The position numbers and the translations under genes are program-made. A DNA stretch of 64,000 nt from Callorhinchus milii. Lineage: Eukaryota. A model generated the notes under the pieces. It was not told where the DNA came from. It made no database searches and saw only the letters and a program-made list of their open reading frames with translations. Where the stretch lies: positions 17,176,001 through 17,240,000 of the forward strand of contig NW_024704743.1 of NCBI RefSeq assembly GCF_018977255.1. The letters run 5' to 3'. Shown piece after piece: positions 1 through 64,000 of this stretch (position 1 is the stretch's first letter; each line of letters opens with the position of its first letter).

Positions 1-810
1 AAAGCCGGTATCTCGTATGCTTTTTTAACAGCTTTATCTACCTGTCCTGCCATCTTCAAAGATTTACTTATATGATCCCCAGGTCTCTCTGTTCCTTCAC
101 CCCCTTTAAGATTGTACCATCAGCTTATATTGCCTCTCCTCATTCTTCCTCCAAAATGCATCACTTTGCATTTCTCCACATTAAACTTCATCTGCCACCT
201 GTCTGCCCATTTTACCACTGTTTATGTTCTCTTGCAGTCTGGTACTATCCTCCCCATCTTTTATTACTTTTCCTAGCTTAGTATCATCTGCAACCTCGGA
301 AATTGTACTCCCTATACCCAAGTCCAGGTCATTTATGTGGATCAAAACAGCAGTGGTCCCAATACCGACCCCTGGGGGACACCACTGTATATTTCCCTCC
401 AGTCAGAAAAACAACCGTTCACCACCACTCTCTGCTTTCTGTCTCCCAGCCAGTTCGGTATCCATGCTGCCACTGTCCCTTTAATACCGTGGGCTTCAAT
501 TTTACTTACAAGTCTCTCATGTGGCACTTTATCAAACACCTTTTGAAAATCCATATAATCTACATCAACTGCACTACCTTCATCCACTCTTACTTCAAAA
601 AAGCTCTTATCAGGTATGATAGACACAATTTGCCTTTAACAAATCCGTGTTGGCTATCCTGTATTAACCCATATTTTTTCAAAATGAACATTTATTTTGT
701 CCCGGATTATAGTCTTTAGAAGTTTCCTCACTACTAACATTAGGCTGACTGGTCTGTAGTTCCTGGGTTTATCCTTCTGCCTGTTTTTGTACAGGGGAGT
801 AACATTTGCT
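1..810 (-). mobile_element. CR1-clade LINE reverse transcriptase fragment
   Basis: DFQKVFDKVPHERL...WLGDRKQRVVVNG...[14 protein letters not shown]. Confidence 0.9.
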
Positions 811-1179
811 GTATAGGGGAGTTTGCTGTAATAATTAGATACTTAGTCTATCTGAAGTTGAAGATATACATCAGATTACAACCACATCATAGTAATTCAT
901 TGCACTACTTTATAATGGCTGATAATGGATAGCTTTACAATTCAAGAGACGATGAATAAAAGAGAATGAATGAAAGATACCCAATATAAACAAATGGATA
1001 TAAACGATCTATGAATATTGCTACAGAGGAAGACAAACAAAAAAAACATAATTATGGTCAGAAATCTCCTGCTGCCTTCATTGCTACTGGATGATTTATA
1101 GAAGCAATCCATTACCAATAAAACTATTGCTTTGAGCCCTAAAGCACCAAAGTTATACCTTCCAGGAAAGGCTGAACAT

Positions 1180-1545
1180 ACTTGGACCTTCTTTTGAAAA
1201 TAGGAGGATAAGGGGTGACCTGATAGAGATCTTTAAAATGATGAAAGGTTTCGTTAGGGTAGACATAGGAAAGATGGTTCCACTTATGGGGGAGACCAAA
1301 ACCAGGGGCCATCAATATTAAATAGTCACAAATAGATCAAATAGAAATTTCTTCACACAGAAAGTAGTGGGAATGTGGAACATGCTACCAGAAGGAGTTG
1401 TTGAGGCAAATAGCATAGATGTATTTAAGGGAAAGCTAGAGAGGTACATGAGGGAGAAAGGAATAGAAGGTTATGCTTGAAGGCTTAGTTGAGGAAGGGC
1501 AGGAGGAGGCTCATGTGGCCGAATTGCCTGTTTCTGTGCTGCATA
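1180..1545 (+). mobile_element. CR1 LINE 3' end fragment
   Basis: aggggtgacctgatagag...ttcttcacacagaaagtagtg...tggaac, typical CR1 ORF2 C-terminus and 3' UTR. Confidence 0.75.
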
Positions 1546-1569
1546 TTTTAATGTATTCTAATGTATAAT

Positions 1570-2610
1570 GCACACTGAGGTCCCCAAGCCTTTCAAGCAC
1601 CTCTCCCATCCCTACTCGCTCTCCTTCAAAATCCTCCTTGTGTACTGCCCCCCAAACCTCCTAACTCCTTCTTCACGGACATCTCCTCTCTTCTCTCATC
1701 CCTGCCCCTCTACACTGAACGCCTGCTCATCATCGGTGATTTCAACCTTCATCTCAACTTCTACTGCCCCACTTCCTCTGACTTCACTGCACTCCTCTCC
1801 ACCCTAAATTTCACCCTCCATATAAACTCCCCGAACCTGCAACTGTGCCCACCCTCTGGACTTCGTTATCACCCATGGCTTAGATATCTCCAGTCTGTCC
1901 ATCATGGACATCTCAGACCATTTCCTCGTTTCCCTCTCCTCGCATCCCTCTCCCTTTCATCAAGCCCTCCACCATCCTTTTCCGCCCATGAAAAAGGCTT
2001 CCCCCGAGACCCTCACAAATGCCCTCTGATCCTTAGGTCTCCTCTCCCTCTCGCCTTCCACCAACAGCGACCCTGATGCAGCCGTCAAGCTGCTCCACGA
2101 TTGTCTCTTCTCTATGTTCAACTCCCTTGTCCCTCTGAAATCCAGGACCCCGTCACAGAGAGGATCAACTTCAAGATCCTCACTCTAGTGTTCAAATCCC
2201 TCTACGCCTTGGCACTTTCCTATCTCTCCAACCTCATCCCTCCCCACAACTGTCTCCAAATCCCCCCGCTCCCCCTGGTACAAGAGCCATCTCTGCTCCC
2301 TGAAATCACAAACCCGGTTGTTCGAGCGCAGTTGGCAGAAAACCAGCCTCACAGTTCACCACCAGCTGTGGTTCGCGTACCCTCACATCTCCCTCTCGCA
2401 AGCAAAAACTGCACACTGCTCAAAGTTCATTCTGGAGGCCAAAAATAACTCCAAAATCCTATTCTCCACCACCCAGCACCTCCTCCATGCGCCCCCTCAA
2501 GCACCTCCAATCATCACATCAAACGGCATGTGTGAAGAGTTCATGGTCTTCCTTATCTGTAAAATAGAAAACATCCACCTGGTAGCATCATCCTCCTGCC
2601 CTATGTCCCC
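1570..2610 (+). mobile_element. Decayed L2 LINE ORF2 (endonuclease region) fragments
   Basis: YCPP, GDFNLH-like and SDH-like motifs; pyrimidine-rich L2 composition. Confidence 0.65.
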
Positions 2611-2619
2611 TACCCCACG

Positions 2620-3133
2620 ACAAATATGACAATAACAAGTCCATATAAGGAACTGGTGATCACAAGAGTGGAGAAGTTATATGGCCTTGTGACCCCGAGT
2701 CATGTGGTTTTTATCTTATAATGGCTGTGCAGTATCGCTCAAAAACAAGATAAGGAACAAACACGTGAGGAACATCTAATTTGGGAGGGAAAATACATAT
2801 GATAAAGGGGCAATGCTTGTTGCAAAGTAAAATATGATTTAACACTATAAAGGGTGAACCAAAAATTAGAATCAACGCAGTAGTTCGAGAAGGGACAAAG
2901 CGGAAGGAGACGCAGCTCCAGGTGCCGAGGGGTCACTGCACTCCTCTCCACCCTAAGTATGCCCAGGGTCCAAGAACCGGGTAATATGGTCTTGATTCTG
3001 TAATTATTGCTTGCAATACATGTTGTATGATGATTCTGCTTATATTACAATAAACCTTCATTACACCCACTTGGGATTGTCAGGTTGTTCATTGATTACG
3101 ATACGATGAGGGAAGTCTTTCTAAGTACCAACA
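2620..3133 (+). mobile_element. Possible solo LTR interrupting L2
   Basis: Composition shift inside L2 sequence, AATAAA near 3049, ends in ...accaaCA; no clear TSD. Confidence 0.35.
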
Positions 3134-3139
3134 CTCTTC

Positions 3140-5917
3140 TCAGGATCAGTCCCACTCCCCCTCAAAACTGCCATCATCACCCGCCTCCTTAAAAAGCTAC
3201 TCTCAACCCCTCCAACCTCGGGCACTACCACCCTATCTCAATCCTGCCCTTCCTGGCCTAAGCTTTGGAACACGTTGTTGCCAACCAACTTCGCGCACAC
3301 CTCTCCCTCTACTCCCTACTCGAACCCCTCCAGTCCGGTTTCCGCCCTGCCCACAGACAGCACTCGTGAAAGTCACAAATGATGTCCTTTCTATCTGTGA
3401 CCAGAGTTCTCTCTGCTTCCTCGTCCTCCTGGACCTCTCCACCACATTCGATCATGCCATTCTCCATTCCCTCCTCCATCGTCCAAAGCAGTGGGACCGC
3501 ACTCGTTTGGTTCGAGTCCTACCTTACAAACTGCCAGCACTACATTTCTGCAAATGTTTTTTCTTCTCACCCCGCCGATCACCTGTGTAGTACCCCAAGG
3601 CTACATCCCTGGACCCCTTCTCTTCCTCTGCTCTCTCTTGGTGATGTCATCCGCAGAAACGGAGCTAACTTCCACATGCATGCGGATGACACTCAACTCT
3701 ATTTCTCATTCCCACATGAAACCGACCACCTGCTCCCTCGACACCATCCCTACCCCTCCTTACCTTCCAGCTCCACCTCCATGTCTACTCACAGACATCA
3801 TAAACCTCTCCCTGTCCACTGAGTTGGGATTTCCGATCCCGTAGTTTGAAATATGACTCGACAATCCAAATATGGTGTAGCAAGGTTTAGTATGAACAGA
3901 GTGAACACAACATGCATTAACAAGTTACTACAAATGTCTAACAAATTATACTACCAGTCTTTGAAGACAGTCACACAACGTCACGGAACACCTTCCTTGT
4001 GATTCTTAAGGGGACCTCTCCACACTGGTCTCTCTCTCTCTCTCTGGAGCCTTCCTGTTCTTCTAACAGCTCTCACCTAGAGTGCCATAGTTATACTCTT
4101 TCTCCAAGTGTCCTTTCTAGGGCCCCTCTACCCACTTCTGATACTGTCACTTACTCAGGTTAATCAATCATTTGGCTTGGTGCCTGACTGAGTCTGCACG
4201 AGGTCTTCCCTTTGTCCTGTCTAAATTAGGAGATTGATCAGTTTAGGGTTGTATCTGGTGCTTGTTATTTTGTTATGTGGGATCATTAGTATATTCCTTT
4301 TAAGTGACTGTTTATTTCTTATCAGTATCCCAGGATGGTACCAAGGCCCTCTAGTTTAAACAACTTGCTCATTAGTTGCTATTCTTGAGGGTTGCCTTTT
4401 GTCGTTTGGCAGACCCTGTCAGAATCTAGCGACTTATTGCTAAGTCAAGATCCTGTGTCGACCGGTACTTTGGACCGTTACCTCTGTGGGCTTGTTGTTA
4501 TTTACTGATAAGTGGTGACCCGATGCCCTTTTTCAAAGCTGTCTTGTTATTCTTTCAGAAACCGAGAAAAACAGATGTCTCCTATCCCATGACCGTCAGT
4601 ACTTTCTCCATTCTACATTTGTTTAATGTTCATTATTATTAGACTACAACTTGTATAATCTAACAACTGGTACTGTTCCCACCCCATTAAAAGCAGTCGT
4701 CATCACTCCTATCCTTAAAACACCCTCCCTGGACCCATCACTGCTCTCAAATTACCACCCCATCTCCAACCTCCCCTTTCTTCTCAAGGTCCTGGAAAGA
4801 GTTGTTGTTTCCCAGCTTTGCTCCTTCCTCTCCCGACACTCCCTTCACGAACCCCTCCAATCAGGTTTCCGTGCCGCCCACAGCACAAAGTGACAAATGA
4901 CATTCTGTCCATCTGCGACCAGGGATCCCTCTGCCTCCTCGTCCTCGACCTCTTTACTGCCTTCAACACCATTGACCAGTATCCTCCTCCACCCCCTCTC
5001 ATCTCTCACCTCAATCTTCACAGCTCTGGCCTTGACTGGTTCAGATCACACCTCTCACACCAACTCATCTTCATTTCCGCAAATGGTTTCTCCTCTAGCC
5101 CCCGCATCGTCTCGTGCTGCGTTCCTCAGGGCTCTCTCTGTCCTTGGCCCTACACCTCAGGGGCTGACAGCATCACTATCCATGGATGCACACTTCACCT
5201 TAATAAGCCAGTCCAGAGCCTTGGCGTTTTGTTTGACCCTAAATTATCCTTTCTACCCCACATCCGTGCCATGAACCCCTCTGCCTTTCTCAACCTCCGC
5301 AACATTGTCCGGTTCCACCACTGTCTTTCATTGTAGGCCTCTGAAACCCTCATACACGCATTCATAACATCCAGGCTTGACTATGCAAACTCCTTGCTTG
5401 TCGGCCTCCCCAACTCCTCCCTCCACAGGCTGCAGATCATCCAGAACTCTGCAGCCCATGTCCTCTCCCGCACCAGGCTCCGTGACCCTATCACCCCCAT
5501 TCTCGCTTGACTCCACTGGCTTCCCATTACACAGCGGATACAGTTCAAGATCCTGGTTCTCACCTTCAAAGCCCTTCATGGTCTTGCTCCCCCCTACCTC
5601 TGCGACTTCCTAACCCCCTACCATCCTTTCTGTTCCCTCCGTTCAGCAGGCTCCGGCCTGCTTCACTTCCCCCACCTTGCCCACCCCACCATTGGCGGAC
5701 GCGCCTTCTGCCACTCTGTCCCCACCCTCTGGAACTCCATCCTGCAGTCCTTCCACCTTGCCCCCTCCCTTGCCTCCTTCAAGACCCATCTCAAGACCCT
5801 CCTCTTCAACCGTGCTTTTGATCACTCTGCTTTCCGAAACTCTGACTGTCCAAGCACCTTGGGACATCCTCCCGATGTGAAAGGCGCTTTACAAATGTAA
5901 TTTAGTTGTTGTTGTTG
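3140..5917 (+). mobile_element. L2 LINE RT and 3' end fragments (interrupted by an LTR-like insertion)
   Basis: PISNLPFL.K.LE, QSGFR, LDLS, VPQG and HADDTQLY motifs; tail ccttgggacatcctcccgatgtgaaaggcgct...(gtt)n. Confidence 0.88.
3822..4665 (-). mobile_element. Solo LTR-like insertion with 4-bp TSD (ACTG)
   Basis: Splits the L2 sequence tccACTG|gtac; minus strand begins TGTTAG; 4220-4600 is homologous to 49480-49850. Confidence 0.6.
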
Positions 5918-5924
5918 ATAGCAA

Positions 5925-6360
5925 GGCTTAAAGGGTTAAATTATGAGGACAGGTTAAATAAACCTGTTTCCTTGAGTTCAGAAGGTTGAGGAGTGATCTA
6001 ATTGAGATATTTAAAATATAAAGAGATTCATTTAGAGTAGATACAGATAAACTATTTCCTCTGGTGGGTGAATCCAGAACAAGGGGACATAATCTTAAAA
6101 TTAGAGCTAGGCCATTTAGGAGTAAAATTTTTACCCAAAGAGTAGTGGAATTCTGGAACTCTTTCCCCAAAAGGTTGTGGATTCTGGATCCATTCACGTT
6201 TTCAAGGCGGAGGTACATAGATATTTGTTAGGTCAGGGTATTAAGTAATATGGGGCAAGAGCAGGTAACTGGACTTGGGGTACAGATCAGCCATAATCTT
6301 ATAAAATGTAGGAAGAGGCTCAAGGGTCTGAATAGCCTACCCTTGTTTCTGTGTTTCTAT
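5925..6360 (+). mobile_element. CR1 LINE 3' end
   Basis: gagttcagaaggttgaggagtgatctaattgag...tccagaacaaggggacat...tggaactc. Confidence 0.8.
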
Positions 6361-6894
6361 TTTTTCTATATTATACAGTGTGTCACACATTTTTCCAGTC
6401 TATGAGTAAGATCTTCCTTTTTGATCGTGCTTAAGGTCACCTTCCCCCCGTTCCTCTTCCCATGGCTCGTTGTCAGACTCCACCACTGTGAAGCGCTCCG
6501 GGACACTACACCACGTAAAGGGTGCTATATAAATATAAAGTTTTTTGTTGTTGTGGTTGTTGTACTTTACATTTACCAATGTTAAACTTCACTTGGAATG
6601 TATCTTGCTGAGCCTAATGCACAACCAATCTAAATTATTTTGCAATCCTCTTGCTCCAAAGTTATTTTTGTTGCTCTCTCTATTTTCGTGTTGTCAATTA
6701 TTTTTGGAAAGTGAGTCTCTGACACATAATAATACTTACACTTGGTATAGAGTCTACTCTATACCAAGTACTGACTCAAAGTGCTTTACGGGATATACTG
6801 TAAAGTGGTATGTGTGTATTGGGTAAATGCATAAGCCAATTTTGCATAGATCAATAATAATCCTATTAATCCTTGCAATTGGTTTAGTGACTTT

Positions 6895-7048
6895 CACCGG
6901 TCGCCCTCCCACCTCTCTGCCTTCCCTCACCCCTACCCCACCCCTTCCCAATGCTCGGGTCCTGACCCCTGACTGTCCAGCGCCTTGGGACATCCTCCCG
7001 ACGTGAAAGGCGCTCTATAAATGTAATTTTGTTGTTCTTGTTGTTGTT
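6895..7048 (+). mobile_element. 5'-truncated L2 3' end
   Basis: ccagcgccttgggacatcctcccgacgtgaaaggcgctctataaatgtaattttgttgtt. Confidence 0.8.
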
Positions 7049-7369
7049 TCATGTTAAGAGGACATTCCAAAGCTTTTCACAGGATTTACTGTGCAGTGAT
7101 TGTGTATTTGTAGGCAAATTTGGAAGCCCAATTGTACACAGCAATGTCCCACACACAGCCATGAAATAAATGACCAAATATACTTGGGGATTAATAGCCA
7201 GAATATCGGGAGAAACTCCCTTCTCTTTTCAAATAATACCATGGGATCCTTATTGTACACTTAGCAGGCAGATGGAATCTCAGTTTAACATCTGACAATA
7301 AAGCACACCCTGAGGACGGCATGATTATTATATTATTAGTGTCAGCTCGGGCTATGCGAGTTCAATAAT

Positions 7370-7712
7370 AAATAATAATCCTTGCATTTCATACAGCGCT
7401 TTACACGTCATTGAGGCGTCTCAAAGCGCTTCACAGAATATACCGTAAAGTGGATTGACTACATTTTGTGGGCAAAATGCACAATTGCACACAGCAGTGG
7501 ATTGAATGACTAAATTATTATTATTATTTGAAGGGATTATTACTCCCAGAAAGCAATCCGCCAACCGACTCGCACCGGGTTCCTACTTACTGCTGAGTAA
7601 TTAGAGGCATGTGGAGTAATGAAACTTGCCTGAGGTTTTACCCCGCATGGGAATCGCACCCAGGTCCTCGCTTGCGAGGCGAGCGCTCTACCCAATTCGC
7701 TACAGGATTCCT
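7370..7712 (-). mobile_element. tRNA-derived SINE with L2-like tail
   Basis: Reverse complement of the family at 8819-9134, with (TTA)n tail. Confidence 0.75.
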
Positions 7713-8189
7713 GATCTACCCTCGGATTAAATGGTTTGATATGAATGGTCACCGGAAACATTGTGGGATAAACCAAATGACTCGTATATCTGATTTTAAA
7801 TGACCCGATCTACATTCTCAGATTAGACGTGCAATTGCTTTGGGATTCCTAAATTCTATTCCGCACAGCAAATTATTCAATTGTCCGGTATTCAATCAAC
7901 CGAATTTCACTGTAGCGGTACAAGTCTAATTCTGTTGTCGTCGTCGTTGTTGTTGTTGTTGTAGTAACAGCGCCTTGGGACGTCCTCCTGACGTGAAAGG
8001 CGCTTTATAAATGGAATCTTGTTGTTGTTGTTGTTGTAGTAAAACAAACAAATCTGATTGGGTGTGAAGCTCCCGGGGGTTTTGCCCAAGTGCTGTCTCC
8101 TGTGACTCTGCTGTCACAGGGCTGTGTGTGGGGCTGAGGTGAGAGTGGGTGGGGTGGGGGGGTGGTGCGGGGGGGGGGGGGGGGGGGGT

Positions 8190-8450
8190 CACTCTTGCTC
8201 TCTTTCTCTCTCTCGTTTGGCCGCTGATCTTTGGCGCAGGAGGAGTGCTGGTCCTCCGGCTGCGTTGGACGGTGGGACACAGGCCGTGACGCTCACCCGC
8301 ACTCGCTCGGTGTCTGACAACAACAACAACTACTACTACCACCACTACTACTACTTGCATCCGTTTAGCGCCCTTCGCTCGGGAGCAGCAGCTTGTGGAG
8401 CTCAACCGGGCAGAGCTCAACGCCGAGCCAGCGGGAGAGAGTAAGCGCAG
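8190..8450 (+). promoter_or_regulatory. Putative CpG-rich promoter / non-coding first exon of copy A
   Basis: Homologous to 31234-31520 and 62765-63050 (ctcttgctct...gctgatctttggcgc.ggagga...gacgctcac); conserved donor-like gtaagcgcag at 8441; preceded by a G-run. Confidence 0.5.
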
Positions 8451-8818
8451 TGGAAGAGGAAGGTCTTCAGGTGTCTGCCCTCTGAATGAGGGGACGGAGG
8501 CGGCCAGGCAGAGTTTCAAAGTTTCGGGCGTAGCGGCTGAAAGCACGTGCGCCGATGGTGGAGAGATGGGGATAATAATAACAATACAAATAATAATAAT
8601 AATAATCCTTCCATTTGATATGAGGCCTCATCACATCGATGTCTCAAAGCAGTTCTTTATGGAGTGTCCCACAAGGAACAATGAGAAGAGCAGCCAAATT
8701 AATTTGAATTTGGGGACACATTTGGATTAGGAGAAGAAGATGAACCAGGAGAAAGACTCCCAAGTTTTCTTTGAAATGGAAATGGCAGGGTGGGCCCTCT
8801 ACATGTACCTTAATCAGT

Positions 8819-9134
8819 GGAGTCCTGTAGCTCAGTGGTTAGAGCACTCGCTTTGCAAGTGAGAGACCTGAGTTCAATTCCAGGCGGAGGGCGAAACCTT
8901 GGGCAAGTTTCCTTACTCCACACAGAGCCTAATAATAATCCCTCCAAAACAAAACAATAATAAATTGGTCATTTTCAATCCACGACTGTTTGTGGGACAT
9001 TGCTGTGCGCAATTGGCTGCCGCGTTCGCCCACAAATATACAGTCAATTCACTTTACAGTATATTCTGTGAAGCGCTTTGGGACGTCTAGAAGACGTGAA
9101 AAGCGCTATATCAAATGCAAGGATTATTATTATT
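8819..9134 (+). mobile_element. Full-length tRNA(Ala)-derived SINE
   Basis: A-box tagctcagtggttagagc, TGC anticodon-like loop, B-box gagttcaattcc, core gtttgtgggacattgctgtgcgcaattggctgccgcg, tail gcgctatatcaaatgcaagg(att)n. Confidence 0.9.
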
Positions 9135-10309
9135 AATCACATGTCAGGTGGAACCTAACATCTTAACACAGTGAAAAAATAGGATGATGACTCCATCCCA
9201 GAGTCCCTCCAACTCGCTCTCTCACTCACCACTTTTAAGGGTCCGTCTCAAGTCCTTCCTCTTTGACTGCACCTACGGTCATCTTTCATCTCTCCACCCG
9301 CTCCTCCCACCCCCAGCTCAGGTGCCAAAGCAGGACTGGCAAGGGCCTTAGGACAGATTGCCACTGTTTAAAGTGCTGTATAAAAGTAAGTTTGTATTGT
9401 ACATTATATATAACTTTGTTCTGCAGGGGAATAGCCACTAATCTGCATTTCACAAACGACAAGTGGAAACAACTGAGGAAAAAATCGGAAGGAAGCAAAA
9501 TCAGGATCACAAAGACTTGACACTTCTGCTCTGAGATTCCTAGGTATCTTTAAAGTCTGCTTTTACCCAGTTTCACTATAAATACATGAATGTTTTAGCG
9601 AACGTTTCTTAAAAATCTATAAACACGGTTGAAGAGGAAGGTACCTGAAGATGGGAAAGAATACGCTACCTGAAGATGGGAAAGAATGGGGAAAGGTGGA
9701 GGGTTAGAGGGAGAGTGTTCCAGAGTTTCGGGGCCACCAACAGTGGAACGGAGAGCACGAAGGACAAGCAGGAGGCTTTGGTATGACCTCAGTGTGATTT
9801 AGGAGTCTTTTTGGTGTTGAACTATGTTACTTCGCACCCGAATTGGTTACGTTTGTTACTAGTGATCCGCGAGTGAAAGCTGTTTGGAGTTGGACTGTTG
9901 AGTTCTCTGATCAGTTCCCTTCAACAATGAGCAGAAAATCAGTGATAGATATTTTTCACCACAAAACATATCTGTTTTATTCTCCATCAAATTATTTTCC
10001 CCCTTGATTTTCCCTTTTTCTACAGAAGAAACCCGAAAATTATACTTTCAAAAATAAATTAGAAAAGTTAACTTATTCAGGGTACACATTCTTTCTTAAT
10101 GGAGTATTCAAAACAACAGACAGCCATCTTAGTGTAGAAAGAGGCTGCCCTCTGCCATATTGAGGGAAGTCACGTCATTTCATATTCAATGTGTTTTATT
10201 TCTGCACATAGTGAGTGGAGAATTCTGAAGTATAGCATTAAATCGGAAGTTGTCTTTCTGCTGTTCTTAAAAGAGTTTATAATTAATTAATTATCCTTAT
10301 AGTGGGTTG

Positions 10310-10610
10310 GTAATCCGAGGACACCGGTTTAAAATAGTTGTTAGAAGAAACAGGGGAGGTGAGGAGAAATTTTTTCACACCGTGAGTTGTTCGGATCTGG
10401 AATGCATTGCTTGAAAGGGGTTGGAAGCCGATTCGATAACGACTTTTAAGAGAAAAGTAAATAATTATATGGGGAGGACAAGTTTGCAGGGCCGTGGGGA
10501 GAGACTGTGTGGAGTGGGATTGAATTGGATAGCTCTTTTCAAAGAGCTGGTATAGACACGATGGGCCGAATGGCCTCCTTCTGTGCTGTATAATTCTATG
10601 ATTCTATGAA
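10310..10610 (+). mobile_element. CR1 LINE 3' end with (ATTCTATG)n tail
   Basis: gatgggccgaatggcctccttctgtgctgta...attctatgattctatg. Confidence 0.85.
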
Positions 10611-11829
10611 GTGCCCTTTATATTGGGAGGTTGTCTCACAGTGCTTCACAGGGTATACTGAAGTCCAGTGATTGTGTATTTTGTGGGAGATTGCGGCTGC
10701 CATTTTGCACAGGGGGGGGACAAGACTCTGGAGGGATTTGCAGTGTCAAAACAGTGTGAGGCAGCTATAAATAAGGCAAAAAGGATTCTGGGCTATATTG
10801 CCAAATCTTGGGGTTCAAATCCCTAGATGGAGTACTCGAGCTGCAGTGTGCTGGTGAGGTAGGACATAGAGTACTGCATACAGCATAACAACAACTTGCA
10901 TTTATTAAGCATCCTTCCCAAAGGGTAGTGGCCCAAGCCCTATAGGTGCTGTAAAGTAGAACAATGAGAACAGTTATAATCCTTACATTTGATACAGCGT
11001 CTCTCACGTCGAGAGGATGCCTCAATGCCTCAATTTAACATCTCATCTGAAGGGCAGCACCTCCATCAATGCAATCCACCCCCAGCACTGCATTGGCTTG
11101 TCAGCATTTACTGTGAGTTTCAAGTCCCAACTTGGAGTTGGAACCCACAACCTTCAGACTCAGAGGTGAGTCTACCGACTGAGCCAGGCTGACTCATCTA
11201 GATGATACGAAGCGTTAGAGGAATGAGTCATGAGAAACAATTGGATAAGGTATGGTTCTTCAGTCTTCAAAGCAGAAGTGTCAAAGAGGATTTCCGGGCA
11301 GGCCAAAACCTTAGGCAAGTTTCCTTATTCCATATGCCTATTTTTATCTCGCGTTAAGTAGGAATCCGATTGTTAGTCAATTGACGGATCGCTTTTCCAG
11401 GAGTAAATAATCCCTTCAAAATAATAGTAATAATAATTTGGTCACTCAATCCTCGACTGTTTGTGGGACACTTCTTTGCACAATTGGCTGCCACGTTTCA
11501 CCCACAAAATATACATTCAATTCACTTTACAGTATATTTTTGTGTAGCGCTTTGAGATGTCTTGAAGACGTGATAAGACACTATAGCAAATGCAACTGTT
11601 ATTATTTTTATTATTTCTTTATCCAAATTAATTTTGTGAACATTAGGAGCAATTTTGTGTGGAGAATGCTTCGTTATACAGTTGAATAGTAGCTTTCATA
11701 TGCATAATTAGCATGAATTTCTTTCTAGACTCAAGAATAGAATTTGTTCTTGAAACCTGATATTTTCACTTCCTTCAAGCCATTATGCCTCATCAAATGC
11801 TTTGGATTGTTTGTAAGATTTATTCTACA

Positions 11830-13000
11830 ACAACAACTTGTATTTATCATCGAGTTCTTTATGAAGGATAACTTCTCAGAATGCTTCACTGAGATGGGTT
11901 TGTCCACCAAGCAAGAGAGAGGGAGGAGGCTAAAGCATTTTCAAAGAGGTAGGATTTGAGGCAGGACTTAAAAGACCGAAAGAGAGTAGATGAGATGGAG
12001 TGGAAAAGAGAAGTAGTTCCAGATGTTAGGGCTGTAGGAACTGAAGGGAGCATGTGAAAGATTAGGTTAGGAGATCAGAGAGATAAGGGGATGCCAAAGA
12101 TTGGATTGATTTGTAGGGGAGGGTGAGGAGCTTGAAATCAATCCATTGGGAGACAGTAGAGACTACCAAGGCCTGGGATGATGGTTGTGTGGAGTTTGGT
12201 CTGGGTGAGGATGCAGGCGGTGAAGTTTTGGATAAGTTGCAGCTAGTGATTGGTGTTGATAGGGAGACCATTGAGGAGCATATTGGCAAATACTAAGCGG
12301 GATGTGCCGATATTTATATTCTTTATAAATGGAATCTTGTTGTTGTTGTTGTTGAGATAGGATGTGGGTAAGTGTTTCAGCAGAATTGCATGTGAGATAG
12401 GGCAGAGATGGGCAATGTGATGGATATGAAGAAATACAGTCTTGGTGACGGACTGGATTTGAGGGAGAAAGGATAACTGGAAATTGGTGTATGCCAAGGT
12501 TTTTTTTTTGCACACTAGTTTGGAGCTTTTGAGAGAAAGGCCAGGGAGGTTTAGGAGTTAGGAATCAGAAAAGAGGTGCAGTTGGCAAGAGCTGAGGGCT
12601 TCTGTCTTATTCATATTAAGTTGAAGGAAGTTTTGGTTCGCCCAGGTCTTCATGTCTGACAGACAGATAGAGAGAACATCAGTAGACCTGGAGTTGAGTT
12701 GAAGTGGAAAAGTAGATTTGGGTGTAGTAATTACAGATGTGGAAGTTAATCCCATGTCTGTGGATGATATTGTCAAACGGGAGCATGTAGATGAGGAAAC
12801 AGAGTGCCAAGGTTAGCCTCCTGAGGTACACTGTAGATGACCATTCGGGGTGAGGAGGGGGTGAGGGGTTCTTTGGGGTGGGGGGGAGGAAGGAAGGAAA
12901 GACAAAGTGGAGGCTATGATCAGGTAAGAATGGAATCAAGAGAGCGCGGTCCCACGTTGATGGATGATGCAAAAAGGTGATTGAGCAGGATGGAATGATG
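11830..13000 (-). mobile_element. Old L2 LINE fragment
   Basis: Minus-strand NFLQLNMNKTE, FLIYMLP and IDFKLLTL motifs. Confidence 0.75.
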
Positions 13001-13561
13001 GAGTTCTGAGACTCTACTGTTTAATATTATTAGTGGATTTTGTTTCTCGTGTTATGTTATTTATTGGCTCTGTATTATGTCCACTCCCTTACCTATCTAT
13101 ATCCCTTTACAAATTTCTGCTCTTAATAAATGTATCTCCTAGGCTAGTGGCATATGCATATGTGAATTATACTTGGACTTAGTCCTCTCTATTCCTATTT
13201 CTCCCATGCTTGACATCCAACCCCATATTTGCGAACACTCCAGAATATTATTACATTAGCCAAGTTTCCTTACTGCACAAGCTTCTGTTTACCCAACAGT
13301 AGGAAGGAACCCAATTGTTGTTTATTACATTGCTTTTCCGGGGGTAATACTGTACCAAAAAATAACAAATAAAAATAATAATAACTTGATCGCTCAATCC
13401 ACGACTGTTTGTGGGACACTGCCGTGTACAATTGGCTTCCGCGTTTCTCCCACAAAATATACACTTTACAGTGTATTCTGTGAAGCACTTTGAGACGCTA
13501 TATCAAGTGCTATATGAATTGCAAGGATTATTATTATCCTATGTGAATGGTGTAATATAAC

Positions 13562-14370
13562 TGCAACAACAACAAAGTTACATTTGTATAGCGCCTTTCA
13601 TGTTGGGAAGACGTCCTAAGGTGCTGGACAATCAGTGTTTCAGACCCGAGCTGGGGGTTGGGATCGGGGAGGGTGGAGGGCAGGCGGCGAAGGAGAGTGA
13701 CTAAAGGCACGTTCAAAAGGTAAGGTCTTCAGTTAGGTCTTGAAGGAGGCGGAGGGATTGCGGGATGGAGTTCCAGAGAGTGGGGGCAGAGTGGCTGAAG
13801 GCCCACTTGTCAATGGTGGGGAGGGCGGTGGGGGATGTGAAGCAGACCAGAGCCTGATGAGTGGATGGACCAGGCAGGTTGCTTCGGGGTTAGCAGGTCA
13901 TAGATGTAGTGGGGAGCAAGGCCATGGAGGACTTTGAAAGTGAGGACCAAGATCTTGAACTGAATCTTCTGTGCGATGGGAAGTCAGTAGAGTCGGATGA
14001 GAAGGGAGGTCACAGAGCCGGTGCGGGAGAGGACACAGGCTGCAGAGTTCTGGATGATCTGCAGCCTATGGAGGGAGGAGTTGGTGAGGCTGACAAACAG
14101 TGAGTTTGAGTAATTGAGCCTGTGTGTTATGAATGCATGTATGAGGGTCTCGGCAGCCTATAGTGTGAGTCAGTGGTGGAGCCGGGCGATGGTGCAGAGG
14201 TGGGGAAAGGCAGAACAGGTCACGGCACGGATGTGGGGTAATAATGACAGTTGAAGGTCGAACCTGACTCCAAGGTTCTGTATTGGTTCTGTGAGGTGTA
14301 GAGTGCATCTGTGGAGGGAGATGCTGTCAGCGCCTGAGGTATGGAGGCACTGACGGGAGCCAAGCAAGTT
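13562..14370 (-). mobile_element. L2 LINE 3' portion
   Basis: (caa)n tail at the left end; NLGVRFDLQLS motif. Confidence 0.85.
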
Positions 14371-14681
14371 GTTGTTGTACAGCCAGGTTATTAATATGAT
14401 GGGGGTAAGCATTATGATCTGAGGTGTAAATGACACATCAATGAAAATGTCACCATGTTGAGAGCTGAACACAAGAACTGAAGGGATCGCCCCTCCCACC
14501 TCCCAGCCCAGTGCAATGATTGAGCCTGAGGCCGGTCCTTCGATCCCTCTTGGATTACCAGTTTAGCTCTGATCAAAAAGATCAGAGCAAGATGTGGTTA
14601 CCATAAGAACCTAGATAATAATACATCGATTTCGTCAAATGTTTAGTCCATATTCTTTGTGTTTTTTACTCAGGCTTCAGA

Positions 14682-14798
14682 ATGGTAGCTAAGAAATTAA
14701 TCATAGCTATATCAGTTATGTTCTGCAGTTTGCTTATCATCATATCTGTTTCAATTGCCTTTGCAACCAAAAAGAAAATTCTGTCCTCAGGATTGAAG
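14682..14798 (+). CDS. ENTPD3-like: ENTPD3-like copy A, coding exon 1 (N-terminal TM helix)
   Basis: Acceptor AG at 14672-14673, strong Kozak context agaATGg, MVAKKLIIAISVMFCSLLIIISVSIAFATKKKILSSGLK, donor gtatgt at 14799. Confidence 0.85.
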
Positions 14799-17074
14799 GT
14801 ATGTTACTTATTACTGAAATCTACACATTTAATTTCTACATACGTTATATTAACAATTATGACGCCTCCCAACATGAAGGAAGCTATATAAATCTAATCT
14901 ATCGATGTGATGCCTCACTGCCTTGAGGAATGGGGATAACATTGTAGGAATAAAGAAACCAACTTCCAAAATGACCCATTTACTAAATAGAAAAATGCAT
15001 ATTTGACAACAGTACATAATTATTAAATACAAAATTCAGTAAAGGTAATATATGTGACAATTTGAGGAGTCCTGTCATGCCCGTGTGCAGACATAAGACA
15101 GAATTAAAAGGCAACATAAAGACACTGCTTTTTAACTCTTATTTCATGTTACAGCCATTAATGATAATAATCCTACCACGTAATATCGTGTCTTACGTTG
15201 GAAAGACATCTCAAATTTGTTATACAATAACAAATTGTATTTACATATAATGTAAATTTGATGGAGAACAGGAGATGATGAGATCACAGATGTGTTGACG
15301 AATGCAAGACAAAAAAAGACAATAGTGTGAGATGAAGTGCTGTTCCTCGAGCTTGCATTGTGCTTTGTTGGAACAATGTAGGAGACCCTGGACAAAGAGG
15401 TCAGAATGGGAAGGAGAATTAAAATGGCAAGTGACCGGAACCTCAGGGGTGCACTTGCTCGAGCAACAGCACCTCATCTATCTTCTTACAGGCACCTTAC
15501 AGCCCTCTGGCCTCAACATTGATTTTAACTACTTCAGACCTTAACCACGGCTCCCATCTTCTCTCAGCCTTGCCTCTTCTCTCCCTCTTCTATAACCATT
15601 CACACATCCTCTGGTTCGCAGACATATTTTTTCTTTCTCTCATCTCCCACTATTACCTTATTTTGTCTTGCACCATCAACACCTCTGTGATCTATTAATT
15701 TCCTGTCCTCAACCTTTTTTTTTCCTTTGACTTTCTTTCCCCGCCCACTTATAATAATAATAATAATAATCCTTGCATTTGATATAGCGCTTTTCACGTC
15801 GACTGTATATTTGTGGGCGAACGCGGCAGCCAATGGCGCACAGCAATGTCCCACAAACAGTCTTCTCTGTTTGTCCTTATAAACAGCTCCCTTCCAACAT
15901 TCCCCAGTTCTGAGGAAAGGTGCAGCCTGACCTGCTGAGTGTTCCCAGAGAGGTCTGTTTTTATTTCAGGGAGATATAGGCAGATTAGTTGATTGAGCAG
16001 AGAAATGGTAAGTAGAAATTGGCTGCCGCGTTCACCCACAAATATACAGTCAATTCACTTTACAGTGTGTTCTGTGAAGCACTTTGGGAGTCCTCCCGAC
16101 GTGAAAAGCGCTATATCAAATGCAAGGATTATTATTATTATTATTAAGTGAAATTTAATGCAGACCTTAAAAAGTTAGGTACAGGGGTATAGGGAAAGCC
16201 AAGGGGATTGGGACTGAAAGGATTGCTCTTGAGGGAACATGATAGTTTGAATGGTCTACTTCTGTGCCATAAATTTCTGTGGTGCTCTGGGATCTTTTTT
16301 TTGGTCAGCTGAAGAGTATCCAAATCAAACTGAGAATTCCATGCATCCCACGTCTACTTAACAGGCAGATGGGACCTCAGTTTAATCTGTCCTGAAGTAC
16401 ATCAGTGCACTGTAGTGCAGCACTGCACTGGAGTGTCGGCCGAGAATATGAATTCAAAATCCCTAAGTGGGGCTTGATTTGAATGTGAATAATTATCTAT
16501 TATTATTAATTGAAGGGATATTTAATTCAGTTTCACATTAAACGACAACATTAACAAGTTTCAGCAGTGTTACCCTAGGATTACATTGAAGTTGTAATTT
16601 GGGTATTTTGCAAATGGTTTGAAGAGTATTTTTCTGGCAATTGGGAAATTTGAAATAGTGTCAGTATCAGACATCATATCAAACAGTGTGATAGAAGTGC
16701 ACAGAGTGAACAAATAAGCATTAAGGTCTGAAATTCCGACTAGCTTCAGCTTGTAATAATGTAGTAATTTTTTTATAAATTTAAGATGGAGCTAAATTGT
16801 ACACAGAATGAGTCCCATAGTGTATTGGTTAGCAAGTGAGAGGACCTGGATTTGAATCCCGGGAGGGTGAAACTTTAGGCAAGTTTCTTTATTCCACACA
16901 GTCAATTCACTTTACAATATATTCTGTGAAGCACTTTGAGCCATCTAAACAACTTGATAAGGTGCTATATCAAATGCAAGGATTATTATTCTTATTTAGC
17001 ATGATGTTGAAATCTGTTTTAATGTTGAAGAAGTTAGCATAATTAATAAAAGCCATTATCTGTCTTCTTTACAG

Positions 17075-17192
17075 TATGGGATTATTCTTGATGCTGGATC
17101 CAGCAGGACAACTGCATTTGTTTACCAGTGGCCAGCAGAAAAGAAGCATAACACTGGTCTGGTGACTGAAAAATATCATTGTAGAATTGAAG
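17075..17192 (+). CDS. ENTPD3-like: ENTPD3-like copy A, exon 2 (ACR1)
   Basis: 118 nt, AG/GT bounded; YGIILDAGSSRTTAFVYQWPAEKKHNTGLVTEKYHCRIE. Confidence 0.95.
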
Positions 17193-17339
17193 GTAGAAAG
17201 CTCAAATGTTATTCTCTAAAATTTTAGTCTTCAGGCCACATATAGTACTCAGAATGTTCTGTTATATCTGCAGTTCAAATGTTGTGAACAAGGACCTATT
17301 CTCCCTTTGTCAGAAACTATACAGAGCGTTGGAACCTTG

Positions 17340-18330
17340 GTATAGTACTCTCATCAGTAAGTTTACCAAGCTTGGCGACGTAATCTTACACTGGAGTTTC
17401 ATTGTCTCCTCACATATAATAGCCCTGAATAGCTCAAGAGGCAAAGGTGGCAGTATATCCTTCCAATGTGAAAGTAGCTCTATTTTACCATATGGCTTTC
17501 CACAATCAGCTTGGGCAGTCACCTCATCAAAAAAGTCCATGAGGTTGGTCAAACACGACCTACGCTTTCTGAACCCACGTTCGCTGTCATATATTAGATT
17601 ATTTTATTCAACTAACCTTGCATTTCCATTGTGATGATTGACTACCTAATGTTTCTAATTATTGAGGTCAGGCTAATGGGTCCATAGATGCCAGCTATAG
17701 TTCTGTCAATTTTCTTGAAAATTGGAATAACGTTTGTTTGCTTCCAGGCTGTTGGAATGTCACCAATTGACTCCCTCATGTTGTCTGGTGTGACATTTGC
17801 GATCTTCCAATCCATGGGGACTGTTCCAGAATCCAAGGAATTTTGGAAGATCAGACATAAGGCCTCCACTATCTCATAAGCTACCTCTTTTAAAACCCTG
17901 GGATGCAAGTCACCTTGGACCATGGCATCTGTCACTTTTTAGTGCTTTTTAGTGCTAAGAGTTTCCCTAGCACCAATTCTCTACTAATGAAAATTTCCCT
18001 AAGTTGCTCCCTGTCCTTATCCCCTTGGTGCAACGGACACATTTTTTGCCTTGTCTCTACCTTGGGATACAATACATCCATCCCAGGGGAATTGCTTGAG
18101 TTTCAAGGCCCTTTAACCTTTTTGGAACTTTAGTCTTATTTATGTTAACATCCTGGAACTCAAACAATATTTGCTGGATGTTAGCGGCATGGTTTATTGT
18201 CCTCCCTGGTAAAAAACCTCCTGGAAGTTGTCATTTAATACTTTGCCACCTCCTGTTTATTCCATTGTTCAACCTTCTTTGAATCCCTTAGACTTTTAAT
18301 GTCTTCCCTGAATACCCTTTTAGTGTTTAG
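17340..18330 (-). mobile_element. CR1 LINE fragments in intron 2 of copy A
   Basis: TNLMDFFDEVT, HPRVLKE, DWKIANVTP and GPISLTS motifs. Confidence 0.8.
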
Positions 18331-18858
18331 TCCCAGAGCCTTGGGACGTCCTCCCGATGTGAAAGGTACTATACAAATGTAATTTGTTGTTATAATGATT
18401 TATCTAGCTATTCATATACCAAGCTGACTAAAAACACACTTTTTTAAAAAAATTAGTATTACATTGTTGATAAATATGGTCGAGGCAGTTTATGACTAAA
18501 GACTGCTTTACAGTTATGATCACCATCATACATACACACACCTAACTCTATGCTCTGGTCCAAAGCCAACTGCAGCCATTGTCTTTTGTCTTGTAGAGCA
18601 ACTGGAATGTCAGTTTAATTAAAATTTTCGTCTTCTTTAGCCTCTTGTAAGATAATCAGCAGAGGTAAGCATCTCCAAGAGCTAACAGAGAAGGAAACAT
18701 CTGCCAGTCACTCTAGCTACAACATCATATATCTGTTTCAGATGTCGTTATTATGTTGTTTTTTTAATCATTTTCCTCCTGTTAAGTTTCATTATTCATC
18801 ATCATTTTTTCATCCATCAATTGACTGACATCATTTGTCTTCCCTTCTCTACCTGCAG

Positions 18859-19009
18859 GACCCGGCATCGCAACTTACAAAGAAAACCCTAAACAAGCAG
18901 CTATTGCAATCCTTGACTGCCTGAATCGCACATTAAAAATAATCCCAAAAGAGCGATATAGCACAACGCAAGTCTGTTTGGCAGCTACAGCAGGAATGCG
19001 ACTACTAGA
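18859..19009 (+). CDS. ENTPD3-like: ENTPD3-like copy A, exon 3 (ACR2)
   Basis: 151 nt; GPGIATYKENPKQAAIAILDCLNRTLKIIPKERYSTTQVCLAATAGMRLL; donor gtaaga. Confidence 0.95.
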
Positions 19010-19069
19010 GTAAGATTAGGGGTTATTGATGTTTACATTTACACATTGCAACAATATACAGCAGCCTCA

Positions 19070-19380
19070 CTGGGGTAGCTGATAGAGCTACACCTTATCG
19101 GTCGGGAGCTCACTGGTTCAAATCCCTAAATTTGCTGGTGTCTGATGAGGCTGCATGGGGAGACGAAACTGGTTGCTGAACATCCCAGGGTTACACAGCG
19201 GAAAATCAGCCAGGTTCCTGATTCTGGTCTATCTTCAACACCCTAAATAAATCTCTAAGGCTCTGTTTGTCACAGCCAGGTGAGGAGAAGTCAGGCTTAG
19301 CTCCAATGCCCTTGACAGTCTGCCGACATTCACTACCAAAGCTGACGCATGAACCATGATCACTTAGTTAGATATGGTAA
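19070..19380 (+). mobile_element. Old tRNA-derived SINE of a different family
   Basis: B-box-like ggttcaaatccc followed by ggaaaatcagccaggttcctg core, resembling common shark SINEs (from memory). Confidence 0.45.
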
Positions 19381-20815
19381 TGAGAAAAAAATTAGAAAAA
19401 AAATTGAACATACTAACATTTAAAAATAAAGTTAAAAATAAAATGTACAGCATATAATAATCTTTGCATTTGATATAGCGCCTTATCATGTTGCTGAGAC
19501 TTCTTAAAGCGCTTCAGAGGATGTAGAACCATAGAAATTTACAGCACAGAAGAAGGCCTTTCCAACCTCAAGCAATCCTTTCAGTCTTATTTTTCAGTGT
19601 GACCTTTCCCCGTATCCTGTAGCTGACTCTTTTTAGTGTATTTGTCTAGTTCCCTCTTGAAGGCCAATATGCATTCTGCCTCAACCTCCACCATTGACAG
19701 GTCATTCCATTCCTGACTAATCTATCTATGAAAACAATTCTCCTAATCTCTCCCATTTGCTTGTTTTCTAACTATCCTAAATTGATGCTCTCTAGGTACT
19801 GATAATACAGTACTGTAATGTGGTGTGATTTTGTGTTTTGTGTATGAACTGCGCAGCCAATGTGCCCACAGTAATGTACCACAAACAGTGATAGAGTGCA
19901 TGACCAATTTTGTTTGGGCGATTGTTGTCCAAACTCTTTTTCTCTTTTCAAATAGTGACATGGGTTCTTTAAAGTTCTCCTGAACAGGCAGACAGGCCAT
20001 GGTTTAATCCAAAGGATGGCACCTCCAACAATTTAGCACAACCCCAGCACTGCATTGGAATGTCAGTCGAGACATTATGAGCTCTAAGTCCTGACTGGGT
20101 CTTGAACACAAAGCAGGAACTTGCATTTATATTGTGCTTTTCACATAAATTAAAATGGAATAGAAATGAAATGGATATTATACAGGCAAATATGGCAGTT
20201 AATATGACCTAGCAATGTCCAATGAACAATAAACAATAATGAGGTGAATAGCTAATTAATTTGAATTTGGGGGACAAACTTATTATTACAGAATAAATCG
20301 TAAATAATTTTACGTTGTCTTTAAAAATCTACTTTTGAAATGTCCTCCTGACATGGAAGGTGCTGTATAATATTATGTGTAAATTGCATTGCGTTTTCTC
20401 AAATGAGAGCTGAGATGGGACTCCTCATCTCCCATGAATATTCAAGCACTTGCTGGAGTTCAAGAGGACTGCTTCAGTCTAAAACTGCTCTGTGTAGCTA
20501 GCTGGCTTTATCGTAGCCTCTGTCTATACATATTCATTTATTTACCAAGGGTTGGGCAATAAATGTTGGCTTTGCCAGTGTTACCCACAAGCCGAGAAGA
20601 GTTTAAAAAAAAGTCTGATTAATTGATTGTGTCCTTAGAAAATCCCTGAATCCGAGATACAGTATGTAGTTTGGGGACACAACATGTCAAGCGACTGCTA
20701 GGATGGTAGAAAGATGAACTAGATGGACCTTGGTCTTCTTTCGCCTAGCAAATTCTTATGTAAACCGAGGCTAAAGACGTGATGTTGTTGTCTTATCTCT
20801 TCCTGGAATTGTCAG

Positions 20816-20975
20816 ACTGCAGGATAAACCCGCAGCACAGAGAATACTTTCAGAAATCGAAGCTTTATTCAAAACGTTACCATTTAATTTTGGACGTGTT
20901 CATATTCTTACTGGGAGAGAAGAAGCAATTTACGCTTGGATCTCAGCAAACTATTTAAAGGGCAATTTAGTAAAG
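20816..20975 (+). CDS. ENTPD3-like: ENTPD3-like copy A, exon 4 (ACR3)
   Basis: 160 nt; LQDKPAAQRILSEIEALFKTLPFNFGRVHILTGREEAIYAWISANYLKGNLVK; donor gtaagt. Confidence 0.95.
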
Positions 20976-21147
20976 GTAAGTCAAAAGTTATATTTCCTGA
21001 AGATTAAAAATTTCAGCTGAACTACATTACCACTTTTTCTCTGCTGGAGTCTGTATATTCTTTTAATTTTAGAATAAAGTTGAGAATATCAGTACCAGTA
21101 AGAAATATTCTGGTATTAACCTTTGTACCAGGTACCTAATATTAACC

Positions 21148-21631
21148 CTCTCCCGCACCAGGCTCCATCACCCCGAACCTCGCCCGACTCCACTGGCTTC
21201 CCATCACACAGATCAGTTCAAGATCATGGTCCTCACCTTCGAAGACCTCCATGGCCTTGCTCCCCCCTACCTCTGTGATCTCCAAACCCCCTACCAACCT
21301 GCTCACTCACTCTGCTCAGAGGGCTCTGGCCTGCTTCATGTCCCCGCCTCGCCCGCCCCACCATTGCCGGGCGAGCCTTCAGCCACTCTGCCTCCACTCT
21401 CTGTATCTCCATACTGCAGTCCATTTACTTTGTACCCTCCCTTGCCTCCTTCAAAACCCATCTCAAGATCCTCCTCTTCAACTTTGCCTTCGATCACCCT
21501 CCTTTCCCCCCACGCCCCTTCCTCCATCCTCCTGATCCCCCAGCTCAGGTCCGAAGCACTGACTGTCCAGGGCCTTGGGACATCCTCCCGACGTGAAAGG
21601 CACTATACAAATATAATTTTATTGTTGTTGT
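21148..21631 (+). mobile_element. L2 LINE 3' end
   Basis: ctccactggcttcccatc...ttcaagatc...cttgggacatcctcccgacgtgaaagg...(ttg)n. Confidence 0.88.
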
Positions 21632-22611
21632 AAGTGCTGCTCCACTGATCCACCAAAGCACTCTCTGCTCTTCACCAGAACGGCTGCCTGCAATGTTTTA
21701 ATAGTATGCAAGTTTTAAGAGAATGCGCATATTGTAAACTATTTGAGAACAATGTGAATGCTGCATTCATACTGTAGATTTTAGAATTAATCATGGTGGT
21801 CCAACAATACAGCAAGGGAAGGTCAAGGTCCCTTGAGTTCTTACATACTGACGATGACAATGCAGGGTGGATGTTCTCCACTGAGTCAAAGACCAGTACT
21901 AACTCCGTACAAATCAAAGCTGTACTACTGTGAAATATTTACACACCACTGCATGTTTGTGGCACACACAATGCTTAAAATGATCCTGGTCCTAACCACC
22001 CTTCCTCGTAACCCATCTCAATCTTGCTCTGTGTAAAGATGTCTATCCTGAAATTTAATTTTTGCAATGCATTAGATCTAAATTGCATAATTTGGCTTAC
22101 GCCCCCCCCCCCCCCCCCCGCAGTCCCTTGAAGCTCTTGGGCCATTTGTCCAATAAACCAGAACTTTTTTTAACTGTTTTATTTTTAATTTTCCAAATAT
22201 CAGAAACAATGCCCCAAACAGGGAGAGGAGGCTAAGTTATGAAACTAGAATATTTGTAAAGTCAGCAGCTAAAGCCACATATTATTTGTTAAAATATCAT
22301 CTAATAAAATTTAATTATCAGTATACTAAAAACAGGTAACAACATATTATGGTCTTTAGAGGCTCAGAGGAAATAAAGACTGATGTATCCGCCATGCTTT
22401 TGAGGTGAATTAATATAAAACGGTCCACTCTTTACCTGAAGGGCTGAGCTCCAATAGGCCAATCAACCCTTTCAAGGACAAAAGACCTCCAGAGATAAGA
22501 TAAAAAGTCTTAATTTTAATTGTGAACAAGAAAATATATTTTTATATTTTCATGTTTATGTCATGTGCTGATGGAAGTTAATTTTATTTTCCCCACCATT
22601 TTCTTTGGCAG

Positions 22612-22839
22612 AGAAATAATAAGCAATATAGACATCCTTTTATTGTCAGAACTTCGGGTGCATTGGACTTAGGTGGAGCTTCTACACAAATAGCCTTTAC
22701 TCCCAGAAGGATTTTAAATAAACTTGCTACCCCAGCCAAAGTTATGTTGTATGGGCACAAATATGTGATCTACACTCAAAGCTTTGAATGTTATGGAAAG
22801 GATGAAGCTGAGAGGAGATACCTGGTGAATATTTATCAG
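22612..22839 (+). CDS. ENTPD3-like: ENTPD3-like copy A, exon 5 (ACR4)
   Basis: 228 nt; RNNKQYRHPFIVRTSGALDLGGASTQIAF...LYGHKYVIYTQSFECYGKDEAERRYLVNIYQ. Confidence 0.95.
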
Positions 22840-23443
22840 GTATTTATCTTCAGAGAAACAGAAATGTCCTTGTCAGTTTTGTAAATGTCATTTATACTGA
22901 GCTTGATAGGTTCTGGGCTGGAGTTTCCTGATGTATATGGATGGATATACACGTAATGAGAAAGGTACTATTTCCCAATATTTGCAGATAACAAAGGGTT
23001 ACCATACACTGTTCACTGGCTGTACTGACATTTTTGCTGGAGGCTTACATTGGAATTTATGTGCTACAATTAATAATATTTTTGCATTTGATTATGGGCT
23101 CTATCATGTCGAAACATATCAAAGCACTTCATCCAGTTTTCTTTTGCAAACTGTAGTGGTTGTGTAATTTGAACACAAATACGGAAGTCAATTTGTGCAG
23201 TGATTGCTCACAAACATCCATGACCAATTTTAGCCAGGCTACAACTAACCTCTAAACAACTAAACTAATGCACAGTAAACCTAAATTCAATCCATTTTCT
23301 GATTGTAGGATTTTGAATATTTTATATTACTGTATTTTGGTTCATATGTTCTTGTTATTCACATCTGCTAATTCTGCACCAATGACGATAACTTTTATTC
23401 CTTATATTCTTTTTCACCCAATCTTGTGTTTTTTTCAACTAAG

Positions 23444-23716
23444 GCTTCAGAAAGCAAGTGGCCTTATCAAAGTCCTTGTTGGCCCTCTGGGTACAATGAG
23501 ACAGTTTCTATGAAAGATCTATTTGGAAGTTTATGCACTGCATCGAAAAAGCCAGCAAATTACAAGCCTGATGATGAGATAACATTCACTGGAACTGGAA
23601 ATCCTGCTAAGTGCCAGGAGTTAGTGTATTTATTGTTTGATTTTAAAGCCTGCGCTGGTAAGCACTATTGCTCATTCAGTGGAATCTATCAACCAACAGT
23701 CCGTGGAAAATTTATG
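23444..23716 (+). CDS. ENTPD3-like: ENTPD3-like copy A, exon 6
   Basis: 273 nt; ASESKWPYQSPCWPSGYNET...SLCT...GTGNPAKCQ...FDFKACAGKHYCSFSGIYQPTVRGKFM. Confidence 0.95.
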
Positions 23717-23819
23717 GTAAATTGCATATGTTTGAAAATCTGAATTTGCTCTATCTGCATGTTGCATTATGAGATTTATTTTGTCAAATTATTGTGTTTT
23801 TTTCATCCAAACAATCCAG

Positions 23820-23930
23820 GCCTTTTCTGCTTTCTATTACACCAAAAGAGCTTTGAAGTTGCCGACTTCATTTACATTGACCACCTTCACTGAGACACTT
23901 TGGTCTTTTTGTACCAAAAGCTGGGCTGAG
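23820..23930 (+). CDS. ENTPD3-like: ENTPD3-like copy A, exon 7
   Basis: 111 nt; AFSAFYYTKRALKLPTSFTLTTFTETLWSFCTKSWAE; donor gtaagc. Confidence 0.95.
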
Positions 23931-24029
23931 GTAAGCAGCATTACTGGGAATTGTACTCCTAAGTGTGTATTAGGACGTGGAATGCAATGAGTCAATATTG
24001 AAATTAAATGAATGAAGTAATATTCTATA

Positions 24030-24855
24030 CGCTCCCTCTTGGGGGATGTCATCCGCAGACATGGGGTACACTTCCACATGTATGCGGACGACACCCAACT
24101 CTATTTTTCCACCTCACTTTGCGACCCCAAGTCCTCTGATGTTCTGTCAGCTGCCTGTCAGACCACAGGAGCTGGATGAGCGCAAATTTCCTTCAGCTGA
24201 ACGTTGGCAAGACAGAAGCCATACTCTTAGGCTCTTCTCAACGTCTAAAATCTCACGGTTCTCACCTCCTCCACCTACCCGACCTCCCGCTAAAACTCTC
24301 CGAACTCGTATGCAACCTAGGCGTCAGGTTCGACCCCCAATTATCCTTCCTCCCCCACATCCGGTCCCTCACTAGCACTGCTTTCTTCCACCTCCGACGC
24401 ATCGCCCGTCTCCGTCAATACCTCTCTCCGAAAACCGCTGAAACCCTGGTCCATGCCTTTGTCACCTCTTGGCTGGACTATTCTAACACCCTCCTCGCCG
24501 GCCTCCCATTCACTATCATCCATAAAATCCAGATTATTTAAAACTCTGCCATCCACATTCTCACCCGCACAAAACTCCGCTCTCCGTTTACCCCAGTCCT
24601 CGCCAGACTGCACTGGCTGCCTGTCCCAGAGAGGATCGACTTCAAGATCCTCACCCTTGTCTTCAAATCCCTCCACTCCTCTGCAACCCCCAATCTCTCT
24701 GACCTCCTCTCTCCACAAAACAGTGCCTGTTGCCTTTGTTCCTCCGAGTCTGGCCTCCTCCTTTCATTATGCCATTATGCCCCAAGGCTCTGGAACTCCC
24801 TTCCTCACTCCCTTCACCTCGCCCCCTCTCTTCCTACTTTCAGGTCTCTGCTGAA
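24030..24855 (+). mobile_element. L2 LINE RT C-terminal fragment
   Basis: YADDTQLY; NFLQLNVGKTE; FFHLRRIARLR. Confidence 0.9.
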
Positions 24856-25087
24856 AGGCTTGACATTCTACCTAATGTGAGATCGTGAGACCATTTTGTC
24901 TTAACATTTAAGTTTGCACAAAATTGGGGGAAATTATTCAATTCATTCTTAAATTGGAAGGCAGTTTTCTGCAGTAGTTAAAATGAACCAGTTGCTAAAT
25001 TAAGATTGGATATCAAACTTTTTTAATTTTTTGCATCATCCTAAATATTAAGACAAAATGGTCTTGCAGACTAAGACTAGGTAAAAT

Positions 25088-25450
25088 TGTGTGTCAGGCT
25101 GGTTCAGTTGGTGGCCCTCTCACCTCTGAGTCAGAGGTTATGGGCTTGAACCCCATGTCGGGACTTGAAACTCGAATAGTCTAAGATAACATTCCAATGC
25201 AGTGCAGGGGAAGCATTACATTTTTGAAGGTGCCTTTGGATGAGACTTTAAACCAAGGCTTGTCTGCCTGTTCAGGTAGACATTAAAGATCCTATGGCAC
25301 TATTCAAACAAAGAAGGGAGTTTCTCCCATTGTCCTAGTCAATAATCTCCCAAACAAAATTGGTCACTTACTCCATATTCAAACAAAGAAGGGAGTTTCT
25401 CCCATTGTCCTAGTCAATAATCTCCCAAACAAAATTGGTCACTTACTCCA
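25088..25450 (+). mobile_element. Deu-domain SINE (SacSINE1/LmeSINE1-like) with an internal 75-bp tandem duplication
   Basis: ctctgagtcagaggtt head; gatgagactttaaaccaagg...aaagatcctatggcactattc Deu-like core. Confidence 0.7.
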
Positions 25451-25459
25451 CTGTACAAA

Positions 25460-26283
25460 AAATAATAATAATAATCCTTGCATTTGGTATAGCGATTTAC
25501 GTCTTCGAGACAACTCAAAGTGCTCTACAGCATACACTGAGATTGACTGGATATTTTGTGGGCGAAACGCAGCAGCGAATTGCATACCAGTGTCCCACAA
25601 AATAGTCGAGGATTGATTGACCAAATTCTTCTTATTTATTTATTCGCCCACAAATTTATGGTCAATTCACTTTACAGTCTATTCTGTGAAGCGCTTTGAG
25701 GCGTCGAGAAAACGTGAAAAGCGCTATATCAAATGCAAGGATTATTAGGATTATTAGAACTCGTGGAGTCGTGTAGCTCAGTGGTTAGAGCACTCGCTTT
25801 GCAAGTGAGAGACCTGAGTTCAATTCCAGGCAGAGGGCGAAACCTTGGGCAAGTTTCCTTACTCCACACGCCTAATAATAATCCCTCGAAAACCAAAAAC
25901 AATAATAAATTGGTCATTTTCAATCTACGACTGTTTGTGGGACATTGCTGTGTGCAATTGGCTGCCGCGTTCACCCACAAATATACAGTCAATTCACTTT
26001 ACAGTGTGTTCTGTGAAGCGCTTTGGGACGTCCTCCCGATGTGAAAAGCGCTATATCAAATGCAAGGATTATTATTATTATTATTGTTATTTATTTAGAA
26101 AGAATTATTACCCACGGGAAAGCAATCTTACAATCGACTAACAACCGGGTTCCTACTTAGTGCTAGGTAAACAGGCATGTGGAGTAAGGAAACTTTCCCA
26201 ACGTTCTGCCTTGCCCAGGAATCGAACCCAGGTCTTCTCGCTTGCGAGGCGAGTGCTCTAATCACTAAACTACTGGACTCTAC
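25460..26283. mobile_element. Cluster of tRNA-derived SINEs in both orientations (full-length + copy at 25765-26085)
   Basis: Same family as 8819-9134; minus-strand copies at ~25460-25640 and ~26105-26283. Confidence 0.85.
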
Positions 26284-26655
26284 ATATGTGAGGGTATTCT
26301 TTAGCATTGTTATTAATCTGACCTGGGAATGCTCAGCTATGTGCCTATTACCACCGTGACAATAAATAATGAATGCAATATCAATAAAGATGGCTATCAG
26401 CATATATACAACTTACATTTATATGACTGTGGGATGTCGTTATGTGCATTAGGCTTGCCCACAAAACACACAGTCATTACACTTTACAGTATATCATTGA
26501 AGCGCTTTGAGACATCTCAACTGCATGATGAGACTCTTTTTCAAATGCAAGGATTATTATTATATAACATCTTTAACACAAAAGAAACATCTAAAAATGA
26601 TTTACAGTAGCATTGCTAAATGAGACAAACTAATGAGTTATTACCTGTATTATAG

Positions 26656-26793
26656 CTGAAAGTGATGTTGCCAAAAGATAAAGATCGTTACCGCAAAGGA
26701 TACTGTTTCAGTGGTAACTACATGCGCACACTGCTAATATCCGGGTACAAGTTTAAACCAGCATCCTGGAAACGCATAAGTTTTAATAAAAAA
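26656..26793 (+). CDS. ENTPD3-like: ENTPD3-like copy A, exon 8
   Basis: 138 nt; LKVMLPKDKDRYRKGYCFSGNYMRTLLISGYKFKPASWKRISFNKK; donor gtaagt. Confidence 0.93.
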
Positions 26794-26837
26794 GTAAGTT
26801 TATTTAAAAAAATATTTTAAAGCTGCTCTTTTTGAAC

Positions 26838-27170
26838 TATATAAATGACCTGGATTTGGGTATCGGGAGTACAATTTCCAAATTTGCGGATGATACTAAC
26901 CTAGGAAAAGTAGTAAACGGTGAGGAGGATAGTAGCAGACTGCAATAGGACAATGGGCAGACATGTGGCAGATGAAGTTTAGTATGGAGAAATGTGAAAT
27001 TATGCATTTTGGGAGGAAGAATGAGTAGAGGCAATATAAGCTGATGGTACAATCTTAAAAAGGAGAGAGTGGGGGAATGGGATTGATTTGGATAGCTCTT
27101 TTCAAAGACCCACACAGACACATGGGCCGAATGGCCTCCTTCTGTGCTGTATAATTCTATGATTATATGA
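26838..27170 (+). mobile_element. CR1 fragment in the last intron of copy A
   Basis: tccaaatttgcggatgatac (KFADD) and CR1 tail; explains the 444-nt intron versus 87 nt in copy B. Confidence 0.8.
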
Positions 27171-27237
27171 CCTATCTCTTTGTTTGTATCTCTTTGTTAT
27201 AAATGCACACTGCAATATAATATTCTCTTTGTTGTAG

Positions 27238-27423
27238 GTGGACGGCAATGAAGTAAACTGGTCACTTGGTTACATGCTAAATGTCACCAATCAAATCCCA
27301 CGAGAAATTAAAGGGAAAGAAAATATGATTAAGCTAGCTATATTATCAAAAGTTCTCATTGTGTTTTCTTCATTATTAATGTTCAGTATATTTATCATTT
27401 ACCAGATGATAAAACATCCATGA
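27238..27423 (+). CDS. ENTPD3-like: ENTPD3-like copy A, last coding exon (ACR5 and C-terminal TM helix)
   Basis: VDGNEVNWSLGYMLNVTNQIP...VLIVFSSLLMFSIFIIYQMIKHP then TGA stop. Confidence 0.93.
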   Translation: MDGNEVNWSLGYMLNVTNQIPREIKGKENMIKLAILSKVLIVFSSLLMFSIFIIYQMIKHP

Positions 27424-27459
27424 TTTTTTCATCTACAACAACACTGATGAAAAACCTGT

Positions 27460-28920
27460 AGCTGATCCTCGTTTTAAGCCATCTGTTTGACTTGTCATTT
27501 GATCTGAAGCATGTTAATTTAATTTGAAGAGAAATTTTGAGTACTAGGTTTCTAATCTAGCATTTTGTACATGAGCAGGCAATGCCTCAATATTCTCATT
27601 AGTAAGTTTCTCTTTCACTAGCATCTAAACAATTTAGGATACACAATGGTACAGTAAACCTCACAAGTCATATCAGTTAGGACCATGCATTCAATACGAC
27701 TTATGAAAAGTATGAGTTAAATGTAAAACATACATAAATCGTATCATACATGACTTATGTAGGGTTATGATGTCGGATTTTAAATGACTTAGACACAACA
27801 AATACTGTACTCAGAATTTCTCCTTATGACAGAACAGATCGGTTCAAGGTGGGAGGTTGGGGAACATTTTTTAATTTAATCTTAATTTGAAAGCCGGGTT
27901 TCCGCAGTTCTTAAAAAAGATTCAGCTTCCAAATTGAGACTTTGTTTTAGAATTTTAACTTCCCTGTTAAATAATTTTTTAAAAATGGTTTGACAGACTA
28001 AGAATTGATGGATTTCCAGGTCTATAGTTTGCTAAATTATATGTAAAATTGCTGATTTCATGTATGCTTTTTGCTTTGAAGCACTGAGTAAAGGGACACT
28101 AGAAGGAAACCTTCCACTAATCACTCACATAAACTTGTGGGTCACTGGTCACAGTAGAGTTGAGAGCAGATCACCTGACTATCATTGGCCCTGTAATAGG
28201 TCCAAAGAGAACATGGGAAGAACTTGAATAACTCAGAACCAAACATTAAATAGAAATAAAAATGGAATTACTTTGTCTCACAATATATACCATAGAGTAA
28301 CGATGTTAATTATGACTGTAATTTTGTAGAGACAGTTCTGAATGAATGTCCCATATTTTCAGTGTTTGTTGGATTCCTTGTCTTTCTAGAATGCATTTGG
28401 AATCTTTGTTTTAAGCAGTACACTATTTTGGGTGATTGATTTGTAATTATCATCTGAACTCTCTCAAACAATTCAGAAATCACTCCAGGAGACCTGTTAG
28501 TTTTACATATTATAATTGTTATATATCATTCAGTATCGTTATTGCCAAAAGCTGCTTGTTTCATGTTTCTGTTAAATGTCAATATTTTAATACATGATTA
28601 AAGTTAACTTCAGAGACTATGCGGTTATTACTGGTAAATCCTATGTTTAATACATTTCATGTATTTTAACTCTAGATCAAAATATCTAAGTTCCACTGTT
28701 TCCATATGTTTCACTTTTGCACATACTGGGGAATATAGAATGAAACTAATAAGATTTTCCAAAATACAGGAAAGTATTTTACAGTAAACTCTGGTACAGG
28801 TCTGGTAGGTTTGCATTTGCCATTACAGTATAAAATAGTTTTACTAATACTGCAGTAGTAGTCTGCTACAAACTTGCTCCTGTGCCTGAATTGATTTGAC
28901 CATTGTGAAAGTTTTTAATT
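27460..28920 (+). other. 3' UTR/flank of copy A, homologous to 54050-55800; candidate AATAAA at 28255
   Basis: Blocks align with the copy B 3' region; AATAAA is present in both (28255, 54669). Confidence 0.6.
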
Positions 28921-30589
28921 ATCGCAGATGAAAGCCATCTATAGCAGAGGTTTTAACTGGGGGTGTTTTCAGCCCATTAGGAAGCTGGAGTTGGATTTTG
29001 TTTTTAAATTGCAACTTTATGGTTTTATTTTGCGAACGAAGAAAGAAGCAGCTTTGTCCTGGATCACTCAAAAACATTATAGGATAATTCTAGGTATGAG
29101 ATTTTTTTCCCCCCCAATCGGTTAGTGTATCGGTAATTAGACGGCATGAATTTAGGATTATTTAATAAACTAAATGAGGTTAATTGAATTACATGAAGCA
29201 TAGAAAGGACAATCGATTTCCCTGTCAAAATACATCGTTGAAGCAGAATTATAATAGATTTCAAAAGGGAATTAAACAAATATTGAAAAAAGAAATGTTA
29301 AGGAGTATTGGAAAGGGCAGAAAAGTGTACTGAACAGTTAGATCTTTCAGAAAGTATGATGGGCTTAATTGCCTTGTGTGCTGTCGATTTTAGGCTATCT
29401 TTAAATGGATTGAGACATTTCACCAACATGATAAAATCCTATAGCAAATGCAAGGATTATTATTAAGTTTAAAGCAAAAACATTTTTAAATCTGTGCTTG
29501 ATCCACAAAATATACAGTCAGTTCATTTTACGATATATTCTGTGAAGCACTTTGAGACGTCCCAATGATATGATATAGCACTGTATCAAAATGCAAGGAT
29601 TATTATTGTTATTAGTATTACTCCAGAAACATAAAAAAATCATCTCTCTGCTCATCATACCATTGTCTTGATTGACGATGAGAACATTAGAAACATTTCA
29701 AAAGGAATTGAATAAATATAAAATCTTTGGAGGGAGAAATTAGTACAGTTAAAAATTGTAAAATAAGATGGCTACTGCAATTTGGGGAATAACAAAAGTA
29801 CATAATATTACACAAAAAATTGTGGGGAGGTTTAGCAGTTTTTTTCGGGATATGGTAGCTGCATCCAATCCATGGAAAAATCCTTGAATGTCCACTGCCT
29901 GTGGATGTTTAGCTGAAGAAACATCCGGTGGTGGTTACAAAAATAGTCACAGTTCTGATATACAGGGCACAAACTTTGTAAACTGCTTAGAAGATCTTTG
30001 ATTAACAGGTAGCACCAGTCTCAATAGGTCAATAAAAAAATCAGTCTCGAGACTTGAGAAAGTCTTTTCCCTGCCTGTGTGGCAAGTGGCCCAACCACGT
30101 CACTCCCCCCCCCACCCACCCCAACCCCGGGTGACTCCAGACTGATATCTTTGACAACTGTCAGGAAATTCGGTTTCTGATTGTTTGGTCTTGGTCTGCT
30201 GCTACGATTAGATACCCGAAAGATAACAACGACTTGCATTTATATAGCACCCTTCCACTTGGGGGCAGTCTTTGAGCGCTTAAAACAAGATCACCTTGAC
30301 TGGTTCGCTCTCCTCATAAGACAATATTAAAGATAACAACAACTTGAATTTGCATACCGCTCTTCGCATGGGATAATGTCTCGGAGTGCTGCACAGGGAT
30401 AATAATAAGGATCCTTGCATTTAATATAGCGCCTTCTCAACGCTTCGAAATGTCTCAAAGCGCTTCACTGAATATACTGTAAACTGAATTAACTGTATAT
30501 TTTGTGGCCGAAATGTGGCAGCCAGTTGTGCACAGCAGGGCCTCACAGACAGTTATGGGTTAAGTGACCAATTTTTTTTAAGGAAATAT

Positions 30590-30705
30590 TACAACAAAAT
30601 TACATTTGTAATAGCGCCTTTCGTGTCGGGAGGGGGTCCCACGGCGCTGGACAATCAATGTTTTGGACCTGAACTGGGGATCGGGGAGGGTGGAGGGCGG
30701 GGGGG
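30590..30705 (-). mobile_element. L2 3' terminus (left part of an apparently split L2)
   Basis: acaacaaaattacatttgtaatagcgcctttc...gggagggtggagggc matches the L2 tail at 52607-52735. Confidence 0.8.
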
Positions 30706-30721
30706 AGGTGGGGGGGAGGTG

Positions 30722-31233
30722 GATTGGGGGGGTGAGGGGTGAGGATGAAGTGAGAGTGATTGGGGGGACGTGAAGTGAGAGTGATTGGGGGACGTGAAGT
30801 GAGAGTGATTGGGGGGTGAGGGTGAGGATGAAGTGAGAGTGATTGGGGGGGAGGGGATGAAGTGAGAGTGATGGGGGGGTGAGGGGTGAGGATGAAGTGA
30901 GAGTGATGGGAGGGGATGAAGTGAGAGTGATTGGGGGGGAGGGGATGAAGTGAGAGTGATGGGGGGTGGGGGGATGAAGTGAGAGTGATGGGGGTGAGGG
31001 GTGAGGATGAAGTGAGAGTGATGGGGGGTGAGGGGTGAGGATGAAGTGAGAGTGATGGGGAGGGGATGAAGTGAGAGTGATTGGGGGGGAGGGGATGAAG
31101 TGAGAGTGATGGGGGGTGGGGGGATGAAGTGAGAGTGATGGGGGGGTGAGGGGTGAGGATGAAGTGAGAGTGATGGGGAGGGGATGAAGTGAGAGTGATG
31201 GGGGGGAGGGGATGAAGTGAGAGTGATGGGGGG
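30722..31233. repeat. G-rich minisatellite, core GATGAAGTGAGAGTGAT plus variable G-runs, roughly 17 units
   Basis: Directly visible tandem units of ~25-35 bp. Confidence 0.95.
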
Positions 31234-31560
31234 TCCCTCTTGCTCTCGCTGTCTCTCTTGTTTGGCTGATCTTTGGCGCTGGAGGACTGCAGCTCTGGTG
31301 CCGGACGTTGGGACAGAGCGTCACTGACGCACAATCCCCGACGCTCACGTTCACTCTCTCAGTGTCTCAGGGAATCCGCGGCGCCTCCTCCTCACCAGGT
31401 GCTGTGGGCCCGGGCCCGGGCCTGGCACAGAGGGCACTGTACACCCACAGGAGCCGCGCCACTGAGCAGACAGTTGGGAGAAGCCTCACATGAGCCCTGA
31501 GGTGGGAGTGAGCGCAGGTCACAACATCCCCCCCCACGACAGCCTCAGCCCCCCCCACCC
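31234..31560 (+). promoter_or_regulatory. Putative CpG-rich promoter / non-coding first exon of copy B
   Basis: CpG-rich, upstream of copy B, donor-like gtgagcgcag at 31508; nearly identical to 62765-63090. Confidence 0.55.
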
Positions 31561-31669
31561 CAGCCCCAGGCCCCGCCCCCCCCCGCCACCAGCCCCACGA
31601 GCCCCGCCCCCCTCCACGAGCCCCGGGCCCCCCCCCCCAGCCTCAGCCCCCCCCAGGCCCAGCCCCCCC

Positions 31670-31965
31670 CATCTTGAGGAGCATCTTGAGATGGGTCTTG
31701 AAGGAGGCGGTGCGCCGGAGGGATTGCGGAGTTCCAGAGGGTGGGGGTGGTGTGGCGGGAGAGGCGGGGGACATGAAGCAGGCGGGAGACAATTGAAGGG
31801 CAGAGCGGGCCCAGAGCGGGTGTTCGGCGGTGGCAGAGGTAGGGGGGAGCAAGGCCATGGAGGGCTTTGAAGGTGACCAGGATCTTGAACTGTATCTTCT
31901 GTGTGATGAATGATCTGCAGCCTATGGAGGGAGGAGTTCGGGGAAGCTGACAAGCATGGAGTTTG
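31670..31965 (-). mobile_element. L2 fragment (right part of an apparently split L2)
   Basis: tcttgagatgggtcttgaaggaggc...ggagcaaggccatggagggctttgaagg continues the L2 consensus from 30705. Confidence 0.8.
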
Positions 31966-32785
31966 CAGAGTACTCACTGAAACCTGGCTCGGCCCTGCTG
32001 ACACCTCTCTCACTGAGGCCACCCCACCTATACCTTCCATTGTAATGCTAGCCTCTAACTCTCTGGTACCCTATCACTTCGTCAAGCTCCATCTCACTAA
32101 ATTTTCCACAATCTAAAATTTTATGACAGTGATCTCTTGGTCTCTTTTCCAACTCTCGTATCTAGTGAATGGAGACACCAGGCACAAATGGTTCACAGTA
32201 GTTCCTATAAATTACTCAAATGCCTACTGCATTAGAATTATAAATAAATACAATAATAAATAACCCTTGCATTTGATATAGCACTTTTCATGTCTTAGAT
32301 TAGAGTTCTATACAGGTCAGAGGATGGCCTCCTTTCTTGCTGTTTCCCAATGATTACTGGAGTCCCTGATATACAACTTGCATATCGTTCTTGGGAACTA
32401 AAGGAGTGTATCATATCTCAGCCTTGGAAAGGCGGCCCTGTTACATGGGAAGGGATGAGGTGCTAGTCAGAGGTTTTCTCCTTAAACTTCCTTGATTCAC
32501 TTAATATTTTTTTCCTTTCGGTGCAAGTGCTCTTGTCACCATCACTGACCATCTACGCTTTAAGGTTCTAATATTTGAAACTTTCCTCAAAGGGGAACAA
32601 AAATTCTGTTCAACAAAGACTTCCCAAATTCTAACTGAAACATATAGTCACTAATGTATTTTAATCTCATTTTAGGGATGGTATTTAGGGATTGATTTTC
32701 CTCCTTACCAAGATGAAGGGTAGAGTAAGACCTACGGAAGTTTCAATCAGAGCACAGCATCGTTCGAGGTGGAACCTGCAAAAGC

Positions 32786-32798
32786 ATGGCATTGGTAG
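32786..32798 (+). CDS. Candidate start-codon mini-exon of copy B (MALV plus phase-1 G)
   Basis: agcATGg Kozak context; ATG GCA TTG GTA G|gtaatg is a phase-1 donor matching the phase-1 acceptor at 33852, whose exon has no ATG before the TM helix. Possible acceptor ttttag ends at 32675. Confidence 0.4.
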
Positions 32799-33315
32799 GT
32801 AATGTTACATCGCCCGTTTCCTTAGGAACATCAAGCTAGTGTTTGTGTTTGTAGCTGTCCACAGTGGTTGACACTGGAAGGCTGGAATGTAAAAAGGCAT
32901 TTTTCTCCGTCAAGCCTGTGATGTCCATCCAAGCATATTTTATCATGAGCACTACCTCATCATTCTATCTCATGGAAGAACATTTAAATTGTCACTGGCT
33001 AACCTCAAAAATAATGAAATAAACATCTCCCACCCACTGCATATCCACATTTAAAACAACATTTCCTTCTGTTCAGTACCAGAAACTAGTATACTTGTAG
33101 AGTACTCACTGAAACCTGGCTCATCCCTGGTGACACCTTTCCTCTCACTGAGGCCACCCTACCTACCCTTCCATTGTAATGCTAGCCTCTACACTCTCTG
33201 GTACCCTGTTACCTTGTCAAGGTCCATCTCAAGATGTATCTCTTTGATTGTATTTTCAGTCACCTTTTCGCTCCCCACCCACCCACCACCCTTGCTTCCA
33301 CTTCCAGATTAGGTA

Positions 33316-33750
33316 TGCAGCCTAGTTCAGTTGCTAGCACTGTCGCTTTTGAGTCAGAAGGTTATGGGTTGTAAGCCACATGGTGGACTTGGAACACATA
33401 TCGTCTATGCTGACCCTCCAGTGCAGTGCTGGAGGTGTGCTGATGGTGTTGTAGTGCCATCCTTTGGAGATGTTAAACTGAGGTCCTCTCTGTTGGTCCA
33501 GTTGGACGTTAAAGATACAATTGACACGATTCAAAAATTGAAGGGAGTTTCTCTCGGTGTCCTGGTCAACTGGCCTCCACAAATAAAATTGGTCATTCAC
33601 TCCATGGCTAATTGTGGGGCATGCTATCTGCAAATTGGAATCTACGTTCATCCAGAAACAATCACTGCATTTTACATTGTGTCCTGTGAAATGCTTTGGG
33701 ACATCTCATTGACATGGAAAGTCTATATCAAATGCAAGAATTATTATAAT
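33316..33750 (+). mobile_element. Near full-length Deu-domain SINE
   Basis: tRNA-like head (gagtcagaaggttatgggtt), Deu core gagatgttaaactgaggtc...aaagatac, L2-type tail. Confidence 0.7.
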
Positions 33751-33851
33751 AAAACAATCAGAACAAAATGTGCAGCTATCATAACAACCTGGATGATGAT
33801 GTATGGAATTTGTTAAATGCTTGGTTTGTATTCTTTGTCTTTTTCACCCAG

Positions 33852-33973
33852 ACAGTGAAGTTGTGAAGAGAATAATAATAGCTGCAGTAATTCTGTTCTT
33901 ATGTGTGACAAGCATAATAACAATTACAGTTGTCTACATAACCAAATCACAAATTCTGACTGCAGGAATGAAG
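33852..33973 (+). CDS. ENTPD3-like: Copy B TM1 exon
   Basis: cag|AC then SEVVKRIIIAAVILFLCVTSIITITVVYITKSQILTAGMK|gtatgt; homologous to 14674-14798. Confidence 0.85.
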
Positions 33974-34812
33974 GTATGTTAGGTGTTATTCAATTCCGTC
34001 CTTTTCATTTCTTCGAATGACAGCTAGACAATTATTATACAATATAACATTTTCAAAATAATACCTTCCAATTATCAGTCAATCAGTTTGATTTACACAG
34101 AGACACAATCATGTTTAACTTCATAAAATGTCCAAAGTGCCCAGTGGATTTTATAAATAGGGGCAGAGAATATGAAATCAATGGGGGAATGCTGAACTAA
34201 AATGCTAATAAATCATTAGTTGGAATATTGTGTCCAGTATTGGTCACTCCACTTTAGGAAAGACGTCAAGGCCATTGAGGGAGTGCAGAGGAGATTTACT
34301 AGGATGATACCGAGGATGAGTGGTTTGGCCCTGAGCGGAGACTGGAGGAACAAGGATATTTTCCACTGGAACAAAGAAGTTTGACGGTGACCTGATAGAG
34401 GTCTTTAAAATTATGAGGGGTTTTGATAGAAATTATAGAAAGAAGGCAAGATGGAGGTGTGGAGGGAGGAAGTTCCAGAAGTTACGGATGTTATATCTGA
34501 AAGCTTGATCACCAATGGTGGCATAGAAAGGATGGGGAACATATTCTAAGTCCAAGTTACAAGTAATTATACAATAGCACTAGAGATTCTAATAAACATT
34601 GTGATAAAAGTGCACAGAATAAACAATAGGCAACTAAGGTCTGATACTCCACCTAGTCTAAATCTGGAAGGCCAATTTGTCTTAAAATTAAGGTAATGCA
34701 GAATTGTGTATAGAATGAGGAAATAAGCATTTAGCATGATGTTGAGATCTTTTTTCTAGTGTTGAAAATGTTAACATCATTAATAAATGGGAAGTATCTC
34801 TCTCCTTTATAG

Positions 34813-34930
34813 TATGGGATTATTCTTGAGGCTGGAACCGTCAGAACAAAATTAACTGTTTACCAGTGGCCGGCGGAAAAGATACGTAACACAGGTGTTG
34901 TTAGTGAAAAATTAATTTGCTATTCTCAAG
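34813..34930 (+). CDS. ENTPD3-like: Copy B exon 2 (altered ACR1)
   Basis: 118 nt; YGIILEAGTVRTKLTVYQWPAEKIRNTGVVSEKLICYSQ. Confidence 0.93.
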
Positions 34931-34984
34931 GTAGGCAGCTCAAATTTTATTCTGAAACATGTTTAGCCTTTAGGCCACCAATAT

Positions 34985-35315
34985 AATAATAATAATCTTT
35001 GCATCTGATATTGTGCCTCATCAGTTCTTCGAAATGTCTCAAAGCGCTTTACAGAATATACTGTAAAGTGAATTGACTGTATATTTTGTGGGCAAAACGC
35101 GGCAGCCAATTGAGAACAGCAGTGTCCCACAAATAGTCGTGGATTGAGTGACCAATTTATTATTATTATTCTTTTTAAGCAATTGTTGTAAAAGCAATCG
35201 CCAATCAACTAATAACCAGGTTTCTAATTACTGCTAGGTAAACAGAGGCGTTTGGAGTAAGGAAACTTGCCCAACATTTCGCCCTGCCGGGAACCGAACT
35301 CGGGTTCTCGCGCTC
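34985..35315 (-). mobile_element. tRNA-derived SINE
   Basis: Reverse complement of the 8819 family. Confidence 0.8.
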
Positions 35316-36619
35316 TGTGAGGCATTATGTAATAATAGAGTGGTCCAATAAGTACAATATAATACAACTTACATAGCATTGTTCCCTATCGGAGGATGTC
35401 TCAAAGTACTTGACAATGCTGGTTAGTTACCCAAGCTGGGGGTGAGAGCCAAGGGGGACGGGAAAGGTAATAATAATCCTTGCATTCGATATAGCGCCTT
35501 ATAGTATGGTACTCCGTTGCATCTACACCTCCAATGTTATAAGCCAAGGGTGAAAGACTGAAATAAGTTGCTCTTTAAATGAACCAACTATACTGTAAAT
35601 TTCTATGTTTCTAGGATCTATTCTCCTCTTGTCAAAGAATTATCTCCTCAGTTCCACCCTGCACAGATCCAGGGCACTGCCATGATGATAGTATTCTTCT
35701 CAGCAGTAAATTACCAAGCTTGGTATCGTGTGCTAACAATGCTACTGCATCACCATCATGGTGTTGGGTAGGCTAACACTTTAGTAAAAACAGGAAAGCA
35801 CATTTGTAATGAGACATCCATCCAATGAGTCATTAAACTGAGGTCTGTTCTACCTCTTCTTCAAGTGGGTGGGTCAAAGATCCCTGACCCTATTCAAGAA
35901 GAAAAGGAGTTTGTAGGTGTATATGGATGATATTCTACACTTTTTCACTTCTAGTCTTGATTCCAGGTCCATCGATGTTCTCTGTCTGCTTGCCTGTCAG
36001 ACATCAAGGCCTAGATGAGCATCAACTTTCTGCAACTTAACATGGACAAGACAGAGGCCACCTTCCTTGGCTCTCACCAATGTCTCCTCCCCTCCATCTT
36101 TAACATCCTCAACTTCCCCTAACTTTCAATCTCACCGAACGAGTGCCCAACTACGGTTTCTGGTTCCATTCTCAGCTGTCCTTCCTTCCTCACATTCGGT
36201 CCCTGACCAAAACTAATTTTCTTCTCTTACGCTATATTTCTGCCCTGACATCACACGAATACTACTAAAACCCTTAACTACACTTGTCACTTCCCGCCTT
36301 GATTCCTCAGTACACTCCTCACTGATTTCCTCAGTTACACCAGGCACAGATCCAGCGAACCAAAATGTCACCACCCATATCCTGACTTGCACCAAACTCC
36401 TCATTCCCATCACATCGACCTCAAGTTGCTCTATATCATGTACCAATCCCTTCACGCTTAAGTACCTCCCTATCTCTCTGCTTGCAACTCCCCCCAAGCT
36501 AGCTGTGTACCTTCGCCTCCTTCGCATCACCATCAATAGCCAAGTCTTGTCACCACCTCTTAACTTCTGCAACTGCCTGCCTTTCTATTGCTTTGACTTG
36601 CCCCTTCTCTGTCTGTCCT

Positions 36620-38750
36620 CAACAACAACAACTTGGATTTATATAGCGCCCTACACGCCAGACGGCGTCTCAGAGTGCCTTACAGTTTAGGATCCCGGGA
36701 CCGAGCCAGGGGGAGGCGTGGGAAGGTGACCAAAGGCGCGGTCGAAAAGAAAGGTCTTCAGCAGAGACCTGAAAATGGGAAGGGAGGGAGCGAGACGAAG
36801 GGAGTGAGGAAGGCAGTTCCAGAGCCTCGGGGCATAGTGGCTGAAGGCACGGCCGCCGAGGGTAGAGCGGAGGACTCGGGGGACAAGGACTCCGCCAGAC
36901 CCAGAGGAACGAAGGCAACGGGTACTTTGCTGAGGAGAGAGGAGGTCAGAGAGGTAGGGGGGTGCAGAGGAGTGCAGGGACTTGAATACGAGGGTGAGGA
37001 TCTTGAAATCGATCCTCTCTGGGATAGGGAGCCAGTGCAGTCTGGCAAGGACTGGGGTGATCGGGGAGCGGAGTTTCATGCGGGTGGGAAGGCGGGCAGC
37101 AGAGTTCTGAATGAGTGGATTTTATGGATGGTAGTGGATGGGAAACCGACGAGGAGGGCATTTGAATACTCCAGCCGAGAGGTGACAAAGGCATGAACCA
37201 AAGTTTCAGCGGCTTTTGGGGAGAGGTATTGACGGAGACGGGCAATGCGTCGGAGGTGGAAGAAAGCGGTGCTGGTGAGGGACCGGATGTGGGGGAGAAA
37301 GGATAATTGGGGGTCGAACCTGATGCCTAGGTTGCGTACGGGTTCGGAGAGTTTTAGGGGGAGGTCGGGTAGGTGGTGGAGGAGAGATTTTAGACATTGA
37401 CGAGCCGAAGAGTATGGCTTCCGTCTTGTCAACGTTCAGCTGAAGGAAGTTTGTGCTCATCCCGCCCCTGAGATCTGACAGGCAGGCTGATAGAACATCA
37501 GGGGACTGGGGGTCGCAAAGAGAGGTGGAAAAGTAGAGTTGGATGTCATCTGCATACATGTGGGAATGTACCCCATGTCTGCGGATGACATCCCCAAGAG
37601 GGAGCATGTAGATCAGAAAGAGGAGGGGACCAAGGATGGATCCTTGCGGTACCTCGCAGGTGACCAGGTGAGAGCGGGAGGAGAAGCCATCTATGCAGAT
37701 GTACTGCTGGCGGTTTGTGAGGTAGGACTCGAACCAGGCGAGTGCGGTCCCACTGAAGTGGATGATGGAGGAAAGGCGGTGGAGGAGGATGGCGTGATCA
37801 ACTGTCGAACGTGGCGGAGAGGTCCAGGTGGACAAGGAGGCAGAGGGAGCCCTGGTCACAGATAAGAGAGGATGTCGTTTGTGACTTTCACAAGCGCAGT
37901 CTCTGTACTGTGGGCGGAAACTGGACTGGAGGGGTTCGAAGAGGGAGTTGGAGGAGAGGTGTGGGCGAAGTTGGGTGGCCACAACCCGTTCTAGAGCTTT
38001 TGAGAGTAAGGGCAGGTTAGAAATAGGGCGGTAATGGCTGGGATTTGAGGGATCTGGGGAGGGTTTTTTCAGGAAGGGGGTGAAGACAGCAGTTTTGAGG
38101 GGGGGCAGGGACTGATCCGGAGGAGAGGGACTGGTTGATGATGTCAGCCAGTAGTGGGCATAGGAGGGGGAGCTGTGTGACCAGTAAGTTGGTGAGAAGG
38201 GATTCAAGGCAGCAGGTGGTGGGTTTCATTCCCCAGTGCCTTCGCCTTGCTTCCTCCCTTTTCTCCTTCAAGGCCGGTCTCAAGACCTTACTCTTTGACC
38301 GTGCCTTCAGCTCCCCTATCAACTCTCTACCCCCTCCTCGCTCCCTCCCTTCCCTCACCCTGACCATTTCCCCCCTGCTCGGGTCCTGACCCAATTGTCC
38401 AACGCCTTGGGACGTCCTCCCGACGTGAAAGGCGCTCTGCAAATGGAATCTTGTTGTTGTTGTTTCATGGAAGTGATGGTGGGTGAATGGGAGGAGGGAG
38501 AGATGGGGAGGAAGGAATGTAGAATGGGGGTGATGGTAGGAGCAGATGATGAGGAGGGTGAGGGGGACAGAGAGGGCGTGGTGGTGGGTGACAAGGGGCA
38601 GGTGGATGAGGCTGCCTAGTGGAGATGTTCAGTATTTTAGTTGAAAAGAAGTCCATGACCTCCTCGCACTTGGCATTTGATACGAAGATTGAGGAGGCCT
38701 GAGGGGGCGGGCACGGAGGAGGTAGAGGATGGTGGTCCTCACAACACATC
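36620..38750 (-). mobile_element. Long L2 LINE (RT domain to 3' end) with a nested + strand L2 tail
   Basis: YRPISNLPLLSKALE, VPQGSILGPLLF, YADDIQLY and LHWLP motifs; (aac)n tail at 36620. Confidence 0.92.
38230..38463 (+). mobile_element. L2 3' end nested in the opposite-strand L2
   Basis: Flanked by TTTCAT on both sides (38224-38229 and 38463-38468), a probable TSD. Confidence 0.75.
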
Positions 38751-40546
38751 TAAAACATATCTCTTTGACCGGGTCTATGGTCATCCCTCGCTTCCTCCCC
38801 CCACTCTTTTGCTTAGGTTCGAGCTTGCCGCTGTGACAGAGCCTCGTGGACGCGCTGTTCCGTTTCCCTCACTGCTGCTGTTTTGGGGAAGCGTCCACCA
38901 CTCTCACTGCCTAAACTCACACCACAGCCCTGTCCTCATTCCTTCGCCCACGCACACTGCCTGGCAGCCAGTCTAGCCCCATGTCTGCTCGCCAGCCCGG
39001 CTGATTGCAGGTTCTGGGGCCACTGGGAGCAGCCGGGAGGTATGACAGTCCGGGGAGCAGCATCCCTGTACTTCAAGCTAGAGTGTGCTATACCCCTACC
39101 TTCCCAGCACTCCTAGTCTCCGTGCATCTGCCCTTCTGCTGATAAAGATCCCATGCCACTATTCAAAAAGAGAAGAGCATTTCTCTTGGTGTCCTGGCCA
39201 ACAATACCCCTATATTAAAAAAATGACCATTCACTTCATTGCTGTCTTTGTGCAATTGGCTGAGGGTAATCAACGACTGGAAGAGGTTGCCAGAAAAAGT
39301 AAAAAGGTAAAAAGAAAAGATAGTAAAAAAAAGTAGCGAGGACCCAAGACTAATTTGAAAAGCAGCTTGATGCAGTGACAGTAGGATGGGTGTTCTGGAG
39401 GAATGAGTTGGATGGGCCGGAGGGCCTTCTTCCAGACAAATCTTGTATCGAGTCAACCTCCGTGGCAGTTATGGTAGTCTGAGACTGAGGCGAGTGCTCT
39501 GTCTACTGAACTACAGGACGCCTTGCTCCTTCCTACTTCTGTCTGAGTATTCACAGAGACCCCCCCCCACCCCCATCAATAGGATGTCGGTTTGGATTTA
39601 TCACATTGTGGATAAAAATGGTTGTGAGACTTTATGACTGAAGACCTCTCTGCAGTCTCTGCAAATGTGATCGCCAACCCCCCCACTCCATTCCCCCCAA
39701 TACTCAATGAAGGTGCCACAGTGAGTCCAAAGCCAGCTGAGGCAACCGTTGCTGATTTTATCATGTGGAGCCCAGCAACTGGAGGCTTGGTTTGTAGAAT
39801 GCTGGCTTAACTCTTCAGTTTTTTCTTCTTGCTCATTCCACAAGCAAACAGAAGCAACCCATTTTACCCCATTAATTGCATATCACAAAATGTTATCTTC
39901 CAACAGTTAACATTACAACAACATCAACAAATTACATTTGTATTGTGCCTTCATGTTGGGAGAATGTCCCAAGACACTGAACAGTCAGGGATTTGGATCC
40001 AATCAGGGCGTTGGGATCAGGAGGGCTTGAAGGCAGGAAGGGTCTTGAAGGAGGCAAGGGAGGGAGCAAGGTGAAGGTACTGCGATGGAGTTCCAAAGGG
40101 TGGGGGCAGAGATGCTGAAGGCCTGAAGCCAATGATGGGGATGTGGAGCTAGCTGGAGCCTGCTGAGCAGAGGGAACGAACAGGTTGATATGGCGTTATC
40201 AGTTCACAGAGGTAGGAAGGAGCAAGGCGTCCTGAAGAGAAAACAATAATGAATTGATTGCTTCAATCCACAAATATTTGTGGGACACTGTTGTGCACAA
40301 TTGGCTGCCATGTTTCGCCCACAAATAAACAGTTAATTCACTTTACAGTACATTCTGTGAAGTGCTTTGAGACATCTAGAGGATGTGATAAAGTGTTATA
40401 TATCAAATGCAAATATTATAATTATTATTATTTATAAGGCCTTGGAGAACTTTGAATAGGAGGAAATATCTGTCAATCTCCAGCTACAACATCATATCGC
40501 TGTTTCAGGAGTGGTTATTATATTGTTTTTTGGTCATTTTAGTCAT

Positions 40547-40900
40547 GGAGTAGTTAGAGCACTCACCTCGCAAGCTTGCAGACCTGGGTTTGATTCCCGG
40601 CAGGGCGAAACATTAGCCAAGTTTCCTTACTCCACACGCCTCTGTTTACCTAGCAGTAAGTAGGAAACCGGTTAGTCAATTGGCAAGATCGCTTTTCTAT
40701 GGATAATAATCTCTTAAAATTTTTTTAAAAAGTTTGTCAGTCAATCCACGACTGTTTGTGGGACACTGCTGTGTGCAATTGGCTGCTGCGTTTTGCCCAC
40801 AAAATATAGTCAATTTCCTTTACAGTATATTCTGTGAAGCGCTTTGAAACATCTCAAAGACTTGACACTATAGCAAATACAAGTTTCATTATCATCATTA
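40547..40900 (+). mobile_element. tRNA-derived SINE
   Basis: gttagagcactc...gggtttgattcccggc...family core and tail. Confidence 0.8.
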
Positions 40901-40939
40901 TTTCAACCATCAATTAACTTACATCATTTACATCATTAC

Positions 40940-41526
40940 ATATGCGCTTTCATTACATCGAGGCTTGACAATGCAAACTCATTGCTTGTTGGCCTCCCCA
41001 ACTCCTCCCTCCACAGGCTGCAGATCATCCAGAACTCTGCAGCCTGTGTCCTCTCCCGCACCACGCTCCGCGGACTCTTATCACCCTCATCCTTGCCCAA
41101 CTCCACTGGCTTCTCATCACACAGAGGATACAGTTCAAGATCCTGGTCCTCACCTTCAAAGCCCTCCACAGTCTTGCTCCCCCCTACCTCTCCGACCTCC
41201 TAAACCCCTACCACCCTGTTCGCTCCCTCCGCTCAGTCGTCTCCGGTCTGCTTCACGTCCCTCGCCTTGCTCACTCCACTATTGGCGGACGGGCCTTCTG
41301 CCACTCTGCCCCACCATCTGGAACTCCATCCCGCAGTCCCTCCGTCTCGCCCCCTCCCTCGTCACATTCAAGATCCACCTCAAGACCCTCCTCTTCGACC
41401 GTGCTTTCAATCTCCCTACTTCCCCCCCCCTGTCCTCCACCCTCTCCCATCCCAACCTCCAGTTCTGGTCCGTAACTCCGTCCAGCGACACGAAAGGTGC
41501 TCTATAAAATAATTCTGTTGTTATTG
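40940..41526 (+). mobile_element. L2 3' end inserted immediately upstream of copy B exon 3
   Basis: GLPNSSLHRLQIIQNSAA motif; tail ends ~20 nt before the acceptor AG at 41545-41546. Confidence 0.88.
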
Positions 41527-41546
41527 TTTTCTCTTTTCTACCACAG

Positions 41547-41697
41547 AAACTGGTTCCCCTCAATACAAACAAAATCCTAAAAAAGCAATTGATTCACTGG
41601 CTAACTGCCTGAATGCCTCAATAAAAATAATTCCAAAAGAGGAACAAAGCCAGACGGAAATTTTTTTCCCAGCTACAACTGAAATGCGACTATTGTA
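41547..41697 (+). CDS. ENTPD3-like: Copy B exon 3 (altered ACR2)
   Basis: 151 nt; ETGSPQYKQNPKKAIDSLANCLNASIKIIPKEEQSQTEIFFPATTEMRLL; donor gtaaga. Confidence 0.9.
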
Positions 41698-42169
41698 GTA
41701 AGATGAGACTTTTTGTTCTTGAGAATTACACATTAGAGTAATATATAGCATAGTACGATCACAGAAACATGCATTTATATAGTGCCTTTCATGTAAAATA
41801 AAACATTCCAAGGTGCTATACAAATACAATTGAATGGAAAGGAAGTGGATGTCCCGTTAACAATGAATTCAAGAGCAAAGCAATTAAGAAAAGCAATAAT
41901 GCTAGGTTTGACAAATCATTGGTTAGGCCATAGCTGGAGTATACTATGTCCAGTTTTGGGCCTCACTTCAGGAAAGATGTTAAGGCCTTGGAGGTGGTGC
42001 AGAAGAGGTTTACGAGAATGATTCCAGGGATGAAGGGCTACCATTACGAGGAGGGATTGGAGAGGATGGAGAAAAGAAGGTTTAGGGGGGACCTGATACA
42101 GGTGTACAACAACAACAAAATTACATTTGTATAGCGCCTTTCACGTCGGGAGGACGTCCCAGTTTTGTA

Positions 42170-42595
42170 AGGGTAAATAGTGAGAGGACCCAGACCCGAT
42201 TCCTGGGCGGGGCAAACTCTTAGGCAAGTTTCCTTACTTCGCCCGCCTCTGTTTACCTAGAAGTAAGTAGGAACCTGGTCATTATTGATTGGCATATAGC
42301 TTTTCGGGGGTAATAATCCCTCCCCAAAAATTGGTCATGCAATTCACGATTGTTTGTGGGACACTGCTGTGTGCAGTTGGCTGCTATGTTTTGCCCACAG
42401 AATACATAGTCACTTCACTTTACAGGATATTCTGTGATTCGCTTTGAGAGGTCTCAACGACAATTACAAAAAAAACTAAAAAAACAAATTGATGCCTTGT
42501 TTGATAATCCCAAAAGTGGAACAAAACAAGGTGGAAATTTATTTGCAGCTACAACTGTAAAGCACTATATCAAATGCAAGGATTATTATTATTAA
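42170..42595 (+). mobile_element. tRNA-derived SINE interrupted by an ENTPD exon fragment
   Basis: Family core; the tail resumes at 42558 taaagcactatatcaaatgcaagg(att)n. Confidence 0.75.
42461..42557 (+). pseudogene. Decayed fragment of an ENTPD exon 3 (ACR2 exon) embedded in a SINE
   Basis: ataatcccaaaagtggaacaaaacaaggtggaaatttatttgcagctacaactg aligns to 41626-41681 with indels. Confidence 0.7.
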
Positions 42596-42715
42596 GTTTT
42601 TCCATTGATACGGGAGTCAGTAACTAGGGGACATAGTTATAAATTAGCCAGAAGAATAGCAAAAAAAAATTTAGGACGAATGTTTTTCACCTAGATAGTT
42701 GTTGAGATGCGCAAT

Positions 42716-43900
42716 GGAACATAGGAACAGGAGTAGGCCATTCAGCCCTTTTGAGCCCTTTCCGCCTTTTAATTAGATTTTGGCTGATTTGTATCTCAAC
42801 TAACCATTTGAATTCCAATTTCCTGCTTTCTCCCCATGTCCCTTAATATCCTGACCTACCAAAAATCTATCAACCTTACTGTTGAAGGTGTGGATGCATC
42901 CAGGATCCATGACCTTTTGGGGGAGAGAATTCCAGATTTCTACCACTCTTTGAGTGAAAAAATGCTTCCTGATTTCACTCTTAAATGGCCTGGTTCTAAT
43001 TTTAAGACTATGCCTCCTTGTTTTGGATTCCCCACCAGAGGAAATAGGCTCTCTGTATCTACCCTATCGAATCCCTTTGTCATCTTAAATACCTCAATCA
43101 AAACACCCCTCAACCTTCTAAACTCATGGGAATACAATCCACATTTATGCAGCCTTTTCTCGTATCTTAACCCTTTTAGGCCTGGAAACACTTTGATGAA
43201 CCTGCACTGCACCCCCTCCAGGGCCAATACATCTTTTCTGAGGTGTGGTGCCCAAATCTGAATGCAATACTCCAGATGGGGTCTGACTAATGCTCTATCA
43301 GTTGAAGTATCATTTCTTCCCCTTTATATTCCAGGCCCCTTGAGATAGAGGCCAACATTCCATTTGCCTTTTTGATTACTTTTTGCACCTGGGAACTAGT
43401 TTTTAGTGATTTGTGGATATGGACACCCAAATCCTTTTGCTCCTCCACTGTTCTTAATTTCTCCCCATTAAGAAAATATTCTGCTTTATCTTTTTTCGGG
43501 CCATAGTGGATGACCTCACACTTCCCTACATTGAATTACATCTGCTGCAGCTTTGGCCGCTCACTTAATCTGTCTAAGTCCCTGTGTAACTTCCTACTCC
43601 TATCTGCACAATTTACTGAGCCTCCGAGCTTCGTGTTGTCTGCAAACTTTGATATAAAACTTTCTGTTCCTTCATCCAAGTCACTTATATAAACGGCGAA
43701 TAGCTGAAATCCCAGAACAGACCTCTTGGAGACACCACTTGTCACATCCTGCCAAACAGAGAAAGTTCCCTTTATCCCTACTCTCTGTTTTCTGCCTCCC
43801 AACCAATTACCAAGCCAAGTTCCAAGGTTAGATCCGACTCCATGCGCTTCCATTTTCGCTGATAATCTTTTGTGTAGAACCTTATCAAATGCCCTAATGC
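42716..43900 (-). mobile_element. CR1 LINE RT to 3' end
   Basis: WLGGRKQRV, SKFADNTKLGG and LEGVQCRF motifs; ggaacataggaacagg tail. Confidence 0.9.
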
Positions 43901-44555
43901 CAAAACCTTAATGTTGCTGGCTTCATTGTTCCTGCAGAGTAGGATGGTAGAGATGGAGACCATTATTAGCTTTCAAGAGGGAAGCAGACAGGCAGACAGA
44001 AAGTGAGGGGCTCAAAGAGGTATGGGGATAAGGTGGGATGGTGGGATTGAATTGGTCTCCTTGCTCTATGGGGTGGTGCAGACTCGATGGCTGAAGGACC
44101 TCTTTCTGCAATCTAGATTTCTCTGTTTCTATGTTCTATGAGATAAGTAGTCAATTCATTAGAATTTGGGGGGAATTTGAATTTATTAATAATACAGAAT
44201 AAAACATAAAGAACTCTCATCTAAAATGAATTTTCCACTCCCATGTCAGACAATTTACCCATTTACTTGAACTATTTTCTCCATTAAGAACTGTCATCTT
44301 TCTCCAAACAATATTCCAGTGATTCTGTTCATGAGAAGATTCACTTTCTCATGCTCTGTGAAGCTTGCTGGCTTCATTGTTCCTTCCGTCTATAAATGTT
44401 AATTTACTTTACCACTGCCACTGCCAGCATCACCCACAAGCTGAAATGAGTAAAAAAAAAGTCAGGTTAATTGAGTGTCCTTAGATAATCTCTGAAACCG
44501 AAGATAAAGACGTGATCTCTGATTGTTTTCTCTCATCTCTTCCCGGAATTGTCAG

Positions 44556-44715
44556 TTTGCAGGACAAGGTCGTGGCAGAGAGAATATTTTCGGCAATTAG
44601 AGTTTTATTCCAAAGATTACCATTCGGTTATGGACATATTACATTTGTTTCTCCAAGAGAAGAAGCAATTTACGGCTGGATCGCGGCAAACTATTTAAGA
44701 GGCAATTTGGTGGTG
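44556..44715 (+). CDS. ENTPD3-like: Copy B exon 4 (ACR3)
   Basis: 160 nt; LQDKVVAERIFSAIRVLFQRLPFGYGHITFVSPREEAIYGWIAANYLRGNLVV; donor gtaagg. Confidence 0.93.
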
Positions 44716-45039
44716 GTAAGGATGTGTGGTAAAGTTATATTTCTTGAAGATTTATGGGTGAATTACATGACCACTTTTGCTATATGTGCTACAATATTTA
44801 CTACAAATTCAAAATATAAACACAAAACAAAGCCCTGTTCTCCAAACACACCCATGCCAAAGACGACAGTATAATTTTTTGATTAGCCAGATGTCTGACA
44901 CTTGCGGGAACTCATCACCATGCTTAAGAGTATCCAGTCTCTTTGGTTCCTTTTGACCTGTTTTGATTTTGTGGGAATGAATTTTGAATGTAGCCTTGCC
45001 AACAAATCCTTAAATAGTGTATATATATTTAATAACTGT

Positions 45040-45520
45040 AGAGAAAGGAATTGTGCCAGAGGACTTGAGAATGGCCAATGTAATACCTATTTTTACAAAA
45101 GGGTGATAGAGCTACTCCAGGAAACTGCAGGCCAATGACCTTAACGTTGGTTTGGGGTAAGGTATTGGAATCTATAACAAAATATGAAATAACTAGTCAT
45201 CTAGAGAAGGAGAATATATAAGAGCATGGATTTATGAAAGGAAGGTAATGTCTGTTCAACCTTATTTAATCATTTGAAGATGGAACTGGTAAAGTAGACA
45301 AGGGAAATGCAGTAGATGTAGTCTAATTGGATTTCCAGAAGCCCTTTGATAAAGTGCCGCATGAGAGGCTCGTACTAAAATAGGGGCATTTGGAATTGTG
45401 GGAATGGCAGTAAAATGGATTAAAGAAAAAACATAAAGGATTAAAGATTAAAAGCAAAGGATAGGAGTTCAGGGCATCTTCTCAGGCTAGCGAGAGGTGG
45501 TGGTGGAAGCTTAGGGATCC
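45040..45520 (+). mobile_element. CR1 RT fragment
   Basis: gcatggatttatgaaagg; gatttccagaagccctttgataaagtgccgcatgagaggct. Confidence 0.8.
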
Positions 45521-45680
45521 AGAAACATCAGAAATGGGCCAATTAACCTTTTGAAGAATCAAATACCTTTGGAATTAAGATGAAAAATGTTCCATTGAAT
45601 TGAAAAGAAAACACTTATATTTTCGTATTTATGTGATGAGATGTGATTAAGTTTGTTCTTTTTTGCCAAATCCTTTGCAG

Positions 45681-45908
45681 TTGGATGGTTTGCAACAATA
45701 CAAACGCTCTCCATTATCCAGGACCACAGGTGCTCTAGCCTTAGTTGGAGGTGCTGCACACATCACCTTTATTGCCAAGAAGGTTTCAAAATATATTCCT
45801 ACATACAAAGTTACACTGTTTGGGTATAAATATAAGGTCTTCACTGAAACCTTTGATTGCTTTGGATGGAAGGAAGCTGAGTTGAGACTACTGGTCCATA
45901 TTTATCAG
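45681..45908 (+). CDS. ENTPD3-like: Copy B exon 5 (altered ACR4)
   Basis: 228 nt; LDGLQQYKRSPLSRTTGALALVGGAAHITF...LFGYKYKVFTETFDCFGWKEAELRLLVHIYQ. Confidence 0.92.
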
Positions 45909-47059
45909 GTGATTTAGAAATATCAATGTAAATTCTGTAAAAGTCAGTTATTCTGAGCTTGATACATTTTGTACAGGAGTTTTCCGATATATGTGAATTG
46001 ATGTGCACATTAAGGAGACACGTACTTGTTCCCAATATGTACATTTAACAAGGGATTACCATACACTGGCTGTCAGAATTTTTTGGTGGAGGCAAGGTTT
46101 TGAGAAATCCATCACCATGCTTAAGAGTTGCACACGTTTGCCACTTACAGCCAGAAATTCCGATATCTGGAAAGGAATGCACACTCTCCCTAGAGTGATG
46201 CACCCTGCTCACATAATTCTGGAGAATAGAAGCGCAGTTTAGCAAGAGCTAAGACTTGGGTATTCCACAGTGTGCTGGAGTTTAACCAGCTAAAACAGCA
46301 TAGTTTGACATTGAGAACACTGTCTGACAAGCTTCCTGCTGCTTGTCCAGTTAGGACCACCCTACCAGATAGGACTTTGGCTTCCAGGATTAAAAACAAC
46401 AAACAACAACTTGCATTTACATAACGCCCTTCACAAAGTGTCTCGGAGCACTGTATGGTGGGATTAGATGCTGAACAGGGAAGGGGGAGATAACCACAGG
46501 TGCAGATGAAGAGGTAGGTATTCAGGTAGGATTTAAAGATAGATTAAAAAAAGGGGCGAGGTGAAGGGATTGAGGCAGGAAGTTCCAGAAATTAAGGGCT
46601 GAGTGAAGGTACAGCTTCCGATGGGGGCAACACACAGTCCATGACAGTCCACAGTCCCTTTGGAATCAGAGGTGATAGAGGGCTTGAGGTGGCAGGGAAA
46701 TGAAGTAAGTGATTTGTAGAGGAAAAAATGAGCTTGAGATTGGCCTTGGCCTCCAAGATGACTGAACATGAGTATTTGCTGTGTCTAGTTGGGCCGCGGA
46801 TTTCACCTAAAAACAGTCACTCCATTTTAGAATAAATCCTGTGAAGCGCTTTGAGACATCCTCCCAACATGAAAGCCTATACCAAATGCAAGGAGGTTTT
46901 CGCTTTGGAGAGAGAGTGATGGTACAGCTGACCAGTGGGAAGAATCCTTGCACCCAGTGTCTGGTTTGCCCCTCCATATTCTGCCAATGAGCCAGGCAGG
47001 CTAGTATGTCATTAGCAGTGCCCTAGAGTACCACAGACCCACCTAGACGAACAGTATAC

Positions 47060-48780
47060 AATTTACATTTATGTAATACCTTTAACATTGGAAGAAAGTA
47101 CATCTCAAAGAGCTGACTGTTGGCTGGACATCCAAACTATGGATGGGGAGCTAAGGAGGGAAGGGAGGGTAAAAATGACCAAATGTGCAGACAAAAAGGT
47201 ACGTTTTGAGATGGGGCTAGAACAAAGGAAGGGACGGAAACAATGAGATTTCAGGATGGAGTTCCTGATAGCGGGGGCAGAATGACTGAAAGTCCACCTG
47301 CAAATGGTGGGGCGGATATGGTGGGGGACATAAAGCAGGCCAATGCTCACTGAGTAAAGAGAGAGGAAGTGTTGGTATGGTTGAAAGGAATTCACAGAAT
47401 TAGGGTGAAATAATCGGAATTTGAGAATGAGGATCTTCAATTCAATCCACTGGGGTTAGGGAGTCAGTGGAGCCAAGTGAGGTTGGGGACGGGGGATAGG
47501 ATATTGATTTTAGAATTCTGTAGTGTGTCAGCTTGGCTCAGGAGTCGCTGTCTGTGCTCTGAATCAGAAGATTGAAAGTTCAAGCCCCACATGGAGACTT
47601 GAACTCACTCCAATATAGTGCTGGGTGGAGAGGTTGGGTTTGCATTATCAGAGGTGCCAAATAAAATTGGCCATTTGTTTCATGGCTGTTTGTGGGTCCT
47701 TGCTGTGCCAATTGTGCTGTCGCATGTGCCTACAATCATACACTCACTCCATTTCACAGTAAAATCCTATGAAGCGCTTTAAGGCATCCTTCATGACTTG
47801 ATAATGCACTACATCAAATGCAAGAAGGCTGAAGCCTGTGTAACCAGCTGGGAAGTTTGGTGAGAGGACCATTAATGTAGTCAAGCCTGATGTGATAAAG
47901 GTATGGATGCGGATCTCGGTGGCCCAAAAGGAGAGGCTGAACAGGCCAGAATACAGATATGGGATTTCAAAGACTGTTGTGAGTCAAACAAGACACCGAG
48001 GGTCCGAGTGGAGGTCAGATCGATTCATGTTGATGCTGTTAGCCTCTGAGGTGAAAAGGTGCTGCCGGGAACCAAGCAGACTCTGTCTTGCCAAATTCAA
48101 CTGGAGAAAGTTAGCTCTCATTCCAAGACTTTATCTCCCACATGTAATTGGTCAGAGCAGTGGTCCTGGAGTTGAGAGTAGAGACAGAGAGATTGAGTTG
48201 GAAGTGAACCTCATGTATTTGGATGATATCACTGAGTGGAAACATATAGATGGTGAAGAGGAGAGCACCGAAGATAGAGCCTGAGAAACTGAAGGTAGAA
48301 CAGAGTAATGAGGCAGTGGAAAAGGTTCAAGTGGTTGACAATGTCAAAAGCATCAGAGAGATCAAGGAGAATAATGAGACAGAGAAAGCCTTTGTCACAA
48401 ATGGAGAGAATATTGTTTGTAAGTTGCACTAGGGCAGTCTCTGTGCTGTGGATTGAGCAGAAGCTGATTGGAGAGGCTGCTGTGGGGAGTGCCAGGAAAT
48501 GACTCATCCAGCACCTTGGAGAGAAAAGGCAGTTTAAATATTTGTCATTAACCGTGGAAGGGTTTCTTCAAGGGAGGGTTTCTTAAGAAGGGGATGGCAA
48601 TGCCTGTAATTTTGAAAGAGGTGTGACTGTACTAGTGGAGAGAGCTTCACGATGCACATGGGGGAGGGTGGGGAGAGCAAGAAGAAGTTGGATGATCAGG
48701 ATAGGGTTGGGGTCAAGAGTGTAGGTAGTAGGTTTTATGCAGGAGATGACGGAAGAGCGAGATGCTAGAGACAGGATCAA
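47060..48780 (-). mobile_element. Old L2 fragments with an intervening Deu-type SINE (~47520-47825)
   Basis: HSTETALV and LLDLSDAFD motifs on the minus strand. Confidence 0.7.
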
Positions 48781-48829
48781 GAACTGGAATAGTGGACACC
48801 ACGGGGTTGTCTCATTTCCAGAATTCCAT

Positions 48830-49936
48830 TGTAAGAAAATAAAATCAGCCAAATCTGTAAGGAAATAACGCTAATTCCTTTAACCAGATATCAGACTGTT
48901 TTATTATTATTCGTTCGTTATTCCCCAATATCCCGATGGGTCAAACCAAAGGCCGGTACAATCAACAGATCTTATAACAGAATAACACTACTATAGATAT
49001 ATCGAGTTCAAGAGTTCAAAACTGTCTTTTCAGCACACAAGCTTGATTCTTCATGCTTTCAGTCTTCTTGCTTACAGCTTTCAATCTTCCATCTGATATC
49101 CTGTCTTAGTGTTTCTAGCTCTCAGTTTTCCATCTCTGTACCCTTGTCTCTGCAGCCCGGGATGGCCCCATCTCCCGTATCCTTGTCTCCGCGACCCGGG
49201 ATGGCCCCATCTCCCGTATCCTTGTCTCCGCGACCCGGGATGGCCCCGTCTCCCGTATCCTTGTCTCCGCGACCTGGGACGGCCCCATCTCCCGTATCCT
49301 TGTCTCCACGACCCGGGACGGCCCCGTACACAAAGTTATCGGAACTCTTATACCAATGTTCATCCAATCGTGGTGCGGACATTAGATCACCTGTCGAAAT
49401 CATGCTGGGTTCACGTGAGCACCTCATGGGGTGTACGTGCCTCAGCACACGACACATTGTCCTTAAGACCCCTGTTATCTGATCTAATTGTCGAAGATAG
49501 AGGATTGATCAGTTTAGGACTGTATCTGGTGCTCATTATTTTGTGGTGTGGGATCATTAGTACATTCCTTTTAAGTGACTGGTTATTCCTTATCAGTATC
49601 CCGGGATGGTACTAAGGTCCTCTAGTTTAAGCAACTTGCTCATTAATTGCTATTCTTGAGGGTTGCCTTCTGTTGCTTGGCCCTGTCAGAATCTAGTGAC
49701 TTATTGCTCAGTCGAGATCCTGGGTCGACTGGTACCTCTGTGGCTTGTTGTCATTTACTGATAAGAGGTGACCCCCTGCCCCTGTCCGTCCATTATTCTT
49801 TCAAAAACAGAGAAAACCAGATGTGTCCTATCCCATGACTGTCAGTCCAGTTGTCCCCCACATTTAACTTAAAAGTTAACCCATTCACAACATCTATTAT
49901 GATTCTAGCAGTATACAAAAAGTGTGTATTCTAACA
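48830..49936 (-). mobile_element. LTR-like element related to 3822-4665, containing a 39-bp tandem repeat
   Basis: Shares a ~370-nt block and the same terminus (...ctaaca); left boundary uncertain. Confidence 0.55.
49130..49326. repeat. 39-bp tandem repeat, ~5 copies (ccccatctcccgtatccttgtctccgcgacccgggatgg)
   Basis: Directly visible; head-to-tail with no spacers. Confidence 0.95.
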
Positions 49937-50328
49937 GTATGTCACCTTGAACTCACTTGAATTCCGTGGGGACTTTGCTTACCTCCCCTCCAAGGAATCT
50001 AGTCATTGGATGGTAATTTGACATTTCAACAAGCATAAGTTTGAGCCCTCATGAGGTAGATAGCAGCCTGGATTACTGGAGGCTTATATTTGGAACTATT
50101 CATAATAAGTAGCAAACAATCCATGAGAATTCTAAATATTAATGTCTAAAGACCATTTTCGAATTGTAGCACATTTGAATTATTTTCAAATATATATACT
50201 ACAGTATACGAATAATATACGGTTCACATATGATTCATATGCTCTACTTGTATTCAGATGCTAATTCTGTATTAATGTCGAAACTTTTATTGCTTATACA
50301 CTCCAGCTAATCTTTTTTTTAAATTTAG

Positions 50329-50601
50329 GCTTCAGAAGGCAAAACAATTCTTGAATGTCCTTGTTGGCCCTCGGGTTACAATCACACAATTTCTGTGAAT
50401 AATTTATTTGGAAGTTTATGCACTGTATCGAAAAAGACAGCAGATTACAAGCCTGATGTTATGGTAACTTTCATTGGAAAAGGAAATCCTGCGAAGTGCC
50501 AACAATTAGCGTACTTATTGTTTGATTTTGAAGCTTGCTCTGGTAAACGTTATTGCACATTCAATGGATACTATGTTCCAGAAATCTATGGAAAATTTAC
50601 G
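50329..50601 (+). CDS. ENTPD3-like: Copy B exon 6
   Basis: 273 nt; ASEGKTILECPCWPSGYNHT...SLCT...GKGNPAKCQ...FDFEACSGKRYCTFNGYYVPEIYGKFT. Confidence 0.93.
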
Positions 50602-50701
50602 GTAAATTGCAATTGCAAATATTTGAAAATCTGAATTTATCTGCATGTTAGGTTATGAAATTTACAGTAGAATTATATATATTTCCATCCAAATAATCTA
50701 G

Positions 50702-50812
50702 GCATTTGGCGGATTCCATTACATGAGAAAAGCCTTGCAGTTGCCGCTTTCATTTCCAGTGACTAAATACAATCAGGCAGTTTGGTCTTTTTGTACAAAA
50801 AAGTGGGCTGAG
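50702..50812 (+). CDS. ENTPD3-like: Copy B exon 7
   Basis: 111 nt; AFGGFHYMRKALQLPLSFPVTKYNQAVWSFCTKKWAE; donor gtaagt. Confidence 0.93.
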
Positions 50813-51544
50813 GTAAGTAACAAATTGCTCTTTTTATCCTAAAATGTTGTTAAGATGTGGAAAGTATTCCAAGATTGAATCTTATGGATTTGGTCAGTGA
50901 CATAAAGAATGTGTTTGTGTTCCTATTGTAAAGCAATGCAACTGTAACTAAGATTTTTTTTAAAAGCAAAAGTTTCCATCAAACACCCAGATGAAATATT
51001 ATACATCTCTGAATATTTTTGCTAAAACTGTGGGGTCAAAATTCAGTTGCACCGCATAACAAACATGATATAAGATTAATAACATAATTGGGGAATAGAA
51101 AAAAACAATGTACATAATTGTACATATGAATTATCTGTGAGTTATTTGGATGATTTATTTGGGAATACAGCTCTGTAGTTAGGCAGGAAATAGGCTTGTG
51201 TTGGGCCATTACTTTAAAAATAGGAAATTGGGTCATTTTGACAGATAACTTTGACGCAATATCGATACAACTCATTGGAACAGCATAGAATGTTTTAAGA
51301 AAAAGTTATTAATATGACTCATTGGAACAATGTCGACTGCAGCTTATGTTGGTGGTGGTGACCACAGAATGTAGTTAAAATATATTTGTAGAATACATAA
51401 TAACAGGAAAAACCCAAGATAAGAGTGTAATCCTCACGTAAACATAATTCAAAACCTAATTGTGTGCCTGTCATCGGTGCGCTATGGTATAGCTTTCCTT
51501 TTACTAACTTCTCGGGTGCTCACAAGCTGAATCCTTTACTACAG

Positions 51545-51900
51545 CAACAACAAAAACAACAAATTGCATTTGTATAGCGCCTTTCATTTTGGCAGGACGT
51601 CCCAATGTGCTGTACCATCAGGGATTTGGACCCAAGCTGGGGTTTGGGATCAGGAGGGGTGGAGGGCAGGGAGGGTAGGGGAGGAAGATTAAGTGTAGAC
51701 GCGGTCGAAGAGCAGTGTCTTGTGATTGAAGGAGGCAATACAGAGAGCAAGGCGAAGTGACTCTGGGATGTAGTATCAAAGAGTGGGGGCAGAAAGAATG
51801 AAGACCCGACCGTTGATGGTGAAGAGGGCCGGGCGGGGAACTGAGCAGAGAGAATGGGAAGGTCTGTATGGAGCTAGCAGGTCACAGAGTTAGGGAGGAG
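51545..51900 (-). mobile_element. L2 3' end
   Basis: (caa)n tail and tgtatagcgcctttca. Confidence 0.8.
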
Positions 51901-52606
51901 CGTCTTTTGAGGTCAGTGTGTCCTCATTCTGTCTAGGACTACAGAGCCACTGGATCTTGAGAAACAATGTCTTTGAGGTGCCTTGCTCTGCAGTAACACT
52001 TTCTGCCTTCTTTCTTTCTCATCTCTGCTGTGTTTTGCACTCCACCATGTGCTGTCCCATTATTTACCTTGTTCTCTGAGGTGTCTTTATCTGAGTTGTA
52101 CTGCTTTCTAAAGAGTTGAACAGTTTTATAGCTTTTGGGAGAATTGTGCCAGCCTTCCTTCTTTAAACTTGAAACTATTTACGAGCAGTGTATAAATGTA
52201 GTTTCCACCAAAACAGTATCCTTTGATGTAAGGAAGGAAGGAAGGCTGACACCATTCTCCCAAAAGTCCATGATATAAGGTGCTAAATCAAATACAAAGA
52301 TTATTAAAATCAACTGGTTTCAGAACCCCAGAAGTCATACTCAAACTCTATAATGTTCTGGTAAGACCGCACTTAAGAGTGCTGCGAACAGTTCTGATTG
52401 CTGCAACTTAAGGGCCCAGGCCCCAAAGGAAGTGCAGAGAGCAACAAGGATGAACCCCAGAGTTAGACAAATAAGCCTTGAATGACGATCAGACAAGCCA
52501 GGAATCGTGAAAGGAGGCAGCTCAGAGAGGGCCCTGGGTATATACTATTTTAAATGGGATTGTGAAAGTCATCACAGAACAATACTTTTGGATGCACCAC
52601 GACAGA

Positions 52607-52915
52607 ACAACAGTAACAAAAACAAAATTATTTTTGTATAGCGCCTTTCACGTCGGGACGATGTCACAAGGCCTGGACAGTCAATGCTTCGGACTTGAGC
52701 TGGGGTCGGGATCAGGGAGGGTGGAGGGCAGGGCGGGAAGCAGGGTGATTGCAGACATGGTCGAAGAGGAGGGTCTTGAGATGGGTCTTGAAGGAGGCAA
52801 GAGAGGAAGCGAGGCGGAGGGACTGCGGGATGGAGTTCCAGAGGGTGGGGGCAGCGGTGGCTCAAGGCTTGCCCGCCAATGGTGGGGTGGGCGAGGTGGG
52901 GGATGTGAAGCAGGC
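52607..52915 (-). mobile_element. L2 3' end inserted in a CR1-like fragment
   Basis: tgtatagcgcctttcacgtcggga...gtcttgagatgggtcttgaaggagg. Confidence 0.85.
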
Positions 52916-53563
52916 AGAGAAGAACCAGAGGTCAGAGGTTTTGAGTTTCAAAGAGAAATTATAGGACAGATATCAGAAGTACCCTGATGATTAACAACTG
53001 GAACAATTTACCAGGAAGAGTGATTGAGGCCAGGAACATGATGCTGTGGTGAGAAGGTGGTAAAGTGGGTATTCTGGAAGGATAAAATCAAATGGACTCA
53101 ATAGACTTCTTCATCTAAATCTCTTGTGTTCTTGTGATGAAAACACTTACAAACTGTCCACAAACAGTCGTGAATCCATCTCAAGCCATGAATGTTTGAG
53201 GGACACTGCTGTGTGCAATTGGCTGCCGCGTTTCGCCCACAAAATATACAGTCAATTCACTTTACAGTATATTCTGTGAAGCGCTTTGAGATGTCTTGAA
53301 GACATGATAAAGCACTTTATCAAATGCAAGGATTCTTATTGTTATTTTATCTACAACTAGTAATTATAAAGCACATTTCATGATTTTTTTGGTGTCAAAA
53401 TATTTTACAAATTGAGATTAATTAGAAATTAACTAATCTTGTTATGGAGGCAAACATGGCAGCTAATTTGTACTGAAAATGGCACAAAAATCAATGCTAT
53501 ACAGTGATATAAGAATAACATGACTAAATAAGATAAACTAAACAAATATTACCTGTCTTACAG

Positions 53564-53701
53564 CTAAAAATTATGTTTCCAAATATCTCAAATACCTTCA
53601 TCAGATATTACTGTTTTGGTGGACACTACATATACACACTGCTAGTACATGGGTACAAGTTTAACCCAATGAACTGGAAACAGATAACTTTTACAAATAA
53701 A
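53564..53701 (+). CDS. ENTPD3-like: Copy B exon 8
   Basis: 138 nt; LKIMFPNISNTFIRYYCFGGHYIYTLLVHGYKFNPMNWKQITFTNK; donor gtaagt. Confidence 0.92.
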
Positions 53702-53788
53702 GTAAGTTTAATGATTTTTTTTAAAATAGCAAATTCAACTGTTTCTGATTTATGCAAACGCAATGCTGCAGTGTTCTCCTTGTTTCAG

Positions 53789-53974
53789 ATAAAAGGACAC
53801 AAAATAAACTGGTCACTTGGTTTCATGTTAAACGTCACCAATAAGATTCCACGAACCATTCGAGGGATCAAAACTACAATGTCTTCAACTACTTTTAAAA
53901 CACTTTTCTTTGTGTTTTTAATCATAGGGATGGTATGTGTAACAATTATTTTCAAGGCAATTTTCAGTGAATAA
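53789..53974 (+). CDS. ENTPD3-like: Copy B last coding exon (ACR5 and C-terminal TM helix)
   Basis: IKGHKINWSLGFMLNVTNKIP...TLFFVFLIIGMVCVTIIFKAIFSE then TAA stop. Confidence 0.92.
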   Translation: MKGHKINWSLGFMLNVTNKIPRTIRGIKTTMSSTTFKTLFFVFLIIGMVCVTIIFKAIFSE

Positions 53975-54049
53975 ATTGTAATAATGCAAGTTCTCAGGAC
54001 GATTTTCTTACAACCAAGACTGATGTTTGTTTAACCAAGATCTAACTGA

Positions 54050-55800
54050 CATTTGTTTTAACCATCTCTTTGGCTTGTCATTTGATCTAAAGCATGTTAT
54101 GGTCATTTGAAGAACACTTTGAGAAGCCACCAGAGTTTTATCCTTCAATCAAGTGCTAGGTTTCCAATGTAGATTAGTACATGAGCAGTCAATGTCTCAT
54201 GTTCTCATTAGGAAGTTTCTCTTTCACTAGCATCCAAACAACTTAAAATAAACAATGGTACTCAGAATTATTCCTTACGACGGAACAGGTGGTTTTAAGA
54301 ATGGGAGGGTGGGGAAGAGTGGACATGAGCTTTTGCAGAGACCGAGATTGTTATAGCCACCATGTGCTCTGCTATACATGAGCCTTTGGGAATTAAATCA
54401 GTCAGTGGTGCTGTAGCACAGAGAGGTAAATTGTTAGCCACTTATGGTTCACTAAATTGTAAAATTGTTGATTTCATGTATGCCTTTGCCTGAAGCACTG
54501 AGTGACGGGACATTAGAAGGAAGCTTTCTTCTAGCCACTCGCATATACTTCTCGGTCACTGGACAGAGTAGAGCTGAGAGTGAATCATCTAACTATCATT
54601 GGCCCTGTAATAGGTGCAAAGAGAAAATGGGAAGAACTTGAATAACTCAGAACCAAACATTAAATAGAAATAAAAATGCAATCAATTTGTCTCACAATAT
54701 ATACCATATAGCAACTATGTTAACTGTGACTCATTTTGTAAAGGCAGTCCAGAATTAATGTCCCATATTTTCAATGTGATTGATGGCCTCTTTGCTTTTC
54801 TATAATAGACATTTTACCATATAGACAGAGTCTACGTATCTGGAATCCTTGCTTTAAGTAGTAAACTACAGTAAATTCCTGATAACTTGACCGTGGCTTG
54901 ACTTGTCAGTACCACTTAAGTCATCATACTGTCAATATCCCAGACACATTTATTTACATATTTATTATACATGTGCCTAACTCACCAGTCCAGATACCTC
55001 TTCAGCTTTGCATTTGCCACTACAATAGTTTTGCTAACATTGCGGTTGAAGTCTGTTACAAACTTCCTCCTGGGCACGATCTGAATTGCTGTTTAGAATT
55101 GATTTGACCATTTTTGAAAGTTTCCCTTGAAATGATGAGTTATCAGGAGTTTACTGCTTCTTATTCATGATATTTAAATAATTCCATTAACCACAATAGT
55201 GGAGCTTACGTGATTTATAATTACCATCTGAACTCTCCTCCCAAACAGCTCAGAAATCACTTCATGGGACACCTTCGTTTTTATATATTTTAGCTGTTAT
55301 GTTTTGGTTCTATTCAATATTTTTCATTACCAAAATTGCTTGTTTCATGTTATATAACATTATGTTGTATGATTAAAACCATCTTTAGAAATTATGCAGT
55401 TATTACCAGGAATTGCTATATTCACTACGTGTGTGGAAAATTCCACGAGTCTAGATTTACTCTATTTATGTAGCGCTTGAAAATATCCAGTGTTAGGAAA
55501 TTCTGAAATACAGCCTGTACTTTGAAGCTGGTTTTCTATATACTTCCCTTAAAAACTACAGCAAACCCACTTCAAAGTTGAGACCTAGAATTAAATTAAT
55601 AATAGAAAAATCCCCCAAACACGGAAAAGTATTCCACAGTAAAACTCTGGTATGAAGCAGGGAGGTTTGCATTTGCCACTACAGTATAAAAATAGTTTTC
55701 TAACGCTGCAGTTGAAGTCTGTTACAAACTTCCTCCTGGGCATGATCTGAATTACAGATTAGAATTGATTTGACCATTTTTGAAAGTTCTGAATTATTAT
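54050..55800 (+). other. 3' UTR/flank of copy B, homologous to 27460-28920
   Basis: For example, ggccctgtaatagg...gaagaacttgaataactcagaaccaaacattaaatagaaataaaaatg is shared. Confidence 0.6.
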
Positions 55801-55809
55801 AGATGAATG

Positions 55810-56720
55810 GCAACAACAACTACAATACATTGCATTTATATAGCACCTAAATGCAATTTGGGAGCGCTGGACAATGAGGGATTTGCATCCGAGCTGCAGG
55901 TTGACTGAAGCCACGATGGGAAAGAAAGGTCTTGAGATGGGACTTGAAGGAGGCGAGGGAGGGAGTGAAGCAGAGTGATGGAGTTCCAGAGAGTGGGGGC
56001 AGAAAGACTGAAAGTCCGATTGCTGATAGTGGAGGAAGCAATGCGGGGGATATGGAGCAATTCAGTGCCTGCAGAGCAGAGGGAGCAGACAGCTTGGTGA
56101 AGCTTTAATAGGTCGCAGAGACAGGGAGAAGCAAGACTGTGGAGGGTTTTAAAGATGGAGACAAGGATCTTGAACTCGATCGTCTGGGGATGGGGAGCCA
56201 GTGAGGCTGAGCAAGGACAGCTCACGAAGCTTAGTGCAGGAGAGGACAAGAGCTGCAAGAGTTCTAAATAATTTACAGCTTGTGATGGAAAGAGTGGGAA
56301 GTCCAGTGAGCATGAAGTTACCATAATCAAGCCTGGTCTTGAAAGCATGGATGAGGGTTTCAGCAGCCTTAAGGGTGAGAGAGCGGCAGAGTTGGACAAT
56401 GTTGCGGAGGTGGAGAAAGGCAGAACGAGTAATGGCACTGTGTAGGATGTGGAGCAGACCAGTGGGGTTTAAGGGACAGTTGAAGGTTGAACAAGACACT
56501 AAGGTTCTGGAATGGCTTGACGAGGTGGAGAGTGCATCCAAGTATCGTGACAGTGCCTGTGGTGAGGAAGTGCTGACGGGAGCCAAACAGGTGACTTTGA
56601 TTTTGTCGACATTTAAATTGGCTCTCAACCAGGATTTGATGTGTGACAGACAATCCATCAAGACAGTAGTGGTCCTGGAGTCGAGGGTGGGGTCTGAGAT
56701 AGAGTTGGGTATCATCCAAA
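55810..56720 (-). mobile_element. L2 LINE 3' portion
   Basis: DDTQLY, AFLHLRNI and AETLIHAF motifs. Confidence 0.85.
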
Positions 56721-57959
56721 AAATGTGGTCACACAATCCATGACTGTTTGTGTGACAGAGCTGTGCGCAATTGACTGCTGCGTTTCGCCCACAAAATACA
56801 CAGTGAATTCACTGTACAGTATATTCCATGATGCGCTTTGAGATGTCTCAATGACATGATAGGGTGCCATATCAAAGGCAACGATTACTATTATTTATTA
56901 TATGCATACATGTGGAAGTTAACAGGTGGATGGGATGGTTCAATCATTTACCATTTAGGTTTCAAATCAGCAACAAATGTCCTATTGGACTATCCTATTG
57001 GACTATTGGTTGCCGCGTCACTTTACAGTATATTGTGAAGCACTTTGAGATGTCCCAAAGACAATGTTACGGCACTTTATCAAATGCAAGGATTATTATT
57101 ATCCTCCCGACACGAATGGCGTCCTCAACGTTTCTGCACACTGTTGGGCCATCCGCTTCCTATCAACCCACCCATTGGGTCATCCGTGTATCCTACAACC
57201 AGTCCCGCTCTCCCAATGAACCATCAACTCTCCATGCACTCTCAATGGACTGTCCGCCTGTCTCTTTGTTTCTCTTCAGCAGCACACAGCTCCTCCCTTC
57301 TGCATTTCAGATGCCACCCGGCAACACCATAGGCCTGATTTTTTTCAGGTTAGCCGGGTATCCGACATGCGGAAACACATCACTATGCTTAAAGAGTATC
57401 CAAACCAAACTGAGATTTCCATGCATCCCACTTCCACATGGAAATCCCAGATATTTTGTTGGACTGGAATGCGTGCTCTCCCTGGAGGGACAAATCCTGC
57501 TTACCTAATTCCAGAAACTATTGGCACAGGTTGGCAAGAGCCAAGATTTAGGGACCCCAGAGTTTGTGTTGCGGTACTGCTGAACTCTAACCAGCTAAAA
57601 CCGCACAGCTTGCTGTCTGGCAAGCTTTCCTGCTGCTTGTCCAGCTAGGACCACCCTACCCATTAGGGCTTTGGCTTGCAGGGTTAACAAGAGCTGCGTG
57701 GGATGACTCCACCTCCAGGACCTGGTCTGTTCTTCCAGGTCCTGACGATGAGTCAGGCTGGCTGTGCTGCCATCAGAAGTGCCCTGGAATACTGTGGACC
57801 CGCCTGGCTCAGGAACTTGACTACTGAGACCTCCACAGAGGGCTGGCCCGATTCTGACATTCCGTTGCCAGATATGACACCTTGGTGTCAGCTCAGCTCC
57901 AAGGAAATCCTGCTGACCTCCCCCACCCAACCTCAGAAGAACAGTCACACCTAAATGTC

Positions 57960-59210
57960 ATGATCCCTCCCTCCACACCTTCGACCCTGTCTCCCACTCC
58001 TCTCTCATCACCACTATAATTTGCATGAAACCGAACACCTGCTCACTCGACCCCATCCCTACACCTCTCCTTACCCCCCAGCTCCACCTTCTTGCACCTC
58101 TACTTACAGACATCATAAACCTCTCCCTATCCACTGGTACCGTTCCCAAAGTTTCTCCTCTAGCCCCCACAACGTCTTGTGCGACATTTCTCAGAGCTCT
58201 GTCCTTGGTCCCCTCCTCTTCAACATCTATATGCTCCTCTTGGTGACATCATCCGCAAACATGGGGTCAACTTCCACATGTATGCGGGTGACACTCAACT
58301 CTATCTCTGCCTCCACCTTCGACTCCAGGACCACTGCTGTCCTGATAGAATGACTGTCAGACATCAAGTCCTGGATGAGAGCTAACTTTCTACAGTTGAA
58401 CGTCAACACGACCGAGGCTCTCCTGATTGGCTCTCGTCAGCGCCTCCACACCTCAGGCGCTGACAGCATCACCAGCCAAGGATGCACACTCCACCTCACT
58501 GAGCCATTCCGGAACCTTAGAGTCTTGTTTGACCCTCAACTATCCTTTCTACCCCACATCCGCACCATGACCTGCTTTGCCTTCCCCACCTCTACAACCT
58601 CGCCCGGCTCCACCATTCTCACACCGCAGGCCGCAGAAACCCTCATAAATGCATTCATAACACCGAAGCTTGACTATGCAAACTTCTTGCTTGTCGACCT
58701 CCCCAACTCCTCCCTACGTAGGCTGCAGGTTATTCCAGAACTCTGCAGACCATGTCCTCTCCTGCATCAGGTTCCATGACTTTATCACCCCCATTCTTGC
58801 CCAACTCTACTGGCTTCCCATCACACAGAGGATACAGTTCAAGATCGTGGTCTTAACCTTCAAAGCCCTCCATGGCCTTGCTCCCCCTACCTCTGCAACC
58901 TACTAACCCCCTACTAACCTGCCCGCTCCCTCCGCTCAGTGGGTTCTGGCCTGCTTCACGTTCCCCACCTTGACCAGCCCACCATTGGTCTTCAGCCTTC
59001 AGGCACTCTGCCCCCACCCTCGCCACTTTCAAGAGCCATCTCAAGGCCCTCCTCTTTGATTGTGCTTTCGATCTACCTGGTTCCCCCGCATCGCCCTCCA
59101 CCGTCCCCCACCCTGAGCCCCAGCTCGGGTCCAAAACTCTGACTGTCCAGCGCCTTGGGACGTCCTCCCGGCGTGAAAGGCACTTTACAAATGTAATTTT
59201 GTTATTATTG
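57960..59210 (+). mobile_element. L2 LINE RT C-terminus to 3' end
   Basis: [22 protein letters not shown] and QLYWLPI motifs; L2 tail at 59145-59210. Confidence 0.9.
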
Positions 59211-59294
59211 TACCTGCATGAATGACAAAAACTAGTCCCAAAATTTGGCATGCGCCCAAAGCCTTTTCTTTTACACATAATATACAGTATATAT

Positions 59295-62200
59295 TGGGGG
59301 TGGGGGGGAGAAGTGAGAGTGATTGGGGTTGGGGGAGAGAAGTGAGAGTGATTAGGGGATGAGGGGGGGATGAAGTGAGAGTGATTGGGTGTGGGGGGAT
59401 GAAGTGAGTGATTGGGGGGTGGGGGGGGCATGAAGTGAGAGTAATTGGGTGGGTGAGTGGGGGTTGAAGTGAGAGTGATTGGGGGGTGGGGGGGTTGAAG
59501 TCAGAGTGATTGGGGGTGGGGGGGAGAAGTGAGAGTGATGGGGGGTGAGGGGGGGAATGAAGTGAGAGTGATTGGGGGGTGGGGGTGGGGGGTGAAGTGA
59601 GAGTGATTGGGGGGTGAGGGGGAAGAACTGAGAGTGATTGGGGGTGAGGGGGATGAAGTGAGAGTGATTGGGGGTGGGGGGGATGAAGTGAGAGTGATTG
59701 GGGGTGGGGGGATGAAGTGAGAGTGATTGGGGGAGAGGGGGGTGAAGTGAGAGTGATTGGTGGGTGAGGGGGGATGAAGTGAGAGTGATTGGGGGTGGGG
59801 AGTGATGAAGTGAGAGTGATTGGGGGTGGGGGGGATGAAGTGAGAGTGATTGGGGTGTGGGGGGGATGAAGTCAGAGTGATTGGGGGGTGAAGGGGATGA
59901 AGTGAGAGTGATTGGGGGTGGGGGGGTTGAAGTGAGAGTGATTGGGGGTGAAGGGGGGATGAAGTGAGAGTGATTGGGGGGGGGGGGCATGAAGTGAGAG
60001 TGATTGGGGGGTGAGGGGGGATGAAGTGAGAGTGATGGAGGGGTGGGGGGGTCTGAAGTGAGAGTGATTGGGGGGTGGGGGGGTCTGAAGTGAGAGTGAT
60101 TGGGGGAGGATGAAGTGAGAGTGATTGGGGGGTGAGGGTGGGATAAGTGAGAGTGATTGGGGGGTGAGGGGGATGAAGTGAGAGTGATTGGCGGGTGGGG
60201 GGGATGAAGTGAGAGTGATTGGGGGGTGAGGGGGCATGAAGTGAGAGTGATTGGGCGGTGGGGGGGCATGAAGTGAGAGTGATTGGTGGGTGGGGGGGGG
60301 ATGAAGTGAGAGTGATTGGGGGGGTGAGGGGGGGTTGACGTGAGAGTGATTGGGGGATGAGGGGGATGAAGTGAGAGTGATGGGGGGTGAGGGGGGATGA
60401 AGTGAGAGTGATTGGGGGTGAGGGGGTGGATGAAGTGAGAGTGATTGGGGGTGGGGGGTAGAAGTGAGAGTGATTGGGGGTGGGGGAAGAAGTGAGAGTG
60501 ATTAGGGGATGAGGGGGGATGAAGTGAGAGTGATTGGGGGTGGGGGGGCATGAAGTGAGACTAATTGGGTGGGTGAGTGGGGGTTGAAGTGAGAATGATT
60601 GGGGGTGGGGGGGGCATGAAGTGAGAGTGGTTGGGGGGGTGAGGGGGGGTGAAGTCAGAGTGATTGGGGGTGGGGGGGGGGAGAAGTGAGAGTGATTGGG
60701 GGTGAGGGGGGATGAAGTGAGAGTGATTGGGGGGGGATGGGGAGGTGAAGTGAGAGTGATTGGGGGGTGGGGGGAAGAAGTGAGAGTGATTGGGGGGTGA
60801 GGGGGGGATGAAGTGAGAGTGATGGGGGGGGTGAAGTGAGAGTGATTGGGGGGGTGAGGGGGGGATGAAGTGAGAGTGATTGGGGGGGTGAGGGGGGATG
60901 AAGTGAGAGTGATTGGGGGTGAGGGGGGATGAAGTGAGAGTGATGGGGCTATGAAGTGAGAGTGATTGGGGGTGAGGGGGGATGAAGTGAGAGTGATGGG
61001 GTGGGGGGGGGATGAAGTGAGAGTGATTGGGGGGTGAGGGGGGATGAAGTAAGAGTGATTTGGGGGTGGGGGGATGACGTGAGAGTGATTGGGGAGGGGA
61101 TGAATTGAGAGTGATTGGGGGTGAGGGGGGGTGAACAGAGTGATGGTGGGGGATGAAGTGAGAGTGATTGGGGGTGAGGGGGATGAAGTAAGAGTGATTG
61201 GGGTGGGGGGGGATGAGTGAGAGTGATTGGGGGGGGATGAATTGAGAGTGATTGTGGGGGTGAGGGAGCGATGAAGTGAGAGTGATTGGGGGGTGAGGGG
61301 GGATGAAGTGAGAGTGATTGGGGGGTGGAGGGATGAAGTGAGAGTGATTGGGGGGTGGGGGGGATGAAGTGAGAGTGATTGGAGGATGAAGTGAGAGTGA
61401 TTGGGGGGGTGGGGATGAAGTGAGAGTGATGGGGTGGGTGAGGGGATGAAGTGAGAGTGATGGGGGGTGAGAGGGGGATGAAGTGAGAGTGATGGGGGGT
61501 GAGGGGGGATTGAAGTGAGAGTGATGGGGGTGAGGGGGGATGAAGTGAGAGTGATTGGGGGTGGTGGGGGGTTGAAGTGAGAGTGATTGGGGGGTGAGGG
61601 GGGATGAAGTGAGAGTGATGGGTGGGGTGGATGAAGTGAGAGTGATTGGGTGTGGGGGGATGAAGTCAGAGTGATTGGGGGGTAGGGGGGGATGAAGTGA
61701 GAGTGATTGGCGGATGAGGTGGGGATGAATTGAGAGTGATTGGGTGGGGGGTGAAGTGAGAGTGATTGGGGGCGGGGGGGATGAAGTGAGAGTGATTGGG
61801 GGATGAAGTGAGAGTGATTGGGGGGTGAGGATGAAGTGAGAGTGATTGGGGGGTGAGGATGAAGTGAGAGTGATTGGGGGAGTGAGGGTGAGGATGATGT
61901 GAGAGTGATTGGGGGGGTGTGGGGGATGAAGTGAGAGTGATTGGGGTGAGGGGGATGTAGTGAGAGTGATGGGGGTGAGGGGGGATGAAGTGAGAGTGAT
62001 GGGGGGGTGAGGGATGAAGTGAGAGTGATGGGGGGTGAGGGGGATGAAGTGAGAGTGATGGGGGGTGAGGGGGGGATGTAGTGAGAGTGATGGGGGGTGA
62101 GGGGGGATGAAGTGAGAGTGATGGGGGGGGGGATGAAGTGAGAGTGATTGGGGTGAGGGGGGATGTAGTGAGAGTGATGGGGGTGAGGGGGGGATGAAGT

Positions 62201-62764
62201 GAGAGTGATGGGGGGGGTGGTGAGGGGGATGAAGTGAGAGTGATGGGGGGGTGAGGGGGGATGAAGTGAGAGTGATGGGGGGGTGACGGGGGGATGAAGT
62301 GAGAGTGATGGGGGGGTGAGGGGATGAAGTGAGAGTGATGGGGGGGTGAGGGGGGGATGAAGTGAGAGTGATGGGGGGGTGAGGGGGGATGAAGTGAGAG
62401 TGATTGGGGGGTGAGGGGGGATGAAGTGAGAGTGATTGGCGGATGAGGGGGGGGTGAAGTGAGAGTGATTGGGGGGGAATGAAGTGAGAGTGATTGGGGG
62501 ATGAAGTGAGAGTGATTGGGGGGGTGGGGGATGAAGTGAGAGTGATTGGGGGGGGAGGGGATGAAGTGAGAGTGATTGGGGGGGGAGGGGATGAAGTGAG
62601 AGTGATTGGGGGGTGAGGGGGGGATGAAGTGAGAGTGATTGGGGGGTGAGGGGTGAGGATGAAGTGAGAGTGATGGGGGGGTGAGGGGATGAAGTGAGAG
62701 TGATGGGGGGGAGGGGATGAAGTGAGAGTGATGGGGAGGGGATGAAGTGAGAGTGATGGGGGGG
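59295..62764. repeat. Expanded G-rich minisatellite with the same core, ~3.5 kb (on the order of 100+ units)
   Basis: Directly visible; source of the spurious Pro/His/Ser-rich minus-strand ORFs. Confidence 0.97.
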
Positions 62765-63090
62765 TCCCTCTTGCTCTCGCTGTCTCTCTTGTTTGGCTGA
62801 TCTTTGGCGCTGGAGGACTGCAGCTCTGATGCCGGACGTTGGGACAGAGCGTCACTGACGCACAATCCCCGACGCTCACGTTCACTCTCTCAGTGTCTCA
62901 GGGCATCCGCGGCGCCTCCTCCTCACCAGGTGCTGTGGGCCCGGGCCCGGGCCTGGCACAGAGGGCACTGTACACCCACAGGAGCCGCGCCACTGAGCAG
63001 ACAGTTGGGAGAAGCCTCACATGAGCCCTGAGGTGGGAGTGAGCGCAGGTCACAACATCCCCCCCCACGACAGCCTCAGCCCCCCCCACC
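62765..63090 (+). promoter_or_regulatory. Putative promoter / first exon of a third copy (C) continuing beyond the window
   Basis: Near-identical to 31234-31560; donor-like gtgagc at 63039; downstream 63840-64000 aligns with 32355-32510. Confidence 0.55.
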
Positions 63091-64000
63091 CCAGACCCCA
63101 GGCCCCCCCCCACCCCCAGGCCCCCCCCCCCCCCCCCCGCCACCAGCCCCCCCCCCCCGCCCCCCCCCAGCCCAACCCCCCCCCACCCAGCCCCCCTCCC
63201 ACCGGCCCCCCCTCCCCCCAGGCCCAGCCCCCCCACCCCCCACTGGCCCAGCCCCCCCTCCCAGACCGCCCCCAGCCCCCCCCCCCCCCCCCCCCCCCAG
63301 GCCCAGCCTGGAGGGCAGTTATGTTTCAGGCTTAAGATGGTGCAGAATTCAGACTCAGATTTAGAAGCCAAGCCTTTTAACATTGGGGGTGGGGGGCACC
63401 CAAAATAAACTGATATAATAACGTTTTAAGACGAGTTTTTTTTTAAGGCAAAGACCGCAAGACGTGTGCTCTGAGCCGTCTGCACAAGTCGTGAATGAAG
63501 ACACCAGACAGACAGACACACTGTAGTTCCTGTAAATTGACTTCCCAATCTCAGCAGCCTGGTTAGCCTTGACATGTTCGATTATTGCAGAACTCAGACT
63601 CAAATTGGAAGTCATTTATTTTAACATCTGTGGGAAAACGACATGCAAATTAAGACTGAACAGAAGGATTTTCCACACGATTGTGTACCATTGTTTTCAG
63701 CCCCCTTTAGCTGTAGAGAATGAAGACACCAGATACACGTCGTTCACTAGTTCCTATATATTAGTCGAGTTCTCACTACCTTGACTTAATCTTGGCAGGT
63801 CAAAGAACGCACTCCTTTTCTTGAAGTTTCCCATTGACCGCTGGAGTGGCTGATTGACACACAACATGCATATTGTCCCTTGAAAACTAAAGGGCGTGTG
63901 TCAAATCTCAGCCTTGCAAAGGCAATCGTGTTGTGTGGTAAGGAATGAGATGCAGAAGCCTTCTCCTTAGACTTTCCTTTTTAATTAGCTTCATATTTTT

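Follow-up and report, generated by a model that had tools for sequence, protein, structure and literature searches.

The stretch of DNA analyzed here, a 64-kb window from the elephant shark (Callorhinchus milii) genome (64,000 nucleotides, referred to below as the window), carries neighboring genes of the ENTPD3 type and raises the question of whether a local expansion has placed proteins without NTPDase activity beside an active NTPDase, and whether such proteins are maintained or decaying. All three genes, here called copies A, B, and C, are already automatically annotated in RefSeq as plain ENTPD3, a label that, applied to all three, would mislead orthology assignment and the transfer of function.

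The tandem array of ENTPD3-derived genes proposed in a sequence-only reading of the window holds, with A and B as same-strand paralogs and the head of C inside the window. In a self-alignment of the window, the A and B units are co-linear on the plus strand with 68 to 83% identity in low-copy segments, and the two genes also align across intron flanks and the 3' region. Eight coding exons have identical lengths in A and B (118, 151, 160, 228, 273, 111, 138, and 183 nt); AG/GT ends are present on all eight, and the frames are open in both genes. That reading had described a unit of promoter module, nine coding exons, and shared 3' flank occurring twice. The paralogous units and the 3' flank stand, but B has 10 coding exons, the additional one being 32713-32794, and the presumed promoter module is instead a GA-rich minisatellite with a CpG-rich first exon that is coding in C. 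The reported match of 63840-64000 to 32355-32510 is confirmed and extends over 63796-64000 versus 32313-32511 (72%). It marks the head of a third unit at the window end, and the first codons of the RefSeq protein P0125, followed by a splice donor (Table 1), identify this unit as a true gene.

The window holds the head of C only, and the remainder is known from P0125. The P0125 segment after the first four residues resembles B exon 2, and in the UniRef model P0123, exons of B are joined to exons of the P0125 type. Apart from repeats, no homolog of B intron 1 or exon 2 was found in the 5' region of A. The RefSeq ENTPD3 X1 model corresponds to copy A, one exon of which fits C. milii ENTPD3 proteins with 100% identity, and the family PF01150 (GDA1/CD39) is assigned from precomputed hits; by sequence, A shows the NTPDase fold with an E value of about 1e-97 to rat NTPDase1/2. 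The unit A head has a CpG observed/expected ratio of 0.85, and its first exon is putatively noncoding. B is annotated in RefSeq as XP_007896322-325, the longest isoform of which, P0296, equals the B model minus exon 50329-50601. The B head contains an ATG at 31490, the counterpart of the start ATG of C, which lies out of frame with the main open reading frame of B and forms an upstream open reading frame.

Some smaller features accompany the genes. The inverted relic of the 138-nt exon inside a B intron shows about 52% amino acid identity to A and B, and its 33-bp arms have no other occurrence in the window; it represents either a fold-back event or a captured exon. LINE- and SINE-like repeats are dense and present in many copies in 1-8100 and in the introns, and one SINE-like repeat contains a 75-bp perfect tandem duplication (25301-25450). 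No gene beyond the ENTPD copies was noticed in the 64-kb window.

Table 1. Features of the three ENTPD3-type units (positions within the window)
Feature	Position	Strand	Remarks
Unit A head: 1 minisatellite core and CpG-rich putative noncoding first exon	8138..8440	+	72-75% to the heads of units B and C
Gene A CDS, 9 coding exons, 493 aa, ACR1-5 intact	14682..27423	+	Identical to P0121 = XP_007896326
Gene A exons 1-5	14682-14798, 17075-17192, 18859-19009, 20816-20975, 22612-22839	+	
Gene A exons 6-9	23444-23716, 23820-23930, 26656-26793, 27238-27423	+	
A 3' region, probable 3' UTR	27424..28950	+	79.5% to B 3' region, 1304 aligned bases
GA-rich minisatellite of 17 ~29-bp cores, ahead of unit B	30699..31233	+	
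Unit B head/first exon	31229..31555	+	325/327 identical to C head
Gene B CDS, 10 coding exons, 522 aa, ACR1/2/4 degenerate	32713..53974	+	Open frame, spliced contigs
Gene B exons 1-5	32713-32794, 33852-33973, 34813-34930, 41547-41697, 44556-44715	+	
Gene B exons 6-10	45681-45908, 50329-50601, 50702-50812, 53564-53701, 53789-53974	+	
Partial duplicate of B exon 41547-41697	42504..42568	+	82% over 67 nt
273-nt in-frame B exon, five cysteines, intact	50329..50601	+	Skipped in RefSeq isoforms and runs X1, X3
Inverted relic of 138-nt exon, inside B intron	52132..52266	-	Flanked by 33-bp inverted arms
B 3' region, probable 3' UTR	53975..55830	+	X1, X2, X3 contigs over parts of 54065-55149
GA-rich minisatellite ahead of unit C, expanded to 99 cores and 3.5 kb	59293..62763	+	
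Unit C first exon	62760..63032	+	Coding part 63021-63032 = first four P0125 residues, then GT donor
Unit C intron 1	63714..64000	+	72-80% to B intron 1 (32163-32511)

Each unit is preceded by the GA-rich minisatellite, with 1, 17, and 99 cores before A, B, and C, respectively. Behind it, the heads of B (31229-31555) and C (62760-63090) are identical at 325 of 327 positions, with the intron that follows at 72%. Such near identity beside a long minisatellite is what an assembly artefact or haplotype duplication would produce. This explanation of the array is rejected as extremely improbable: the copies are just 46 to 59% identical as proteins, contigs from DNA runs fit the unique B and C sequences with 0 to 4 differences, and RefSeq contains three distinct gene sets. 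Any collapse is limited to the 330-bp head at most. The identity of the two heads reflects either recent conversion or local collapse. In the 273-nt exon (A, 23444-23716), A and C share 85% protein identity, compared to 28 to 70% in the other exons, and two database entries, P0003 and P0122, are mosaics of A and C whose switch point lies at this exon or inside it. Together, the near-identical B/C heads and the conserved A-C exon suggest gene conversion.

The placement of the copies was analyzed in a 29-protein tree (LG+G4; 27 rows out of 47 prepared and 2 added sequences), in which ENTPD2 is represented only by unnamed outgroup rows. A, B, and C form one clade (100/100) that is nested within ENTPD3 (100/100), apart from ENTPD1 and ENTPD8. 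The copies thus fall into the same subfamily and are not split among known ENTPD subfamilies, and the clade bears out the suggested lineage-specific tandem expansion. The duplication order has a branching support of 53/7, with five shared derived states for A and C and three each for A and B and for B and C. Branch lengths of the three copies are 0.25 to 0.59 in addition to a stem of 0.43, compared to 0.10 to 0.23 for elasmobranch tips. The single-copy ENTPD3 of mammals, against which the expansion had first been measured, is the wrong yardstick, since the host is a chimaera and sharks and rays are the proper comparison. A query with a shark protein yields one ENTPD3 cluster per genus in 12 named elasmobranch genera among the best 120 matches, a depth too shallow to contain copy A, so that equally divergent shark paralogs are possible. 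No close relative of the clade in another named species was found among the best 120 of 2364 matches to A, and none elsewhere among the ten named matches in the best 150 of 4979 to a profile of A, B, and C; neither the A query nor the profile returned another chimaera protein among the matches listed. The accessible part of PMC3964593 describes elephant shark proteins as the slowest evolving among the vertebrates examined, and that of PMC3692497 gives no synonymous rate for dating the duplication. In this slowly evolving vertebrate reference genome, a family that combines long branches with a dN/dS ratio near 1 stands out as unusual.

The claim that an active-looking copy adjoins an inactive-looking one agrees with the active-site motifs, and C adds a second inactive-looking copy. 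At the conserved positions of ACR1-4, A is changed at 1 of 21, B at 10, and C at 11; ACR5 is also unaltered in A, B is degenerate in ACR1, 2, and 4, and C is degenerate in ACR1-4, including the catalytic Glu. Across 131 further ENTPD3 proteins, the acidic catalytic positions 45, 165, and 201 (A numbering) are kept in 130, 131, and 130, respectively; both exceptions are gaps, and there are no substitutions. B alters two of these positions, and C alters all three; of the 111 family proteins scored, P0272 is the only one besides B and C that lacks at least two of the three. Mapped on bat CD39, B carries Ala at the equivalent of Ser218 and C carries Leu at that of Glu174, both named as required residues in a title cited in PMC3213008. 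According to the available portion of PMC5803232, ACR mutations change hydrolysis. A single ACR4 Gly change in ENTPD5 (G201A) is reported to be without effect (PMC3829800), and changes in ACR motifs are therefore no proof of inactivity. The excess of ACR changes over those at other conserved sites is nonsignificant for B (10/21 versus 40/135; p 0.13) and significant for C (p 0.008).

B and C could also be re-tooled enzymes with an altered substrate, metal, or rate, a reading considered improbable. B retains the catalytic Glu of ACR3 and the Trp of ACR5, the Asp of ACR1 is replaced by Glu in both copies, and three derived changes at conserved columns are common to B and C, ACR1 and ACR4 accounting for two. 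Both copies carry His at the ACR4 Gln, a position at which elasmobranch ENTPD3 tolerates Glu. Two ACR Asp residues have a role in metal binding. Against re-tooling, the Asp of ACR4 and the Gly of ACR2 are gone in both copies, C is without the catalytic Glu, and a Glu has entered the ACR2 phosphate loop of B. As for the elasmobranch ENTPD3 proteins aligned (P0038 and P0129-P0138), Glu replaces the ACR4 Gln in these sequences, as in 12 of 131 ENTPD3 proteins overall, and most of them have Ala at the first Ser of ACR1.

The question of decay concerns B above all, which, perhaps together with C, could be a transcribed pseudogene in the making, its function lost and its sequence drifting neutrally with no disabling hit yet. 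Selection was examined with the author's own implementations on two sequences, A and B. Their dS is 0.33 to 0.41 with a dN/dS of 0.90 to 1.20 by counting; a codon model gives a dN/dS of 0.89, with a value of 1 not rejected and 0.5 rejected. A ratio of about 1 is what such a pseudogene would show, as is a coding identity (70%) equal to that of anchored intron flanks (71%; 693/981) and below that of the 3' region (79.5%). At codons conserved in other vertebrates, the dN/dS is 0.44. Counterevidence comes from the frame. Gaps between A and B amount to about 30 per kb in intron flanks, with zero frameshifts in the exons, and in neutral simulations, the frame stays open in 9 of 2000 runs at a branch of 0.1 and never at longer branches. 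Under neutrality, 16 to 27 disruptions are expected in B (equal branches, halved or full gap rates), and no stop or frameshift is found. B can therefore have been neutral for at most 11 to 18% of its own branch, for which 1.0 to 1.6 ACR changes are predicted and 10 are observed; this neutral-drift limit stems from an approximate model, with P at 1e-6 or less under its assumptions. Ten changes in 21 ACR positions with zero disruptions point to a decay of the active site under a protected frame. In the approximate model, B was thus under selection after the loss of catalytic residues, and the permitted neutral phase is too brief for the observed changes. The ten cysteines and every splice site of B are likewise intact. 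Taken together, the pseudogene explanation is unlikely, although a late loss of B following a long pseudoenzyme phase may have occurred.

A site model of the A-B pair assigns 16% of codons to a fast class, with a likelihood ratio statistic of 17.7 that none of 102 null simulations reached; the statistic falls to 4.7 once whole-codon rates are allowed to vary. The codon class defined a priori as variable has a dN/dS of 1.15 (p 0.29), not above 1. Positive selection in this pair is no more than suggested.

The transcripts bear on the same alternative, as frequent exon skipping in B speaks for a pseudogene. Four of 12 listed runs were examined over 44001-64000, and three of them, X1 to X3, are putative RNA and were used for spliced joins only. 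A contig of run X3 joins 50702-50812 to 53564-53701, and in one of run X2, 50702-50812 is followed by 53789, with the 138-nt exon left out; the spliced B contigs come from runs of two studies. The skipping of the 273-nt exon in the X1 and X3 contigs was deduced from depth arithmetic. The main spliced B form is consequently without five of the ten cysteines. This loss by skipping is the chief fact against a working B protein, and the predominance of transcripts without the exon calls for caution, even though the exon itself is genomically intact. In-frame exon skipping is annotated for A and C too, with the RefSeq model as the only transcript basis for C. Another RefSeq isoform of B, P0148, has a short, different tail and lacks the C-terminal helix; this tail is consistent with an upstream acceptor at 53773-53788.

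The full models of A, B, and C contain all 10 disulfide cysteines and two hydrophobic (transmembrane) helices each. The net charges of the three copies are +36, +30, and +19; those of 120 further ENTPD3 proteins range from -10 to +15. An alignment-based structure model of C (pLDDT 87) matches best to CD39 and NTPDase2, with an E value of 4e-41 for the NTPDase fold, as expected from an alignment built from active homologs; the single-sequence model reaches a pLDDT of 34. A prediction of the A-C complex, made without alignments, scored 0.00, a value that speaks neither for nor against such a complex.

On balance, B and C are probably maintained pseudoenzymes beside one enzyme. According to the tree, ENTPD3 underwent a tandem triplication in the elephant shark lineage once this had separated from that of sharks and rays. 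A, with its intact motifs, would remain an ecto-ATPase/ADPase. B and C, predicted two-pass membrane proteins with an NTPDase fold, have lost metal- and phosphate-binding residues and presumably activity. Selection would have preserved the frame, the disulfide cysteines, and the anchors of both, which, judged from their sequences, are most likely noncatalytic surface proteins. The preferred mechanism, put forward tentatively as one possibility, is that the fast-changing, cationic ectodomain binds a polyanion or an external partner. More doubtful is the wider proposal that B and C are germline NTPDase pseudoenzymes that have become cationic, adaptively diversifying cell-surface receptors or decoys at an interface with gametes, mucosa, or pathogens. 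The specialized purinergic, secretory-tissue, or immune system considered possible in the sequence-only reading is likewise speculative. NTPDases oligomerize, and the next option, an assembly of B and C with A that adjusts ATP breakdown locally, is rather unlikely. Full-length, catalytically dead paralogs of the CD39 family look very rare, and B and C would therefore offer a direct route to noncatalytic NTPDase roles. No published description of the C. milii ENTPD3 copies was found among the open-access papers listed, and one supplement each of PMC3964593 and PMC12952989 contains no description of the locus.

Compared to known systems, the copies share with vertebrate ENTPD3/NTPDase3 the clade, the fold, two transmembrane helices, and ten cysteines, and A has all five ACRs; C. 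milii differs in its three tandem copies, the catalytic losses of B and C, long branches, and a strong cationic charge. Local duplication of cell-surface NTPDases is likewise found in the ENTPD8-like pair of Polypterus and the three-domain model of Strigamia; in contrast to these arrays, B and C lack at least two of the three acidic catalytic residues. The prozyme (PMC5201418) and FLIP(L) (PMC7586951), as described in the accessible parts of these papers, also arose by duplication with loss of catalysis and retention of the fold. These proteins belong to other families and regulate their active siblings, whereas any physical association of B or C with A is hypothetical. Within the NTPDase family, the inactive ENTPD5 variant mt-PCPH likewise exerts effects without detectable activity, according to the available section of PMC3829800. 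There, mt-PCPH is a truncated frameshift tumor mutant; B and C, in contrast, are full-length germline paralogs with a rewritten active site.

Follow-up and report, generated by a model that had tools for sequence, protein, structure and literature searches.

The middle one of three side-by-side ENTPD3 genes of a chimaera, the elephant shark Callorhinchus milii, carries altered active-site loops within a frame and scaffold that were kept above neutral expectation. Judged from their sequences, this gene (copy B) and the third one (copy C) probably encode non-enzymatic surface proteins. The explanation that we favour, and consider rather likely, is that B and C are an ENTPD3-derived pseudoenzyme pair working by protein contact, with C as the cleaner case and B possibly eroding now. 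Copies A and B lie in the window, i.e. the whole stretch of 64,000 nt that was analysed, and C, degenerate like B, lies directly beyond it (Table 1). The finding rests on one species.

Gene identity and structure

The three copies formed a single clade (support 100/100) nested in ENTPD3 (100/99), with end branches of 0.22 (A), 0.78 (B) and 0.53 (C). All 113 non-chimaera matches among the best 120 listed were either named ENTPD3 or unnamed, and RPL14, the neighbour of ENTPD3, lies 9 kb past C (C2:17266435). By these three lines the gene is ENTPD3 and not the NTPDase2 initially supposed; an NTPDase2/8 identity of B was ruled out by the tree and the names of the matches. B falls in the GDA1/CD39 family (PF01150), which matched all five B exons scanned (E 5e-4 to 3e-8, one of the five above the whole-protein cut-off alone) and is carried by the B model P0128. 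NTPDase1/2/8-like genes elsewhere in the genome (contigs C7 and C8) have canonical motifs where aligned. B evolved faster than A at the amino-acid level (72 vs 41 unique changes with a shark outgroup, p=0.004). Protein searches and a full HMMER scan (best 150 of 4489) returned no B- or C-like protein in other species; this is no evidence of absence, since the searches covered protein records and sensitivity was limited, a protein search with exon sequences having missed even exon 6 of A at 66% identity.

The nine exons originally predicted for B (33852-53974) have AG/GT at all junctions and an open spliced frame, and exons 2-9 have the same sizes as those of A (118, 151, 160, 228, 273, 111, 138 and 186); these features, together with two TM segments and ten Cys, were all confirmed. 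No ATG precedes TM1 in the nine exons, and a tenth, upstream exon supplies the start; contig 9 of run X2 spans 32674-32793 and then runs on in B exon 7. The full genomic frame, upstream exon included, encodes 522 aa with hydrophobic segments at residues 27-59 and 494-522, and TM2 extends to the protein end, leaving almost no C-terminal cytoplasmic tail. All ten conserved ectodomain Cys are present, and an eleventh, C297, lies in exon 6. The hallmarks of cell-surface E-NTPDases (1, 2, 3 and 8), two TM segments and ten Cys, are present in this 522-aa frame, whereas the annotated 431-aa form lacks five of the ten Cys. An alternative acceptor at 53772 of exon 9 gives a 376-aa form without ACR5 and TM2. 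Intron 7 contains an inverted exon-8 fragment. Sequencing error is unlikely as an explanation of B, and assembly error was rejected: read contigs covering exons 1, 2, 4, 6 and 7 (run X5, which may be the assembly's own sample) and exon 5 (X3) had no other letters, and the RefSeq proteins were identical.

A GC-rich element upstream of B has three matches genome-wide, one upstream of each of A, B and C. That of B is 99% identical to that of C and 79% to that of A over 91 query bases. It has no convincing reading frame, and the idea that it is coding sequence from a different gene was rejected.

Table 1. Features of the ENTPD3 array in window coordinates. B exon numbers follow the original prediction; substitutions and Glu165 are in A numbering.
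Feature	Position	Strand	Remarks
Copy A, canonical ENTPD3, 493 aa	14682..27423	+	12/12 key positions intact; identical to RefSeq P0130
GC-rich element, possibly the B promoter or first exon	31215..31500	+	GC 0.63, CpG obs/exp 0.56
B upstream exon with start codon (ATG 32713), 27-aa basic N-tail	32676..32794	+	X2 contig 9; RefSeq models P0128 and P0129 start there
B exon 1, TM1	33852..33973	+	
B exon 2, ACR1	34813..34930	+	D45E at 34828, S48T, S49V
B exon 3, ACR2	41547..41697	+	A123T at 41678, G124E at 41681
B exon 4, ACR3	44556..44715	+	G162P at 44653; catalytic Glu165 retained at 44662
B exon 5, ACR4	45681..45908	+	D201A at 45738, G203V, A205G, S206A, T207A, Q208H; X3 contig 18 exact match
B exon 6	50329..50601	+	Open, 91 codons, 5 conserved Cys + 1 extra; missing from all B models and spliced contigs seen
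B exon 7	50702..50812	+	Base-stacking Tyr retained
B exon 8	53564..53701	+	
B exon 9	53789..53974	+	ACR5 Trp (53810), TM2, stop
Upstream element of copy C	62745..63031	+	Match to GC-rich element of B
Copy C coding exons	64199-81417 (G000:C2:17240199-17257417)		Outside window

Active-site loops of copy B

The altered motifs EAGTVRT (ACR1), ATTEMR (ACR2), SPREE (ACR3) and GALALVGGAAH (ACR4) were confirmed, as was retention of the ACR3 Glu (E194 in B numbering) and ACR5 Trp (W469); the changes fall in four loops on four exons (2-5), not in three on three as first counted. At 12 key ACR positions B has eight changes, C seven and A none, while 111 of 113 vertebrate orthologues have none and the other two a single one. 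Among 116 scorable family representatives, one has at least three changes at 11 positions. C shares D45E, T207A and Q208H with B and has Leu at the position of the ACR3 catalytic Glu. Residues E174 and S218 of CD39 are reportedly needed for activity, and of their counterparts the Ser is missing from B and the Glu from C. Against the pattern of active E-NTPDases, B has E-A-G (ACR1) and A-L-V (ACR4) for DXG, T-T-E for TAG, and S206A, and by these motifs falls outside them. With conserved catalytic motifs missing, it is a pseudoenzyme by the sequence definition given in an excerpt of PMC10211241.

These losses bear on metal and phosphate binding: the Asp residues in the DXG motifs of ACR1 and ACR4 touch the metal in every productive structure (PMC12489842, in excerpt), and a docking study lists G47, S48, S49, T122, A123, G203 and G204 as phosphate contacts (PMC5803232, in excerpt). 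Catalysis has probably been lost in B, as originally proposed, and the eight changed positions set against none in 111 orthologues support this. A motif change is not always fatal to activity, since G201A in ENTPD5 was without effect (PMC3829800, in the part available). There is a slim chance that B retains enzymatic activity, whether low or towards another substrate, in a rebuilt site that uses Glu165, Thr122, Arg50 and Trp440 with the new Glu45 and Glu124. All six residues are present, D45E and S48T are conservative, catalytic residues have migrated in some pseudoenzymes (PMC10211241, in excerpt), and ACR4 has six single-base nonsynonymous changes in eight codons, slightly above neutral (P=0.026, picked post hoc). 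However, D201A, G203V and S206A would jointly abolish the second phosphate loop; the 113 orthologues have no comparable set of changes, three or more are seen in just one of the 116 family representatives, and C, with its three substitutions in common with B, has lost Glu165.

Nucleotide or nucleoside binding without cleavage, as a sensor or decoy, appears similarly improbable. The base-stacking positions of B hold Tyr and Phe (Y375 and Y417 in human NTPDase3; PMC12489842, in excerpt), and the counterpart of Arg67 is retained; against this, the metal and phosphate contacts are gone, B has Trp/Lys in place of the ribose-contact residues R245/D246 of NTPDase2, C has lost both aromatics and the Arg, and B has nearly no C-terminal cytoplasmic tail for signalling.

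Constraint and splicing

In neutral simulations at a synonymous distance of 0.23 the frame of B stayed open in none of 3000 runs, with 12.7 stops expected; with indels, frame survival was 1.4% already at a distance of 0.02, and exon 6 alone survived in 0.04% of runs at 0.23. All ten Cys were kept against 3.9 changes expected under neutrality (P=0.005), and 16 of 79 non-ACR invariants had changed against 29.1 expected (P=0.0015, or 0.046 with a branch of 0.17). The corresponding figure for C is 6 of 79, against 23.7 expected (0/2000 runs). Since frame, Cys and non-catalytic invariants were kept above neutral expectation, B seems to have persisted for a long time as a protein under constraint, and the original prediction of a maintained frame and fold, instead of plain pseudogene decay, is supported.

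Selection for the altered loops, which it also proposed, was not borne out. Invariant ACR sites had changed in 11 of 24 cases in B against a neutral expectation of 8.5 (P=0.20); because the active-site changes match that expectation, they indicate released constraint, and a "rewiring" is not shown. ACR invariants had changed more often than other invariants both in B (13/26 vs 25/93, p=0.033) and in C (14/26 vs 15/93, p=0.0002). Whole-gene dN/dS on the B branch was 1.16 by maximum likelihood (p=0.43 vs 1) and 1.03 by NG86; a ratio near 1 together with disablements in sister species had been named beforehand as counting against a maintained B, and a value of about 1.0-1.2, not different from 1, agrees with the first part of this. 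In the site-class fit the non-ACR invariants of B had an omega of 0.69 (p=0.18) and the variable sites one of 1.75 (p=0.008, one of seven tests).

B is transcribed and spliced, although no transcript seen includes exon 6. All three database models with B sequence (P0129, P0128 and P0004) lack it, P0129 being exactly B minus exon 6; both spliced B contigs seen skip it, and X2 contig 9 splices the ATG exon onto exon 7, out of frame (runs X1-X3 were taken as RNA by guess). A query with exon 6 found no protein carrying it (three matches among 15 candidates), and read mapping gave no exonic joints among the 15 listed (4261 further), where repeats dominate. X3 cover is low over exon 6, which we do not count as evidence by itself. 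The AlphaFold2 model of exon-6-less B folds poorly (pLDDT 65, pTM 0.52, residues 226-247 and 249-291 below 50; TM-score 0.58, rmsd ~8 Å). The description of B as structurally intact consequently applies to the DNA; for the protein as expressed it is an assumption.

These transcripts suggest that B may be losing even a protein-contact role. We consider it unlikely that B is a once-functional non-catalytic paralogue that recently lost its role, is transcribed and mis-spliced, and is in early decay, with C alone at work. The exon-6-less or shorter transcripts, an omega of about 1, the more numerous structural changes in B than in C, the extra Cys and the inverted exon-8 fragment all fit such decay, and in simulation 39-16% of frames were still open after neutral evolution over 0.005-0.01 substitutions per site. 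Yet exon 6 is open despite its minimal neutral survival, with splice sites as canonical as in A and C and 12 of 14 invariants retained, and the upstream element is nearly identical to that of C. Skipping is common in this array: RefSeq isoforms of A lack exon 5 or exon 6 or the two together, and one C isoform skips exon 5. Nor does recent decay explain the loss of the motifs, for which 0.02 substitutions per site would be far too few. A stronger version of a functional pair, possible if still doubtful, takes B and C as old, surface-diversifying and co-regulated via a recently homogenised promoter, acting as a receptor or recognition module or as inhibitory subunits setting extracellular ATP clearance by A; skipping of exon 6 would then be a regulated switch.

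Possible roles and known inactive relatives

Tandem duplication of ENTPD3 in the chimaera lineage gave rise to B and C, which the favoured explanation takes to be pseudoenzymes. Copy A would have retained extracellular ATP/ADP hydrolysis and so freed the catalytic loops of the other two, B losing the ACR4 metal-binding Asp and phosphate-loop Gly/Ala/Ser and gaining an ACR2 Glu, and C losing the catalytic Glu itself. Both may then have been retained as two-TM, disulfide-bonded surface proteins with a constrained scaffold and fast variable sites, their function most likely being protein contact and not chemistry. Delivery of full-length B to the surface and any partner are likewise inferred. We see a modest chance that B and C are inactive subunits tuning A in membrane oligomers, a comparable one that they present a recognition surface to another protein, and a small one of some other function. 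A and B are least similar in their TM segments (35% and 22% aa), which does not favour shared A-B oligomers. A predicted complex between A and the exon-6-less form of B (residues 25-431), run without alignments and folded controls, scored 0.00 and so speaks neither for nor against such oligomers. The full-length C model is NTPDase-like (pLDDT 82; TM-score 0.90 and rmsd 2.4-2.5 Å to rat NTPDase2).

Like vertebrate ENTPD3/NTPDase3, B has the same fold family, an A-like exon layout, two TM segments, ten Cys, the ACR3 Glu and the ACR5 Trp; it differs at the eight key ACR positions, in its faster evolution than A and in the exon-6-less transcripts. The C. milii "ENTPD3" entries XP_007896322.1, XP_007896324.1, XP_007896325.1 and A0A4W3JGY9 are automatic models of B without exon 6, and bear ordinary ENTPD3 names with no remark on lost motifs in the names seen. 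Databases call B and C ordinary ENTPD3, and the ACR loops are near-invariant in the family. If functional, B and C would be natural catalysis-free NTPDases and a direct test of CD39-family roles beyond hydrolysis and of inactive subunits tuning ecto-ATPase oligomers; if B is decaying, it would still document, with a date, how an enzyme goes through a pseudoenzyme stage. Among the literature matches listed, including 20 of 1360 in one search (none with the term ENTPD3) and 20 of 68 in another, none dealt with these genes or with an inactive NTPDase paralogue encoded by its own gene, and the available part of PMC3718344 had nothing on these genes.

The 376-aa isoform of B resembles truncated inactive NTPDases in lacking ACR5 and TM2. 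A splice variant of human NTPDase3 (Crawford 2007) is reported to be inactive and to affect the active form. Like mt-PCPH/ENTPD5 (PMC3829800, in the part available), it is an inactive NTPDase form proposed to work via protein contact, as we suggest for B. Both, however, are truncations of an active gene, whereas B and C each form a gene of their own, in which point substitutions changed the loops and left the frame intact. Hexokinase-like proteins belong to the same ASKHA superfamily as NTPDases. Among them, the HKL1 proteins of Arabidopsis are non-catalytic paralogues ~50% identical to an active sibling; according to an excerpt of PMC2755033 they act inside the cell, have been studied by experiment and are predicted to bind ligand still, whereas B would be extracellular and is known from sequence.

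The ENTPD3 array and the structure of B

The window covers 17176001-17240000 of its contig. Database proteins identical to genes of the array are labelled Callorhinchus milii ENTPD3, and in a tree of 27 proteins the three copies lying in tandem (A, B and C) formed one clade (100/100) inside ENTPD3 (100/99), separate from three shark ENTPD3s and with a weakly supported grouping of B and C as sisters (85/67). Together with the position of RPL14, 9 kb beyond C, this placement shows the array to be a lineage-specific triplication of ENTPD3; B is by descent a GDA1/CD39 family gene of the ENTPD3 subfamily. Synonymous distances of the A, B and C branches were 0.22, 0.23 and 0.175 (codon ML), and pairwise distances from intron flanks were 0.33-0.37 in alignments filtered at >60% identity.

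The nine exons originally predicted for B were recovered by coordinate splicing, with AG/GT at all junctions, the sizes of exons 2-9 matching those of A, the altered motifs reading as described, and all 10 conserved ectodomain cysteines present (exon 6 also carries one extra). Their frame was open, but had no ATG ahead of the first TM segment; this is supplied by a tenth, upstream exon used by one spliced contig and by the RefSeq models.

Features of the ENTPD3 array and a related gene (window frame unless stated)
Feature	Coordinates	Remarks
Copy A	14682-27423	canonical
Copy B, nine exons	33852-53974
Copy B, tenth exon	32676-32794	ATG 32713, phase 1; completes 522-aa frame
Copy C (L009-L010)	64199-81417	contig 17240199-17257417
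Upstream unit of B	30727-31670	G-rich minisatellite (~15 copies), GC-rich element, C-rich tract
Upstream unit of C	59302-63304	same order; ~114 minisatellite copies
A counterpart of GC-rich element	about 8180-8280	79% match
Exon 6 of A	23444-23716	holds conversion tract with C
Exon 6 of C	78409-78681	holds conversion tract with A
B intron 5	49130-49325	39-bp x5 tandem repeat
B intron 7	52132-52266	inverted 71-nt exon 8 fragment (82% to B's, 75% to A's), bordered by 33-nt inverted repeat
A intron 7	25301-25450	perfect 75-bp duplication
Middle of three NTPDase genes on another contig, C8 (L020-L021)	C8: 18571833-18576354	matches only from exon 4 on

Active-site loops of B and C

We compared 12 key positions, which in A numbering coincide with NTPDase2 residue numbers in passages of PMC5803232. 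None was changed in A or in 111 of 113 non-chimaera proteins (the best 120 of 999 matches minus seven chimaera entries), the other two having one change each. B carries D45E, S48T, A123T, G124E, D201A, G203V, A205G and S206A, and C carries D45E, G47S, A123N, G124A, E165L, D201H and A205V. In a wider set of 148 family representatives (the best 150 of 4489 matches minus two chimaera proteins), at least three changes were seen in one of the 116 for which 10 or 11 of the 11 positions could be aligned, all in ACR4; since the query was canonical and only the best 150 were taken, further degenerate paralogues could be hidden.

Passages of PMC12489842 place the DXG aspartates of both ACR1 and ACR4 in contact with the metal in productive structures. 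Passages of PMC5803232 assign phosphate contacts to G47, S48, S49, T122, A123, G203 and G204, and refer to a paper whose title names CD39 Glu174 and Ser218 as required. The counterpart of Ser218 is missing from B and that of Glu174 from C; with the lost metal and phosphate contacts, this makes loss of catalytic activity likely in both copies. Part of PMC3829800 reports that G201A left ENTPD5 activity unaffected, which cautions against equating motif changes with inactivity; B lacks the full motif set expected of an active E-NTPDase, and we consider it quite unlikely to be a rebuilt enzyme. A nucleotide decoy would accord with the base-stacking aromatics kept in B, but the phosphate, metal and ribose contacts are gone and C has none of these, aromatics included; we rate this role as equally unlikely. 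B falls within the sequence definition of a pseudoenzyme in passages of PMC10211241. The known inactive NTPDases that the literature search turned up are truncations of active genes (PMC3829800); among the papers it listed, from a collection thin on subscription titles, none described these genes or any inactive NTPDase paralogue encoded by a gene of its own.

Exon 6, selection and proposed role

Exon-6 skipping is the main weakness of the case for B. RefSeq's long model (P0129, 431 aa) is exactly the genomic frame minus exon 6, the short one (P0128, 376 aa) in addition takes an alternative acceptor at 53772, so that ACR5 and TM2 are missing, UniProt A0A4W3JGY9 splices exon 5 to exon 7, and a protein search with exon 6 as query found no protein carrying it. 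Two sequencing runs, X2 and X3, are only presumed to be RNA, and their read-mapping output was dominated by repeats. In contig 9 of X2, the ATG exon is followed directly by exon 7, which breaks the frame. Contig 18 of X3 (750 nt, depth 28.6) contains exon 5 exactly, with 251 letters downstream; as 251 = 2+111+138, exons 7 and 8 would follow. X3 and the database models may share underlying data. The junction support sought for B is present as spliced contigs and models, but exon 6 is missing from the models and from contig 9 of X2.

Exon 6 encodes five of the 10 conserved cysteines, and AlphaFold2 modelled exon-6-less B poorly (pLDDT 65, pTM 0.52, most of residues 226-291 below 50; TM-score 0.58 and ~8 Å against NTPDase2); full-length C (pLDDT 82, pTM 0.76, TM-score 0.90, 2.4-2.5 Å) is not a like-for-like comparison. 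Exon 6 of B is nevertheless open, keeps 12/14 invariants and has splice sites resembling those of A and C, and annotated isoforms of A skip the same exon, which argues against its simple loss.

Whole-gene omega was 0.63, 1.16 and 1.06 for A, B and C by codon ML, and 0.56, 1.03 and 0.96 by NG86. The original prediction took a dN/dS near 1, with disablements in sister species, as counting against it, and on its face B shows such a dN/dS, but retention of the frame is not neutral: at distance 0.23, simulation gave 12.7 expected stops and no open frame in 3000 runs, indels left out, and with indels the frame survived in 16% at distance 0.01 and 1.4% at 0.02. Selection can therefore have been absent from at most about one tenth of the B branch, which does not suffice for 11 ACR changes.

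Neutral expectations by site class came from 2000 simulation runs in which A's codons stood in for the ancestor. B has changed none of 10 cysteines (3.9 expected, P=0.005), 16/79 non-ACR invariants against an expected 29.1 (P=0.0015, or 0.046 if the distance is 0.17) and 11/24 ACR invariants (8.5 expected, P=0.20). The ML class fit was weaker for B invariants (omega 0.69, p=0.18), and gave omega 1.75 for variable sites (p=0.008, one of seven tests and sensitive to alignment error). All these tests draw on three unrooted paralogues from one genome, with A-C gene conversion in exon 6. A retained scaffold with released catalytic loops is a pseudoenzyme signature; selection for the altered loops in B does not emerge from this pattern. 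The observation on B is real; the single species, exon-6 skipping and an omega close to 1 hold it back.

C has RefSeq models with all exons. It has lost the two DXG Asp and the two base-stacking Tyr as well as the catalytic Glu, yet folds well, with only 6/79 structural (non-ACR) invariants changed (23.7 expected) against 13/24 in the ACRs (6.9 expected, P=0.009). It is a cleaner pseudoenzyme candidate than B and merits at least equal attention.

We lean towards a scenario in which, after duplication, hydrolysis would have stayed with A, catalysis would then have been lost from B and C, and both would have been kept as membrane-anchored non-catalytic ectoproteins acting through protein contact. 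Recent decay of B following a pseudoenzyme phase seems to us rather unlikely. The partner of B and C might be A within oligomers, by analogy with a splice form of NTPDase3 that is reportedly inactive, or another surface protein; the low similarity of the A and B TM segments (35% and 22%) and the fast variable sites tip slightly towards the latter.

Upstream elements and other features

The GC-rich element upstream of B, a putative promoter, is 99% identical to that of C and has only three occurrences in the genome, suggesting that B and C underwent conversion recently and are regulated together; the sharing of the whole upstream unit by copies otherwise ~68% identical also points to recent gene conversion. 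Exons 6 of A and C match at 28-30/30 over ~180 nt, and UniProt V9KLG9 is an A/C chimera that switches inside this tract; it could have arisen in assembly or represent a recombinant allele. For the middle NTPDase gene on C8, the search for counterparts of exons 2-3 of its neighbours came up empty in a region without N; the gene is possibly a partial duplicate.

The short-loop cysteine pair (C328/C334 in A) is apparently replaced in three shark ENTPD3s (P0066, P0101 and P0108), two of which carry S48A in ACR1. The ectodomains of A, B and C are strongly basic (pI 9.3-9.6; 9.1 in one shark protein, 5.8-6.2 in mouse and coelacanth) and have fewer N-glycosylation sites (2-5 versus 8-10 in mouse and coelacanth).
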